A stretch of 64,000 bases of DNA from an uncultured archaeon (GCA_963799775.1 CAWCYD010000003.1:1504001-1568000), one strand, 5' to 3'. Counted from the first letter of the stretch, positions 1-64,000 are shown. The notes: a model not told the origin generated them from the sequence alone. Numbers and translations: made by a program.

Positions 1-971
1 AAGGCCCTTGAGACTAACACCAGGCCCCGAGACATATTGACGAGGGACGCGTTCGAGAACGCCATCGCCGTTGTCGCCGGGATGGGCGGCTCGACCAACG
101 CCGTGCTGCATCTCCTGGCGATCGCCTACGAGGCTCACGTGAAGCTATCCTATGACGACATAGAGAGGGTGGGCGCTAAGCGCCCACCGAGCTCGCCGAC
201 CTCCGGCCAGCAGGGAAGTACGTGATGTCGGACGTCGACCGAGTGGGAGGCGTGAAGCTGGTGATGAAGCAGCTCCTCGATGCGGGCCTGCTCCACGGGG
301 ACGCACGGACAGTGACGGGGGAGCCTCTCTCGGAGAGGCTGAAGGGCGTCACCCTGCCGACCGGCCAAGACGTCATCCACCCGATCTCCAACCCCGTGAG
401 AAAGTCGGGCGGGTTCGCGATACTCAGGGGGAACCTGGCGACCGAGGGCGGCGTCCTGAAGACCGCCGGGTCGACGAGGAACTCGCACCGCGGGCCTGCG
501 CGAGTCTTCGAGAAGGAAGAGGACGCGAGGCAAGCGATCATCGAGAAGAAGATCAACCCGGGCGACACCGTCGTCGTCCGCTACGAAGGACCCAAGGGCG
601 GGCCAGGGATGCGCGAGATGCTCGTAGTCACCGCGGCGCTCGTGGGCCAGGGCCTGAAGGACTCGGTCGCGCTCTTGACGGACGGGAGGTTCTCGGGAGC
701 CACCCATGGGTTCATGATTGGGCACATCGCCCCAGAGGCAGCGGTGGGAGGGACGATAGGGCTCCTCAAGAACGGAGACATCATCTCGATAGACGTCGAG
801 AAGAGGTCGCTCAACGTGGAGCTCTCGGACCAGGAACTCGAGAAGAGAAGAAAGGCCTGGAGGCCGCCTCCCCCGAAGTATACCCACGGCGTGTTCGCAA
901 AGTATGCGCAGCTCGTCACGTCGTCTTCGAAGGGCGCAGTCTGCCTGGTCGACGCGGAAAAGACCACCTAG
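1..971 (+). CDS. ilvD: Dihydroxy-acid dehydratase, 3' part (frameshift near 180-220)
   Basis: [52 protein letters not shown] motifs across ORFs 37-225 and 222-971. Confidence 0.95.
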
Positions 972-1095
972 TCTGGTTCTGTCAAGTCTACATTTCGTCA
1001 AACGCACCCATCGAGAGTCCGCGCGAAAACCTCAGGAGACAGAACGGGCTAAAAGCAACCCCAAATCCCTCGGAACAAGGCGGTCTTAGGAAGAC

Positions 1096-4012
1096 ATGAC
1101 GAGCACCCCAGAGGCGAGTATCGCTGGCAGCGAGAGCCAGGACAACGTCTTCCAGCGGCTCTTCTCGCCTCCGCTTCTAAAGGCACTCGAGGAGAGAGGC
1201 TTTACCTCCCCGACGGACCCTCAGCGGAAGCTTGTCCCGCTCGTGGCAGAGGGACGAAATGCGCTCCTCATGGCGCCGACGGGGACGGGCAAGACGGAGG
1301 CGGCGTTCCTCCCGATCCTTGACAACATGATCAGGAACGGCCTCGCGAGGACCCCGGGATCAAGCTGCTCTACATCACCCCGCTAAGGGCGCTCAACAGG
1401 GACATGCTCGAGAGGATGCAGTGGTGGGCGAAGAGGTTCGACATCAGGCTGGGCGTCAGGCACGGGGACACGGGCGCCCAGGAGAGGGCGGGCCAGAGCA
1501 TGGTGCCCCCGGACATACTCATCACGACTCCGGAGACGCTGCAGGCCCTGCTCACGGGGAGAAGGATCCGGGAGGGGCTCCAGAAGCTCAGGTGGGTTGT
1601 CGTGGACGAGATTCACGAGCTGGCGGAGGACAAGAGGGGGAGCCAGCTCTCGATAGCGCTCGAGAGGCTCAGGCGGGCCGTGGGGAGGGACTTCCAGCTC
1701 ATCGGGCTCTCAGCGACCATCGGCTCGCCGGAGACCATCGGCAAGTTCCTCGTCGGCGAGGGAAGGGATTGCGAGATAGCGAGGGTCCCGGTGGAGAAGT
1801 CGCTCCAGCTCTCGGTTGTCAGGCCTCAGCCCACTCCCGAGGACCAGGCTCTCGCCGAGAGCATCTTCACCTTCCCGGAGGTCGCAGCGAGGCTCAGGAC
1901 CATCCGGGACACCGTCGAGCAGTTCAGGTCGGTGCTGATATTCACCAACACGAGGTCCGAGGCGGAGGCGCTCGCGAACAGGTTCAGGGTCTGGAACGAG
2001 AAGCTCCCGATAGGCATCCACCACAGCTCTCTCTCGAGGGCCACCCGGGAGGCCACCGAGAGGAACCTCAGGGAGGGTAAGCTCTCCGGCGTCATTTGCA
2101 CGAGCAGCCTCGAGCTGGGGATTGACATCGGCTTCCTCGACTGCGTGATCCAATACAACTCGCCCCGCCAGGTCTCGAGGCTCATCCAGAGGATAGGGAG
2201 GGCGGGCCACTCGATCGGCCAGATATCGAGGGGAGTGATAATCACCCAGGACTCGGACGACACTCTGGAGGCGATGGTCCTCTGCAGAAAGTCGATGCGG
2301 GGAGAGCTCGAGCCTCTCCACCCGTTCCTCAACGCGAGCGACGCGGCGATCCACCAGATCGCTGGCCTCCTCATCGAGTCGAGCTCGTGGCGACTCGACG
2401 ACATCTACGCGCTGTTGAGGAGGACGTATCCCTACTCGACGCTGACTCTTGACACCCTGAAGCAGTATCTCACCTACATGAGGGACAGGTATCCGCGGCT
2501 GCTCTTCTTCGCCGAGACCGAGGGGATCGTCAAGAGGGCGAGGGACTTCAAACCACTCTTCGAGTTCTACTTCGAGAACCTCTCGATGATCCCCGACGAG
2601 AAGCAATACGTCGTCATCGCCGAGGGCGACAGGCCCATCGGGTCATCGACGAGGCCTTCGTCTCCGAGTACGGGCAGGTGGGCGTGAAGTTCGTCGAGGC
2701 AGGGAGGTGCTGGAAGATACGCGAGATCTACGGGAACAAGGTCTACGTCACGCCCGAGGAGGACCCCACAGGCGCGGTCCCCAGCTGGGTCGGGGACGAG
2801 ATACCGGTCCCGCTCCCTGTCGCGCTTGAGGTCGGCTCGATTAGGAGGGAGTACGCCGAGGCGCTGGGAAAGGAGGGAAGGGGAGAGAAGGCGGTCATCG
2901 CGGCGCTTCGCGAGCGCTACCCCGTCGACGATGCCGCGATAACCCAGTCTCTGAGCGAGGTGAAGGAGCAGGTCTCGCTCGGGCTCCCGGTCCCATCCGA
3001 CAAGCTCGTGACGATAGAAAAGTGGGACCAGTACATCGTGATCCAGGCGACATTCGGGCACAGGGTCAACCGGCTCCTAGCGAGGGTCGTCGCGCACATC
3101 CTCTCAGAGAGGATGGGGCAGTCGGTCGCGGTCCACCAGGGCCCATACAGGATCATACTCGAGGTCGAGTCCTCGCCGCGGGCCGTGGAGGCGGTCATCC
3201 GCGAACTCGAGGGGAAGGACATCAAGGAGCTCGCGAGGGCGGCGGTGGAGCGCTCTGGGATATTCAAGAGGCGGCTCATCCACGTTGCGAAGAAGTGCGG
3301 CGCGATAACAAAGGAGGCGGACTTTGCGAGCGTCTCCATCTCTGGGCTGATGGAGGCCCTCAGGGGGACTCCCGTCTACCAGGAGGCGCTGAGCGTCATC
3401 TTCCATGACGACTTTGACTCGGCCGCGGCAGAGTCCATAGTCTCGCAGATAGCGCGGAAGGAGATCGAGATGGTGGTCCTCGAGACGGAGGGTGCGCCAT
3501 CCCCGACCGCGAGGATAGGGTTGGAAGAGGTGAGCAGGAGGGGCGAGATCGTCTCCCCCGAGAGGCTGCGTGCGATAATCCGCCAGTCTACGGAGGCGAG
3601 GATCAGGGAGAGCTTCCTCGTCGCCGCGTGCGCCAACTGCTGGGAGTATGTGGAGCTCAGGAAGGTGGGAGACGGGCCGCCGGAGAGGTGTCCTCACTGC
3701 GGGAGGAAGGACACGATTGGGTTCACCACCGAGTCATACGAGAACGTCTTCGCCGCGACCCTCAAGGCGAGGAGCAGGCTTGAGCTCCACGGCAAGGCCC
3801 AGAAGGTGCTCGAGATACTGAAGAGGACAGCGCAGTTGAGGAACGAGTTCGGGGACGACACCCTCTACCTGATGGCCGGGAGGGGCATCAGGCTCTCGGA
3901 GCTTCCGGCCCTGCTCAAGAAGAGGAAGGAGTCGGGCCAGGACCTCATCGACTGCGTGATAGAGGGAGAAAGAGAGGCCCTGAAGCGCAGGTATTTCGTG
4001 ACCGAGTCCTAG
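1096..4012 (+). CDS. lhr: Lhr-like SF2 DEAD/H helicase with C-terminal Zn ribbon (two frameshifts)
   Basis: APTGTGKTEAA, ITTPETL, VVVDEIHE, GLSATIG, TSSLELGIDIG, QRIGRAGH; PSWVGDEIPV; CANC..CPHC; three consecutive ORFs. Confidence 0.92.
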
Positions 4013-4018
4013 TCGCTT

Positions 4019-4618
4019 CTACTTCTTCGTCGTCTGGGTCACCTGCGCGAGTATCAGGGTCATCAGCGACCTCTCGTCGATCTCGGCCCGGGTCCATCCA
4101 GCCTATCCGGATGAGGCTCTTGTCGTCCTGGTCGAGGTAGCCGCGTTTGATGTATCTCTCCACCGAGTAGTCTATCCTCCATCTCGGGAACTTTGTCTTG
4201 AGAAAGGTCTCGAGCTCCTTGCGGGAGATGCGACCCTGCTTCGAGTTGACCAAGGCGATGCTCGCTGCGAGGACCGCGAGGTCGTCAATCCTGAAGCCCG
4301 CCGTCTCGGCCTCGGTGAGCGTCGGCGGGTCCCTGAAGCGCAGGAGGAAACGTGTGGAGTCGTCTGTCCCCTCCGGGCCTAGGACCTGGTGGACCTCCAG
4401 CCCGAGCGGCTTCAGGTCGTCCGAGAGGAGCAGTCGAGTATCATCTTGTAGTCCTTCCCGAGATATCTCCGCATCTCCCATCCCTTGATGCCCGGGTTCC
4501 TCCCGCGCTGGAGGATGAGAACCTGGAAGGCCCGGCGCGTCTTGCGGTCGAGTGAGGCCCTCTCGGCGGCGGCCTCGGGCGCCGGGGCCGGGTTCAGCGG
4601 ATTGGGGCTCTCGCTCAT
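4019..4618 (-). CDS. Tandem winged-helix KITE-like (ScpB/Nse1/Nse3-like) protein, frameshifted
   Basis: Joined ORFs 4412-4618 and 3945-4481 plus tail give ~200 aa ending YIKRGYL..IRIGW/TRAEIDE; third gene of the SMC-like operon. Confidence 0.6.
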
Positions 4619-5388
4619 CTTACGACTATCGCCACCGATTTCGTCTCGTCGTCAGGCTTGCCGTCTATCGTCGAGAGGAAGATCTGCTCTGTCAGAGGGT
4701 CGATGCGCAGGGTCGCCTTCCCTTCTGTGATCACAAAGGCGATGAGGTAGCCGCGCAGGGCCGTCTCCTCGGGGTCGCTGCCCTTGATGAAGTCCCGGTA
4801 GTCGATCTCCTTCCCGTTGCTGCGCTGGACGAGCTCGTCGTTTATCGCCTTGAGCCTCCCCTCGAACTCCTCCCTGGTGAAGATGCTCAGCGACTCTAGC
4901 TCCTCAAGCCCGATGCTCCCCGTCTCCTGCCCGAAGTTCCCGAACTGGTCCTTGAACCTCTCGCTGAATGGCACGAGCTCGCGCCAGTAGACGAAGGCCT
5001 TCTCCAGCCCGCGAGCTGTGAGCTGGTCGAGCTGGGCGATGGGGTGCCAGCACTTTGCGAAGCTCTCTGCGAGCTCCTCTTTGGATATCAGCTGGATCTT
5101 GAGCTCGAGGAGGAGCGGGTCGATGTAGAGCGCGGATGCCCTGTGCTTGAGCCACTGGTCCTGGAGCTTGACTATGGCGACCAGCTGCGACATCGCCTCC
5201 GAATCCTTGAGCATGACGTCTATCGCGTTCCAATCAGGGAAGTGCTGCTTGAGGACGAGGAGCTTCTCCCTGATGTCTATCTCGAAGGGATTCACTGAAC
5301 TTGACTGGACATTGCGGCATAATTCGATGAGCCTGAGGATGTCCTCGAGCTTCTTGTCCTTGTCCTTATCGCCCGACTGTGTTGGAAT
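4615..5388 (-). CDS. Kleisin (ScpA/Nse4)-like protein, probable ATT start
   Basis: LIELC..VNPFEIDI resembles ScpA LDPWDIDI; C-terminal YRDFI..GYLIAFVITEGKATL resembles the ScpA winged helix; overlaps the SMC stop. Confidence 0.62.
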   Translation of the reverse strand: MPTQSGDKDKDKKLEDILRLIELCRNVQSSSVNPFEIDIREKLLVLKQHFPDWNAIDVMLKDSEAMSQLVAIVKLQDQWLKHRASALYIDPLLLELKIQLISKEELAESFAKCWHPIAQLDQLTARGLEKAFVYWRELVPFSERFKDQFGNFGQETGSIGLEELESLSIFTREEFEGRLKAINDELVQRSNGKEIDYRDFIKGSDPEETALRGYLIAFVITEGKATLRIDPLTEQIFLSTIDGKPDDETKSVAIVVR

Positions 5389-7404
5389 ATTCCTTCACCT
5401 GAGATGAGCCGTGAACCGACTGGACAGTGACCACGTGTGCGGTCCTGTCCGCGACCGTTATTATCGACGGCGTGATCACGATGTGCTGCGAGTTCGGGTT
5501 CTTCTTCCCCTGCGCGAGTATCATCTTGAAGATCGCCTCCCGGTTCCTCGGGTCCATGTGGATGTCGAACTCGTCCATCGCGCGCAGCGGCGAGATTATC
5601 CTGCTCTGGAGCGAGAGCATGAACGCCACGAGCGCGACCGACCTCTCGCCCCCGCTCTGCGTGTAGGGGTCGAGTATCGAGGGTTCGGCGCCCTTGAAGC
5701 CCACGAGCAGTTGTAGGCCCGCCTCGGCCACCGTGCCTCCCTCGTCGAGCCTTATCGCCCCTGTCGCCCCCACCGTCGAGAGAACCTGCCTGTAGATGGG
5801 GGCCACCTCGTCGATGAGGTTCTGGATGGCGTTCTTCCAGGCCTTCTTCCTCTCCTCAAGCTCCTTGAGCATCAGCTTCTTGTTCTCCTGGAGCTCCTGT
5901 AGCTTGCCCTTGAGGCCCTCAAGGTTGCCGGTGTAGTCCCTGTAGATCTTCTCCGCGTCGTCGGGCAGGTCCTGCAGCTTCTGCAGCTGGGCCGAGACCA
6001 TCTTCAGCTCCTCGGAGACCTCGTACGGCGCCCTCTGGGTCTGGATCCTCTCTCCGGCCTTCTCGAGGTCTGGCTTCATCGCCTCCAGCTCTCCCTTGAC
6101 CTCCCTCTCCGACCTCTCGAGCTCCTTGATCTCCGACTCTGTGACCTTGATCCTGTAATCGATGGACCATCGAACCTCACGCGCTGCGTGACGTAGTCCT
6201 CGGTGACCTTCCTGATCGCGTCGTCGACGCTACCGACCTCTGCCTGGAGCGATGCGACCTCCCTATCTAGCTCCGTCTTCTTCCGGCCAGCCTCTTCCGC
6301 TTCCCCGCCTGACCTCTTGGAGGCGAACTCGATGAACTCCTTCATCTTCTTCGATTTCTTTGAATCGATCCCGGCGCCAGCGCCGCTCAGAAGGTCCTCC
6401 AGCTCCTTGCTTAGGGTCTCGAGCTCCTCTCGTAGCTCCTTCATCGAGTCCCTCGCTGCCTCGCGTCCGGCCCGCTCCCTCTCCGCCCTGATTAGCGCCC
6501 CGTAGAGCTTCCTCTCCTCCACTTGCCTCTCGCCCAGGGACGTGCGGTGCTCCTCTGCTTCCTTGCCCGACTTGGCCTGCTGCTCCCTGAGGTCCGTGAG
6601 CGACTCTCGCTTGGTCTCGAGCTTCTCCCTGACAGACGCGAGGGAGCGTGATAATCTTCCCTCCTGAGCCCAGAGAAGCTCCCGCTCCAGCAGAACCCGG
6701 TGCTCTCCGAGCCTCTTCTTCTCCAGATACCTGTCGTAGATCTGCTTCCAGTATTCGATTGTCTGGTTGGCGTTGTCGATGAGCTGGACGAGCGACCCCT
6801 CCTCGCTCACCATGCTGTTCAAGTCGGCCTCTGCCGCGAGTATCCGCTCCCTGTATTCGCGGAACCCGACCGCCTCCTCGACCATGACGAGCCGCTGCTC
6901 CTGGGATATCGCGCCGAGCGCCTCTATCATGCCCTGGTGCATGATAATCAGGAGGTTGTCGGGGTTTATCCCGAATTCGCGGAGCAGGCGGACGACCTCG
7001 CTCTTGTCTATCTCCTTGTAATCGGCCTCATACCAGTAGGAGCCGTCCTTGCGGAGGTAGCGGGAGAGCATGAAGGTGTCTGCCTTTGAGTAGGGGATGG
7101 GCCTCTTGCCTTCCCTGACCTTGTTGTCGAAGATGAGCGATACCCTTGCGATGTCCTTCCCTCTCCTGATCAGGTCGCTGAGCTTCCTTGAGCGCTCGGT
7201 GTAGGCCTGCCCGAAGGCGACGGATATCGCCAGGAGGATGGAGGACTTGCCTGCCCCGTTAGGCCCCACGATGAGGTTAAGGCCCTGGTTCAGGGGGATC
7301 CTTGCATACTCGTAGCTCATGAAGTTCTCAAGGATTATCTCCTTGATGGGCGGAGAAAACGCCCTCTCTTGCTCTGTTGACAACTCCTCAAATGGCCTGG
7401 ACAA
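5366..7404 (-). CDS. Short (~680 aa) SMC5/6-like ATPase, one frameshift near 6170
   Basis: LENFMSY, Walker A GPNGAGKSS, coiled coil, signature QSGGERS, Walker B/D-loop AMDEFDIHMD. Confidence 0.88.
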
Positions 7405-7510
7405 AGAGCCAAAATGGTTCGGACCGCGATGGTATTTTAGGCCTTGGGTCGAGGTGGCGTGAAAGTAATCCAAGGAATTCATTTGCGACGGAATTTCATG
7501 CGAATTCCTT

Positions 7511-8231
7511 TTGAATCACCCCCGGAGGCCCGTCCGCGTCTTGGTCCTTGCCGCTAAGGTCTTCTCCGTAGCAGAGGAGCGGAACCTGCCTCTCATAGCC
7601 TCGAAGCTCAAGGACTTCAAGCTGGAGCAGGAGGTCAGGGTCGAGGGCGACAGCTTCACCCTCCTGTCTGAGATAACGGACCTCGACATCTCGAAGGAGT
7701 ATCTGGAAGGGACCTTCGCGTTCGACACCGTCTTCCAGGTCAAGCAGCACGGGAAGATGGTCGCAATCGTGAGGGAACTACGAGGCCCCGTTCTCTTTCG
7801 ACCTCTACGGAAAGAACCTCTTCCTCAGCGTCTTCGACAAGAAGAGCCGCGCGAACAACATCGCCAACGAGATGAGCAAGGCCCTGTTCATGAGCCTCGG
7901 TCAGATAGTCGAAGGGAGGATTCTGCCGGAGACCCTGAAGCGGTTCCACGAGGAGAACTTCGAGGAGACCAAGATACTGTTCTTCGACGACATCGACCTC
8001 CCCAACATCTCGAAGCTCTCGCTCTATGGGGAGGGCCTGGGGTCTACGGGCCTCTACAACGACTACCTCACGCACGGCAAGATCTGGTACGCGGTCGTCA
8101 AGTCGGCGAAGTATGGCTACGTCGTGGGAGTCACGAGGAATTGCGTGGTCACCGTCTTCAGCAGGACCGACCTACCCGACTTCAAGCGCTACATGAAGAA
8201 CGAGATCCTTCCGCTCATCTCAGAAAAGTGA
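7511..8231 (+). CDS. Conserved hypothetical protein, frameshift near 7775
   Basis: Joined frames read ..KKSRANNIANEMS..FFDDIDLPNISKLSLYG..GKIWY..VGVTRNCVVTVFS; divergent from the SMC gene; resembles a TACK family from memory. Confidence 0.7.
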
Positions 8232-8285
8232 AAGGCCCGCCTCCACCCTCGCTCCATCTGGACCGTAATCCCGACTCAGTGGGCA

Positions 8286-8651
8286 ATGCTTTGCGAGATT
8301 GTCAGACTTTTTAAGCAAGAGACAATCCGTTTTTTTATGGTCCAGGGGCCTCTCGCTGCTTACTCCTTGGCGCTTGTAGGAATCTCCTTCGCGACCTGGT
8401 TCTTCGCCTTTGAGACGAGAAAGACGTTCCGAGGGGGCATCTTCTGGGACGCGTGGCGCTTCATCGCAACGTCCTTGCTCTTCTTCGCAGCGGAGGAGGT
8501 GACGGATTTCTACCAGGCGGTCTATGGGGCCTCCGACATGGCAGCGGCGATTGACGAGAGCTTCGTCGCCCTGGGCTCGATCATGCTCTTGGTGGGCTTC
8601 TACCTATTCTACATGGCATGGAACCCAAAGAAGCCTGCAGCGAGTGGTTGA
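8286..8651 (+). CDS. Small multi-TM membrane protein
   Basis: Three to four hydrophobic segments in 121 aa. Confidence 0.6.
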   Translation: MLCEIVRLFKQETIRFFMVQGPLAAYSLALVGISFATWFFAFETRKTFRGGIFWDAWRFIATSLLFFAAEEVTDFYQAVYGASDMAAAIDESFVALGSIMLLVGFYLFYMAWNPKKPAASG

Positions 8652-8990
8652 GAGAACTGGCACAACCGGACCAGCAGGCCTTCAGCGTGATGGTAAGGGA
8701 CCTCCTTGAGCGACATATTGGGGGACTCGGGAGCAATGGCAATCCTCTTCTACCTCGGCGAATTCGATCCTAGCACCTTCGAGGCGAAGCTGACGTCGAT
8801 ATTGGGCCCAGGAGCTAGAATCATAATCGACGACCTCAACAAGCGCACCGGGTCCACTTCCGTCGCCCAGAAGCACCATTGGTTGGGCGGGCACGCGATG
8901 AGCGTCCTGCAATACCAGATGAGCTGGTGGTCTTGGGTACGGCTCCCTTCGATCAGGCTCTCGTGGGCCTGGCTGTGCCGCGAACGCTAG
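8648..8990 (+). CDS. DUF3227/NitrOD5-like small protein (frameshift near 8705)
   Basis: LSDILGDSGAMAILFYL..F..KLTSILGPGARII pattern. Confidence 0.45.
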
Positions 8991-9026
8991 AAGGATTAAA
9001 GTCCGAGGGGTCGTCCGGTTCCCCTC

Positions 9027-9783
9027 TTGCTCAAGGTCGTCCCTGACGAGTCGGCCCTCATCCACAAGGAGGGAGACTACTCCACGCTCCTGGTCTCAGA
9101 CCTGCACCTCGGGCTGGAGAAGGAGATGGCCAAGAAGGGCTTCAGGATCCCTCCCTACTCCCAGAAGATGCTGGACAGGATGAACCTGATGGCCGAGAAG
9201 AACAGGCTCAACAGGATCATCGTCGTCGGTGACGTCAAGCACTCGATAGGAAAGGTCGAGGACATCGACTGGGGCATAGTCCCCTGGTTCTTTGGGGCCC
9301 TCCTCGACGTCTTCACCGCGGTGGAGGTCGTGCCCGGGAACCACGACGCCCTGATCAAGACGCTCCTGCCCAGTCGCGTGAAGCTCCACCCATCTGAAGG
9401 GACGGTGATAGGGACACCGCAACAAGGTCGGCATCGCCCACGGGCACTCCTGGCCCTCCAAGGAGGTCATCGCGGCAAAGACGCTGGTGATGGGCCACTC
9501 GCACTTTCGCTACGAGATGAGGGACAGGTTCGGGGCCAGGAGCAAGGAGGCGGTCTGGCTCTTCGCCGAGTACGACGTCGCGAACCTTCTGAAGAAGGCC
9601 GGATATCCGCCGGGGAAGAGCCGGAGCGGGCAGCTCATCGTGATGCCCCCGTTCAACAACCTCGTCGGCGGGCAGGCGATAAACGCCAAGGGAGGGTTCG
9701 ACTTCGGCCGAATCCTCTCCTCGGGGTCCATCAAGGTGGCTGACGCCGACATCTTCCTGCTCGACGGGACGCGCGTGGGATAG
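9027..9783 (+). CDS. ICC-like metallophosphoesterase (MPE, COG1407-type), frameshifted
   Basis: SDLHLG, VGDVKH, PGNHD, AHGH, MGHSH, MPPFN motifs. Confidence 0.88.
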
Positions 9784-9788
9784 GCGGC

Positions 9789-10187
9789 CTAGCTTCCGAC
9801 TGCCTTTCTTATCCGCTGCTCGAGAGCGGCTTCTTGCATGGTCCCGATGACGGCGTCGACGGGCCTCCCGTTCCTGAACATCATGAAGGTCGGGATCGAC
9901 TGGACCTCGTATCTCGAGGAGATCCCGGAGTGCTCGTCCACGTTCAGCTTCCCAAAGTTCACGCTCCCGTCGAACTTCTTCGCGAGGCGCTCCACGACGG
10001 GCTCCATCGTCTTGCACGGGCCGCACCAGACCGCCCAAAAGTCGACGAAGGTGAGCTTCGAGCCGTTCACCATCTTGTCGAAGTTCGCCTCGTTCAGCTC
10101 CACGACGTGGTCGGCATGCGCGTGCTCTGCGAGCAGCTTCTTTGATTTGTCCGCCAAAATTTTATCGAGTTCAGAATCAGACATCAA
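9789..10187 (-). CDS. trxA: Thioredoxin
   Basis: VDFWAVWCGPCK and SIPT. Confidence 0.95.
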   Translation of the reverse strand: MMSDSELDKILADKSKKLLAEHAHADHVVELNEANFDKMVNGSKLTFVDFWAVWCGPCKTMEPVVERLAKKFDGSVNFGKLNVDEHSGISSRYEVQSIPTFMMFRNGRPVDAVIGTMQEAALEQRIRKAVGS

Positions 10188-10238
10188 ACCGTCGGCGATG
10201 CAAAAGTCTATTTTAAGATTCATGGAGATTGGTTCCAT

Positions 10239-10811
10239 TTGAGCAGGCGTGAAAGCGGTTTTCTTGAGAATTTGCGTCATCGTCTGTCTAGCATAGCACC
10301 CGCAAGGCCCGTCCCCGGCCAGAGCGCGAGCGTCGCGGTGATATTCCGTGGCTCGGGACGCGATGAAGAGATCCTCCTCATCACGAGGGCGGAGAGAGAG
10401 GACGACCCCTGGTCCGGACAGGTCGCGCTTCCTGGAGGGATGGTGGGCGAAGGCGACGAGAGCTTCGAGGAGACTGCGAGGAGAGAGGCGAAGGAGGAGG
10501 TGGGGGTAGACCTCATGAAAGACGACTTTCTGGGTTACATGCGCCGTTTCAATGCCAGGACTAGAGACCTCACGGTCGTCCCTTCTGTCTTTAAGCCAAA
10601 GTCGACATCAAACGTGACCCTTAACCAGGAGGCGGCGCTCTATGAGTGGGTGAGACTAGCGGAACTGGCAAAGAGAAAGGCGCGCTCGACCTATCTCTTT
10701 CACACGGGGAACGCCGAGATACCCTTCCCCTCGTTCGTCTACCGCAAGCTGGTGATCTGGGGACTGACGGAGAGGATAATCTCGTCCGTCCTCGGAATCG
10801 ACGAGGAATGA
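10239..10811 (+). CDS. Nudix hydrolase, CoA pyrophosphatase-like
   Basis: WSGQVALPGG..ETARREAKEEVG and IWGLT. Confidence 0.9.
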   Translation: MSRRESGFLENLRHRLSSIAPARPVPGQSASVAVIFRGSGRDEEILLITRAEREDDPWSGQVALPGGMVGEGDESFEETARREAKEEVGVDLMKDDFLGYMRRFNARTRDLTVVPSVFKPKSTSNVTLNQEAALYEWVRLAELAKRKARSTYLFHTGNAEIPFPSFVYRKLVIWGLTERIISSVLGIDEE

Positions 10812-10814
10812 ATT

Positions 10815-11760
10815 CTATATCCCGAGTGCTAACCGCAAGCCCTTGTAGCGGTTCCTGATCGTGACCTCGGTGACGCCCGCCGCGTCGGCGATGTCCCTCT
10901 GGGTCATGTTCTCGCCCTCGAGAATGCACGCAACGTAGAGCGCCGAGGCAGAGATTCCCATCGGGTCCTTGCCTGCCGAGATGCGGGCCTGCTCTGCTCG
11001 CAGGAGGATCTCTCGCGCCCTCTTCTGGGTCTTGCCGCTCACGTTCGCCCTTGAAGCGATCTTGGACATGCACTTCATCGGGTCGACGACGGGCATTTGG
11101 ATGTCCATCTCCTTGAGTAGGAGCCTGTATGGACCTTGCGAGGTCCTTCTTCTTGATCACGCTGACTGCCGCGACGTCCTTGAGCGTCCTTGGGACTTCC
11201 CTGTCCCTGCACGCCGCGTAGAGCGACGCAGCGAGGATCGCGGTGATGGACCTGCCTCTGACGAGGTTCCTGTCCAACGCCTTTCTGTAGATGTATGCGG
11301 CCCTCTCTGTTACAGCCTCGGAGACGGAGAGCTTCTCAGAGAGCCTTCGGAGCTCGCTGAAGGCCTGCTTGAGGTTCCTGTCCTGGGACTCGTGGACCTG
11401 GCTCCTCCTGTCCCACGTCCTCATCCTCTCGACGCTCGACTTCATGGCGCCGCTCAGGGGCATGCCGGAGGCGTCCTTGTTCTCGCCGCCGATTATCGTG
11501 GCGAGGCCCATGTCGTGAATCGCGACCGAGGTCGGCAGGCCGCTCCTGCTCCTCTCGTCCTTCTCGTCGCCCGAGAATGTCCTCCACTCTGGTCCCGTCT
11601 CTACGATGTTCTCGTGGGTGACGAAACCGCAGCTAGAGCAGTAGACCTCCCCGCGGGGGCCGTCCGAAACCATCGAGGTCTTGCCGCATCGGGGGCAACG
11701 GTCAGTCGCTCCCTCGAACTTTCTCTGTCTTCCAGGGTCTCTCGCATAGGCGCTTGATAT
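10815..11760 (-). CDS. tfb: Transcription initiation factor IIB (frameshift near 11130; probable ATA start)
   Basis: CPRC..CSSCG Zn ribbon, GPEWRTF, LVRGRSI, GKDPMG, GVTEVTIRNRYK. Confidence 0.95.
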
Positions 11761-11863
11761 AACAAATCACGTATCTAGGATTAATGATGTCCTGAAAATG
11801 AAACCTGTAACGGTCCTATTTAAGGAATTGAGAGGACGATTACATCTCCACCTGGTTGCATTT

Positions 11864-12403
11864 TCACGACCTCACCACCGAGTAAGGAGAGGTCTCCAGG
11901 ACGCCGTTCAGCTTCGTCGGTATCATGATTAGGGTGGCCATGCCCGTGATGAAGAAGAGGCCGCTGATGATATCAGGGAGCCCGTTCTGCAGGTTTGCAA
12001 TCACACCTGGAGTTAGTGTAAGGTAGGACATCAGGCCTAGCAAGTAGGCGCCAATTGGAATCCAGCCGTAGAGGGCGGACCATACGTCGACCACCGTGTC
12101 CCCGTCTATCCCCTGGCTGGAGAAGACCCCCACCTCGTATCTTAACGCCTCCTCGTTCGCGTCGATGAGCGCGTACACGCCCACGACGACGAAGATCGCC
12201 GGAAGCGTGGCCAAGACGACGAGGATGGCTGAAGGACCGAAACTGGGCGACGTCGTGCCCGAGGCTTCCGCCGCGACCCAGGAGGCGTTCTCGAAGAAGG
12301 TCGCCAGGTAACCGGCGAAACCCATGGCAATGCAGCTCACCAAGACGGTGGGCAGGTGAGAAGAGAGCTCGAGCCTGAGCAGTCCCTGGGGTTTCTGTGC
12401 CAT
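11864..12403 (-). CDS. Small FtsX-like ABC permease
   Basis: Four TM segments, RYEVGVFSSQGI coupling-helix-like motif; operon with ABC ATPase. Confidence 0.55.
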   Translation of the reverse strand: MAQKPQGLLRLELSSHLPTVLVSCIAMGFAGYLATFFENASWVAAEASGTTSPSFGPSAILVVLATLPAIFVVVGVYALIDANEEALRYEVGVFSSQGIDGDTVVDVWSALYGWIPIGAYLLGLMSYLTLTPGVIANLQNGLPDIISGLFFITGMATLIMIPTKLNGVLETSPYSVVRS

Positions 12404-12409
12404 TCGAGT

Positions 12410-12928
12410 CTAACCTGCCTTGCCCCTGGAACTGCTCTCGACACCCTGGTGCGAGAAGGAGAACGAGGTGACGAACCCGAGCCAGCCTATGAGCAGGATG
12501 ACGAACGCGAGAGCGAGACCGACGGGGACGAGCGCGTTGAGCCCCAGGTTCACGTCGACGAGGGCGGTGACGACAGCGGCTCCTCCTACCCAGGCGAGCG
12601 GCCCCAACGATTGGGACCGGATGAGGCTCAGGAATGCCGAAGAGAATGGCAGGCCCATCGCCCTGTAAATGTCGACGTCTGCGGCGAGCATCTGCCGAGT
12701 GATTATGAGAACCGCCCCTGCGAACACAAGACCGAGGACCGAAGCGGCGAGGGCGAGCTCTGTGGACGTCTGCTCGATGTTGGAGAGCACGGCCTCGTTC
12801 TGGGTCTGCAAGTGCTTCGGGATGGCGGCGGAGAAGAAGTGGACGGAGATCTGCGAGAGGAGCACGAGGGTGACAAAGCCCACGAAGACGAGCGAGACCG
12901 CTCTAAGGGGCCTCCGGCTACGGGCCAT
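12410..12928 (-). CDS. Small FtsX-like ABC permease
   Basis: Four TM segments, DVDIYRAMGL motif. Confidence 0.55.
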   Translation of the reverse strand: MARSRRPLRAVSLVFVGFVTLVLLSQISVHFFSAAIPKHLQTQNEAVLSNIEQTSTELALAASVLGLVFAGAVLIITRQMLAADVDIYRAMGLPFSSAFLSLIRSQSLGPLAWVGGAAVVTALVDVNLGLNALVPVGLALAFVILLIGWLGFVTSFSFSHQGVESSSRGKAG

Positions 12929-13652
12929 TTCTCAGGATCCTCTTCCCCTCTACCTTGACGATGTCCCCGTCGTCCATGTAGACTATGCCGTCCACGCGGT
13001 CGAGGAGCCGGACGTCGTGCGTCGCGATGAGGACCGTCTTTCCCCTCTCCTTGCTCTCCTCGACAAGGATGTCCATGACCTGGGAGCCGCGCTTGTGGTC
13101 CAGGTTTCCCGTCGGCTCGTCGGCGAGGATCACCGGGGCGTCTCCGACCACGCCGCGCGCAACCGCAGCTCGCTGGAGCTCCCCTCCTGAGAGCTCCGAA
13201 GGGAGGCGGCTCGCCTTGTCCGCGAGCCCGACCCTTGTTATAGTGTCGAGGATTCTCTTCGACTTTTCTGACCCTGACATGTGCCTCGGGATGAGCGGGA
13301 CCATGACGTTCTGGAAGACGTTCAGGTGGCTGATGAGGAAGAACTGCTGGAAGATGACGCCGACCGTCTCGTTCCTGAACTTTTGCAGGTTGTCCTTCCC
13401 TAGCCCCGACGTCAGGACGCCGGCGACCCTCACGGAGCCCTCCGTGGGAAAGTCAAGGGCCGCCGCCATGTTGAGGAGGGTAGTCTTCCCGCTCCCCGAG
13501 GGACCGACTACCGCGACCACCGCTCCCTTCTCGACGCCGAACGAGACAGCGTCGAGTGCCTTCACCGTCTCCTCCTTGGTGACGTAGGCCTTTGTGACAG
13601 ATTCGAAAGAGATTGCGGCACCGCCTTGTGGGGTCGTAGCTGGCAGTGTCAA
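12918..13652 (-). CDS. LolD/MacB-type ABC ATPase
   Basis: GPSGSGKT, LSGGELQR, LADEPTGNLD, ATHD. Confidence 0.92.
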   Translation of the reverse strand: MTLPATTPQGGAAISFESVTKAYVTKEETVKALDAVSFGVEKGAVVAVVGPSGSGKTTLLNMAAALDFPTEGSVRVAGVLTSGLGKDNLQKFRNETVGVIFQQFFLISHLNVFQNVMVPLIPRHMSGSEKSKRILDTITRVGLADKASRLPSELSGGELQRAAVARGVVGDAPVILADEPTGNLDHKRGSQVMDILVEESKERGKTVLIATHDVRLLDRVDGIVYMDDGDIVKVEGKRILRNGP

Positions 13653-13758
13653 GAGATCACTTGGAGGTAGCTTTGTCGCCCGAATGATGCCTCACTTAAG
13701 CCCTTTCAGCCCGTTTTGCGAGAATCCTGTAAAGAAACAGAGCCTCCGCTTGGTTGTC

Positions 13759-13799
13759 AAAAAAGAGAAAGTGCCCTGGCGCCCCGAAGGGCTGCCAGG
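13759..13799 (-). terminator. Hairpin plus U-tract after the TRAM gene
   Basis: CCTGGC-A-GCCC-TTCG-GGGC-GCCAGG followed by TTTCTCTTTTTT on the minus strand. Confidence 0.65.
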
Positions 13800-13820
13800 A
13801 TGGGTGTGAGCTGCCTCTGC

Positions 13821-14195
13821 TTACGCTTCTGGCTGCTCTTCGCTGCCGCCTGCAGACTCCGCTGGTGCGGCCGCTGCTGCGCCCGCGCCTGAACCTGTCA
13901 CGACCTCTCCGGTCGCGAAGCGGTCGGTGACTCGGGTGACCTTGATCCTTGCGCTCTGGCCCTGCTTTGCGCCCGCGACAAAGATAACGAAGCCATCGAT
14001 CTTTGCGATGCCCTCGCCTCGCCTGCTGGTGTCGGAGATAGTAACGTCGTACTCCTTGCCGACCTCAACTGGCTTTGGTCTGAAGGAACTTCCGAAGCCG
14101 CCACTGCTACTTCTGGCGCCTCCGCCTCCCCCGTATCCTCCGCCTCTGCTGCTGCCGTAGCCGCCCCGTCCTCCACTACGATTTCCATAACTCAT
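13821..14195 (-). CDS. Stand-alone TRAM-domain RNA-binding protein with RGG/GYG-rich N-terminus
   Basis: KPVEVGKEYDVTISDTSRRGEGIAKIDGFVIFV. Confidence 0.9.
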   Translation of the reverse strand: MSYGNRSGGRGGYGSSRGGGYGGGGGARSSSGGFGSSFRPKPVEVGKEYDVTISDTSRRGEGIAKIDGFVIFVAGAKQGQSARIKVTRVTDRFATGEVVTGSGAGAAAAAPAESAGGSEEQPEA

Positions 14196-14283
14196 CCTGT
14201 TTTCACGCCCCTACTGTAAGTTCCTCAGTGAGTGTCCGCCTTCGGGCAAGCTAAATAAACGTTAGCGTTCCCGAATGGGGTAG

Positions 14284-15469
14284 CAGTATCTCCGAATGAC
14301 ATAGGGTCACCTCCGTCAGGTTGCCAATGGGATTAGGAATGTGAGGAGGAGGGAGACCTTGACCTCCAATGCGATGATATGCTCTTCATCGTCGCGTCCG
14401 TCCTCTCCATTGTCGTTGCGCTCTGAAGAGTTCAGGATGCACCATGCGTTGTATAGGCATACTGCCACCGCGTAGTAGAGTAGCCTAACCGTGAAGCTCT
14501 TCGATTTCGTCCTCGGAAGGAAGATGTTGTGCTCTCTGTAGGCGGTCTCCACTCCCCAACGGGTCTTGTAACGCTTCAGCAGGCGCTTCGGCCTGCACGA
14601 CATGTTCGTGGCGAAGAGGTAGCTGATCTTCGTCTCCTCGTCGTCGACCCTGACGAGCTTGAACGGTCTGTCGCAAGGATAGGAGACAGATTGACCGTCC
14701 TTGAGGTCGATCCTCTTCGTCAGCCGGTTGGGCGTGAAATGGATTGCATACAGGTATCCGTTCTCCTGGAGCCAAGAGGGGAGCTCGAGCGATGAGAACC
14801 CTCCATCGAAGAGGAGATACCTAACCCTGATTCCCATGTTCCTTATCCGGTTGAGGGCGTCCTCGATGTAATCCAAGAGATACTCCCTGCTCTTGATGGG
14901 CGTCAGGACGATCGTGAGCCTCCTCCCATCGGCGAGGATGCTCGCGGTGAGGTACTGGTAAGCGTAGCAAGAGCCGGCCTTTGGCCTCGTCCCGTTGACC
15001 ATGTCGGTCTCATTATCGCCATAAAACATCTGGTCGTGCCAATCAAACGCAATCGGGACCGGTCTCTTCAGCAACCCCTTTCTCTTCAGCTCGCCTACCT
15101 GCTCCTCGAGGACGATGGAGACGACGCTCTGGAGCTCGTATCTCTCGATGCTCTTGAAGCGCATAAGCGCGGTGTCGGAGTTCGGTACCCCGGCTCCAAA
15201 CTTATTGGAGACGTTGCTCATTCCTTCCGCGTAGGCATTGAGTACAGACGAGTTGACAAGGAGACGGATATAGTCCGCCTTCGTGTACAAGTAGCTGGGC
15301 TTCACCTCGAAGCACAGTAGCTGGGGCAGGCATCGCATCATGACGGTATCGAAGCCTCTGGCTAGATGATTGGAGATCATAGCTGAGGCTTCGGGGTGAA
15401 GACTCCCTACGCCCCAAAATCATAACTTGTTGAGCGACGGCTAAAATCCGCACTCATTCGGAGATACTG
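14284..15469 (-). mobile_element. ISH3-like insertion sequence, copy 1 (1186 bp)
   Basis: Perfect 16-bp terminal inverted repeats CAGTATCTCCGAATGA; DDE transposase; second copy at 35248-36433. Confidence 0.92.
14316..15380 (-). CDS. DDE transposase (ISH3/IS4-like)
   Basis: IAFDWH, LFDGGF, YKTRWGVETAYR. Confidence 0.93.
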   Translation of the reverse strand: MISNHLARGFDTVMMRCLPQLLCFEVKPSYLYTKADYIRLLVNSSVLNAYAEGMSNVSNKFGAGVPNSDTALMRFKSIERYELQSVVSIVLEEQVGELKRKGLLKRPVPIAFDWHDQMFYGDNETDMVNGTRPKAGSCYAYQYLTASILADGRRLTIVLTPIKSREYLLDYIEDALNRIRNMGIRVRYLLFDGGFSSLELPSWLQENGYLYAIHFTPNRLTKRIDLKDGQSVSYPCDRPFKLVRVDDEETKISYLFATNMSCRPKRLLKRYKTRWGVETAYREHNIFLPRTKSKSFTVRLLYYAVAVCLYNAWCILNSSERNDNGEDGRDDEEHIIALEVKVSLLLTFLIPLAT

Positions 15470-16048
15470 TTGATAGATCGTCAAACCTTGATTCATATAC
15501 TTTAGTCTGATTTCCTGCTTCTCTGTCTCTGACAACGCTGCCAAAGTGGAGGGGCCTATTCTTTTGTATCCTTTCTTGTACACTCGCCGACCGACAATAT
15601 AGGTAAAGGGAAGCTTGGCTGTTCGAAGCTTTCCGACGCGGACTCCTTCCCTAACCTCTCGATTTAGAAATTCAATAACTTGATCGCCTGTTACTTTCCC
15701 ATCGAAATATGCCAACATGATTTCCAACTCTTTCCGCTTCTTGAACAGACATCGAGTGTCCAAGACTCCTCGTGCAAACCTGATGAGCGACTCTATTGCG
15801 GCAACTTGGAACTTCACCGCCCCCATTCCGGTCGGCCTTAGCGTGCCTACTCGGAGCCCTTGGGCCTCCAAGAATACCTTGATTTGCAGGAGTTGAGGAG
15901 GCCAATTATCTGTGAACGTCACAGCCCAATGCAACGTAAACTTCCTGACCACTACGTCAAGGCTTCCATCGCCATCGAAGAAGGCCGCCACGGCGCACCA
16001 ATTGTCATAGTGGGCCGGGGTGGTTTTCTCTTCGGGGATCAGTGGCAC
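15470..16048 (-). pseudogene. LAGLIDADG endonuclease-like gene, 5' part (193 codons), interrupted by the IS
   Basis: AVAAFFDGDG motif, FTDN..LLQIKVFL, LFKKRKELEI; reading frame runs into the IS end. Confidence 0.8.
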
Positions 16049-16175
16049 AACCTGAACAGGATTTCACCGCCGAAGAATCACGGAAGCCTACTTAACCGCC
16101 ACATTACGTCTCTGACGTGTGCCATTTCGAAGCTATCGACAGGCATTTTAAGCCGATGTTGATTCCGAGACTCTT

Positions 16176-16490
16176 GGTGGCAGGGAAGGTAGGAAGGCTA
16201 GCCGTCTTCTCGCGCTCAAACCGGCTATAGGAGTGCCAGTAACCGTCGGGTAAAGCCATCCCCTCTCTTTCCTGCGCGCCTGGGCGAGATGATCCCACGC
16301 CGGAGCAGGCGGTCGCGAGGTGCGGGCCCCTCGAAGGAGGGGTTCTGACTCTTGATCGTCGAACCGAGTGAGATCCGGGAGGGGGCAACTCTAAGGCGAC
16401 ACGGCCACGTTGCGCCGTCTACGTGAAGGATCGCTCAGGTCGCGCGATTGGGGGAGGGCGGGGTGGTGAACTCCGGCGGGTCTGCCACCA
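16176..16490 (+). ncRNA. ffs: Archaeal SRP (7S) RNA
   Basis: Helix 1 GGTGGCAG/CTGCCACC, long helix 5, helix 6 CCCCTC-GAAG-GAGGGG, helix 8 TCC-GGGA-GGG; TTTTAA box at 16146-16151; ~315 nt. Confidence 0.85.
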
Positions 16491-16598
16491 TTTACTGGCG
16501 AACCAGGTGTTTCTCTCGCCCCATAGGCGGCTTCGTCCTAATTGCCCCTGGTGAGCCACTCGCCCACGATCGGTCGGACCATCTCCGAATCTACAAGT

Positions 16599-16967
16599 CT
16601 ACGGGTTGAAGGAGCGTAAGAACTTGACAAGTTCCACGAAGTTGGGGTTGTTGTCTGCTTTCACGAGTCTGACAACATGGTCCCTGTTATTGAAAGTCAC
16701 CTTCTTCTCAGCCTGATAGCTCGTCTCTGAGAAAGTCACCATCGCGTAATGAATCCTGCCTTTCAGACTCTCCCCTATTGTCTCCGGAGTCGGAATAAAT
16801 TCGCCCGTCACAAAGGCAATCCCGTCAACCCAATTGATTCCAGGGGCACCTGTTGCCTTTTGCGCTTCAGCCTGGGCGACCATGGATGTCAACAGCTCGG
16901 AGATTTCGACCTTTCTCACCTCGTGAACGATTATCTTGGAGTAGGGCAGATATTCTATCTCGACCAA
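16599..16967 (-). CDS. Conserved hypothetical protein
   Basis: 122-aa ORF with IEYLPYSKIIVHE..WVDGIAF..IHY pattern and upstream TTAATA. Confidence 0.7.
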   Translation of the reverse strand: MVEIEYLPYSKIIVHEVRKVEISELLTSMVAQAEAQKATGAPGINWVDGIAFVTGEFIPTPETIGESLKGRIHYAMVTFSETSYQAEKKVTFNNRDHVVRLVKADNNPNFVELVKFLRSFNP

Positions 16968-17154
16968 GGACGGCTAGCGATTTGTGCTTGCTTTCGCTTT
17001 CCGTATTAAGGTTGGGCCAAGGCCGGCCTCCGCGACATTCCGCCAGAATTCGGCGCGGAACTCCGCCCTGACGATGGCTTTCGATGGAAGCAGGGGCCAC
17101 TTTTCATAACAAATTTGCAGAGTTCCAAGTCAGTGGAAGGGTCTGGCTCTCAGA

Positions 17155-18252
17155 GTGCTTACCGACTTAAAGGGTCTGTCGTGGGTAATGGCCATGCTCC
17201 AGCTTGCGCTTACGTTGGTCATGGCCGCTGCGGTGGGTGACGCTGTCTCGACAGCTTTCACGACTTTCCTGACGGGGATATTCGCTTTCATCCCCAATCT
17301 CATCGGGGCCTTGATAACGCTCGTCGTCGGCTATGTGATAATCCGCGTGGTCGTGAAGGGGCTCAAAGTCGGCTTCCAGAAGGTCGACATCGACAGGCCG
17401 ATTGAAAAGACCGATGTGGGCAAGTTCTTGGAGCGCTCCGGGCGCACCTTCAGCAGCCTAATCGTCGGCGCCGTAAGGGCCGTCCTCTGGATAATCGTCG
17501 CCGTGTATACGATCAGCGTCTTGAGCATCCCTGCTCTCACCGCGTCGATGGAGGGAATACTCGCCTGGATCCCCAACCTCGTCGGGGCGGCCATCATAGT
17601 CGTCGCGGGTGCCCTGATCGCGTCGTTCGCTGGCAAGGCGATAGGCGACACTCTCTGGCAGTATGGGGTCTCGGGGGCGAGGATCCTCGGGACGGCCGTC
17701 AAGCTCCTGATCTACGCCCTGGTCTTCGACTTTGCGATGATCCAGCTCGGGTTCGGGCAGGGAATCATCTACACGGCCACCGCGGCGCTCTCCTGGGGCC
17801 TTGCAGCAGCGCTAGCGATCGGACTCGGCGTCCCCATCGCCTATTCGCTGAAGGGAGTGATGACCTCGATGGCTTCTGGGGCCACAACGATCGCGAGCAC
17901 CCTGAAGGAGGGGCAGCAGGTGACGATCGACGGGATTGAGAACGGCGGTGACCGAGGGAGGGTCTCGGGGACGATAAGGTCCGTGGGCATGTTCAACACT
18001 GTGATAGAGAACGGGAGCAACGGAGGCGCCCCGAGCTTCCTCATCCTCCCGAACAGCCTGCTCATGGACAAGCCCATCCTCGTGAGCGGGACGGAGTGCC
18101 CACAGCTCTGGGACCACAAGATGCGCGGCAGCATGGCCGACCTCGACAACAAGTTCGACGAGCATCACGGGTCAGGGGCACCGCCGAGCGACGAGTACGC
18201 GCCTGCGCCGCCTCCCAGGAACCCGGAAAAGGTCGTAGTCCAAGCCGGATGA
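17155..18252 (+). CDS. TM-helix-repeat / MscS-like membrane protein
   Basis: Repeated FIPNLIGA and WIPNLVGA helices; GTIRSVGMFNTVIE..LPNSLL MscS beta-domain pattern. Confidence 0.8.
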   Translation: MLTDLKGLSWVMAMLQLALTLVMAAAVGDAVSTAFTTFLTGIFAFIPNLIGALITLVVGYVIIRVVVKGLKVGFQKVDIDRPIEKTDVGKFLERSGRTFSSLIVGAVRAVLWIIVAVYTISVLSIPALTASMEGILAWIPNLVGAAIIVVAGALIASFAGKAIGDTLWQYGVSGARILGTAVKLLIYALVFDFAMIQLGFGQGIIYTATAALSWGLAAALAIGLGVPIAYSLKGVMTSMASGATTIASTLKEGQQVTIDGIENGGDRGRVSGTIRSVGMFNTVIENGSNGGAPSFLILPNSLLMDKPILVSGTECPQLWDHKMRGSMADLDNKFDEHHGSGAPPSDEYAPAPPPRNPEKVVVQAG

Positions 18253-18309
18253 GTCGCGAACTTGGCCACCAAGGCTAATTAGCAACGGCGGGCTCTTTGC
18301 CCTCTCGCG

Positions 18310-18453
18310 ATGAGGGCCGACCAGGGAGAGAGATTCGGCTGGAAGGACTACGTCGCGCTCTTCATCGCGCTTCTCCAGACGGTGGCGCTGCCCATGCTCG
18401 TCCTCATCGTGATTATCATTGTGGTCCTCGTGGGCCTGAGCCTAGTGCACTGA
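18310..18453 (+). CDS. 47-aa hydrophobic microprotein (not in ORF track)
   Basis: [47 protein letters not shown]; GC-rich third positions. Confidence 0.6.
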   Translation: MRADQGERFGWKDYVALFIALLQTVALPMLVLIVIIIVVLVGLSLVH

Positions 18454-19468
18454 CTCGACCGTGAGATCTCGTTGCGTCTTCTTTGAGAAGTCGATGTCGT
18501 AGAGGCACTCCGCGAACTGGCCGGGGGCGAGCTCGACCGCAGGAGGGAAGATCTCCGCGCACCTACCCGTCGCATACTTGCACCTGGTCCTGAACCGGCA
18601 CCCCGACGGGATGTTGATCGGGCTCGGGACGTCCCCCTCGAGGACGTCCAGCTGCTTCCTCTTCGCCGGGTCCGGGAGGGGCACGGATGAGAGCAGGGCC
18701 TCTGTGTAGGGGTGCCTCGGGTTCTCGAACAGGCCCTCCGTCGGCCCCACCTCCACCAGGCGGCCCAGATACATCACTCCCGTCCTGGTGCACATCTGCC
18801 TCACCACCGCGAGGTTGTGCGAGATGAAAAGATAGGTCAGGCCCAGCTCCCTCTGCAGCCCTCGGAGGAGGTTGAGAATCTGGGCCTGCACAGACACGTC
18901 CAGCGACGACGTGGGCTCGTCGAGGACCACGAACTCGGGGTTGACCGCGAGCGCCCTCGCGACGGCAATCCTCTGCCTCTGCCCCCCTGAGAACTCGTGC
19001 GGGAACCTGTCGAGGTGGTCGGGGTTCAGGCCCACGAGCCGGACGAGCTCGGCCGCGCGCTTCCTCGCCTCCTCCTTCCCCGAGACGATGTTGTGGATCT
19101 GCATGGGCTCCATGAGCGCCGACCTCACGTTCTGCCTCGGGTCCAACGAGGCGTAGGGATCCTGGAAGACCATCTGGATCTTCCTGCGGATGGGCTTGAG
19201 ACTCCCTCCCCTGAGCCTCGAGATGTCCTTCCCCTCGAAGACTATCCTCCCCTTGGTCGGCTCGACCAGCCTGACCACCGTCCTCGCGAGCGTGGTCTTC
19301 CCGCACCCGGACTCCCCCACGATGCCCAGCGTCTCCCCCCTCCTCACCGACAGAGTCACGCCGTCCACGGCCTTCACATAGCCCTGGCTCCTTCCGAGTA
19401 TGCCTCCCTTGATGGGGAACCACTTGAAGACGTCCTCCATCTTCAGGAGGTCGGAGTCCTGCATCCCG

Positions 19469-19479
<11 letters not shown>
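18442..19479 (-). CDS. oppF: Oligopeptide ABC ATPase
   Basis: [30 protein letters not shown]. Confidence 0.92.
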
Positions 19480-20583
<1,104 letters not shown>

Positions 20584-20587
<4 letters not shown>

Positions 20588-21504
20588 CTTCTCAGCCTCG
20601 GGTCGAGAATGTCCCTGAGCCCGTCGCCGAGGAGGTTGAAGCCCAGAGAGATGAGGAGTATCGTGAGCCCGGGGAAGATGATGAGCCACGGGGCCGTGAA
20701 GAAGTACTGGCTGCCGAGGCTCGCGAGGTTGCCCAGCTCTGGGAGGAGCGGGCTGGGGCTCAGGCCTATGAAGGTCAGCGCAGAGATTGTGAGTATCACG
20801 CTCCCTATGTCGAGGGTCGCCTGGACGAGGAGAGGGTAGATGGAGTTGGGGACGATGTGCCTGAAGAGGATCCGGAACCTCCCCGCCCCTATGGACTTTA
20901 GGCTCTCAACGTAGGGCTTCTCCTTCTCGCTCAGGACCTGGGACCGGACCAGCCTCACGTAAGTGGGCCACCACACGGCGATCACGGCCCCCGTGAGGAC
21001 AGGGATGGTCCTCCCGAACACCACGAGGAAGACTATCGCAAGGAGGATCCCGGGGACCGCGAGGAATATGTCCGTGACGCGGAGTATCGCCTCGTCGACT
21101 ATGCCTCCCGCGTAGGATGCCGTCGCGCCCAGGGTTATCCCGATGACGACCGCCGAGATGACGACCTCCAGGGCGATCTGCAGGTCTATCGGGATGGCGA
21201 GGATTATCATCGAGAGGAGGTTCCTCCCGTAAGAGTCGGTCCCCAGGGGGAGAGGCGAGGGGCACGTGGCGATGTTCACGTTCCCCCAGCCGAAGAGCGG
21301 GTTGTTCCAGCAGTTCTTCAGGATGGGCTGCGTTATCTGCCAGCTCGTCGGGTCCACGAGGAGGTGGGAGAGGAGAGCGATGCCGATGCTCCCCACGGAC
21401 AGGACGAGCCCCGCGAGGACGAGCTTGTTCTGCTTGAAGTGGCGCAGTGCGTACTTGATGTCCGACGCCTGTCCTTTCTCGACGGTGGGCTCGATCTCTG
21501 TCAC
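20584..21504 (-). CDS. oppC: Oligopeptide ABC permease
   Basis: LGTDSYGR, YVESLKSIGA, RDILDPRLR. Confidence 0.92.
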
Positions 21505-21514
21505 TCTCTCGACC

Positions 21515-22635
21515 TCAGTAGCGGATGCGCGGGTCCAGCTTCGCGTAGATGATGTCGACCGCGAGGTTGGTGACGACTATGATGAGCGCGGTGACGAGGA
21601 CGTAGAGCTCGATGAAGTTGATGTCGAAGGCGTTGACCGCTTGGAGGGCGGTGTAGCCGACCCCGGGGAGGTCGAAGACTATCTCGATGACGACCACGCC
21701 CCCGAATAGGAACGCCGTGAGGAGGCCCGCGACCGTCACGGCGGGGAGGAGGGCGTTCCTCAGCGCGTGCCTGTAGACCACCACACGGTCCTTCAGGCCC
21801 TTGGACCTAGCCATGAGGATGTAGTCCTGCTTGATGGACCTCGAGCATGCTCGACCTGACTATTCGAGTCAGCGCCCCGATGGAAGTGATGGAGAGGGTG
21901 ATCGCGGGCAGGATCATAGCGACTATCGAGTCCCAGGAGTAGGCGAGGTTGCCTGAGAACAGGCCGTCGAGGATGGGCGCCCCCGTGACAGCCTTGGCCG
22001 TGCCCGGATTGGTGAAGCAGATGACGCAGTTCGTTGCGAGGGCACCGCTCCCCGGCAGGAGGCCCAGGCCCCCGACCCTTGCGTAGAGGACGAAGATGAT
22101 CAGGAGGACATAGCCGAACCAGAACTGGGGTATTGAGTAGCCCCCGAGCGAGACTATGCGCGAGAGGTGGTCCGGGAGCTTGTTGTTGTGGGTCGCGGAG
22201 AGTATCCCAAGCGGGATGCCAATGAGGATTGTGAGGATCGCACCCATTATCGCGAGCTCCGCGGTGTAGGGGAACCTGCTGAAGAAGACCGAGAGGGTCG
22301 TCTGGGGCCCGGCGATCCCAGGGAGCAGCGTCAGCCCCCAGTTCCCCTTCAACACGTTCGCGAGCCAGGCCGTGTATTGGCCCCAGACGGGCACCAGGCA
22401 GCTCTTGTCGAAGGCGGAGAACGCCTGATACGAGGGGCAGGAACCTCGTCGCGACTCCGAGCGACTGCGCCAGGGTGAGCTTCTGCACGTCGCTCATCCT
22501 AGGGGAGAGGTACGGGGCTAGCGCGAAGCTGGGAGGGAGGAACCCTCTCGTCAGGTAGAACATGAGCAGGCTCAGTCCAAGAAGGACGAAGCCCATCAGG
22601 ATTATCCTCCTGATGGCGTACTCATACAGCTTCAA
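21515..22635 (-). CDS. oppB: Oligopeptide ABC permease (two frameshifts)
   Basis: RFPYTAEL, ARSKGL..HALRNALLP, YAKLDPRIRY. Confidence 0.9.
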
Positions 22636-22647
22636 GCTGTCTGGTTT

Positions 22648-22686
22648 GGCCCCCTCTCCCCGATATTAGGGATTCGAAGGGGGCCG
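22648..22686 (-). promoter_or_regulatory. Intercistronic stem-loop between oppA and oppB
   Basis: GGCCCCT...AGGGGCC inverted repeat directly after oppA. Confidence 0.45.
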
Positions 22687-22696
22687 AAGAAGGGCC

Positions 22697-24865
22697 CTAG
22701 TATAGCGTCGCGAAGTACTCGGGCCCCACGCCGTTGGCCGCCGCGCTGCCCAGTGCCGGGTTCCAGTAGAGCCCCTTTACGTTCGACGTCATCGTCACGA
22801 AGTTGACGTTGTCGTAAGTCCAGAGGTACATGACCTCCTTGTTCGAGAGCACGTTCATCTGATTGCTGTCAGAGACGAGCGCCTTTAGGTTACCAGACGC
22901 GCTCGCGTTGAGGCTCGCGTGGTAGAGGTTCGTGATGGCGGCGTAGTTCATCGCGTCACCGCCTGGGTACGTACCCGGATACGCCAGCATGTTGCCTGTG
23001 AAGTCGAGCACCCACGGGTAGTCGTCGATCCACCCGAAGGAGTACATGTAGAGGTGGTTGGGGACGGAGAACGCCTCTGTGAGCTCTTGCCCGGCTGGAA
23101 TAGGATCCACTGACACCGTCAGACCCATGTTGTAGGTCGTGCTGATGTTGTTGATGGTCCCTGCGATGTCGTTGAAGATCGCCTCGTCGCTCGTGTCGCC
23201 CGTCGCGTAGGTCAGCTGGATGGTCTGCGGGGTCGGGTTGGAGCACGTTCCGGTGCTCCCGAGGCTGGAGCAGCCGAAGGCGTTGTTGAACAAGCTCGAC
23301 GGGGCAGCCGTCCCGTTCGTGAAGTGGAACGAGGTTATCGGGTGCTCCATGGCCTGCAGCAGGAGCTGCGCGGACGTGTCGGGGCTGTAGCTGTAGGCCG
23401 GGGTTATGCTAGAGTTGTACGAGCCGGCAGGGGGGAGCCCAGGAGGAATCACGTTAGGCGCCACCTGTCCAAGCTTGTCAGCGTTGCTGACCCACTCTGA
23501 GGTCATGTTGACGGCGTCCGCGAAAGCCAGACGGAATCTTTGGTCAGCGAAGGGCTGGAACGAGTAGTAGTTGCCAGTCAGCGCGCTCGTCACGTTCGTG
23601 GAGTACGGGTCGAAGGTCACGCCGAGGAACGGGTAGGGCCCGTAGACAGAGACCCCGTTCAGAGTCGACTGGAGCGTCCCATTGGCCAGCCAGGTGGCCT
23701 TGTTGGCCACGTCGTAGAGGTTGGTGCTCTCGACGTCGATCGCCATCGCGGATCCGGCGGACTTCGCCGCGTTCTGGATGTCGATCTCCCTCGTCGTCTG
23801 GTCGGCCACGAACTTGAAGACGATGGTCTTGATCTGCGGGCTGATCTTAGCGCCTGCAGGCGTCATGAACTGGTAAGGCCCGCCCCAATAGTTGGGGTTC
23901 GCCGCCAGAGTTATCGTGCTCGTCGCCGTGTCGTCGCTAGTTATCGTGTAAGGCCCAGTCCCAGCCATCGAGCCCTGCGGGGCCGTGCTGAGGTAGGTCG
24001 CCCCACATCCCGCAGGCGTCGCGGAGCCTGTGGCGTTGCAGGTCGCCGAGAGGTCGTCGAAGTACTGGGTTGCCTTTTGTGTGAAGTTGCCGCTCAAAGT
24101 GGCATAGGGCAGCTTGTAGCCCGCGCTCGAGGCAGTCCAGAGCGCCAGGTCGTGAGTCATCGTGTATCCAGGAGCCACCGGGTCGACGATGGGGTTGGCG
24201 AACAGGTATGGGAACGCAATGTTCGGGTTCATCACGTTGACGTTGAAGGTGAGCGTGCCGGTTGTCTGGATGAAGTTGGCCTTTAGCCACTCAGCCACAT
24301 AGGAGTTCCCATAGGTCTGACCAGGGTTGAAGAACGAGCTCAGCGACTGGTTCGAGAGCTGCTGGATGAGCCAGCCCGACTGGGTGCCGTGACCCACCGG
24401 GGAGCTCCCGTCGTTGATGAGCGCCCTCGTGATGGCGAACCAGACCGCCGTGGAGTTCAGGGCCTCGCCGTCCGCGAACTTGATGCCGCTGCGCAGCGTG
24501 AACTGGTATTGCGTCCCGGCCGCGTTGCCCGTGTAGCTCTGCGCGAGCCAGGGGATCACGTTCGTAGCGTTGGCCTGGTTATACCAGAGGATCGGCTCAT
24601 ACACGTTCTGCATTATGTTGTAGTCGTAAGAGTAATACGAGATCGCAGGGTCGATATATTGGATCGTCTCGGCCGACTCGTAGGTGAGGGTAGTCGGGAC
24701 GGCTCCAGTGCCCGTCCCTGTCCCCGATGACGAGGATGAAGTGGATGAGCTCGAGGAGCTCTTGGAGGAGTAATATGCCACTCCAGCCACCACCACGATC
24801 AGCAGGATGACAACCACCGCGACCGCGGCTATTGTCCTAGAAAGAGCAGCCCGTTTGCGGTCCAT
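22697..24865 (-). CDS. oppA: Family 5 peptide-binding protein with class III signal peptide and Ser/Thr linker
   Basis: IDPA..NVYEPI, FTLRSGIKFADG, GTGPY, NPNYWG, PFADQRFRLA. Confidence 0.9.
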   Translation of the reverse strand: MDRKRAALSRTIAAVAVVVILLIVVVAGVAYYSSKSSSSSSTSSSSSGTGTGTGAVPTTLTYESAETIQYIDPAISYYSYDYNIMQNVYEPILWYNQANATNVIPWLAQSYTGNAAGTQYQFTLRSGIKFADGEALNSTAVWFAITRALINDGSSPVGHGTQSGWLIQQLSNQSLSSFFNPGQTYGNSYVAEWLKANFIQTTGTLTFNVNVMNPNIAFPYLFANPIVDPVAPGYTMTHDLALWTASSAGYKLPYATLSGNFTQKATQYFDDLSATCNATGSATPAGCGATYLSTAPQGSMAGTGPYTITSDDTATSTITLAANPNYWGGPYQFMTPAGAKISPQIKTIVFKFVADQTTREIDIQNAAKSAGSAMAIDVESTNLYDVANKATWLANGTLQSTLNGVSVYGPYPFLGVTFDPYSTNVTSALTGNYYSFQPFADQRFRLAFADAVNMTSEWVSNADKLGQVAPNVIPPGLPPAGSYNSSITPAYSYSPDTSAQLLLQAMEHPITSFHFTNGTAAPSSLFNNAFGCSSLGSTGTCSNPTPQTIQLTYATGDTSDEAIFNDIAGTINNISTTYNMGLTVSVDPIPAGQELTEAFSVPNHLYMYSFGWIDDYPWVLDFTGNMLAYPGTYPGGDAMNYAAITNLYHASLNASASGNLKALVSDSNQMNVLSNKEVMYLWTYDNVNFVTMTSNVKGLYWNPALGSAAANGVGPEYFATLY

Positions 24866-25027
24866 TATCATCAGAACCAGAACGCTCCAAGCGCAGAAAC
24901 GGCCTTGTCGAATATAAAAATCTTCCAAACTCTGTGCTGCGGCGACATGTGAAAGAGGGCCGGTTGGGCTAATTCAGCGAGAAGTCATTATTCTCTATAT
25001 ATCGCTGAAAAGACGGGCCGCGCTGGA

Positions 25028-25147
25028 GCAGAGGTCGCCTAGCCTGGTAGGGCGAAGGATAGGATTCGGGTGTAACAGCCCTAGTCCCCTGAGTGCTAAT
25101 CCTTTGTCCGCAAGGATTCGTGGGTTCGAATCCCACCCTCTGCGCCA
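25028..25147 (+). tRNA. tRNA-Ser(GCT) with 33-nt intron at 32/33 (25061-25093), CCA encoded
   Basis: GCAGAGG/CCTCTGC acceptor, AAGGA/TCCTT anticodon stem, long variable arm, TTCGAAT T-loop. Confidence 0.88.
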
Positions 25148-25148
25148 T

Positions 25149-25479
25149 CTACTCTAGTTTGCTGAAGAAGCAGCTGTGTTTTCCCGTGTGGCAGGCCGGG
25201 CCTACTTGGTCGACGACGTAGAGCAGAGTGTCGTTGTCGCAGTCCACCAACACGCGCTTCACCTTCTGGATGTGGCCCGAGGTGTCCCCCTTCTTCCAGA
25301 GCTCGTTTCTGCTCCTGCTCCAGTAGGTCGCGAGCTTGGTCTTCATCGTCGTCTCGACAGCCTCTCGGTTTGCGTAGGCGAGCATCAGGCAGCTTCCCGG
25401 TCTTTGCCTCCTGGGTAACTACGGGGACCAGGCCGTTCCCCTTCTTGAAATCAATCTCGTCTATCTTTGAAGCTTTCAA
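25149..25479 (-). CDS. hisI: Phosphoribosyl-AMP cyclohydrolase (frameshift)
   Basis: [38 protein letters not shown]. Confidence 0.93.
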
Positions 25480-25601
25480 GGTAAATCGTTGACTGCTGAC
25501 CCGTGCGAGATTGGAGGGTAATAAGGGATATCAGCCGTTTTCGCGCCCTTCAAACGTGCACATCTACCCCGGGCCTGCAGACTGGGGATGAGGTTCGTAG
25601 A

Positions 25602-26030
25602 CTAGTTTCGGACTGGCATCCGCGAGCAATGGGTCGCCAGCTGCTCAAGATAGTAGCCCCAGCCAACAAAGAGGCTGAACGCGTTCCCGCCGATTCCTGA
25701 ATGGACGAGGGTGACCAGGGTCTTCCCGTCCAAACCTTCCTCGAGGGTCCATGTGAGCAGCGACGGAGGCGAGCCTGGTGCCTCCCGGCTCGAGGCGAAG
25801 GTGTAGACGAGCTTCTTGTCGGGCACGAGTTCGACGATCTTGCCCCTAGCGGTGGTCTCGAGATTCTTCGCCGCCTGATAGAAATTGAACTCATACTCGC
25901 CGCCCACCCTTGCGTCCATCTTGGCGCTCCTCGGCATCCATTGGACGAGCTCCTTCTCGTCGGTCAGCGCCTTGAAAATCACCGAGGCCGGCGCGTCGAC
26001 CAAGATCGACTTTGTCAACTCGCCGGACAT
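25602..26030 (-). CDS. SRPBCC/AHSA1 domain protein
   Basis: IFKALTD..L..W..DARVGG..T.VTLVH..GW..YLEQL. Confidence 0.88.
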   Translation of the reverse strand: MSGELTKSILVDAPASVIFKALTDEKELVQWMPRSAKMDARVGGEYEFNFYQAAKNLETTARGKIVELVPDKKLVYTFASSREAPGSPPSLLTWTLEEGLDGKTLVTLVHSGIGGNAFSLFVGWGYYLEQLATHCSRMPVRN

Positions 26031-26035
26031 CCTGC

Positions 26036-26348
26036 CTATTCGCGCCTCCTTGCTGCTTTGGACTCTGCATGGCGTTTCAGGCTCGAGAGGGCGTCGTCCC
26101 AGAACCCCTCAAAGAAGAGCATCATCTCCGACATCTTCTCCCTGTTGACAGAGTATAGTCGGTGCTGGCCCACCTTCCTCTCCCGCACGAGGTCTGCATC
26201 TCTCAAGACCCGGAGGTGCGTAGAAAGGGCAGCCATCGAGAAGTCGAAGCTCTTCGACATCTCGGTGGGGGTCTTCTCGCCATCCTTGAGGAGCAGGAGG
26301 CACCTGCCTCCTGCTCCCGTCAGCGACGGCCTTCCAAGAGTTCCCCAA
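26036..26348 (-). CDS. ArsR/SmtB regulator (frameshift)
   Basis: KAVADGSRRQ..ALSTHLRVLRDADLV..KVGQHRLYS. Confidence 0.88.
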
Positions 26349-26356
26349 CGGCGCTG

Positions 26357-26767
26357 CTACCAGGCCTGCTTCGCTGCCATCTGGAGGAGCGCGAAAGCAT
26401 TACCGTCGGGGTCAGTGAAATTGGCTTGGATGCCATAGGGGTATTCCGCAGGTTTGCTTTGGGCGAACCTGACGCCCCGAGACTTTAGCTCCTCGAAATC
26501 CTTCTTGCAGTCATTGGTCTGAAACGTCCATTGGGTTCCCCCCGCCGGCTGAACCTGGATCTGGCCTCCCTTCGGGTCTGGATACGAGCCGGCCTGGACG
26601 AGAGCGATCTCGATGTCCTGCCCCTTCGGCGCGACGGTCACCCACCTAACGCCTGTCGGGCCCGTGAAATCGGACCGCTTCTCCAATCCCAGCGATTTTG
26701 TGTAAAACTCGACCGCCTTTGCCTGGTCCTTCACAACCACGCCTACTACTGTCAGCTTCTCGATCAT
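26357..26767 (-). CDS. VOC/glyoxalase family protein
   Basis: VKDQAKAVEFYTKSLG..FTDPDGN. Confidence 0.9.
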   Translation of the reverse strand: MIEKLTVVGVVVKDQAKAVEFYTKSLGLEKRSDFTGPTGVRWVTVAPKGQDIEIALVQAGSYPDPKGGQIQVQPAGGTQWTFQTNDCKKDFEELKSRGVRFAQSKPAEYPYGIQANFTDPDGNAFALLQMAAKQAW

Positions 26768-26783
26768 AACGCCTAGTAATATT

Positions 26784-26805
26784 TCAATATATATTTAACT
26801 ATTGA
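26784..26805. promoter_or_regulatory. Probable ArsR operator overlapping the TATA box
   Basis: TCAATA-N10-TATTGA inverted repeat in an AT-rich patch upstream of the VOC-ArsR-SRPBCC genes. Confidence 0.55.
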
Positions 26806-26808
26806 TGT

Positions 26809-27567
26809 TCAAGGTCTGACCACTACCCCGTTCGCTGCCAGGTAGTCTTTGACCTGCCCTACGGTGAGCTCCCTATAGTGAAAGAGCGAAGCGGCAAGCG
26901 CGGCGTCGCATCCGCCCTCTACGAACGCGTCGAGGAAGTGCCTCAGCGTCCCGGCACCCCCGCTGGCTATGACTGGGATCCGCACTTTCTCCGTTATCGA
27001 CTTCAGGAGCTCGATGTCGTATCCCTTCTTTGTCCCGTCACGGTCTATCGAGGTGACGAGGAGCTCGCCCGCGCCGAGTTTCTCCGCCTTTTTCGCCCAG
27101 ACCACGGCATCGACTTCTGCGGCCTTTGTCGCAGAGTGGCTGAAGACCTGGTATCCGTTCTTTCCTCGCCTGGCGTCGATGGCTACGACCACACACTGCG
27201 AGCCGAACACCTCCGCCAGCTTCGTGATGAGCTCCGGATTTTGAAGGGCCGCCGTGTTCACGGCCACCTTGTCAGCCCCGCTTGCGAGCGCGAGCCGCGC
27301 GTCGGCCATGCTCCTTATCCCGCCTCCCACAGTGAAGGGGATGTCTAACTTGGCAGCGACGCTCCTCACAAGCGAGCGCAGCGTCGCCCTCTTCTCAAGG
27401 CTCGCAGTGATGTCAAGGAAGACGACCTCGTCTGCTCCCTCATCCCTGTAGCGGGATGACAACTCGACCGGGTCGCCAGCGTCTCTAAGGCCCTCGAACT
27501 TGACCCCCTTCACGACCCTCCCGTTCTTCACGTCTAGGCAGGGGACGATTCGCTTCGCAAGCGTCAT
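26809..27567 (-). CDS. hisF: Imidazole glycerol phosphate synthase, cyclase subunit
   Basis: KRIVPCLDV, FLDITAS, TSIDRDGT, ALAASLFH. Confidence 0.96.
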   Translation of the reverse strand: MTLAKRIVPCLDVKNGRVVKGVKFEGLRDAGDPVELSSRYRDEGADEVVFLDITASLEKRATLRSLVRSVAAKLDIPFTVGGGIRSMADARLALASGADKVAVNTAALQNPELITKLAEVFGSQCVVVAIDARRGKNGYQVFSHSATKAAEVDAVVWAKKAEKLGAGELLVTSIDRDGTKKGYDIELLKSITEKVRIPVIASGGAGTLRHFLDAFVEGGCDAALAASLFHYRELTVGQVKDYLAANGVVVRP

Positions 27568-28289
27568 GGTCTGACTCCCACGAGCGCCCTGGCTTCCTTG
27601 AGCTTGACCCCTCCATCGTAGAGGGCCCGCCCTATGATCGCGCCTGCCGCACCTCGCTTCTCGATCTCCTTGAGGTCCTGGGCGTTCCTGATTCCTCCAG
27701 AAGCCAATATCCTCAGACTTCGGAGGGCGCAGAGCGACTCCAACGTCCCAATGTCTGGGCCTGTAGCCATCCCGTCCTGTCCCACCGACGTCGCGAGCAG
27801 GTTCACTACGCCCGCCGCCTCTAACATCGTGGCCGCCTCGAGCACCGTGATGTTCTGGCTCTGGGTCCAACCTCTCGTCACGACCTTGCCTCCCGAGTAA
27901 TCCGAGGCCACGACTATCTTCTCCGGGCCGTATTTCACGAGGAGCTTAGCGAGCGTGTCTGGGCCCTTGTAGGCCAGCGTCCCAAGGATCACCCTCTCTG
28001 CGCCGCTCTTCAGCCAGAAATCCACGTCCGCGGCCGACCTGACGCCTCCCCCGACCTCCACCGGGATCTTTGCTCCCCGGATGATTGCCAGGATGGTCTC
28101 GCGGTTGGAGCCCTTGCCGAACGCCGCGTCCAAGTCCACGATGTGCAGCCCGTCGGCGCCTTCGCGCTCCCATCGCGCCGCGACCTCCAGAGGCTCCTGC
28201 TTCCAGGTCGTCTTCATCTCTTCTTTTCCCTGCTTCAGCGTGACGGCCGACCCCCCGAGGAGGTCGATTGCAGCCCACAGTTGCAGCAA
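27564..28289 (-). CDS. hisA: ProFAR isomerase
   Basis: AIDL..G, LHIVDLDAA, VGGGVR, ASGGI, IIGRALY. Confidence 0.95.
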   Translation of the reverse strand: MLQLWAAIDLLGGSAVTLKQGKEEMKTTWKQEPLEVAARWEREGADGLHIVDLDAAFGKGSNRETILAIIRGAKIPVEVGGGVRSAADVDFWLKSGAERVILGTLAYKGPDTLAKLLVKYGPEKIVVASDYSGGKVVTRGWTQSQNITVLEAATMLEAAGVVNLLATSVGQDGMATGPDIGTLESLCALRSLRILASGGIRNAQDLKEIEKRGAAGAIIGRALYDGGVKLKEARALVGVRP

Positions 28290-28293
28290 GGTG

Positions 28294-28890
28294 CTACCTC
28301 TTCACCGAGCTCAGGAAGTTCTGGAGGATGCGCCTACCAGTGTCGCCCGACTTTTCCGGGTGGAACTGGGTTCCGTAGACGTTCTTGTCTTGGGCGAGCG
28401 CCGGGAACTCCACCCCGTACATGGTGGTCGCGACGACGAAATCCCCCTTGGTCGCAGGGTAGTAGGAGTTGACGTAGTAGACCCAGGCCTCCTCGGGAAG
28501 CCCGTCTGTCAGGTCGGTCTCCCTCTTCACCTTGAGCGTGTTCCAGCCTATCTGGGGAGCCTTCACCTCTGCAGAGCGGAACTTCCTCACGTCCCCGGGG
28601 AAGAGAGACAGCCCTCGTCCCGGGCCTTCCTCGCTCTTGGAGAAGAATAGCTGGAGGCCTAAGCAGACGCCGAGCATCGGCTTGCCGGAGCGGACGACGT
28701 CCCGTATCTTTTGCATTGGGAGCATGCCCGCGGCTTGGTTGAAGCTCCCGACACCCGGAAGGACCAGGGCGTCCGCTTGCTCCATGCCATTGCCGTCCTT
28801 GGTGAGCGACGTCTTCGCACCTTCTTTTCTGAGCGCCGCCTGGATGCTGAAGAGGTTCCCAGCACCATAGTTGAAGACCTGGATGCGCAT
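28294..28890 (-). CDS. hisH: IGP synthase glutaminase subunit
   Basis: LPGVG, GVCLGLQ, QFHPEKSG. Confidence 0.95.
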   Translation of the reverse strand: MRIQVFNYGAGNLFSIQAALRKEGAKTSLTKDGNGMEQADALVLPGVGSFNQAAGMLPMQKIRDVVRSGKPMLGVCLGLQLFFSKSEEGPGRGLSLFPGDVRKFRSAEVKAPQIGWNTLKVKRETDLTDGLPEEAWVYYVNSYYPATKGDFVVATTMYGVEFPALAQDKNVYGTQFHPEKSGDTGRRILQNFLSSVKR

Positions 28891-28900
28891 CGCGGGCTCC

Positions 28901-29489
28901 TCACATCGACCCTTTCGAGGAGGGTGGGGCCTTGATCTTGGCGCGGCGCGGGTCTTGCGAGGCCGCCTCCCGAAGGGCCAGCGCGAAGGCCTTCACAGCC
29001 GCCTCGAACTTGTGGTGGTCGTTGCTGCCGTCCAGCACCTTGACGTGGACGGTCGCCTCCAGAGATTGAGCGATCGAGGTGAAGAAGTGCTCGAGGTCCA
29101 TCCCTCGGCGCGTCCTCCAGCATCACCCTCTGCAGCTTGAGATTCACCGCGGAGTACGGGCGCTTCACCAGGTCCACCGCAGCAAGCGCTAGGCCGTCGT
29201 CCATGGGGACGATCGCGTCGCCGAACCTGCGGATTCCTACCCTCTCGCCCAGGGCTTTTGAGATTGCCTTGCCCAACGAGATGGCCACGTCCTCCACGAT
29301 GTGGTGGGTGAGGTCTCCCTTGGCCCTCACCGTCACGTCCATGAGGCTGTGCGTCGCGAACGAGTCGAGCATGTGGTCGAGGAAGCCTATCCCCGTCCTG
29401 GAGTCAGGCCTGCCTGTCCCGTCTATCTCTACGATGACAGTGATGTCTGTCTCCTTCGTCTTCCTCTTGATTTCGCCGTGTCTGGTCAT
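28901..29489 (-). CDS. hisB: Imidazoleglycerol-phosphate dehydratase (frameshift)
   Basis: RKTKETDI, FLDHML, HHIVEDV, NDHHKFEA. Confidence 0.94.
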
Positions 29490-30625
29490 CGTCCGCTCAC
29501 CTCGCCTTTCGGCGCAAGCAATAACCCTGACGGGACCTGGTTGACCGTCTCGACTATGACGTCTGAGCCCTCCCGCTCGAAGAACGCGGCCTGGTCGGAC
29601 TTGACGGGCGAGGTCTGGTAGACTCCCGCGAACAGGAACCCCTCGAGTCCTTGCTCTCTAGCGTTCTTGACCGTCAGGAGGTTCATCCGCTGAGTCCCCG
29701 ACGTAGAGGATGGTGTCCGAGGAGAGCTTCTCCTTCGCCCTGATGAGCGCATCGGGGTTTGGCTTCCTGAATTTGTCGTACTCGGGCCTGAGCGAGGGGT
29801 TGATGTCCGCGTCGCCGATGAACATCGACGCCTTCTTGTCGAAGAAGCTCATTATCCTCCTCCCGAGGGAGTAGTCAGTCCCCAGGAACGGTCTCCCGGT
29901 CAAGACTGCGAGCCGGCCCTCTCCGAGCTTCCTTGTGAGCGTCTCGAGCGTCTTGACTGTGACCAGGGCGCGCTCCAGCTCGATCAGGCCCCGGAAGCGA
30001 GGGTTGCTCGGCGGGACTCCGTGCATCTTGCGGAACAGGGAGTCTCCGAAGTAGAGCTCGTCGAAGATGGTCGTCATCCTCCCGTTGGGAGGCGTCTCGG
30101 GGTATCCGAGATACCTACGCGTTCGGCCGAGAGTCTTCTCGGACGACGGGAACTTCTCGTCGAGGAAGGAGTCCACTGCTTCCTGTCCTCTTCCCCTCGG
30201 GGCCGACCCGAACTCAGCGACAATGCTCGTCAGGGCCTCGATGGCTCCGGTCGCGTCCTTCTTCCCTTCGAGCGCGATGGTCGCGAACAAGGTGAGCGCG
30301 TAGCTCGTGTCCCAGTCGCTGTTGAAACCCCCCGTCCTCCTGATCGTTGAGATGAGCTTGGGGGCGGACCTCGTCAAAGCGAGCTTCACGCCCGTTATCT
30401 CCTCGACCATGGTCTCCACTACGACCCTTATCGTCACGTCGTAGGCAGCCTTCGAGCGTCTATCAGGACCCCATCGCAGTCGAAGACGACGGCGTCGACT
30501 CTTGCAAGGAGTTCCCTTGACGTGCTCCTGACCGAGAACTTCTTTCCTCCGGGCCCTTGCAGGCGCACGTAGCGTCGCGCGTCGAGGCGCCTCTGGAGAG
30601 CGCTCTTGCTACTCCGTCGCATCAT
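29486..30625 (-). CDS. HAD-family hydrolase, candidate histidinol-phosphate phosphatase (two frameshifts)
   Basis: FDCDGVLID, GGFNSDWD, KPNP, YVGDS; between hisD and hisB. Confidence 0.75.
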
Positions 30626-31935
30626 GACTTTCGAAACCTCGACTGCGCCGACAGGTAGTGGTTGGGCAGGCCCTCTGCGAGAGCGAGCTCCTTGAGCGAA
30701 GGCAGCAGCGTCTTCAGGCCCTGCCTCGTCCCCTCGACGACCCAGCCCACCTTCACAAAGTCGAGCACGCTCAGGCCCGAGCGCAGCTTCGCCACTCCCT
30801 CGGTGGGGAGCACGTGGTCGGTCCCGATGACGTAGTCGCTCGCGGCCCCCGGCGCGTTCTCGCCGAGGAGGATGAGGCCTGCGTTCGAGATTGATTCTGC
30901 GGCCGTCCTGGGCGCATCCACCATCAACTCCAGGTGCTCGGGGGCGAGCTGGTTGACGAGCTCGATCGCAACTTCACGGTCCTTGCACACCGCCGCGAAG
31001 CCCTGCCTCAGGCATCCCATCACGAAATCCTTCCGCTGCAGTTTGGGTGAGACTTGCTCGACGACCTTCTTGACGGCTTTCGCGACCCGCTCGTCCCAGG
31101 TGACGAGGCCGCAGATGCTGTCCACGCCGTGCTCGGCCTGCCCCATCAGGTCCCACGCCATCAAGCGGGGGTCCGCATTTGCGTCCCCGACGACCACCAT
31201 CTCTGTAGGCCCTGCCAAGAAATCGATCGGGACGTCGGTGGAGACGAGCTTCTTCGCCGCAGAGACATAGAGGCCCCCGGGGCCTACGATCTTGGAGACC
31301 TTCGGGATGCTCTCCGTCCCGTATGCCATGGCGGCGATGGATTGAGCACCGCCAACTCGGTAGACCGCGTCCACGCCACAGAGCTTTGCAGCCGCCAGGA
31401 TTGCGTCGCTGACCGGCGCGCCTTTCTCCTTGGACGGAGGTGTGCAGATGACGACCCTCTTCACCCCTGCGAGCTTTGCCAGGCCTGCCGTCATGAGGAC
31501 CGTGCTCGCGTAGGAAGCCCTCCCTCCTGGGATGTAGCACCCCACCGAGTCCAGCGGGCGCACGGCGCACCTGATCACGTACCCGTCGGCGACATAGGAG
31601 AAGGGGAGCCTCGTGAGGAGCTGACCCTGCGTCCTCCTGATCCGCTGGAGCGCGAAGCGCATGGCGTCCAATAGCTTCGGACTCGCCCTGCCATAGGCCG
31701 CGGCGATCTCTTCTTTGGAGACGGCAAGCTCGTCGCTTGTGAGAGTGACACCGTCGAGCTTCCTCGAGTAGCGGAGGAGCGCGGCGTCTCCATCGTCCCA
31801 GACTGCCCGCACTATCTTCTCCGCACCTTTCAATGCCGAGTCGAGGCCAGCCGGTCTCGCCCTGATTCTTTCAGCGACCTTCTTGGCTTGTTTTTTGCTT
31901 TCGACTCGAACCAGGGGCAGTAGCTCGCTACTCAT
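30622..31935 (-). CDS. hisD: Histidinol dehydrogenase
   Basis: GCYIPGG, GGAQSIAA, QAEHG, APEHL, HVLPT. Confidence 0.96.
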   Translation of the reverse strand: MSSELLPLVRVESKKQAKKVAERIRARPAGLDSALKGAEKIVRAVWDDGDAALLRYSRKLDGVTLTSDELAVSKEEIAAAYGRASPKLLDAMRFALQRIRRTQGQLLTRLPFSYVADGYVIRCAVRPLDSVGCYIPGGRASYASTVLMTAGLAKLAGVKRVVICTPPSKEKGAPVSDAILAAAKLCGVDAVYRVGGAQSIAAMAYGTESIPKVSKIVGPGGLYVSAAKKLVSTDVPIDFLAGPTEMVVVGDANADPRLMAWDLMGQAEHGVDSICGLVTWDERVAKAVKKVVEQVSPKLQRKDFVMGCLRQGFAAVCKDREVAIELVNQLAPEHLELMVDAPRTAAESISNAGLILLGENAPGAASDYVIGTDHVLPTEGVAKLRSGLSVLDFVKVGWVVEGTRQGLKTLLPSLKELALAEGLPNHYLSAQSRFRKS

Positions 31936-32912
31936 TCCCGTCCCCGAACTCCTCGAGGGATAGGATGTTCTGCGGCTCGTGTATCACAAGGCCCTGGGCG
32001 AGCCTCTTCAGAGTTGGGAGCATTGCGTGCAGGTTCATTCTTGCTTATCACCGTGTTGACGTCATACCACCCCTTCTCCGACAGCGGGCTGACCGTGGGG
32101 CGCTTGAGGGCTGGAAGCTCCCTGAGTAGCTTGTCGAGGTTCTTCTCCCTGACGTTCACGAAGATGTGGAGCCGCTTCTGACCCTCGACGACCCCGCTCA
32201 GCATTATCTTGAGGTCCTTGATCTTCTCCCTCTTCCAGGGTCACTTCATCGCCTTCTTGTTCGCGACGAGCCACGCGGTCGAGCGCATCAGCGTGCCCAG
32301 CTGCTTGAGGTTGTTCTGCTCCAGCGTCGTCCCGGTCTCGGTGACGTCGACTATCATGTCGACGATCTCAGGGGGCTTCGCCTCCGTTGCGCCGAAAGAG
32401 AGATAGACCGCGGCCTTTGGGTTCGCGCCCTTCCTCCACCACGGGGTGATTATCATCGGCTCCTTCTTCCCGAACCGCCTCTTGTACGAGGGCTGCGAGG
32501 CCAGGTAGTCGGCCGTGATGTTGAGGTATTCCGCTGAGACCCGGAAGTCCTTCCCCTGCTTCCAGAAGCTCTCCATCAACTCGTCGACGCTCTCGTAGGG
32601 CTGCGACTTTGGCGTGGCCGCGACTAGTTTGACGCCGCCGAACTCCAGGTCGAGGACCTTCTCGACGCTAGCACCGGTCTCCGTTATCCAGTCGATTCCT
32701 GTGATGCCGACGTCTTGGATGCCGTCTGCCACGTAGAGGGGTATCTCCTGGGGCCTCAGGACGCGGAGCTCGACCTCGGGGTCGCCGAAGGCAGGGCGGT
32801 AGCTCCTGTCTTGACCTGAGATCTTATAATACGCCTTCTGGAAAATCTCTATGCTCTTCTGGCCGAGGTGGCCGTTGGGGATCGTGAGCTTCAGCTTCTT
32901 GTCTGTGGGCAT
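31932..32912 (-). CDS. hisG: ATP phosphoribosyltransferase, long form (two frameshifts)
   Basis: LRPQEIP, GITGIDW, FGATEAKPP, ETGTTL, LPALKRPTVSPL. Confidence 0.94.
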
Positions 32913-33093
32913 TCTAGGACGTCCCTCCGGTTCTCCGAATAGAGGTAGAAATTCTTGAGCCCGTCGAGGATTCGTTTGGGAAGCTTATTCGTGGGCCGAG
33001 AAGGCTAACGATGAACTAGACCAGCTCCGACGACCGTGAACTTCATCGCCTTCCATTATGCTCCACTGAAAATTTCGCCGCGCTGAATCATAT

Positions 33094-34288
33094 TTAAGGG
33101 TTTGTTGGTGTTGACCGGTTTCTTCGCGCTAAACTGGACAGGCCAGAGATAGGCACCCTGAAAGGCATCAGCCCTGTCAGCTTCAATCTTCGACGAATCA
33201 CGTCAAAGAAGATGATTGCGAGGATACCCTGTCGTGCAACCGCTATCCATTGGTCGGGGCTTGTGATCGCCGCCGGATTGCTGGCATTGAACATCGGTGT
33301 CGCAATCCAGAGGATGAGCATGATGTCCAGGATGTTGACGACGAGAGACATCCGATAGCTCCTTCCCGCGAGGGCGAACAGAGGCAAGGCGAGGATCATG
33401 TACTGGGGCGGGAACTTGTAGCTCACGACGAGGAAACCGACGAGCGCCAGGAAGCACAACTCGCCAAGCTCGAACCTATCCCTCAGCCTCAGCAACAGAA
33501 GCAAGACGCCCACCAAGAGTATGCCCGAGACCACCTTCGCAAGACCATCGTTAGGGATGATGTTGAGCCAGCTGTCTTCGCTGAAGTAACCCGCCTGGAA
33601 AGTGTAAGGATAGACGAATCCCTGAAAATCCCTGAGCATGAAGTAGGCGTTCGTTAGGAGCCAGCTTCCTACGACCGCACCCACGAAACCGAGTCTGCTT
33701 GTCCGGCCTTTGAAACTGAGCAGGATGAAGGGCAGACAGACAGCGGGGATTATTCGCACCGCGATGGCCAGGCCCATCGACACACCTGAAAGAGCAGCTC
33801 TCTGGCGATATGCGAGGTAGATGGAGAGCATCATCAATCCTGCTCCAGCCCAGTCGAAGCTGTAGATCGAGTAGAAGATGAAGACGGGGGTGAAGATGAT
33901 GAAGTGCTCCAGGCTGCTGGTGGAGGAGAGACCACGGAGCAACAACAGCTTCCTCGTCGCGAAGACTGCGACCAGCATGAAGGCGAACAAGAAGATGCTC
34001 ATCATCCAGTAGAACGTGTAGACGTTCTGAGGGGGGACCAACGATGCCGCCCAGAGCAACCAGGCAGAGAGCGCGGGGTACTCCAGCATGTAGTCCGACA
34101 TACGGGATGACCCCCTGTCCATGGATCGCTCCCGCCGTGGCAATCCGCGGGAAGATGGCGCCCGCGAGATCCGTGCCCAGGCTCGGGCTCATCCCGGGAT
34201 AGTGGAGCCAGAAGGCGAGCAAGAAAAAGGCGGAGGCGACCACTACGATGTGGAAGATAGAATCCCTAGATTGTCCGTCGTTTTGCAA
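33094..34288 (-). CDS. GT87-like membrane glycosyltransferase (frameshift)
   Basis: PY.DYMLEYP, SFD, PPQY motifs, many TM helices. Confidence 0.7.
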
Positions 34289-34300
34289 TTTGCAGCACTC

Positions 34301-34735
34301 TCAAGCTTGTTGCATCAGCGTGGTCAGCGGCACGGAGATCCCGCCTTCAAGATGGGATATGTGAACGAGCGCCCCATCCTTCCACTTGACCATGTGACGA
34401 GTGCTCTTCGGAGCAAATTTCGGACCTTGGACGGCAGCCTTGATGACGTTCTCCTTCGGGATCTGCAGCTTGCGGTCCTTCGAGAACACAAGGATGTCTT
34501 CATCGGAGTAATCGACCAGCCAGGCGGAGACGCGGGAGGCCCCTAGCGCCTGGAGCGCGCTCAACCTATGCACTCCGTCGAGCACCACCATCGTCCTCTC
34601 GTCAACCAGGATCGCCTTCTTCACGACACCCGTGGACTGGATTTGCTTCACGACGCGGCGCACCCTGTCCGGCTCCGCGGCCTCGTGCGTCTTCACCTCC
34701 TTAATTGGGACGAGCGCGAAGCGGACCTTCACCAA
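34301..34735 (-). CDS. Stand-alone ParB/Srx N-terminal-domain protein (SerK/SbnI-like)
   Basis: THE, ILVD..VLDGVHR, PKSTRH. Confidence 0.78.
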   Translation of the reverse strand: MVKVRFALVPIKEVKTHEAAEPDRVRRVVKQIQSTGVVKKAILVDERTMVVLDGVHRLSALQALGASRVSAWLVDYSDEDILVFSKDRKLQIPKENVIKAAVQGPKFAPKSTRHMVKWKDGALVHISHLEGGISVPLTTLMQQA

Positions 34736-34823
34736 GGCGAGGGACCGCTCTGGCGGAAGCTGCTCATAAGCCCGGTAGACGTCTGTCCAAGACTTATTAC
34801 CGCTTTGTCGGCAAGCGGACTTC

Positions 34824-34933
34824 GGGCCGGTCGTTCAGCCTGGTTAGGACGTCAGAGCATGTCCGTCAAGCTCTTACACGGCGAAAACGCAAGAGCGTCG
34901 TCACGGCCGAGAGTTCGAATCTCTCCCGGCCCA
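34824..34933 (+). tRNA. tRNA-Val(TAC) with two introns, 28/29 (34854-34869) and 44/45 (34886-34904)
   Basis: Removing both introns gives GGGCCGG/CCGGCCC acceptor, TCGCT-CTTACAC-GGCGA anticodon arm, GAGAG-TTCGAAT-CTCTC; both introns form BHB motifs. Confidence 0.88.
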
Positions 34934-35026
34934 TCCCTCCCCCTAGCCACGCGGGATAGATTTGACCTCTGAATTTCCTCTCCCAAGGGTTAATAGGGGA
35001 AGGCGTATTCTACTGAGAGACACAAA

Positions 35027-35239
35027 GTGACCCGGAGCACCTATCTGTGGAAGTCGGACGACGGCCTGAATCGTGTCGCCAACGTGCGCTACAAGCACGG
35101 CGCCGAGCTTTCGAAGATACCCGGCGTCACCGGGATTGGCATAGGGAAGGACCACATCATCGCGTATGTCTCCAACGAGGCAGCGAAGGTGCCCGAGACC
35201 ATTGAGGGCGTGGCCGTAATCAAGATATTCAAGGCGTAG
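35027..35239 (+). CDS. 70-aa hypothetical protein
   Basis: KHGAELSKIPGVTGIGIG..VPETIEGVAV; TTAATA upstream. Confidence 0.6.
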   Translation: MTRSTYLWKSDDGLNRVANVRYKHGAELSKIPGVTGIGIGKDHIIAYVSNEAAKVPETIEGVAVIKIFKA

Positions 35240-35247
35240 GGCTCTAC

Positions 35248-36433
35248 CAGTATCTCCGAATGAGTGCGGATTTTAGCCGTCGCTCAACAAGTTATGATTT
35301 TGGGGCGTAGGGAGTCTTCACCCCGAAGCCTCAGCTATGATCTCCAATCATCTAGCCAGAGGCTTCGATACCGTCATGATGCGATGCCTGCCCCAGCTAC
35401 TGTGCTTCGAGGTGAAGCCCAGCTACTTGTACACGAAGGCGGACTATATCCGTCTCCTTGTCAACTCGTCTGTACTCAATGCCTACGCGGAAGGAATGAG
35501 CAACGTCTCCAATAAGTTTGGAGCCGGGGTACCGAACTCCGACACCGCGCTTATGCGCTTCAAGAGCATCGAGAGATACGAGCTCCAGAGCGTCGTCTCC
35601 ATCGTCCTCGAGGAGCAGGTAGGCGAGCTGAAGAGAAAGGGGTTGCTGAAGAGACCGGTCCCGATTGCGTTTGATTGGCACGACCAGATGTTTTATGGCG
35701 ATAATGAGACCGACATGGTCAACGGGACGAGGCCAAAGGCCGGCTCTTGCTACGCTTACCAGTACCTCACCGCGAGCATCCTCGCCGATGGGAGGAGGCT
35801 CACGATCGTCCTGACGCCCATCAAGAGCAGGGAGTATCTCTTGGATTACATCGAGGACGCCCTCAACCGGATAAGGAACATGGGAATCAGGGTTAGGTAT
35901 CTCCTCTTCGATGGAGGGTTCTCATCGCTCGAGCTCCCCTCTTGGCTCCAGGAGAACGGATACCTGTATGCAATCCATTTCACGCCCAACCGGCTGACGA
36001 AGAGGATCGACCTCAAGGACGGTCAATCTGTCTCCTATCCTTGCGACAGACCGTTCAAGCTCGTCAGGGTCGACGACGAGGAGACGAAGATCAGCTACCT
36101 CTTCGCCACGAACATGTCGTGCAGGCCGAAGCGCCTGCTGAAGCGTTACAAGACCCGTTGGGGAGTGGAGACCGCCTACAGAGAGCACAACATCTTCCTT
36201 CCGAGGACGAAATCGAAGAGCTTCACGGTTAGGCTACTCTACTACGCGGTGGCAGTATGCCTATACAACGCATGGTGCATCCTGAACTCTTCAGAGCGCA
36301 ACGACAATGGAGAGGACGGACGCGACGATGAAGAGCATATCATCGCATTGGAGGTCAAGGTCTCCCTCCTCCTCACATTCCTAATCCCATTGGCAACCTG
36401 ACGGAGGTGACCCTATGTCATTCGGAGATACTG
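35248..36433 (+). mobile_element. ISH3-like insertion sequence, copy 2 (1186 bp)
   Basis: Same 16-bp TIRs, same length and identical transposase translation as copy 1, opposite orientation. Confidence 0.92.
35337..36401 (+). CDS. DDE transposase (ISH3/IS4-like)
   Basis: Identical to the 14316-15380 protein. Confidence 0.93.
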   Translation: MISNHLARGFDTVMMRCLPQLLCFEVKPSYLYTKADYIRLLVNSSVLNAYAEGMSNVSNKFGAGVPNSDTALMRFKSIERYELQSVVSIVLEEQVGELKRKGLLKRPVPIAFDWHDQMFYGDNETDMVNGTRPKAGSCYAYQYLTASILADGRRLTIVLTPIKSREYLLDYIEDALNRIRNMGIRVRYLLFDGGFSSLELPSWLQENGYLYAIHFTPNRLTKRIDLKDGQSVSYPCDRPFKLVRVDDEETKISYLFATNMSCRPKRLLKRYKTRWGVETAYREHNIFLPRTKSKSFTVRLLYYAVAVCLYNAWCILNSSERNDNGEDGRDDEEHIIALEVKVSLLLTFLIPLAT

Positions 36434-36521
36434 TCAACTCGCACCGCTTTTCGAGGTATCCCCATCAACGATATTCAAAACAGTGCGGGGCTTGAAACGA
36501 GGCAAAAGAGTCGGATGGTAA
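36434..36521 (+). pseudogene. Displaced 3' end (HTH) of the LAGLIDADG gene at 15470-16048
   Basis: (Q)LAPLFEVSPSTIFKTVRGLKRGKRVGW* joins in frame to ..GLTIYQ through the TCAA duplication. Confidence 0.85.
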
Positions 36522-36552
36522 TGACGCCCCTACCCGCCACCAGACGAGACGG

Positions 36553-37495
36553 CTAGCTGCCAGTATATTTGGAGTGCTGCCGGACTATCGCCGTCATCCT
36601 GCACACCCCGCAGACCTCCTGCGAGGAGGGCTTGCCGCACTTCACGCAGGCGAGCGTCTTCTTCTTGGCGGCGGAGTCGTTCGAGAGCCTGGAGGCGACC
36701 TCGAGGGCGGATTTCAATAGGACATTTTTCATGCCCGGATGCCTCGCCTCCATCTCGTTGAGGTAGTCGCGGACCTCGCTCCTCAGGCCCTCGTGCATGT
36801 AGGGGCAGCTCACGCTCTGGAACGGGATCTTCGAGAGGTAGGCGTAGAGGGCTATCTCCTCCTCGTAGACCTCGGTGAAGGGCTTGACCCTGCGGATCGG
36901 GAAGGCCTCGCCGCTCGTCGAGAGGTCGAGCCAGCCGAGCCTGTCGACGTCGCCGTGGAGGAGGTTCATCATGAAGGTCTGGACGTAGTCGTCGAGGTTG
37001 TGCGCCGTGGCGAGCACCTGAACGCCCGCGTTGGCGGCAGCCTCGTCTATCGCCCTCCTGCGGAAGACGCCGCAGATGCTGCAGGAGGAGAGCTCCCTCT
37101 CGTCCTTCCAGTCGAGGGCCTGGTCGAGGCTGAACCCGAAGAGGCCACTGTAGGAGACCAGCACGAGCTCCACGCCCAGCTCCCCGCAAAAGGCCCTCGT
37201 ATGCTCGATGGCCTCGTCGCGGTAGCCCGCAACCCCCTCGTCGACTGTGAGCGCCACCAGGGCCCCCAGGGCCGCCGTTGAGCCCGTGCAGGATCTTGAG
37301 GAGGGAGAGGCTGTCTTTTCCCCCCGAGACGGCCACCCCGACCCTCTCCCCTCGCCGGAGCATCCCGAACTTCGAGATGGTGCGCCTGACCTTCTCGACG
37401 GTGGACTCTCGGAAGCAGTCGGCGCAGAGGCTCTCCCCCGAGTACCTCCTTGTGTAGTATGACGGCTTTTTGCCGCATTTCGAGCAGTCCACCAA
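36553..37495 (-). CDS. TtuA/Ncs6-type tRNA 2-thiolation protein (frameshift)
   Basis: CSKC, SGGKDS PP-loop, CSICGVFRR, TAHNLDD, CPY, C-terminal CVKC..CGVC. Confidence 0.9.
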
Positions 37496-37577
37496 GGAAT
37501 AGAGCCCGGGTGGGGCAGAGTCGGGTCAAACCTTAAAGGGTTCTCATCGAGGCAGCGGGAAAAGAAGGGAACCGGGC

Positions 37578-38915
37578 TTGTCAGAGACACCAGGGACGGA
37601 GGCGCCACCAGCAGAGGCGCCGGATGCAGAGGAGAAGCCGTACAAGCCCGTCTCGCGGTGGTTCCTCTTCTTCATGCTCAGGACGAGGCGCGGACTCGGC
37701 CTCATGGACAAGCTCGGGGAGTGGAGGGTGACAAAGCCGCTCGGATGGGTGATGCTCGCCATCATCCCGTTCGCTGGCTTGTTGGCCCTCTACGTGATAG
37801 CGGTCGAGGTCACGGCGCTCTACTTCTCCCCGCAGGGCCACGCGATCCAGTCGACCGTCCGCACCATCTCGCCCCTGGCGAACTTCCTCCTTCCGGGTAT
37901 CAACCCCTACCTCCCGCTCAGCGTATGGCTGGCGGTAATAGTGGCGGTGGTGATTCACGAGTCGGCGCACGGCATAATCGCGCGCAGCCTCGGCCTAAGG
38001 GTCAAGGCCGCGGGTGTCCTCCTCTTTCTCATCCTGCCCATCGGGGCGTTCGTGGAGGTCGACGACAAGCAGCTCAAGGAGACCCGCAGCAGGGACTCCC
38101 TCCGGGCCCTGGGGGCGGGCTCCGGCATCAACTTCATCGTCGGCGTGGTCTGCGTCCTGCTTCTCATTCTCACCGTCGCTTCGATGGTCCCGGCCACACG
38201 AGGGGCCGCGATCGTGGGCGTAGTGCATCCCTCCGCGACGGTCCAGTCTCCTGCCTACGCCGCGGGCATCCAGCCGGGAGACTTCGTGACGGCCCTCAAC
38301 GGCTCGCCTGTCACGGACCTCGGCGTCCTGCACAACGGGACTTTCTCCGTGGGGGAGAAGGTGAACGTGACCGTCTGGCGCAACGGCCAGACAAGTACAA
38401 TCGACAACGTGGTCCTGAGCAACTACACCGTGACCACGGTCAACGAGACGAGCGGGCAGAGCTCGACTTCGGTCCAGCCGTTCCTAGGGGTGGACGAGGC
38501 GAGCTATTCCAATCTCCAGTCGGTCGCGAGCACCTACGCGAACGCCTACAAGACGTTCCCGCTCGCTTACCTGGTGGAGATCCCCACGTTCGGGAACGCG
38601 CAATACGACGTGCCCTTCTCCAACATCCTCTCTGGCTTCTACACGTCGCCCCTGGGGAGCCTCACTCCGTTCGTGACGCAGGGCCTGTTCTGGTTGTTCT
38701 TCGTCAACTTCAACCTGGCCATCTTCAACAGCCTCCCCATCTACCCGATGGACGGCGGCCAGGCCTTCGAGACCTTCCTGAGGGGAGCCGGTAGGGGGAA
38801 GATCAGCGACGAGCTGGCGAGGAGGGTCACCACGGGCGTGACGCTCGCGATATTCTTCGCGCTCTTCATAGTCATCGCCGGCCCCTACATCACCGGGGCC
38901 TTCTCGCCCGCGTGA
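37578..38915 (+). CDS. Site-2 protease (M50) with PDZ domain
   Basis: HESAH, SPAYAAGIQPGD, NSLPIYPMDGG. Confidence 0.92.
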   Translation: MSETPGTEAPPAEAPDAEEKPYKPVSRWFLFFMLRTRRGLGLMDKLGEWRVTKPLGWVMLAIIPFAGLLALYVIAVEVTALYFSPQGHAIQSTVRTISPLANFLLPGINPYLPLSVWLAVIVAVVIHESAHGIIARSLGLRVKAAGVLLFLILPIGAFVEVDDKQLKETRSRDSLRALGAGSGINFIVGVVCVLLLILTVASMVPATRGAAIVGVVHPSATVQSPAYAAGIQPGDFVTALNGSPVTDLGVLHNGTFSVGEKVNVTVWRNGQTSTIDNVVLSNYTVTTVNETSGQSSTSVQPFLGVDEASYSNLQSVASTYANAYKTFPLAYLVEIPTFGNAQYDVPFSNILSGFYTSPLGSLTPFVTQGLFWLFFVNFNLAIFNSLPIYPMDGGQAFETFLRGAGRGKISDELARRVTTGVTLAIFFALFIVIAGPYITGAFSPA

Positions 38916-38926
38916 CGCGTCCGCCT

Positions 38927-40004
38927 CTACGAACCCTTGTTTGAGATGTCGTAGCGGAGGAGCGCGACTATCCCTCCCAGCGCGGAGACCTGCTTTCCCG
39001 TCTCCAGCGAGGAGTCTGTGAGGAAGATCTTCCCTCCCTTCTTCTCGATGAGGTTGAGCGTCTCCACGAGGGTTGCCTCGTCGACGTTGGTGCCGAAGAC
39101 GTCGTCGGCGACGACGCAGGTCTCGACCGCGCCGGCCTTCGCGGCCTCTGAGACCTTGGGGAGCGCGTAGGCTATCCTCTTCTCGCCCCGCGATATCCTC
39201 CGGATGGCCTCCTCGACGGCCCTCTGGACCTCCACCAGCACGCTGTCCTTCGCCACGTTCCTGAAACCCTCGGACTTGACCAGCGCCCGCACGCCGTCGG
39301 AGCCCGAGAGGTCGAAGCCCTCGACTAGGGTCTCGTTCTTCTTTAGGTCGGGGTCTTTCCTTACGAGGTTCTCCATTACGAGCTTGGTGTTCCCAGGCCC
39401 CGCGATGACGACGACGTCCCCCTCCCTCCACGTCGACTTTAGCAGCTCGAGCACCTTGCGGAAGTAGGGCTGCATGTCAACCTCCTTGGTCCCGGTCCCG
39501 CCCTTGCCGGAGGCACCCGACTCCACGGTCGAGACTATGGTAAGGTGCGACCCGACGAGCAGGCCCACGCCGGCGTCCCTCCTGTCGATCGCCACAAGGA
39601 GGAACCTCTTCTCGGAGACGGTGGAGGACTCGAGGATGCGCGTGTGCGCAGGCGTCCAGTCCTCTTTCTTGATCGTCAGGCTCCTGGCCCGGGGAGATGA
39701 GCAGGGAGTGCGAGCCTGCCTTCGTCACGCTCTCGTCGCTAGCCTCGATGATCTTCCCGCGAATCCTCAGCCGGTCGACGCTGCTGTCGAGGCTTATCCC
39801 CTCGACCTGGAGCGCAATCGTGACCTTGATGCGCTCGCCCTTGTCAGGCCTGGTGTAGTCTCCCTCTCTCTTAGACACCCTGGAGCTCTTAGTGACGACG
39901 ACGTCGCCCGGGGCCAGCAGCCTCCTCAAGGTCCAGAGGTCGTCCGGGGACTCGGGTGTGAGCCGGCATGTTCCTTGCTTGGGTATGAACTCGCTTACTA
40001 TCAA
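38927..40004 (-). CDS. pelA: Pelota/Dom34 (frameshift)
   Basis: DDLWTLRR, RLRIRGKI, AGPG, GGIVALLRY. Confidence 0.93.
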
Positions 40005-40013
40005 GCGAGCATG

Positions 40014-41292
40014 TCACTCGAGCTGTAGGTCTCTGAAAGTGCCTACGCTCAAGCCGTCGGGCAGGTTCTTGATGTCTCCTATCCTGTGCCCCACGATCCC
40101 CTTTACGCTCGCCTTTGCGGCTGCGTCTATCAGCCTCTGCGTGACGATTCCGTCGAACACAAGGTAGGTCGCCCCCGTCGTCTCCATCTTGGGAACGAGC
40201 TCGCTTATCGGCATCCGGCCCTTCTCGTTGAGGTTCTCGTCGAGGACCATCGCCTCTAGCGTCCCGTTTATCGAGGGGAAGACCTCCTTCACCTTGTCGA
40301 CGACGGGTGCCGGGACGGGTGGTGTCGCGGGGGCCGCGGGTGCTCCTTCCTCCACTCTCGGGGCGCGCTCGTATCTGTCATATCGGGGAGCCCTCTCCGG
40401 CCTCTCGCTCCTCTCGAATCTGGGGGTTCTCTCTCGCCTCTCATGCCTCTCGTATCTGTCTGAGCGTTCCCTTGCCTCCCTCGGGTTGCGGCCCGGTAGC
40501 TCTCCTCTGAGCATCTGGTGGACCTCGATGGGCGTCAGGTCCTCGACCTCCTTGCCGTCGGGGGCCCTGATTACCTTCTCGACTCGCATGACCTGGGCGA
40601 GTTCTTTCTCGATGAGGTCGCCGCCCCTGTCCCCGTCAAGGACCGCGATGATCCTCTTCTTCCTGCTGAGGTCGATAACTGCCTGCGGGATGCTGGTGCC
40701 CTCGACCGCGACCACGTTCTCTATTCCTGCCCTTAGGAACAGGACCACGTCGGCTCGGCCCTCTACTATGTAGACGCCGTCAGCGGTGTAGACGCCAGGG
40801 CCTGCGGGGAGGTTCTCGACCCCGAAGTTGACGACGCGCGCCCTCTTCGTGGACTCTTGCACGTCCTTGAGGACGTTCTCGCCCTCGCTCAGAGTGCGCG
40901 AACTCCACTCCTTCATGATGTCCTTGGCGCGGTCAGCGATCTGCTGGCGCTTTGAAGCTCTAACGTCCTCTATCCCCTCGAGGATGGACCCTCGCGGAGC
41001 AAGGGCCGACCTTGTCGACGCTCTCCACAGCGGCAGCGATGAGCGCCGCCGTGCTCACGTCGGTGGACATCGGGATGAGGATCGTGCCCCAGGTCTTGTC
41101 GTTCTTGGACTCTAGATTGATCTCTATGCGTCCGACTTTCCACGTCTTCTGGAGTTCGTTTAGATTCATCTCAGGGCCGAACAGGCCCTCGGTCTGGCCA
41201 AAGATCGCGCCGATCAAGTCGGCCTTCTCGACCACACCGTCTACGTCGAACCTCAGTTTGACGAGGTATTTTACTATCGCCGAATCAGGCAG
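40014..41292 (-). CDS. dnaG: Archaeal DnaG (frameshift near 40975; probable CTG start)
   Basis: VEKADLIGAIFGQTEGL, VEGRADV, DGDRGG, FDGIVTQRL. Confidence 0.95.
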
Positions 41293-41409
41293 TTTCTTTC
41301 AACTCGTTGTTAGCTTGTAACGTTGGTTAGCTTAACTAGGCCGGTCGTGCTTTGGCGGATATTTAAACCCATATGCCTCATCGACGCAAATCAGTCAGTG
41401 GGGTGCTGA

Positions 41410-41850
41410 TCACGAAACGTGGTCGCCTTTTGACTCGGGGGCGAACCTGGAGAGGTTCTCCACGTGCCGGAAGATGCCTCCGGAGGCCGCCGTGAGGCGC
41501 TTGCGCTGGGCGAGCGATGGCTTCACCCCCTCATGGGTCAGGAACTTGACATATCTCGACGCCAGACGCCTCCCCTCGGCGTCCATGTCCGTAAGGATGA
41601 CCATCAGGCGGACGTCCTCTCTAAGCTTCTCCCTGGCGGCCTGGTTGGAGGTGAGGATCGAGACGCTGAATATGGGGCCGGAGTAGCCAAGCGCCTTCAG
41701 TGCCGCGGCGTCCCTCTTCCCCTCTACGAGGACTGCCCCTCCCTCGGCCGCCAGGTCGTTGAGCTCCTTGACGAAGGACTGGAGGAATTCCTCGAACCTT
41801 TGGAACCTCCTCTCGTTTCCTCCCTGGAGCTTGGGCAAGGGGTTGATCAT
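41410..41850 (-). CDS. Small Toprim-domain protein
   Basis: VLVEGKRDAAAL and ILTDMDAEG. Confidence 0.88.
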   Translation of the reverse strand: MINPLPKLQGGNERRFQRFEEFLQSFVKELNDLAAEGGAVLVEGKRDAAALKALGYSGPIFSVSILTSNQAAREKLREDVRLMVILTDMDAEGRRLASRYVKFLTHEGVKPSLAQRKRLTAASGGIFRHVENLSRFAPESKGDHVS

Positions 41851-42217
41851 TATGTGGCCCGCCTCTGAACGGTCCGACTCATCCTGCGGCTTTCGCCGCC
41901 GTTGCCGAGCCTCTTTGTACGGGCCGAGCCTCGTCGCGTCTCGGTCCTAGAAATGGCTTCCGTCTGTAGCACGACTGGGTAAACCCACCAGATTATAGCC
42001 GGTCAGAGCAGGATACTCAAACGATTGGCAGAGGAGAAGAGCCACTAGTAATCTTGCTCAGAGACTGTAGGTGCTTGCGTGCCCCTTGCGCCTTCGGCCT
42101 TCGGAGGGGCTCAACTTCATTATCTATTCAAGATGAGAAATCAAGAGCGAAATGTGGCGCGTGTTTAACCTCGCCAAAATCCAGAGGTTCATGGCCGGGA
42201 GGGGTCAATTGAAAGTC

Positions 42218-42736
42218 TTAAGGCGTGAAGTTGCCCAGGAATACAAGACAGCCAGTACCATTGTACCATTTCTCCGCAATACAGCCATAGAGGCTTTCGC
42301 CAGCTACCGGACCTTTTCCTCCCCCGAAATCCTGAAACTTGGCGAACATTGTTGCCGAACCCCCGTTGGTTAAAGCGGCTGCTGGAATTACAGTGCACGA
42401 GGATGCAGCATCGGTAACGCCGGCGTTGGCTGGCCCGTAATCTAACCAAAGACAAGGGTTGCCCTCACCAAGGCTGGCATACTGCCCGCCACCGGGCAGA
42501 GTGACATCCATAATTTGGAAGGTGCACGTCTTGTTGCTAATGCTGCACCCTTCGAGGTCGACTGCATAGTTAATGGGAATGGTTTCCTCGACGGTTGTTG
42601 CAACGGTGGTTGTTGATGTCTCCGTGATTCTTGTATTTCCCCCCAATCGGGTAACAACGAAACCCATTCCCGATCCGATCAGGAGGCAAACTGCCACTAC
42701 CACGGCGAGTTTGACTCCCGTCAAGTTAGTCTTCAA
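42218..42736 (-). CDS. Membrane-anchored secreted protein, Cys-containing
   Basis: N-terminal TM, Thr linker, six further Cys. Confidence 0.65.
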   Translation of the reverse strand: MKTNLTGVKLAVVVAVCLLIGSGMGFVVTRLGGNTRITETSTTTVATTVEETIPINYAVDLEGCSISNKTCTFQIMDVTLPGGGQYASLGEGNPCLWLDYGPANAGVTDAASSCTVIPAAALTNGGSATMFAKFQDFGGGKGPVAGESLYGCIAEKWYNGTGCLVFLGNFTP

Positions 42737-42826
42737 CTTGGGAAAACGTCCACCTCGGACTTGCGCTTGGTCACTTAAAAAATGAGATTGTCTTGGGAAG
42801 TAGAGTTGGTCGAAAATAGACCCAAT

Positions 42827-44128
42827 TTAGCCAGTTCCCGAACTGCTACTCCACGACTCGGTAAAGTACCCGAGCGTACTTCCACAACAATCTTCGCTCA
42901 TCGCTGACGTTGACGTGTTTGTTGTCCCACTGTTTTCCATGTAGTTCCCAAGCCCCCAGCCGTTGGAATAGTTCGGATAGGCCCCAAACTGTTTCGTGGC
43001 GCCAGTTCCCATCGCATAATCCACGAAATTGAAACTAGAAAACTTTGGCAGGGCGAAGATGCCATGTGTACCATCAGGAGTCTCAAGAATCGCATCTGCG
43101 AAGTACATCGTTGGAATTACGCTATCCGAGTCACGGTGAAGACATCCTTGACTCAAGGTCTCATCAATCGTGTCTGTTACGTAGTAGGATGCGTTAGTGC
43201 CATTCACCTGCCGTTCCGTCCCCGTTTCGGCGAAGATGAGATTTCCCGCAGCCGCATTAATGGAGCAATCGGTAATCTGTCCACCGTTCGAGTTACCTCC
43301 CTTTATCCATTCACTCCAAAGATAGCTGTTGGTGGCGCATGACCCATGAGTGTCACATGTGTAATTCTGGGTGGTTCCGGTTTGGACCACCTCATTCGTC
43401 GAAGAGATACTGCCGAGATAGCCTTCATAGGTGTTGTTCTGCAAGCCTACCCAAAGGGCCAATTCGCACTCTGTTCGCGCGTTTCCGCCGGTTTGCCAAT
43501 TACACTAATCCTGTCCAGAAGGCGGAGTGCTTAGAGTTGGAAGATACCAATCAGCAGCCACATAATCGACAGCGGTAGTATGGGGAGAGCTAGAGTCATT
43601 CGCAACGTAATATCCAGATTGAGTTGGTGAGCTTGTTGGATTGATAGCCGAGGCCGAAGCGTAGCCGTGCTTCACTACACTATAGACGATCCCTAGATTT
43701 GGATTCTCAGCGACGACGAGAACATACTTCGACGTTCCAGATTGCAGGAGGAAGTTGGCGGCCGCGTCGCGCCAAGATACACTGCAGTTAACTTGATCTA
43801 TGTTGAATTCATTGGCGAAACCAGTGTAAGTGGAATTGTAGCCTGATGCCGCCGCCGAGTACTGAGTCGACCCAGATGCGAACGACTGGATGCTCTGGGG
43901 GCTAGATGGGTTTCCCGCATCGGCCATCTCCGCGCTCAGTTTTTGGTTGGAGCAGGCATTGGTGGAGCCGTCAGGATTGCTGGTCGAGCCCGGGCAATAG
44001 TGCGAAAGACCAAAAGAGCTGACCGATCCCACGGCTGTCATCATCCCGAGAACTAGTATCGAGAGCAATACGGCCGCCGAAGCGGTTCTTTGGCTCCCTA
44101 GGATTTTCGTGCCTTCCACTGACTTCAT
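42827..44128 (-). pseudogene. G1 (glutamic) peptidase precursor with in-frame TAG at 43505-43507
   Basis: QSGY, ADWYLP, LWVGL, VVQTGT (catalytic Q), WSEW, AILETP (catalytic E), LPKF; both ORFs share one frame. Confidence 0.72.
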
Positions 44129-44260
44129 ACTTAACCCAGAAAGGAATAGCAGGTAATTAAGAACAGAAGAATGAAACATCACTGATGATTCATCATGGAA
44201 GGATTCTCCAGACTCGGATTCCATCACGAAGAAAGCCCTTCCACACAGAGCTTGTCTCGC

Positions 44261-44542
44261 TTAGAAATCTGGCGCATCACGCCGCTTTCTAGCCCTATTC
44301 CCTTTCATTCCCTTGTACGTTTCCAGCCACTTTATCCCTTCGTCAGTAATAAGATACCTTTCGAATTTGTCGCGAATTGTTCTAACGAGTCCCAGGGACT
44401 TCATCTCGTCAAGATGTCGTTTGGTATCTTTTCTCGTAAGCCTGGCCGAGATGACCAGGTCACTCACAGTCAAGGATTCATCCATCAAGGAGTCGAGGAT
44501 CGAACACCAGATGGCGAATCTATCGCGTTTCGGTTTGGCCAA
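44261..44542 (-). CDS. Winged-helix regulator (archaeal HTH_45-like)
   Basis: KRDRFAIWCSIL..ARL..HLDEM..GLV..YLITDEGIKWLE. Confidence 0.8.
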   Translation of the reverse strand: MAKPKRDRFAIWCSILDSLMDESLTVSDLVISARLTRKDTKRHLDEMKSLGLVRTIRDKFERYLITDEGIKWLETYKGMKGNRARKRRDAPDF

Positions 44543-45363
44543 GGAAGGTTGGGCACTCTAGGTGCCGAATTCACAAGCGCATGCGATTATAGTTTATGGA
44601 ACTATACGGGGAGTATGCTCCTAACTTAAGATTCAGCGCTTGCCGGTCGTTTCCTTGTTGCTGTGTTCTAAATGAATACAGAAAGGGCAAGTCTTCGAGC
44701 CTTAGCACCGATTGAGGTCGACTCCCAATCCCCTTTTGCCCTTCGCTGTAACTTTCCATCAGAAGTCGACGGACAGAAGGTACTGCGGGTTCTTCGACGG
44801 CAAGGCGCGTCATCACACTCCACATTCTGGACGCTGAAGCTCCTCAACTCACCTATCGGTGGTCTCATGTCAGCCTGCTAATTTTCGAGGTCCAGAGACT
44901 TCTTAATACCGAACCACCTGATTCTGCCTTACATATCTGGCAACCCCCTTTTACATCCATCGCTTGGTAAGTCGACCGGTGGGTGTGGATTGAGATCCGT
45001 TGCCTCGGTTCACTCACCATGGTCTGCCGTAATGTTTCCGGTGATGGAAGTGTTCTTCTTGGTTCAGGGAGACGGTCTCTAGGTCACCCAGAGTTTTTCT
45101 CCCGCACGTATTACCAAGCTAAACGCCCAATCGGGCCAGCGTAGAGCATGGACCTCTTCTGATGTCAATAGGGCCCAATTCAATGGAGAAAATCCTTTCC
45201 AACTCTTCGTGGATGCCTAAGTAGACAGGTCATATCATTATCAAGTTTAGGAAAGAACCATGTCGAGAAGCACCGTGGTCCGCCATCGTTCCTCGGAACT
45301 GATTGGACGGGGGGTATGCTTGCAACATGGCCGGTTATAACTGCCGTCCCACTCTTCTCCTAA

Positions 45364-47637
45364 TTGCGAAAGAGAGCCGGCGGAACGGTAACCAACGCCG
45401 TAATCGCAGCAATCCTGATCTATCCCTCCGCTAGTGTCGCCTACTTCTACATAAGCGGCCTAAGTTCGAATCACGAGTCTGGAGGTTTCCCTAACCCTTC
45501 TGTTAGCGTCACAACGGCAACCTCTGGGAACTCTACCTCCTCGACCATACCCGCGGACAACATGTCCCTGGCCGAACTGCAGACTCTCTCCTTCGGTAAC
45601 TCAAGCAAGTGCGACGGACTGCTGGACAGCGGATATTGGAGCACCGCGATCCAGACGTCCGGTAACTCCACCGCTCACCTGGTCCCGAACACGGTCTACA
45701 GCCTGACCCAGTCTTGGAACGGCTGGACGGAATTCTTCAGAGACAATATGACGAATCCGCCCGCGTGGCTCTCGATTGGATTCGGCAACTACACTTCCAC
45801 GCTGCAGGCGGAACTCGCTGCGCAGGTCATGGGCACGCACAACATCACTCTCGCAGCAGCCGTCATGAGGAATTACACGTCCGAAATCGGGGCGTTGGGG
45901 GCTGTCGGGCTCGACTTCTTGACGTGGGGCGGGCTCTCTGGAGTGAGGGTCGGCTACGAGACGGGCAGCTTCAGTCAGGCGGCGGCGCAGACATTCCCGG
46001 GGCAGGTATACCAACTCTTCCAGCTCTCGCAGGACTGCAGCTACTCGGAGCAGCAAAGGGCTCAATACCTCGGCACCGCGCTTTCGATGACCGCCATCGT
46101 CCTCGCCACATCGGGGAAGGACGGCTTCGGTCCGCAGTTCAAGGACCTGCTGACGAAGTTGGGGATAGGCGATGCTTGGCCAGGGATAAAGGGCTCCCTG
46201 AAGACCATCAATGACGCATCTCCGCCGGCGGCCTATGAGACGACGATGACACTCGCGGCGCTCGCGAAGAAGTTTCCCGCTAGTTTCAACGATCTGGCAC
46301 CCTTCACGATAAGTAGGATTGCCATAATGGTCCAGGTGCTAAAGAACAGCGGGCTCACGGCAGACGAAATAGAGCAGCAAGTCGCCCAGCTAACCCAGGC
46401 CGTCCAAGAGTCAGGCGACGGGAATCACGTGGCCGAGGTAGCGGACAAGGTCAGTTATGATCACGAAGGATTTCTGAGAGTCACGATAGGTGATGACCGC
46501 ACACCGGCGCTTACATATCCTCAGGGTGGGCATCGCCTAACCGCTTCGTTCCTCGCGAGCATATTGCCCGGGTTCAGCGTTGGTGAAGTGACGGCCCTCA
46601 AAGTCACAGTGCATAAGGTCTGGTATGAACTTCCCAGCTACCATGTGTATCAGGGAGGTCAGTATGTCGCCTTCGCTTTACCAACAGAACAGGTCCAGCC
46701 CGGCGACGCCGTGGGGCTCTCCTTCGAGCTCTTACCGGTAGAAGATTTCGCCGCCTCAGTTCCGGACATGGTGCTCAGCAATACCGGGCACCTGCAATGG
46801 CTAGCCGATACCGCGGTGCTGAAGAACTTCAAGGTCACGGATGGAATGATAAGTTTCGAGGTTCTTCAAAACAATCAGTGGTCGAGCGTAGGGAGCTACA
46901 CAATCGAGGGTCAGGTTGTGAATTATCCAGGAGTGAGCCAGCAGGGCGGCATCTATGCGGAGTTTGTAATCAAAGACTTCGCAGGAATGACGACGAACCT
47001 AAGGTTACGATACGACGGCTTCAGTTTCGGGGGCGGGCAGCTGCAGGTAGTTCAGGGTACGGAGACCCGCCCGATCTCAATGGTTTCGTACGACGGCCTC
47101 AGATTGAAGCTTCTCTACAGCTCAGGCAATAACGTTGCCACGATCTACCTCGAGCCGCCTTCTGGGTCGATCTACAGTCTTTCTGACATTCACCCCTACG
47201 CTGGCCCGTATCTCGACTTGGTCGAGGGTAAGTACACCAATGCCTGGCAGATTGATCAGGTCGTCATGACAAGGAACCTAGAGCGGGCGATGCTTGACAA
47301 TGGAGGAACGACCGAACAAGGCAGACTCGGCGCCGAAATTGCATACGTCGTGGCAGACGAAGACCTCGGCTTGAAGGGCATAGTCCTTCCGGATCCCGTA
47401 CAAGGTGGCCGGGGCCTATACCCGCAAGACAATTCAGTTGCGATTCAAGCCAGGTTCCTCAAGAGCCTGGGTTGGTACCAGGATGCGACCATACAGAATC
47501 AACTCCTCAAGCTTGCGACGAAATTGCAGCAAGACTACGCAAATCAGCCGAGCATGCGAGATGGTTATGCAATTCTGTCCTATGTTGACATGGATGGTAT
47601 GGTGAAGACCATCATTCTTGAGGTGCCAAGATGGTAA
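45364..47637 (+). CDS. Large secreted/anchored protein with C-terminal PD-(D/E)XK-like domain
   Basis: N-terminal TM and Ser/Thr linker; C-terminal QGRLGAEIA..QGGRGLY..VAIQARF..GYAILSY. Confidence 0.6.
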   Translation: MRKRAGGTVTNAVIAAILIYPSASVAYFYISGLSSNHESGGFPNPSVSVTTATSGNSTSSTIPADNMSLAELQTLSFGNSSKCDGLLDSGYWSTAIQTSGNSTAHLVPNTVYSLTQSWNGWTEFFRDNMTNPPAWLSIGFGNYTSTLQAELAAQVMGTHNITLAAAVMRNYTSEIGALGAVGLDFLTWGGLSGVRVGYETGSFSQAAAQTFPGQVYQLFQLSQDCSYSEQQRAQYLGTALSMTAIVLATSGKDGFGPQFKDLLTKLGIGDAWPGIKGSLKTINDASPPAAYETTMTLAALAKKFPASFNDLAPFTISRIAIMVQVLKNSGLTADEIEQQVAQLTQAVQESGDGNHVAEVADKVSYDHEGFLRVTIGDDRTPALTYPQGGHRLTASFLASILPGFSVGEVTALKVTVHKVWYELPSYHVYQGGQYVAFALPTEQVQPGDAVGLSFELLPVEDFAASVPDMVLSNTGHLQWLADTAVLKNFKVTDGMISFEVLQNNQWSSVGSYTIEGQVVNYPGVSQQGGIYAEFVIKDFAGMTTNLRLRYDGFSFGGGQLQVVQGTETRPISMVSYDGLRLKLLYSSGNNVATIYLEPPSGSIYSLSDIHPYAGPYLDLVEGKYTNAWQIDQVVMTRNLERAMLDNGGTTEQGRLGAEIAYVVADEDLGLKGIVLPDPVQGGRGLYPQDNSVAIQARFLKSLGWYQDATIQNQLLKLATKLQQDYANQPSMRDGYAILSYVDMDGMVKTIILEVPRW

Positions 47638-47832
47638 GCCATGCCTTCTGAGCAAGGAGCAAAAGTGGCGGCTCCAACCTATCGCGCAGCTGGGTAAACC
47701 ACCCGATCATCAAAGCATTATTCATGCCTTCACGGATGGCCGTAATCCGCGCATTCCGGCGAAGCCGCCAGACCTGTTCGCCTCAGGCTTGTATATCAGT
47801 CATTGCGAGACAAGATTGGTCGCTCTGTCCCA

Positions 47833-48165
47833 CTAGCCGGTGATTCCTGAGCCTGTCCCGCCTCCGGTGATTCCGGCTGACACCTTCCGTCGCCAGAAAA
47901 GCCCCAGAATCAGGCCCACGACCATGATAGCAAGTCCAAATAGGTTAAGGTCATAGTTCCAATGAAAGATTACAGGTTCCATGTAGACGCCGGATTGGAA
48001 CGGGGACACGAAATACTGAATCGACGAGCAGGAGTCAATGGCCGGCGGGCCGTTGCACGACCCATCAACGCAAGCTTCGCAGGTTTGCCGCGAAGCACCA
48101 AATAAGAGAAGCAGGAAACCTACTACAAAGAGGACGACTCCAAATACGAGCCCCGCCTTGGTCAT
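47833..48165 (-). CDS. Two-TM protein with Cys-rich loop
   Basis: MTKAGLVFGVVLFVVG..CEAC..C..C..LFGLAIMVVGLILG. Confidence 0.6.
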   Translation of the reverse strand: MTKAGLVFGVVLFVVGFLLLLFGASRQTCEACVDGSCNGPPAIDSCSSIQYFVSPFQSGVYMEPVIFHWNYDLNLFGLAIMVVGLILGLFWRRKVSAGITGGGTGSGITG

Positions 48166-48293
48166 TCCTTCGTCAGCGCTGACCTCAACAGACTTCCCCA
48201 AGTCTCTTTCTCTTGGCTGACGCGAGCCGCTTGGGCGGGAGTCTGACCATCCATGGCCATGTGCGGCTTCACGAAGTTATACTGAAACCTGTG
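48162..48293 (-). pseudogene. C-terminal remnant of an integrase-core (IS6/IS481-like) transposase
   Basis: YNFVKPHMAMDGQTPAQAA..W..LL. Confidence 0.7.
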
Positions 48294-48295
48294 GA

Positions 48296-49921
48296 CTAGC
48301 TCTTCGTCGGCAGGGAGAGCTCGAAGCCGCAGACGGGGACATCCAGCCCGAAGGCAGCCAGCGCGCTCGGCTTGACCTCGCCCAGGTGCCCCAGCGAAAC
48401 GCCCTTGACCACAGCCTCCGCGCATCTCCCGTCGGCGAAGGCCCAGTGGGACGCGGGGCGGGTCTCCGCGTCCTCCCCAAAGTGCCTCCTGACGAGGGCC
48501 TGGAGGTGCATCTTCGCCTCGGTGAAGGAGGACGAGGAATGGGCGGAGAGGGCCGCGAGCTTCGTGGACTCGACGACGATCGAGCCGCTCCTGGTGAAGA
48601 CCTTGCCCGCCTCGTAGACTCGTTGGGGATACTCGTTCTTCGTGTTGCGGCTCAGCACCCCCATCAGTGAGGGGAGGAGGGAGTCGCGCAGGAGGCTGTG
48701 CTCCGCGGTCCTCGGGTTGTCGACCTCCAGCCTGGAGTCTGAGGCCCGCCCGAAGCTGCGGTAGAGCATCGCCTCGTCCGTGAGGTCGAAGTTCATCGTC
48801 TCGTCGAAGCCCGCCTCCGCCATGGTGAGGCAGAGGTCTTCCACAAAGGTCATGCGTGGGTCGAACCCGCCGGCGTCGGTGCTCGGCGAATAAGAGGCGG
48901 CCATCTTGTCTAGGCCGTAGCCTATCACGAGCTCCTCCGCCAGGTCGACGGGGTGGAGGATGTCGACCCTGTAGCTCGGGATGACCGCGAAGCCCTTCCC
49001 GTCGAGGTCGAGGCGGCTCCTGCGGAGGGCATCCTTCATCTGCGCCTTTGTGAGAGTCAGGCCCGTGAGTCTCTGGGCGAGGTCGCCGTCGAACTGCATC
49101 TTCGAGGGCGAGAGGTCGGGCGTGACGACCTGCTTGGACTTGTAGTCGATGTTGACCGTCTCGATTGTGGCGCCGGCGTCCGCGAGGGCGCAGCAGACGA
49201 TGGCGAGCGCCTCGTTCCCGAGCCGCGCGTCGGTCGACGTGATGTCGACGAAGAGGTCCCTTGTGGTGGTCTCAACCTTGGTCTGGTCGCCGTTGATTAT
49301 CGGCGGGAACGAGAGGACCATCCCGTTCGAGTCGTAGAGCATAGGGTACGCCTTGGTCCCCGCGAGGATGGGCCCGTACGCGATCCCCGTCTCGGTGTTC
49401 TTGAGGATGTCAGCGACGGTCATCTCCTGCTCGGAGCCCAACGGCTTGAACGCAAAGCCCTCACCCTTGGCGCTGTAGTAGACGGGGAAGGCAATCGGCT
49501 TTAGGTTGTGGAGGCCTATGGCGACCTTCCTCCTCTTCCTCCCCAGCCCGTTGTGGAGGTCATCCTGCATGGAGATGAGCTGCCTGATCGTCTCCTCGTC
49601 GAGCCTGACCTTCCGGGCGACCGCGCAGGCGATGAAGGGCCGGACCTTGGCTAGGCTCTTGTCGGCGATGACCTTGTTCTTCCCGCGCGCGGCGCGATAT
49701 GGCTCGACCCCCGTCTCCTTCCCCACAAGGCCCCTGAGCGCCCTCGCGATGCCGTAGTCGGTGGAGAAGTCGGGCCTGTTCGGGTTGTACTCGATTCGGA
49801 CGGACTCCTCGTCGGTGCCCTCGATGTCCAGGCCCAGGTACGGGAGCCTGTCCAAGAACTTCTCCTTGGAGAGGCCCGAGAGCCTCTCGAAGCGGCTAAA
49901 GTAGATCTTGAGTACTGGCAA
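48296..49921 (-). CDS. pheT: Phenylalanine-tRNA ligase beta subunit
   Basis: YNPNRPD, RKRRKVAIGLH, SFPPIING, YRVDILHPVDLAEE. Confidence 0.96.
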   Translation of the reverse strand: MPVLKIYFSRFERLSGLSKEKFLDRLPYLGLDIEGTDEESVRIEYNPNRPDFSTDYGIARALRGLVGKETGVEPYRAARGKNKVIADKSLAKVRPFIACAVARKVRLDEETIRQLISMQDDLHNGLGRKRRKVAIGLHNLKPIAFPVYYSAKGEGFAFKPLGSEQEMTVADILKNTETGIAYGPILAGTKAYPMLYDSNGMVLSFPPIINGDQTKVETTTRDLFVDITSTDARLGNEALAIVCCALADAGATIETVNIDYKSKQVVTPDLSPSKMQFDGDLAQRLTGLTLTKAQMKDALRRSRLDLDGKGFAVIPSYRVDILHPVDLAEELVIGYGLDKMAASYSPSTDAGGFDPRMTFVEDLCLTMAEAGFDETMNFDLTDEAMLYRSFGRASDSRLEVDNPRTAEHSLLRDSLLPSLMGVLSRNTKNEYPQRVYEAGKVFTRSGSIVVESTKLAALSAHSSSSFTEAKMHLQALVRRHFGEDAETRPASHWAFADGRCAEAVVKGVSLGHLGEVKPSALAAFGLDVPVCGFELSLPTKS

Positions 49922-51398
49922 TCTCTCTCCTCTCCCTGAGCCATCCCAGGTCGTTGTTGTAGAGGTCCCGGATGTCCTCCATCCCTAGCCTCAGCATCAG
50001 CAGCCGCTCGAGGCCGCAGCCCCAAGCTATCACCGGCTTCTTCACTCCCAGGGGCCACGTGACCTCGGGCCTGAATATCCCCGAGCCGCCCATCTCGAGC
50101 CACTTGCCGACCTTGTCGTAGTAGACCATCACCTGCATCGAGGGCTCGGTGTAGGGGAAGTAGGAGGGCCAGAGCTTGACGCCGCTCATCCCAAGCTTCC
50201 CGTAGAACTTCGTGAGCACGCCCATGAGGTTCCTCAGGTTCATCCCGTCCCCGACCACGATGCCCTCCATCTGGTGGAGCTCGGCGAGGTGCTTGTAGTC
50301 GAGGCTCTCGTTGCGGTAGACCTTCGCCACGCTGAAGACCCTGGTCTCGGCCCCCGCGGACTCTTTTGTGGCCTGAATCGTGACTGCTGTGTTGTGCGTC
50401 CTGAGGACAAGGCGGCGCGCCTCCTCGACGTCCCACTTGTAGCGCCACCCCTTGCTCCCGGTCTGCCAGCCCCCCTCGTGTGCGGCCGCCACGTTGGAGA
50501 CGACCCCGGACCTTGTGAGCTTCTCGTCGCGCATGCCCTTCACGTAGAAGGTGTCCTGCAGCTCGCGCGCGGGGTGGTCCTGGGGAGTGAAGAGCGCGTC
50601 GAAGTTCCAGAAGGCGGACTGGACGGACTCGCCGCTTATCTCCTTGAATCCCATCGAGAGGTAGACCTCTCTCACCTCCGCGATGAGCTCCTTCACCGGG
50701 TGCCTCCTTCCGGGGTGGAAGCGCGGGGCGCTCGCGCTCACGTCGATTGGCCTGAGCTTGACGTCAAGGCCCATGGCCCTTATCGAGGAGAGGATCTCCG
50801 GGGTGAGCTTGTCGAACCCCTGGTCCTCGGTGCTCTTGAGGGCCTCTTGGCCGTCGGGTGTTATCGCGATGTTGACGACCTTCGACTCCTTCCTCGTGAC
50901 GAGGCCGCGCTTGACCAAGTCGGAGACAAGGTCCTTATGGTCGGCGGAAACTGCTCCCTCGTCGACGCCCTTCTTCAGCTTGGCGATGAGGTTCAGTGCA
51001 GGGCCTTGCCCGCCTCCTTGTCCTTGAGCTTGACGAACTGGCCCATCATCCCCTCGCCCACCTCGACCCATCCTGCGGAGATGGCTCGCCCCATCGCGGC
51101 GGAGAACCCGCGGTCCTCGCCCACCGCGTTGCGCAGGTATGCGAGGGAGGCCTCCCCTCCCATCTCCTGGAGCTTCTCGATAAACACGAGCTCCGGGGGC
51201 TGCCCTGTGGCGGTGAGCTCTGCGCTCGTAACCTCTGTGACCGTGATGAGACCCTTGGACGAGAGCCACGACATCGACCGCCTGACCTGGTCAGGGAGGA
51301 GCGAGGAGGAGGCGACGAGCTCGTCGAACGACCTTGGTGCGCCTGCGAGGGACGTGAGGAGCCTTGCGCTCGATGGGGTGGAGCGGCGTCTTCTCCAT
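49896..51398 (-). CDS. pheS: Phenylalanine-tRNA ligase alpha subunit (two frameshifts)
   Basis: FWNFDALFTPQDHPARELQDTF, LRTH, YFPYTEPS, GSGIFRPE, GLERL. Confidence 0.96.
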
Positions 51399-51403
51399 GT
51401 CGG

Positions 51404-52534
51404 TCAACTCGCGAGCTCGAGGAGCCGCTTCCTGCTAGTCTTCAGGAGCTCCTCGGCGTCCTTCATCAAGGCGTCGCGCTTGCGTCTGTGGTCCTCTAGA
51501 TAACGCTTGACGAGGTTGGCGAGCTCCTTCTTGCAGTCGCCGCACATCCTGATCCCTCCGACGCACTCATCGTAGACGCGCTTCGCGTAGTCGTCCTCGA
51601 TCGCAAAGTGGAACAGGTAGTGGTCGTAGACGGGGCACTTGTCGGCCTCCCCTCCGAGCTTCCTCTGCTCCTCCACGCTGGCGCGCCCGCCCGTGAACGC
51701 GGACATCACCTTCTTCGCCGCCGAGGAAGGGGCCTCGCTCAGGTTAATCGTGGACTCGGGGTTGCGCTTCGACATCTTCGATGAGCCGTCCAGGCTCTTC
51801 ATCAGCTTGTGATATATCGAAGATGGAGGGACGAAACCGAATTCCTTTCGATATGCGAAAGCGATGTCCCTCGTCAGCCTGATGTGGGGGTCCTGGTCCG
51901 CGCCCACCGGTACTAGGACTGGCTTGGGGCCTCCGAACTCCGGCAGCTGGGGCATGAGTATGTCGCCAATCTGGATGAGGGCGGAGAGGTAGAGGCCGAT
52001 CTGCCTCTCGCCGTAGACCGCCTTCAGCATGTTGTTCGTGACGCTCGCCGAGAAAATCGACGAGAGCCTCATCACCCTCACCTCCTCGCTCTGCTTGTAG
52101 ACTATCGCCTTCGCCGGGTCAAGGCCCAGAGCTAGGATGTCAGCGACGTTCTGGATGGCGATCTTCGAGCTCTCCGCGAAGGTGAGCCCGTTGTCGTTGT
52201 AGGCCTCCACGTCGGCTATGCAGTAGAAGACAGTCACCCTCTTCGAGAGGGACTGCCAGTAGATCATGTCGTCGGCGGTCATCTTCGTCCCGAGGTGGAA
52301 GACGCCGCTGGGCTTGATTCCGCTCATCACCGCGTAGGCCTTGTCGTTGTCTATCGCGTCGAGTATCCTGCCAAGGCGCTTCTGCCCAAAGTCGATGCCC
52401 CTGCGGATGTGGAGGCTCGGCTTCTTGAGCCGGGGAAGGACCGCGTCGATGCGCTCGATGCCGAACGCGGAGTGGAGGCGCTCGTAGTCCGCGACCGACG
52501 TCTCTCCCCACGGGTCGAGCTTGTCTTTCTCCAC
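51404..52534 (-). CDS. trpS: Tryptophan-tRNA ligase
   Basis: GIKPSG.FHLG, PVGADQDPH, KMSK, AFTGGR, CGDCK. Confidence 0.95.
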   Translation of the reverse strand: MEKDKLDPWGETSVADYERLHSAFGIERIDAVLPRLKKPSLHIRRGIDFGQKRLGRILDAIDNDKAYAVMSGIKPSGVFHLGTKMTADDMIYWQSLSKRVTVFYCIADVEAYNDNGLTFAESSKIAIQNVADILALGLDPAKAIVYKQSEEVRVMRLSSIFSASVTNNMLKAVYGERQIGLYLSALIQIGDILMPQLPEFGGPKPVLVPVGADQDPHIRLTRDIAFAYRKEFGFVPPSSIYHKLMKSLDGSSKMSKRNPESTINLSEAPSSAAKKVMSAFTGGRASVEEQRKLGGEADKCPVYDHYLFHFAIEDDYAKRVYDECVGGIRMCGDCKKELANLVKRYLEDHRRKRDALMKDAEELLKTSRKRLLELAS

Positions 52535-52600
52535 ACTGGACGAGACCGGCCTGGTCGGATTATAAATTCCTCCCTCGGGTCGAGCGACTCTGGGCCCCAC

Positions 52601-52849
52601 TCACCGAGGGAGGCCCACAAGGATCAGCAGGGCCGTCAGGGCGAGCGTCGCCAGGCAGTAGACCCAGGGCCTGACCCCGCCGAAGAAGCGGGCGCACAGG
52701 CCTACCATGACGAAGACGCCGACGGCGTAGTAGACCATGAACCCTCCGCGGAGATAGGCCTCGGTCAGGAAGATCGACGCCAGAAGGCCCCCTCCGAGCC
52801 CCAGGGAGACCTTGATGACGTAAATGGAGAGCTCCTCGCGGCCTATCAT
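52601..52849 (-). CDS. Small three-TM membrane protein
   Basis: Hydrophobic 82-aa ORF overlapping the coaD stop. Confidence 0.6.
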   Translation of the reverse strand: MIGREELSIYVIKVSLGLGGGLLASIFLTEAYLRGGFMVYYAVGVFVMVGLCARFFGGVRPWVYCLATLALTALLILVGLPR

Positions 52850-53346
52850 CGCGCTCCCCCGCCCCGCCCCGGGGAACGGACCGCCTTCCCCTGCTCGTCT
52901 ATCTCGCCCTTCCTTATCCTGGTGGAGGAGATTGGCCTCCCGTCCTCGGAGACCACCCAGTCGATGACGACGAGGTCGAGCGGCGGGAAACCGCGCTTCG
53001 CGCGCATCTCGTTTGCCAAGGAGACCCTCTTGCCTGTCTCTGGGCTCGCCACCAGGGCTTGCACCCCGCTGGTCGCGATTCCTGGCCCGAAGAGATCGTC
53101 GAGCTTCGCGATAACGTAACGCCTTCCCGGGAAGGCCTCCCTGATGTAGGCCTCGAGCGCTTCCTTCCTCTCCTTGTAAGAGCGGGCGGGGGTCTTCCCT
53201 TCCCTCTTCGCGAACTCGTCCGAGGTCAGGCCGATGACGACCTCGCCGCCGACCTCGAAGCTCCTCTCGAGGAGCCGCTTGTGCCCGGCGTGAAGGCCGT
53301 CGAAGGCCCCGCCCGTGGCCACCATCGAGTACTTGGTGCCAGACAT
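52846..53346 (-). CDS. coaD: Archaeal phosphopantetheine adenylyltransferase
   Basis: GGAFDGLHAGHK, IGLTSD, SPET, ISSTRIRKGEID. Confidence 0.9.
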   Translation of the reverse strand: MSGTKYSMVATGGAFDGLHAGHKRLLERSFEVGGEVVIGLTSDEFAKREGKTPARSYKERKEALEAYIREAFPGRRYVIAKLDDLFGPGIATSGVQALVASPETGKRVSLANEMRAKRGFPPLDLVVIDWVVSEDGRPISSTRIRKGEIDEQGKAVRSPGRGGGAR

Positions 53347-53353
53347 CGCGCCT

Positions 53354-54661
53354 TTATTCTTCAAAATCACGACGAGTCGGAGATAGTGACATCCACCCCG
53401 GGCGCTCACCCGAGCTTTCAGCGCGAATCTCAGCGCGTTTAGTTCCTGCATCAATGGCAGAGCTTGGTCTTCCAGTGGTCTGGAAGATTAGAGGTTCCGC
53501 CTCAACAGGCTTGAGTTCGGGCATGTCCTGCCCTACCTTGGGTGCGGCGAGGCCAGCTAGAGCCAGACCGCGCTTAAGCACAACATTTGCAGCGTTGTAG
53601 TCCCTCACGAGTAAGCGACCACATCCGATACAAACAAACTCCCTAACGCTCAGGTCAAGCTGGTTGAGTGTGCCGCAGTGGAAGCATTCTTGAGTTGAAT
53701 AGGCCGCTGGCACGCGGACCACCTTTGAGCCCGTGCTCCGAGCCTTCTGCTCCGTGAGTCTCACGAGTTGGTTCCAAGAAGCGTCGCTTATTGCCTTCGC
53801 CAACTTATGATTCTTGACCATGTTCTTTACTCTTAGATTCTCGAACGCGATGAAACTGTGCTCCTTCGCTAGATGGGAAGAAAGCTTGTAGTTGAAATCC
53901 AATCGCTGTCGCCTAACCTTCGCTTGTTGTGAAGCGACCCGTTTGCGGGCCTTGAAGTTATTCTTTGAGCCTTTTTTCTTCCTCGCAAAGACTTGCTGGA
54001 GATTCTTCAGTTTCTTTTCAGCCTTCTTGAGAAAGTGAGGATGTTCAATCTTGTTCCCGTCCGAGGTGGTAATCAACGAAAGAAGACCCAGGTCAACGCC
54101 TATCGGAGTTCGAGCAGACGGTGTTGAAAACTCGATGTTCTGTAGTGGAACGACCTCTTCGATGACAAGCGAAGCAAACCATCTTCCGTCAGCTTCTCTT
54201 ATCACCGTGCAGGTCTTTACTCGAGAGTCTTTCGGAAGAGGTCTGTGTAAGACCGCTCTGACGTTCCCAATTTTTGATAAGAAGAGTCTCTTTCTCATCG
54301 TGTCGATCCTAACGGAACCGTTGTAGGCCTGCGGATAGGTAAAGGATCCAGACTGGCTGAACTTCTTGAATTTTGGATAACCAGCGCGACCTGTGAAGAA
54401 GAGCCTGAAGGCCTTGTCGAGTCTTCTCAACACATCTTGCCCAGCCTGCGAGTAGAGACTACAAACCGACAATCCTCGATTTCGTTCACTTGTTAGTATT
54501 GATGCCTGATGGTTATATGACGTTGATTTTCTCTCACTCTCCCATCTCATTTTCCTGTGCACGAGTGCGTCATTCCAAAGCTTCCTAGAGGCCTCGAGTC
54601 CAAGAAGCATTCTGGCCTCCTGTCTTTGCTCGGGATAGAGGCGGAATTTGTAAGCCCTCAT
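53354..54661 (-). CDS. tnpB: RNA-guided endonuclease TnpB
   Basis: AYKFRLYP, RuvC motifs IGVDLG / AFENL / RDYNAA, Zn finger CFHC..CIGC. Confidence 0.95.
   Translation of the reverse strand: MRAYKFRLYPEQRQEARMLLGLEASRKLWNDALVHRKMRWESERKSTSYNHQASILTSERNRGLSVCSLYSQAGQDVLRRLDKAFRLFFTGRAGYPKFKKFSQSGSFTYPQAYNGSVRIDTMRKRLFLSKIGNVRAVLHRPLPKDSRVKTCTVIREADGRWFASLVIEEVVPLQNIEFSTPSARTPIGVDLGLLSLITTSDGNKIEHPHFLKKAEKKLKNLQQVFARKKKGSKNNFKARKRVASQQAKVRRQRLDFNYKLSSHLAKEHSFIAFENLRVKNMVKNHKLAKAISDASWNQLVRLTEQKARSTGSKVVRVPAAYSTQECFHCGTLNQLDLSVREFVCIGCGRLLVRDYNAANVVLKRGLALAGLAAPKVGQDMPELKPVEAEPLIFQTTGRPSSAIDAGTKRAEIRAESSGERPGWMSLSPTRRDFEE
53386..53535 (-). ncRNA. Predicted omega/reRNA scaffold of TnpB
   Basis: GGGCAGGACATGCCC hairpin, AAGCCTGTTGAG, GCAGGAA, ending GATGTCAC; overlaps the tnpB 3' end; 5' boundary approximate. 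Confidence 0.6.
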
Positions 54662-54690
54662 ACCTCAAGCCGAATCATTGTCGCTTGATA
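53386..54690 (-). mobile_element. tnpB-only IS200/IS605-family (IS1341-type) element
   Basis: Left end follows TTTAA with hairpin TCAAGC/GCTTGA; right end GGATGTCAC; no tnpA in the element. Confidence 0.82.
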
Positions 54691-54798
54691 TTAAAAGCCC
54701 CACCATGCGAATCTGTCCCGGGCTTTACGGAGCGTTTCTCGACTACAGGAGATAATAATCACTCCGGTGCGGGGGCTAGGAAGAAGGTCCTTCGAAAG

Positions 54799-55698
54799 AT
54801 GCGCGTCCCTGAGCAATATGTGAGGGCGGGGAAGCTGGCCCGAGAGATGCGGGAATGGATCCTCGAGAACGTGGCCGTCCCCCAGACCTGTCTGGAGATC
54901 GCAGAGAAGATAGAGGCAGAGATCGCCAGGAAGGGGGGACAGCCGGCGTTCCCCACGGGGATAGGGGTCAACGGCGTCACGGCGCACTACGCCCCGCAGG
55001 AGGGCGACGAGACCAGGATAGGGTCCGACGACGTCGTGAAGATCGACTACGGGGTCCACTTCGACGGCTACATCGCCGACACGGCGGTGACGATGACGGA
55101 GAACCCCGAGTATCAGCAGCTCATCGAGGCGACGAAGAGGGCGCTCGAGGCCGCGATGGCGGTCGCGAAGAGGGACCCGAGGACGGGCGAGATAGGCAAG
55201 GCGATAGAGGCGACGGCCCGCCAGGAGGGCTTCAAGACGATAAACAACCTCAGCGGTCACACGGTCGAGCAATACGTCGTCCACGCGGGCAAGAGCATCC
55301 CGAACGTCTTCGCCCCCAACCAACCCGTCCTCAAGAGGGACGACGTCTTCGCAATCGAGCCCTTCCTGACCGTGGGGACGGCCGCGGGCTACGTCGTTGA
55401 CGACCCCAAGGACACGCGCATAACCATCTACTCGCTAATAATGAGGAAGAGGACGGGGGTGAAGGAGCTCGACGACCTCGTGGAGAGGATCTGGAACACG
55501 AGGAAGAGCCTCCCGTTCACGCCGAGGTGGTTCTCGAAGGAGGTGGGGCGCGAGAGGCTCGCGAAGCTCCTGGCGGAGCTGGAGAGGAGGAGGATAGTGA
55601 GGGGTTATCCGACCCTGGTGGAGGCGTCAGGGGCGCCGGTGGCGCAGTTCGAGCACACGATGTGCCTTGAAGGGAACTCGCTGGTCGTCTTCACTTAG
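54799..55698 (+). CDS. map: Methionine aminopeptidase type II
   Basis: AHYAP, KIDYGVHFDGYIADTA, LSGH, AIEPF, AQFEHT. Confidence 0.96.
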   Translation: MRVPEQYVRAGKLAREMREWILENVAVPQTCLEIAEKIEAEIARKGGQPAFPTGIGVNGVTAHYAPQEGDETRIGSDDVVKIDYGVHFDGYIADTAVTMTENPEYQQLIEATKRALEAAMAVAKRDPRTGEIGKAIEATARQEGFKTINNLSGHTVEQYVVHAGKSIPNVFAPNQPVLKRDDVFAIEPFLTVGTAAGYVVDDPKDTRITIYSLIMRKRTGVKELDDLVERIWNTRKSLPFTPRWFSKEVGRERLAKLLAELERRRIVRGYPTLVEASGAPVAQFEHTMCLEGNSLVVFT

Positions 55699-55912
55699 CT
55701 TTCTGCACGGGCTCTGCGTAGATCAGAGTGATCTTCGTCACGTTCCCGCACTTTGAGCAGTTCGCCCCGTCCTTTGTGATGTAGTCGCCGAGCTGGAAGG
55801 CGCGTTTTGTCTTCTGGCCGCACGCGGGGCACTCCTCGATGGTGTAGACGTTGAACTTGTTCTTTCCCTGCGTTTGCTGCTGGGGCTGGGTGGTCGCCTG
55901 GGGCGTCGCCAT
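55691..55912 (-). CDS. Small Zn-ribbon protein
   Basis: CPAC..RAFQLGDYI..CSKC..ITLIYAE. Confidence 0.8.
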   Translation of the reverse strand: MATPQATTQPQQQTQGKNKFNVYTIEECPACGQKTKRAFQLGDYITKDGANCSKCGNVTKITLIYAEPVQKAK

Positions 55913-55913
55913 G

Positions 55914-57033
55914 TTACTGGCCTACCCCTAGGGAGTTGCCGATGCCCGCGAGCAATACCTTGTCGCCCTCCTTGGTCTTCTCCTCTATCAGGTTGGAGAT
56001 GAGGGTGTGCACCTTGTCGCTCGCGTCCGTGATCTCCTTCCTCATCACGGTGATGGCCTCTAGGATGCTCTGCTTGACCAGGATCGCGTAGACGGTGGAC
56101 CTTGTGCCTGGACGAGACCTCCTCGATCCTGAACTTGTCGGTCCCGATCCCGCCGATGGCCGCTCCGATGCCCTCGGCGACGTCTCCGGTCTTCTCGCCC
56201 TCGAGCTTGAGCGCTGCGTCGACCATTATGATCGCGTTGAGCGGGATGTTCATCTCCTCGATGACCTTCTGGATCGCCATGCCGGGCTCGCCCACGTATC
56301 CCATCGGGCCTTCTGCCTTTAGGACGTAGAGCGTCCTGCCCTTGTACTCGGTCACGGACATCACGGTGTCCTTGGCCACCACCTGCTTGGGCGCGTTTAC
56401 CATGTACTTTGACGCGATTATCGGGCCGATCCCGTCGCCCACAGGCTGCCCGAGCTTGAAGGTGTCGACCGCGTTGATGAGCGCGTCGGCCTCCATGAGG
56501 ACCTGGGGCATTATCATCTGGAGCTGGACTAGCAGGATGTACGAGTTGGTCTTCTTCCCGAGGAGGTAGTAGTGCCTGACGATCTTGTGGATCATGTTGA
56601 GGGAGCTCGCAATCTCGAGGATGTTCTCCGCGACCGAGACCTTGATGGGCTCGGCGTTGGGGAGCATCTTCTTCACCTCTGACCTTACCCTCTCGTCCCT
56701 CGTCTCGGTGATGTGCTCGATCTTGCCCACGATGCCCTGCGGGTCGAGGTCGACGGGCATGATCGTGACGTACTCGAGGAACTCGTCTATCTTCACCGCG
56801 GGGTCGGCGCTCGTCTTGCCCGTGCCCACGAAGTAGTCGACCGCCTCCTTCCTCGACTTGTCCTTCATGAGCTTCAGCCTGTTGAGTGCCCTGGAAATGT
56901 CGTTTCCAACGATGTAAACCTGGATGCGCTGCCCGTACACTATGAAGACGAAGAACGACATCAGCCACACTATGTTGAGGAGGCTGCTGACGTCGCTCCC
57001 AAATTGGAGGCTCATATTCGCCAGTGTGGGCAT
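55914..57033 (-). CDS. DUF1512 family protein (frameshift near 56095)
   Basis: PVDLDPQGIV, GQPVGDGIGP, IMVDAALKLEGE.TG.VAEG.GAAIGG. Confidence 0.85.
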
Positions 57034-57446
57034 AAGTTGGCTCACACGCCCTTTGGGGGTGGACTTAAACGTTTTACCGAATGTTACTTCGGAAGATTGT
57101 CTGAAAATGGAGAGGATGGGCGCCGGCATCGCCACGGTGGACGATGAAATTGCTCTCCGTGCGGGACCAATTTCCAAAAGTCGCGTTCACCTCTGCAAGG
57201 CAATTTACAAGCGCGATTTGCTTGCATCCTTCGGAGTAAAGGCCGATTTGTTTGGAGGAAAAGGCGCCGGCACGTGATGGCTTCACGAGCCCTTTCGGAG
57301 CTCACTAACACCCACGCGACACGCGGTTTGACTTCTGGGATCGGACGAGTCCAGGTCGGACCCGCGCGCTATGGCCGGCTGAGGACTGCGGGGCTACCGA
57401 GGGAATTTAACTCTTTTGACGAACGCGCCCGTCGTGACCTCATCTG

Positions 57447-58017
57447 CTAGTCACGAGGACAAACGCTCTGGAACTCGTTTACGGTGACGTTGGTCCTTCC
57501 TGAGGGCACGAACAGACTGGCGCAGGTCACAGACAGAGGGCTAAGCCCTGCCGTGAAGTTGTAGGTCATGCCAGAATACTTCACGGATATCGAGTAGCCG
57601 CCGTCGTTCCCGTAATTGAAAGAATACCACTCGGTGCCCGAGGTTGTGATCAACGTTGACGTTGTTTGACTGGTCGCCGGAGTCCCGTTGCAGGTGGCCG
57701 GCTCGTTGGTGGCATAAACGAGCGCTCCGGGCGCCGAGGTCTGGTTGGAGTCGTAGACGACCCTGAGAAAGAAGCCGTCAGGCTGACCGGTTATGACGCA
57801 CTGAAACGACTGGGTGGAGCTGGTCGTCTCGGCTGTGGCGACTTCGAACAGGGTCAGCGTGCTGGTGGCGAAGGCCGTCACGGTCTCGGGGATTGTCTCT
57901 GTCTTGGTCACAGTGCCAGGGCTTGGCGCCATCGAGATAGCTGCCGCAATGATGACAGCCGCAACCACAATCGAGGCCGCGACGAGAAGGTTGGCCCTCG
58001 GTAGCTTGCTGCTCATG
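57447..58017 (-). CDS. Membrane-anchored secreted protein
   Basis: N-terminal TM, Thr-rich linker, beta-rich domain with four Cys. Confidence 0.65.
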
Positions 58018-58117
58018 CTGGAGTTTCCCGAATGGTCTTGCTTCATTAGAACTTTTGTCCGAATGTGAGGGCCAAAGTCCGCAAATCGTTATATCAAGCT
58101 GAAGTGACATCGGGCCG

Positions 58118-58394
58118 ATGCGCCGGAAGCTCCTTGACATTCTCGCCTGCCCCATCGACAAATTCTATCCGTTGCGGATGATGGAGTTCTCCTCCAATGA
58201 CCCGGACGTCGTCGTCGACGGCGTCTTGCTCTGCGACAAGTGCGGCAGGTTCTACCCGATAATCGACGAGATCCCGGTGATGCTCCCCGACGACCTGCGC
58301 AACAAGAAGGATGAACCTCGAGTTCCTCGCAAAGTGGAAGGAGCGCCTGCCGAAGGAGACGTGGGCCGCGGGCAAGCCCGTGAACCTGTCCTAA
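58118..58394 (+). CDS. Trm112-like methyltransferase activator (frameshift fuses it to the next gene in the ORF track)
   Basis: LLDILACPIDK..CDKCGRFYPIIDEIPVMLPD. Confidence 0.88.
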
Positions 58395-58441
58395 ACGAAG
58401 CCTTCAGAAAATTCATATATGAATATCAAGACGGGTTGTTC

Positions 58442-59012
58442 GTGTCTGTCTCCACAATAGACCCGAAGCAGCTCAAGAAGATCAGGGTCCAGCTCGGGAT
58501 CACCCAGTCAGAACTCGCAAAGGCCGCCGGAGTGAGCCAGTCGCTGATCGCGAAGCTAGAGTCAGGCCTCGTCGACCCCTCCTTCAGCACCATGAAATCG
58601 ATCTCGGAGGCCCTGAGGTCTCACATCAGGATGGAGGGCAAGAAGGCGGCGGACGTTATGTCCTCGCCGGTCGCCTCGGTCCAGTCGAACGTCTCAATCG
58701 CTGACAGCATAGATTTGATGAAGAAGAACAACATCTCGCAGCTTCCCGTCTACACTGGCAGCAAGCTCGCCGGGTCCATAACGGAGAACCAGATAGTCGC
58801 GCTTCTCAGCGGGGCGGATGAGCCCTAAGAGTCTCCTGTCGAAACCCATCTCTGGCATAATGCAGCCCACCTTCCCCATAGTGAGCACGGACACGCCCAT
58901 AGAGGCCCTCTTCTCGCTCTTCAAGTTCGTCCCCGCTGTGCTTGTCGCGACTGGGGACAAGGTCGAGGGCATAGTCACGAAGATCGACATGCTCTCCGCG
59001 GAAGCCCACTAG
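58442..59012 (+). CDS. XRE-HTH plus CBS-pair regulator (frameshift)
   Basis: LGITQSELAKAAGVSQSLIAKLESG; ISQLPV; GIVTKID. Confidence 0.9.
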
Positions 59013-59067
59013 AGCTTCGTCTTATCGCAACACCTTTTTTATACTTCGAAGGTAGAGTCCACTCAAG

Positions 59068-60249
59068 TTGAGACGTCGAAGCGGGTTGGGCCGCTCCGCG
59101 CTTCTGGGAGTGATAGTGATCGTCCTCCTGGTCGTGGTAGCCGGGGTTGTGGCGCTTGAGCTCTCCGGTTCCAAGTCAACGACCAGCAGCACCACGACTT
59201 CTTCGACCTCGACGACGAGCTCATCGTCCTCGACGACGACCAGCGCCGCGTCCACGGGTTCCGCTTACGACCTGTCATCGCCGATAGGCGTGACCTTCGA
59301 CCAGGCGAACGGGAACCTCTACGTGACAGATAATGCGACGGGCACGGTCTCTGTCATCAACATAGCGAGCGACAAGCTGGTCACGACGATTCCCGTGGGT
59401 GTGGGTCCGGCGCAGATCGCCATCGACCCGACGAACGGCTACCTCTACGTGACCAACAACGCGTCCAGCACTGTGAGCGTTATAGACGGAGCATCGAACC
59501 AGGTCATCAAGACGATTGACACCGCAGGGACAAGGCCCGATGGCATCGCGTTCGACCCGAAGAACAATTGCCTCTATGTCGCCGAGCATGGCATCGCTAT
59601 ATTCGAGGCAGGTGGATCGGGGTCTGACATTAGCATAATCAATGCGACGACGAACACCCTCATCAGGGGTATCACAGGAATCAACACCCCGACAGGGGTC
59701 GCCTACGACTCGGATAACGGCCTTGTCTACGTGACGACGGCAGGGTCGTCCGTAGAGGTCGTCGACCCTGCGAACAACACCATGATCACGCAAATCAATG
59801 TCCAACTGATTCCCAGAGGCATTGCGTACGATCCTGACAACGGCCTGATTTATGTCGGGAACTTCGTCTCGGGTACGGTCTCGGTCATAAACGGCTCGAC
59901 CAACACGGTGATTGCGAACCCTGGCGACGGTGTGTCGCATTCGAGCCCATACTTGATGGGTTACAATTCAGGAAAGAAGCTGGTCATGGTTTCTAACAAC
60001 ACTAGCAAAGGCGTGAATGTTTTCAATGCGACCTCCAACACCTTCCTTGAGACGGTCAACTTGGGCGTGGTCGGACCGACTGGCATGGCCTACGATCCTG
60101 TAAATGGCGTGATGTATGTTGCAGCCTTCGATCTCAATGCCATCTATGCTATCTCGCCGAGCCTCACCGTGTCGTATTTCGCCGCCCCGGCGGGTGCTGT
60201 GGTTACCAGCTCGACGTCTTCGACTTCGACTCTGAACCTGGGCGGCTAG
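59068..60249 (+). CDS. YncE/YVTN beta-propeller surface protein
   Basis: Repeats P.GIA.DP.NG.LYVT...TVSVI; class III-like signal peptide; Ser/Thr linker. Confidence 0.9.
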   Translation: MRRRSGLGRSALLGVIVIVLLVVVAGVVALELSGSKSTTSSTTTSSTSTTSSSSSTTTSAASTGSAYDLSSPIGVTFDQANGNLYVTDNATGTVSVINIASDKLVTTIPVGVGPAQIAIDPTNGYLYVTNNASSTVSVIDGASNQVIKTIDTAGTRPDGIAFDPKNNCLYVAEHGIAIFEAGGSGSDISIINATTNTLIRGITGINTPTGVAYDSDNGLVYVTTAGSSVEVVDPANNTMITQINVQLIPRGIAYDPDNGLIYVGNFVSGTVSVINGSTNTVIANPGDGVSHSSPYLMGYNSGKKLVMVSNNTSKGVNVFNATSNTFLETVNLGVVGPTGMAYDPVNGVMYVAAFDLNAIYAISPSLTVSYFAAPAGAVVTSSTSSTSTLNLGG

Positions 60250-60305
60250 GTCCTTCCAGCGTCAACAGAAACGATTTTCATCTTCGGGCCACCTACCTAG
60301 GGCTC

Positions 60306-60458
60306 ATGGCGCTGGTCGGCACCCTCGCTGGGTGCGTCGGATGCCACAAGCCAGGTCTCGGCTACTCGACCTGCAGCGGGTGCGGGATGCACTTCTGTCC
60401 GTCTTGCACGGGAAAGCTCGCGGGGACGTGCCCCAACTGCAGCTCCAGGCTGGTCTGA
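60306..60458 (+). CDS. 50-aa C4C4 RING-like zinc-finger microprotein (not in ORF track)
   Basis: MALVGTLAGCVGCHKPGLGYSTCSGCGMHFCPSCTGKLAGTCPNCSSRLV, four CxxC pairs. Confidence 0.72.
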   Translation: MALVGTLAGCVGCHKPGLGYSTCSGCGMHFCPSCTGKLAGTCPNCSSRLV

Positions 60459-60527
60459 GGACCGACACGGCAGAGCCTTCTGCTGCGACGAACTTTTAAT
60501 CCGGTCGTTGGCTCGCCAAGTCCGGAT

Positions 60528-60666
60528 GGGGAGGTAGCCCAGCCAGGTAAGGCAACAGGCTCCAGTGGTCAAACGACAAAAGTTTGATGACACGTTCGCG
60601 TGGATGATTACCCATCGGAGCGGCGATACCTGTGGATCGTCGGTTCGAATCCGGCCCTCCCCACCA
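60528..60666 (+). tRNA. tRNA-Trp(CCA) with 62-nt intron at 37/38 (60566-60627), CCA encoded
   Basis: GGGGAGG/CCTCCCC acceptor, ACAGG/CCTGT anticodon stem, TTCGAAT; TTTTAA upstream. Confidence 0.9.
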
Positions 60667-60732
60667 CAAAATGAGATCATCGACCGGCTTCGGCCCGGGC
60701 GTCTTCCGTTGACTTCAGAACATTCTTCCTTA

Positions 60733-60951
60733 CTAGCTTAAGAAATCGGCCGCCGCTAATCTCTCGGCTGTGAACGGGCAAGTCGAGACACCCCCTAACT
60801 GTGGGGGCAGCTTGGGCACCGAATACCAGTACTTCGTCCATGTCAAGGCATTGGAGACCTTCACGAACGTCATCCGGAGGCAGATGGTGCTCATGCCCCA
60901 GCGGTGCCCCACTCCGCACATGATTTTCACGTCTCCAAGGCTGCTCGACAT
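60733..60951 (-). CDS. Small hypothetical protein
   Basis: 72-aa ATG ORF with three Cys filling the gap after tRNA-Trp; no family recognised. Confidence 0.35.
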   Translation of the reverse strand: MSSSLGDVKIMCGVGHRWGMSTICLRMTFVKVSNALTWTKYWYSVPKLPPQLGGVSTCPFTAERLAAADFLS

Positions 60952-61105
60952 GAGGTCCTTACAAAGACAGCGGACTCATCTGGTCCTACAGCATAGTCAA
61001 GTTGCAGATGAACCAGGAGCTAGTCGAGCAAGGCTGAGTCCTTGCTACCTCGCCGCGACTCGGGTCGCAAGGCCCTGATAAGAGAGCTCGGCCCAGGAGT
61101 TCTCC

Positions 61106-61687
61106 GTGGAGCGCCTGGGCCGCGAATTCTTCTCGCGCTACACTCCGGACGTCGCCAGAGACCTTCTAGGCTGCACCCTCGTCAGAAGAGTCAGGGGCCG
61201 CCCGGTCTCAGGAAGGATAGTCGAGGTCGAGGCCTATCGGGGGAGCGACGACCCGGCGAGCCACTCGTATCGAGGGCCGACGAAGCGGAGCTCGATCATG
61301 TTCGGCGAGGCAGGCCACGTCTATGTCTTCTTCTCCTATGGGCCCCACTGGTGCCTCAACTTCACCACCGAGGCGAAGGGTCAGCCAGGGGCTGTCCTGA
61401 TCAGGGCGCTGGAGCCTGTCGAGGGCATCACGCAGATGACCAAGAACCGAAACCTCTCAGAAATCGGAAACCTTACCAACGGGCCCGGGAAGCTCACCAA
61501 GGCGCTTTTAATCGATGGGGCCTTCAACGGCGAGGATCTTGTGACGTCAACGAGGCTCTATGTCTTGGGCAGGGAGAAGCCCGTGCGGGTCATGGCCTCC
61601 CCCAGAATAGGCATCAGCAAGGGACAGGAGCAGGAGTGGCGGTACTTTATTGAGGGCAACCCGTTCGTCTCCAAGAGATCCCCCTAG
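61106..61687 (+). CDS. mpg: DNA-3-methyladenine glycosylase (MPG/AAG type)
   Basis: VARDLLG, IVEVEAY..DPASH, AVLIRALEP, GPGKL, RIGIS. Confidence 0.94.
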   Translation: MERLGREFFSRYTPDVARDLLGCTLVRRVRGRPVSGRIVEVEAYRGSDDPASHSYRGPTKRSSIMFGEAGHVYVFFSYGPHWCLNFTTEAKGQPGAVLIRALEPVEGITQMTKNRNLSEIGNLTNGPGKLTKALLIDGAFNGEDLVTSTRLYVLGREKPVRVMASPRIGISKGQEQEWRYFIEGNPFVSKRSP

Positions 61688-61800
61688 AGTCTTCATTCAC
61701 AGGGCGTATTAGGACGTCCGAAGGCCGATTGGGAGATGCAACGAAGAGCCTCCGTTTCGCATAGCGAGAGCGCCGGGATTGCAAGAAGTCGGGGTTCAGC

Positions 61801-62799
61801 TTACTTGGTCTGATTCATCTTCTTGGACGAATCTTGCCCCGTCTGGGCTGGGACGATAGGCGTGATCGTGTCTGCGAGGTTCCTCCTCTCGTCCATTATC
61901 AGAGTGAGCGACTTTCCCTCGGGGACGATGAACTTGGTGTTGTTCTCGAGCGCCGCCTGAGTCACCTCAAGTTCTTTGTATGCCTTCGCGTTGTCGACGA
62001 AGTACTGATTGAGCGCTGTCTGTGTGAGCTCGGTGGCCCTCGCCTGGCCTTCTGCTACCAAGACTGCGGCTTGCTTCTCGCCCTCGGCCCTCAGTATCGC
62101 CGACTTCCTCTGGCCCTCTGCGGTCGCCACCGTCGCGTTGGCTTCGCCCTCGGCGAGCACCCTCACCGCTATGGCCCTCTTCTCGTTGGCCTGGCGCACA
62201 TTGTCTGCCTTGAGCACCTCCTCCATGGAGGCGACGAGGTCGGTGGGCGGGACGATGTCCTTGATCTCCGCGCGAGTGATGTGGATGCCCCAGCTGTTGG
62301 TGAGCTCCTCAAGCTGCTCCAGGAGCTTCCCGTTGATCTGACCCCTCGAGGTGTTGGCGTCCACCATGTCCATCCCCCCGATGATGTCTCTCAGGACAGT
62401 CCTGGCTAGGGTGTCAATCTGAGCGTTGAAGTTCGCGACGTTATACTCCGAAGCCTTCACCGAGTCTTCGTCGGGCCGGATCTTGTAGAATATCACGGCA
62501 TCCACCCTGAGGAAGACCTTGTCCTTGGTGATTATCTCCTGCGGCTCGACCGGTGTCATCCTTTCGGTAATGTTGACTTTGATCAGCCTGTCGACGAACG
62601 GCATTACGAAGGCAAGGCCGCCCTGGGCGAACTTGTGGTACTTGCCCATCCGCTCGACCAGACCTCTCTCTGTCGGCCTCACCCGTCTGAATGAAGAGGC
62701 GGCCGCCCAAGCCACCACCAAGAGCGGGATGATAATCGCGGCGTCGGTAACTGGGTCCGAGAGGCTAGCCAACTTCGTCTCGCCATCGCGGTATTGCAA
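61801..62799 (-). CDS. SPFH/band 7 protein
   Basis: ERGLVERMGKY, QEIITKD, LRDIIG, AEG.K..A.L.AEG repeats. Confidence 0.93.
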   Translation of the reverse strand: MQYRDGETKLASLSDPVTDAAIIIPLLVVAWAAASSFRRVRPTERGLVERMGKYHKFAQGGLAFVMPFVDRLIKVNITERMTPVEPQEIITKDKVFLRVDAVIFYKIRPDEDSVKASEYNVANFNAQIDTLARTVLRDIIGGMDMVDANTSRGQINGKLLEQLEELTNSWGIHITRAEIKDIVPPTDLVASMEEVLKADNVRQANEKRAIAVRVLAEGEANATVATAEGQRKSAILRAEGEKQAAVLVAEGQARATELTQTALNQYFVDNAKAYKELEVTQAALENNTKFIVPEGKSLTLIMDERRNLADTITPIVPAQTGQDSSKKMNQTK

Positions 62800-62814
62800 A
62801 CGCCATTAATATAT

Positions 62815-62860
62815 TTATTGATAATTCTGTTCGTAGCGCTACTATAAGTTTAATTAATAA
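62815..62860. promoter_or_regulatory. Divergent promoter region with dyad symmetry
   Basis: Perfect palindrome GTAGCGCTAC (62833-62842) centred between TTATT (62815-62819) and AATAA (62856-62860). Confidence 0.5.
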
Positions 62861-62864
62861 CACG

Positions 62865-63368
62865 ATGGAGTTGCTGCGAGGGCCCTTGCCGGAGTCGCTT
62901 ACGCACAAGGAACTGAAGAGGCACGCGATTGAGAGACTCGTGTCCGAGGGCTACAAGGAAATCGAGATCGACAAGCGCCTAGGAGAGGACGGTCCGGTCG
63001 ACATCTTCGCCAAGAGGAGGTCAGAGACTACGGTCGTGGAGTGCTATGTCTTCCCGACCGATGTGGAGAGCAAGCTGGGGACGGCGAAGAAGGCCGGGGT
63101 TGACAGGTTCATCATGGCTATCCCAGAGGAGGTCACCGTGCCCATGATCAACCCGGGAGTCGAGGTATGGAAGTTTGCGGTAGAACTGGTGGGGGCCCCA
63201 ACGAAAAGGGAGGCGCTTGCTACAGCGTCGTTCCCCCTGAGGGAGGACTTGGACGACCTGATAGTCCAGACCGCGAAGGAGATGGACGAGTCGAAGAGCG
63301 CATTCATCAGGAAGGCCGTCGTGCTGCGTCTTGGGCTTCTTGGCAAACTGGAGGGCGACGAGAGATGA
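62865..63368 (+). CDS. PD-(D/E)XK-like domain fused to a ribbon-helix-helix domain
   Basis: ES..H..LK, VDIFA, VVEC; C-terminal ASFPL.EDL...I..TA..MDESKSAFIRKAV. Confidence 0.6.
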   Translation: MELLRGPLPESLTHKELKRHAIERLVSEGYKEIEIDKRLGEDGPVDIFAKRRSETTVVECYVFPTDVESKLGTAKKAGVDRFIMAIPEEVTVPMINPGVEVWKFAVELVGAPTKREALATASFPLREDLDDLIVQTAKEMDESKSAFIRKAVVLRLGLLGKLEGDER

Positions 63369-63676
63369 AGAGGCGCGGGTTTGGTCACATCGTCGCGTTC
63401 CTTCTGATCGTCGTGGTCCTTATCCTCGTTCTCGCGGCGGTGGCCAACTACTACACCGAGAGGCAATCCCAAAACTCGTACATCACCGGCACCTTCCAAG
63501 GCTACTCCGCGGTCAACAAAGGGCAAGGCGACCAGTACATCGTGAGGATCTCGAACGCGACCATCACCTGCAACTCGTGGTCCATGAGCGCCTCTGACAT
63601 CTACACGCTTACGCACCTAGAATCGGGGCAGACGGTCACGATGAGCTTGGACTGCTCGGACGTGGCGGTGGGTTGA
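63365..63676 (+). CDS. Small pilin-like or membrane-anchored protein
   Basis: MKRRG|FGHIVAFLLIVVVLIL class III-like signal, one Cys pair. Confidence 0.6.
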   Translation: MKRRGFGHIVAFLLIVVVLILVLAAVANYYTERQSQNSYITGTFQGYSAVNKGQGDQYIVRISNATITCNSWSMSASDIYTLTHLESGQTVTMSLDCSDVAVG

Positions 63677-63928
63677 TGGCAGACATCTCGCTGGAAGTAG
63701 GCCTGGTCGCGATCATAGTCCTGCTCGTGCTGGCGCCGATCTTGTACTCCGGCATGAAGGGTAGGAGGAGGCAGACTCCAGGCGTCGTCGTTATCCGCGA
63801 AGGCAGACTTCCGGGCGAACCCCGCGTCGAACTTCGTCTGCTCAAACTGCGGCCGCAAGTTTAGGCACACGGTGACCTTCGAGGAGGAGATTGTGAAATG
63901 CCCCTACTGCGGGAGCGAGGTCGCCTAG
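63676..63928 (+). CDS. TM plus Zn-ribbon protein (frameshift near 63780-63800)
   Basis: N-terminal TM; alternative frame gives FVCSNCGRKF..VKCPYCGSEVA*. Confidence 0.7.
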
Positions 63929-64000
63929 AACATTCGCGACTGTGAGATTTGAATAGACATCCAGGGACAATCGGCCGAGGGGAACGCATAACTATCGATT

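Follow-up and report, generated by a model that had tools for sequence, protein, structure and literature searches.

A 19,778-bp segment in the 64-kb stretch of archaeal DNA analysed here (the window, at its full length) appears to have been flipped relative to its ancestral orientation between two inverted copies of one insertion sequence (IS). This reading of 15470-35247, advanced in a preliminary description of the same DNA, is supported by three independent lines that agree with one another. Specifically, the target-site duplications of the two IS copies are exchanged, a gene that is contiguous in homologues is split between the two ends, and the junction of the SRP RNA gene with an NcsA-like gene is un-inverted in 15 of 15 related loci. 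The probable cause of this IS-bounded inversion is, in our judgement, homologous recombination between two inverted insertions.

The two IS copies and their reading frames are as follows.
14284..15469, minus strand: IS copy 1, taken as ISH3-like; 1186 bp, 16-bp terminal inverted repeats
14316..15380, minus strand: transposase ORF of copy 1; 354 aa, Pfam DDE_Tnp_1 E 1.5e-7, tblastn 100% identity to P0003
35248..36433, plus strand: IS copy 2; 1186 bp, exact reverse complement of copy 1
35337..36401, plus strand: transposase ORF of copy 2 (P0003); 354 aa, motif Y271-KT-R-WGV-E-TAY-R

Lying 19,778 nt apart and 100% reverse-complementary over all 1186 nt, the copies form the sole long repeat in the window. 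Their 16-nt terminal inverted repeat, CAGTATCTCCGAATGA, occurs in the window exactly four times, once at each IS end, and the count stays at four with up to three mismatches permitted (0.45 expected). The window holds just these two copies and the 15 related loci hold none, while relatives at ~80% identity are common in metagenomes.

Judged from its ends, terminal repeat, duplication, transposase motif and best profile, the element is ISH3-like. Both ends read CAGT, inside the perfect 16-bp terminal inverted repeat, and fit the CRGT of ISH3 elements, which the survey "IS4 family goes genomic" further characterizes by direct repeats of 4-5 bp, typically 5 bp and flanked by A and T, and by the transposase motif Y-(2)-R-(3)-E-(3)-(R) (PMC2266710). 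The preliminary description had given ends in CAG and duplications of 4-5 bp for this family; the duplication length stands, but the ends are printed as CRGT (PMC2266710). The motif has a single match in the transposase, at residue 271 (YKTRWGVETAYR). The best NCBIfam profile is ISH3 (NF033541), at E 9.5e-37 over positions 3-297 of 298 and ahead by about 30 orders of magnitude of the next family (E 3.5e-6); its score of 126.7 bits, under the curated cut-off of 225, marks what is probably a distant branch and not an equivalog. At 1186 bp, the element falls 39 bp short of the 1225-1500 bp range, which describes the ISH3 members known in 2008 and does not define the family, and it is for this reason that we name it "ISH3-like". 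It resembles the family in its archaeal host, CAGT ends, 4-bp repeat, YREK-variant motif and single ORF, and departs from it in being shorter and in having 4-bp repeats that are not A/T-flanked (PMC2266710). The host is evidently archaeal, given TFIIB, an archaeal SRP RNA and aRF1 in the window, and the nearest loci are from Nitrososphaerales/Nitrososphaerota metagenome-assembled genomes. The window documents an ISH3-like element in a phylum from which ISH3 was found in one species only when 20 thaumarchaeal genomes were surveyed (PMC6563490).

The first line of evidence lies in the four nucleotides that flank each IS end.
14280..14283: GTAG (reverse complement CTAC), half of a CTAC target-site duplication
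15470..15473: TTGA (reverse complement TCAA), half of a TCAA target-site duplication
35244..35247: CTAC, other half of the CTAC duplication
36434..36437: TCAA, other half of the TCAA duplication

On the plus strand, the flanks read GTAG[IS<]TTGA at copy 1 and CTAC[IS>]TCAA at copy 2 or, in element orientation, TCAA[IS]CTAC and CTAC[IS]TCAA. As first described, neither copy has a direct repeat of its own, and the flanks pair across copies. Such a double swap of 4+4 nucleotides arose in 52 of 2,000,000 random position pairs drawn from the window (2.6e-5). At neither site does the match reach a fifth nucleotide, which sets the duplication at 4 bp, the length that also restores the split gene in frame when it is compared with its homologues.

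The second line is that gene, which encodes a putative LAGLIDADG protein with a helix-turn-helix (HTH) and now lies in two pieces.
15470..16048, minus strand: N-terminal 193 codons, ending ..GLTIYQ
36435..36521, plus strand: C-terminal 28 codons and stop; reads QLAPLFEVSPSTIFKTVRGLKRGKRVGW and then the stop, starting QLAPLFEV..

The preliminary description held that the ORF stops beside copy 1 and resumes in frame after copy 2, and comparison with relatives confirms this: intact homologues of 220-231 aa are continuous across the break point. In one of these, P0004, residues 12-199 match 16033-15470 at 84% identity and residues 199-221 match 36435-36503 at 91%. The Q codon at the break falls within the duplicated TCAA and, when TCAA is counted once, the halves join with no residue lost or gained relative to the homologues. 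They are now 20 kb apart on opposite strands, facing away from each other, and a single interrupted gene would be the better annotation. An accessory gene, it stands free, with the SRP RNA gene on one side and NcsA on the other, and is intact in that place in a single related locus (L003, one of 15).

Its assignment as LAGLIDADG rests on the fold of P0004 and not on the broken gene in the window, for which Pfam and NCBIfam returned no family. Among eight proteins scanned, Pfam LAGLIDADG_3 scored above its cut-off in one (P0017, 24.7 versus 22.5), below it in three, and was absent from four, the window fragment included. A PDB sequence search with the family profile matched only the HTH region, weakly, and brought up no LAGLIDADG entry, so that a fold search was needed. 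The predicted structure of P0004 (pLDDT 81.9, pTM 0.62) found I-CvuI and I-CreI as its best Foldseek matches in the PDB (E ~1e-6, probability 1.00, TM on target 0.53-0.61). Through this 84% identical homologue, the interrupted gene is predicted to have the LAGLIDADG homing-endonuclease fold (alpha-beta-beta-alpha-beta-beta-alpha). An FDGDG motif is invariant across 21 homologues. The model carries an extra C-terminal three-helix HTH (helices 180-215); HTH_38 scored below its cut-off in seven of the eight proteins scanned.

The third line is synteny, for which the contents and neighbours of the segment are needed.
13821..14195, minus strand: TRAM-domain gene with a Gly/Arg-rich N-terminus; Pfam TRAM E 2.3e-15
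15470..35247: putative inverted segment, 19,778 bp; gene order and orientation reversed relative to the M50 peptidase/NcsA side in related loci
16178..16487, plus strand: SRP RNA gene, the synteny marker; Archaea_SRP 85.7 bits, E 3.2e-18, model positions 1-317 of 317
18442..24928, minus strand: opp-type ABC transporter genes (ATPases, permeases, binding protein), several with frame changes
25028..25144, plus strand: tRNA gene, 117 nt, probably intron-containing; Rfam tRNA 41.5 bits
26809..32912, minus strand: histidine biosynthesis cluster (hisF/A/H/B, hisD, hisG)
34824..34933, plus strand: second tRNA gene, 110 nt; Rfam tRNA 35.3 bits
36530..37608, minus strand: NcsA/TtuA-like tRNA thiolation gene, in two frames in the window; neighbours the SRP RNA gene in all relatives
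37578..38915, plus strand: M50 site-2 protease gene, the anchor for fetching related loci

Profile searches recovered everything that the segment had been said to hold: the SRP RNA gene, opp, the his cluster and both tRNA genes. The SRP RNA gene scored under the Archaea_SRP gathering score of 96.5; the Rfam gathering threshold missed it and one tRNA, both of which were found by an E-value threshold. The one tRNA reported by ARAGORN was a tRNA-Leu at 3071-3145; the long tRNAs escaped it. Outside the segment, 88 nt lie between copy 1 and the start codon of the TRAM-domain gene (NCBIfam PyTRAM 80.5 bits, cut-off 85), which places this IS site in the upstream spacer.

Synteny with relatives had been set as a check on the flip, and we compared the window with 15 related Nitrososphaerales/Nitrososphaerota loci, fetched through the M50 protease anchor, of which the best match was 76% identical. 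By blastn, all 15 place the SRP RNA gene on the strand of the NcsA-like gene and at a distance of 22-786 nt from it, and the opp genes (L002, L005, L006) and his genes (L007-L011, L014) follow the order of the window backwards and in the opposite orientation, the pattern that a single flip of the whole segment would produce. Taken together, the un-inverted junction in the relatives and the reversed inner genes suggest that the window departs from the ancestral order by an inversion whose breakpoints coincide with the IS ends. The comparison covers the SRP RNA/NcsA junction, the fetched loci ending at hisG or a tRNA. Around the other junction, of the TRAM side with the tRNA/35027-35239 side, window ORFs at 32900-35300 and 9000-14300 have no real counterpart in the 15 loci, where only paralogous ABC ATPase/TFB matches were found; from the TRAM-side end of the segment, only the tRNA at 34824-34933 was matched, by blastn, upstream of hisG in L009 and L010.

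In the origin that we favor, the ISH3-like element would have inserted at two places in opposite orientations: at TCAA, within the C-terminal HTH of the accessory LAGLIDADG-HTH gene, and at CTAC, in the spacer upstream of the TRAM-domain gene. Both insertion points are harmless, one in an accessory gene and the other intergenic. Homologous recombination between the identical inverted copies would then flip the intervening 19,778 bp, carrying along the SRP RNA gene, opp, the first tRNA, the his cluster and the second tRNA. After a flip between the copies, each of them would be flanked by half of the TCAA and half of the CTAC duplication, and the gene would be split. We infer that recombination, rather than transposition, was the cause and that two separate insertions preceded it; no genome with both copies in the un-inverted state occurs among the 15 related loci. 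It is reasonable to infer from the Halobacterium precedent (PMC7002104) that the flip could revert. In the three segments, GC skew is +0.004, -0.011 and -0.014, with no signal either way. The suggestion that the event was recent fares less well: that the copies are 100% identical agrees with a young event, but equally with gene conversion, or with cross-polishing of repeats in an assembly that looks rich in indel errors, and recency is weakly supported.

One competing explanation, which we regard as unlikely, is a one-step intramolecular replicative transposition "in trans", in which a single resident copy attacked a second site 19.8 kb away, at once copying the element and inverting the DNA between donor and target. 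This would account for the identity of the copies and would take two events in place of three. However, the transposase falls in the DDE_Tnp_1/IS4-related group, whose studied members, such as IS10 and IS50, move by cut-and-paste, and we know of no established transposition chemistry for ISH3 elements. The predicted outcome of the one-step event is the one observed, namely two inverted copies, on each of which half of the old duplication is combined with half of the new one, a footprint described for IS26 and Tn4401 (PMC4471558). The footprint being the same for both, the preliminary description was right to leave recombination and replicative intramolecular transposition open (PMC4471558). 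Further evidence against the one-step event comes from the ISH3 literature: the portions of two papers available to us report no replicative activity for ISH3 elements (PMC2266710, PMC7002104), and an ISH3C pair in Halobacterium flips both ways, which transposition leaves unexplained (PMC7002104). If true, a one-step flip would be the first indication of a replicative intramolecular pathway for an ISH3/IS4-related transposase. We likewise give a low probability to the pair being either such a flip or a live reversible inversion with both orientations coexisting in a natural Nitrososphaerales population.

Less probable still is an assembly mis-orientation, in which the cells carry TCAA[IS]TCAA and CTAC[IS]CTAC and the unique segment between was joined the wrong way round. 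The orientation of a unique segment flanked by identical inverted repeats is a classic source of ambiguity, and some 9-10 well-supported frame changes in conserved genes indicate that the window is not polished; with many apparent indel errors, overall assembly quality is apparently not high. Against this, the source contig reaches 2,056,127 bases, and G/C runs are over-represented at the frame changes (9 of 13 listed spans, versus a fraction of 0.33 for random spans), a combination that suggests a long-read assembly. Long reads normally bridge 1.2 kb, and a mis-join at the IS is therefore disfavored, while a short-read assembly would more likely break at the repeats than cross two of them. 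The assembled orientation is nevertheless worth checking with reads at this place. Finally, although two inverted IS copies bracket a segment here, we dismiss as highly improbable both a composite transposon (two copies plus the DNA between) inserted at this site, given that the outer plus-strand flanks, GTAG on the left and TCAA on the right, form no direct repeat and that the segment carries native housekeeping genes neighbouring NcsA in 15 of 15 relatives, and a coincidental match of the flanks, given the chance of the double swap together with the in-frame split gene.

The preferred reading, recombination between two resident inverted copies, has close parallels. In Halobacterium salinarum, "hybrid TSDs" mark inversions triggered by mobile elements at an ISH3C pair (strain 91-R6) and an ISH8B pair (pHS3, strain R1) (PMC7002104). 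Both orientations of the ISH3C pair occur in PacBio reads, as would be predicted for recombination between two resident copies, and the ISH8B pair shows two hybrid duplications and one split gene of which a relative has the whole form (PMC7002104). Like these cases, the window has opposed copies of one IS with the duplications separated onto different copies; one of the pairs there is of the ISH3 family, and the segments are similar in scale, one case spanning 23.8 kb (PMC7002104). The differences are that Halobacterium is a halophilic euryarchaeon whereas the window is from Nitrososphaerota, that the ISH3C duplication is 5 bp (ATGAT) against 4 bp here, and that both orientations were seen there in long reads, while the orientation given for the window is that of the assembled sequence (PMC7002104). 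Our literature search found no IS-bounded inversion in Nitrososphaerota; the one paper that combined the relevant terms uses "inversion" for the mixing of a tube. The window opens no new mechanistic question; its value lies in a textbook-clean example of IS elements reshaping the chromosome in little-studied soil-type Nitrososphaerales, known solely from metagenome bins. The in trans events of IS26 and Tn4401 are also similar in their inverted segment, inverted copies, inverted duplications, and junctions at which genes or elements are split, yet they belong to the IS6 and Tn3 transposase families with a demonstrated cointegrate pathway, unlike the element in the window, and involve duplications of 8 or 5 bp on bacterial plasmids, in contrast to 4 bp on an archaeal chromosome (PMC4471558). 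The inversion is thus a clean instance of a well-known rearrangement, whose hybrid duplications have already been described, including for ISH3 elements (PMC7002104).

The window contains a single long repeat, whose two 1186-nt arms (copy 1, 14284-15469; copy 2, 35248-36433) are 100% complementary and enclose 19,778 nt; a script confirmed that copy 1 is the exact reverse complement of copy 2. Both ends of each copy are an identical 16 nt, CAGTATCTCCGAATGA; a search of the window that permitted up to 3 mismatches placed this 16-mer at these four IS ends and nowhere else. Each copy carries one ORF.

Transposase ORFs of the two IS copies
14316-15380, minus strand: transposase ORF of copy 1, 354 aa
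35337-36401, plus strand: transposase ORF of copy 2, 354 aa

On the plus strand, the flanks read GTAG[IS]TTGA at copy 1 and CTAC[IS]TCAA at copy 2; in element orientation, they read TCAA[IS]CTAC and CTAC[IS]TCAA, with the two 4-mers exchanged. Neither copy has a direct repeat of its own, and at neither site does the match extend to 5 nt. Of 2,000,000 pairs of positions drawn at random from the window, 52 gave such a double swap by chance (2.6e-5), which bears out the swapped target-site duplications reported in the preliminary description.

The IS pair also splits a gene. Specifically, an ORF running out of copy 1 (15470-16048, minus strand) terminates in ..GLTIYQ, and a frame coming from copy 2 (36435-36521, plus strand) supplies QLAPLFEVSPSTIFKTVRGLKRGKRVGW and a stop, with the Q codon sitting within the duplicated TCAA. 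A search of 240 candidates returned 30 homologues at E <= 1e-3, the top ones (79-84% identity, 220-231 aa) coming from Nitrososphaerales bins and metagenome contigs, and the homologues align gaplessly across the ..YQ / LAP.. break point. Against an intact homologue, P0004, the window gives two separate matches, with 16033-15470 covering residues 12-199 and 36435-36503 covering residues 199-221, so the gene does continue in frame after copy 2, as had been proposed. Pfam found no family on the window fragment; among eight proteins scanned, LAGLIDADG_3 was above its cut-off in one, while HTH_38 appeared in seven, each time below cut-off. A structure model of P0004 built from 21 homologues (pLDDT 81.9) matched I-CvuI, I-CreI, and I-MsoI in Foldseek (E about 1e-6, probability 1.00) and ends in three short helices (180-215). 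Given this fold match, and an IS cut at residue 199 within the second of these helices, it appears right, on the model, to regard the interrupted gene as a LAGLIDADG protein with a C-terminal HTH, broken within the HTH. The identity first assigned to the gene is thereby upheld by the predicted fold, although the Pfam domain calls are weaker than had been implied.

The inverted segment (15470-35247) carries the SRP RNA gene, opp genes, his cluster, and two tRNAs originally listed for it.

Contents of the inverted segment
16178-16487, plus strand: archaeal SRP RNA (Rfam with E-value threshold; full model, 85.7 bits, E 3e-18, below the gathering score of 96.5)
18442-24928, minus strand: opp-type transporter genes (Pfam)
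25028-25144: tRNA (Rfam with E-value threshold)
26809-32912, minus strand: his genes (Pfam)
34824-34933: tRNA (Rfam with E-value threshold)

Three long tRNA genes of 110-136 nt (25028-25144, 34824-34933, and 60528-60663), found by Rfam and missed by ARAGORN, presumably carry introns; ARAGORN reports only a tRNA-Leu (3071-3145), which is not in the Rfam list at the gathering threshold. A short ORF (34301-34735) aligns with no more than the first ~97 of 244 positions of the profile for archaeal SerK, an ADP-dependent serine kinase, and scores 52 bits where the cut-off is 380; it could represent either a truncated gene or a ParB-like domain of a distant kind. Outside the segment, the TRAM-domain protein near copy 1 (13821-14195) has an N-terminal extension of ~40 residues rich in Gly/Arg/Ser, and the DNA that still separates its start codon from the IS includes an A/T-rich, TATA-like stretch. 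Further, a Toprim-domain gene and pheT, neighbours in most relatives, are here separated by ~6.3 kb (41947-48299), a likely accessory island whose ORFs (e.g., 45364-47637, 757 aa) fall into no Pfam family.

For comparison, we used 15 loci from species-representative genomes, anchored on the M50 protease gene beside the right junction (37578-38915). All are from Nitrososphaerales/Nitrososphaerota or unclassified archaeal bins (48-76% identity; source genome not among them) and reach hisG or the adjoining tRNA at most, such that the comparison covers the SRP RNA/NcsA junction and the inner genes. In all 15, the SRP RNA gene and the NcsA-like gene lie on the same strand, 22-786 nt apart, directly upstream of M50; in the window, they are on opposite strands, 20 kb apart. 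Farther upstream, opp (L002, L005, L006) and his (L002, L007-L011, L014) follow descending window coordinates and point the other way from their window counterparts, just as a single turnover of the whole of 15470-35247 would produce. The synteny check proposed in the preliminary description thus supports the flip at the SRP RNA/NcsA junction.

Of the 10 loci extending 8 kb or more upstream, only the same three have the opp operon flanked by the SRP RNA gene on one side and the his/tRNA region on the other, and the mechanosensitive-channel gene (17155-18252, within the stretch 16599-18252) has no counterpart at that position in any locus. SRP RNA exceeded the Rfam gathering score in two of seven loci scanned; the more distant L009 and L014 score about 110 bits, and closer relatives fall under the threshold, like the window copy. 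In one locus, L003, an intact, free-standing, I-CreI-like LAGLIDADG-HTH gene (2271-2945) separates the SRP RNA gene from NcsA. Since the other 14 lack it, the gene is accessory; it is patchily distributed and perhaps mobile in its own right.

The transposase has a DDE_Tnp_1 domain, and its top NCBIfam match is the ISH3 profile (positions 3-297 of 298, E 9.5e-37, 126.7 bits versus a curated 225; runner-up family, E 3.5e-6). Members of the ISH3 family, as defined in PMC2266710, live in archaea, are 1225-1500 bp long, end in CRGT, have repeats of 4-5 bp, and carry the motif Y-(2)-R-(3)-E-(3)-(R). The element here shares the ends (CAGT), the repeat (4 bp), the archaeal host, and the motif (present once, at residue 271), and its sole mismatch with that description is a slightly short length of 1186 bp. 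Because these features fit, while the length is short and the profile score is under 225, the element is called ISH3-like, a putative distant branch. Its relatives are common: 114 proteins at E <= 1e-3 (1853 candidates), many ~80% identical and on 1.2-2 kb contigs, the few with names being "transposase" from Nitrososphaerota.

Both the observation and the interpretation of a 19.8-kb flip between inverted IS copies are sound, as was leaving the mechanism between recombination and replicative intramolecular transposition, whose footprints alone do not separate them. In the former, two independent insertions in opposite orientation would be followed by homologous recombination between the copies, flipping the DNA between them; in the latter, one insertion would be followed by a single intramolecular replicative transposition "in trans", copying the element, inverting the DNA between donor and target, and yielding the same footprint. 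Both insertion points are harmless, making two independent insertions plausible. Cut-and-paste is the known mode of movement among those relatives in this transposase group that have been studied, and because of this and an ISH3-family precedent in Halobacterium, we consider insertion followed by recombination the probable origin and the replicative route unlikely. The latter process is known for IS26 and Tn4401 (PMC4471558). For the Halobacterium pairs, "hybrid TSDs" together with split genes led the authors to infer that insertion came first and inversion second (PMC7002104).

Frame changes interrupt conserved genes, each of which is one continuous reading frame in three or more relatives. 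They form 13 listed clusters representing about 9-10 distinct sites, in genes including the NcsA-like gene, aRF1, oppB, hisB, and a small conserved ORF (spans 21829-21837, 22435-22461, 25390-25442, 29061-29100, 37260-37280, 39679-39697, 40973-41004, 50990-50999, and 51360-51376). A G or C run of at least 4 occurs in 9 of the 13 spans, versus 0.33 of random spans; these changes are probably not pseudogenes but assembly errors, namely indels at homopolymers, and the pattern looks like long-read indel error. That the inversion itself is an assembly artefact is quite improbable, given that such reads normally span a 1.2-kb repeat and that the contig recorded as carrying the window's transposase has 2,056,127 bases. 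The identity of the copies agrees with the preliminary claim that the inversion is recent, but the same error pattern weakens that argument, because gene conversion or polishing across repeats can also give identical copies.

IS-bounded inversions are established from exchanged duplications and split genes (PMC7002104, PMC4471558), and our literature search found none of such kind in Nitrososphaerota. The closest precedent of the pair described here is the ISH3-family pairs of Halobacterium, for which an ISH3C-bounded segment is described in both orientations among PacBio reads (PMC7002104). Beside these, the inversion is a new instance, not a new kind.
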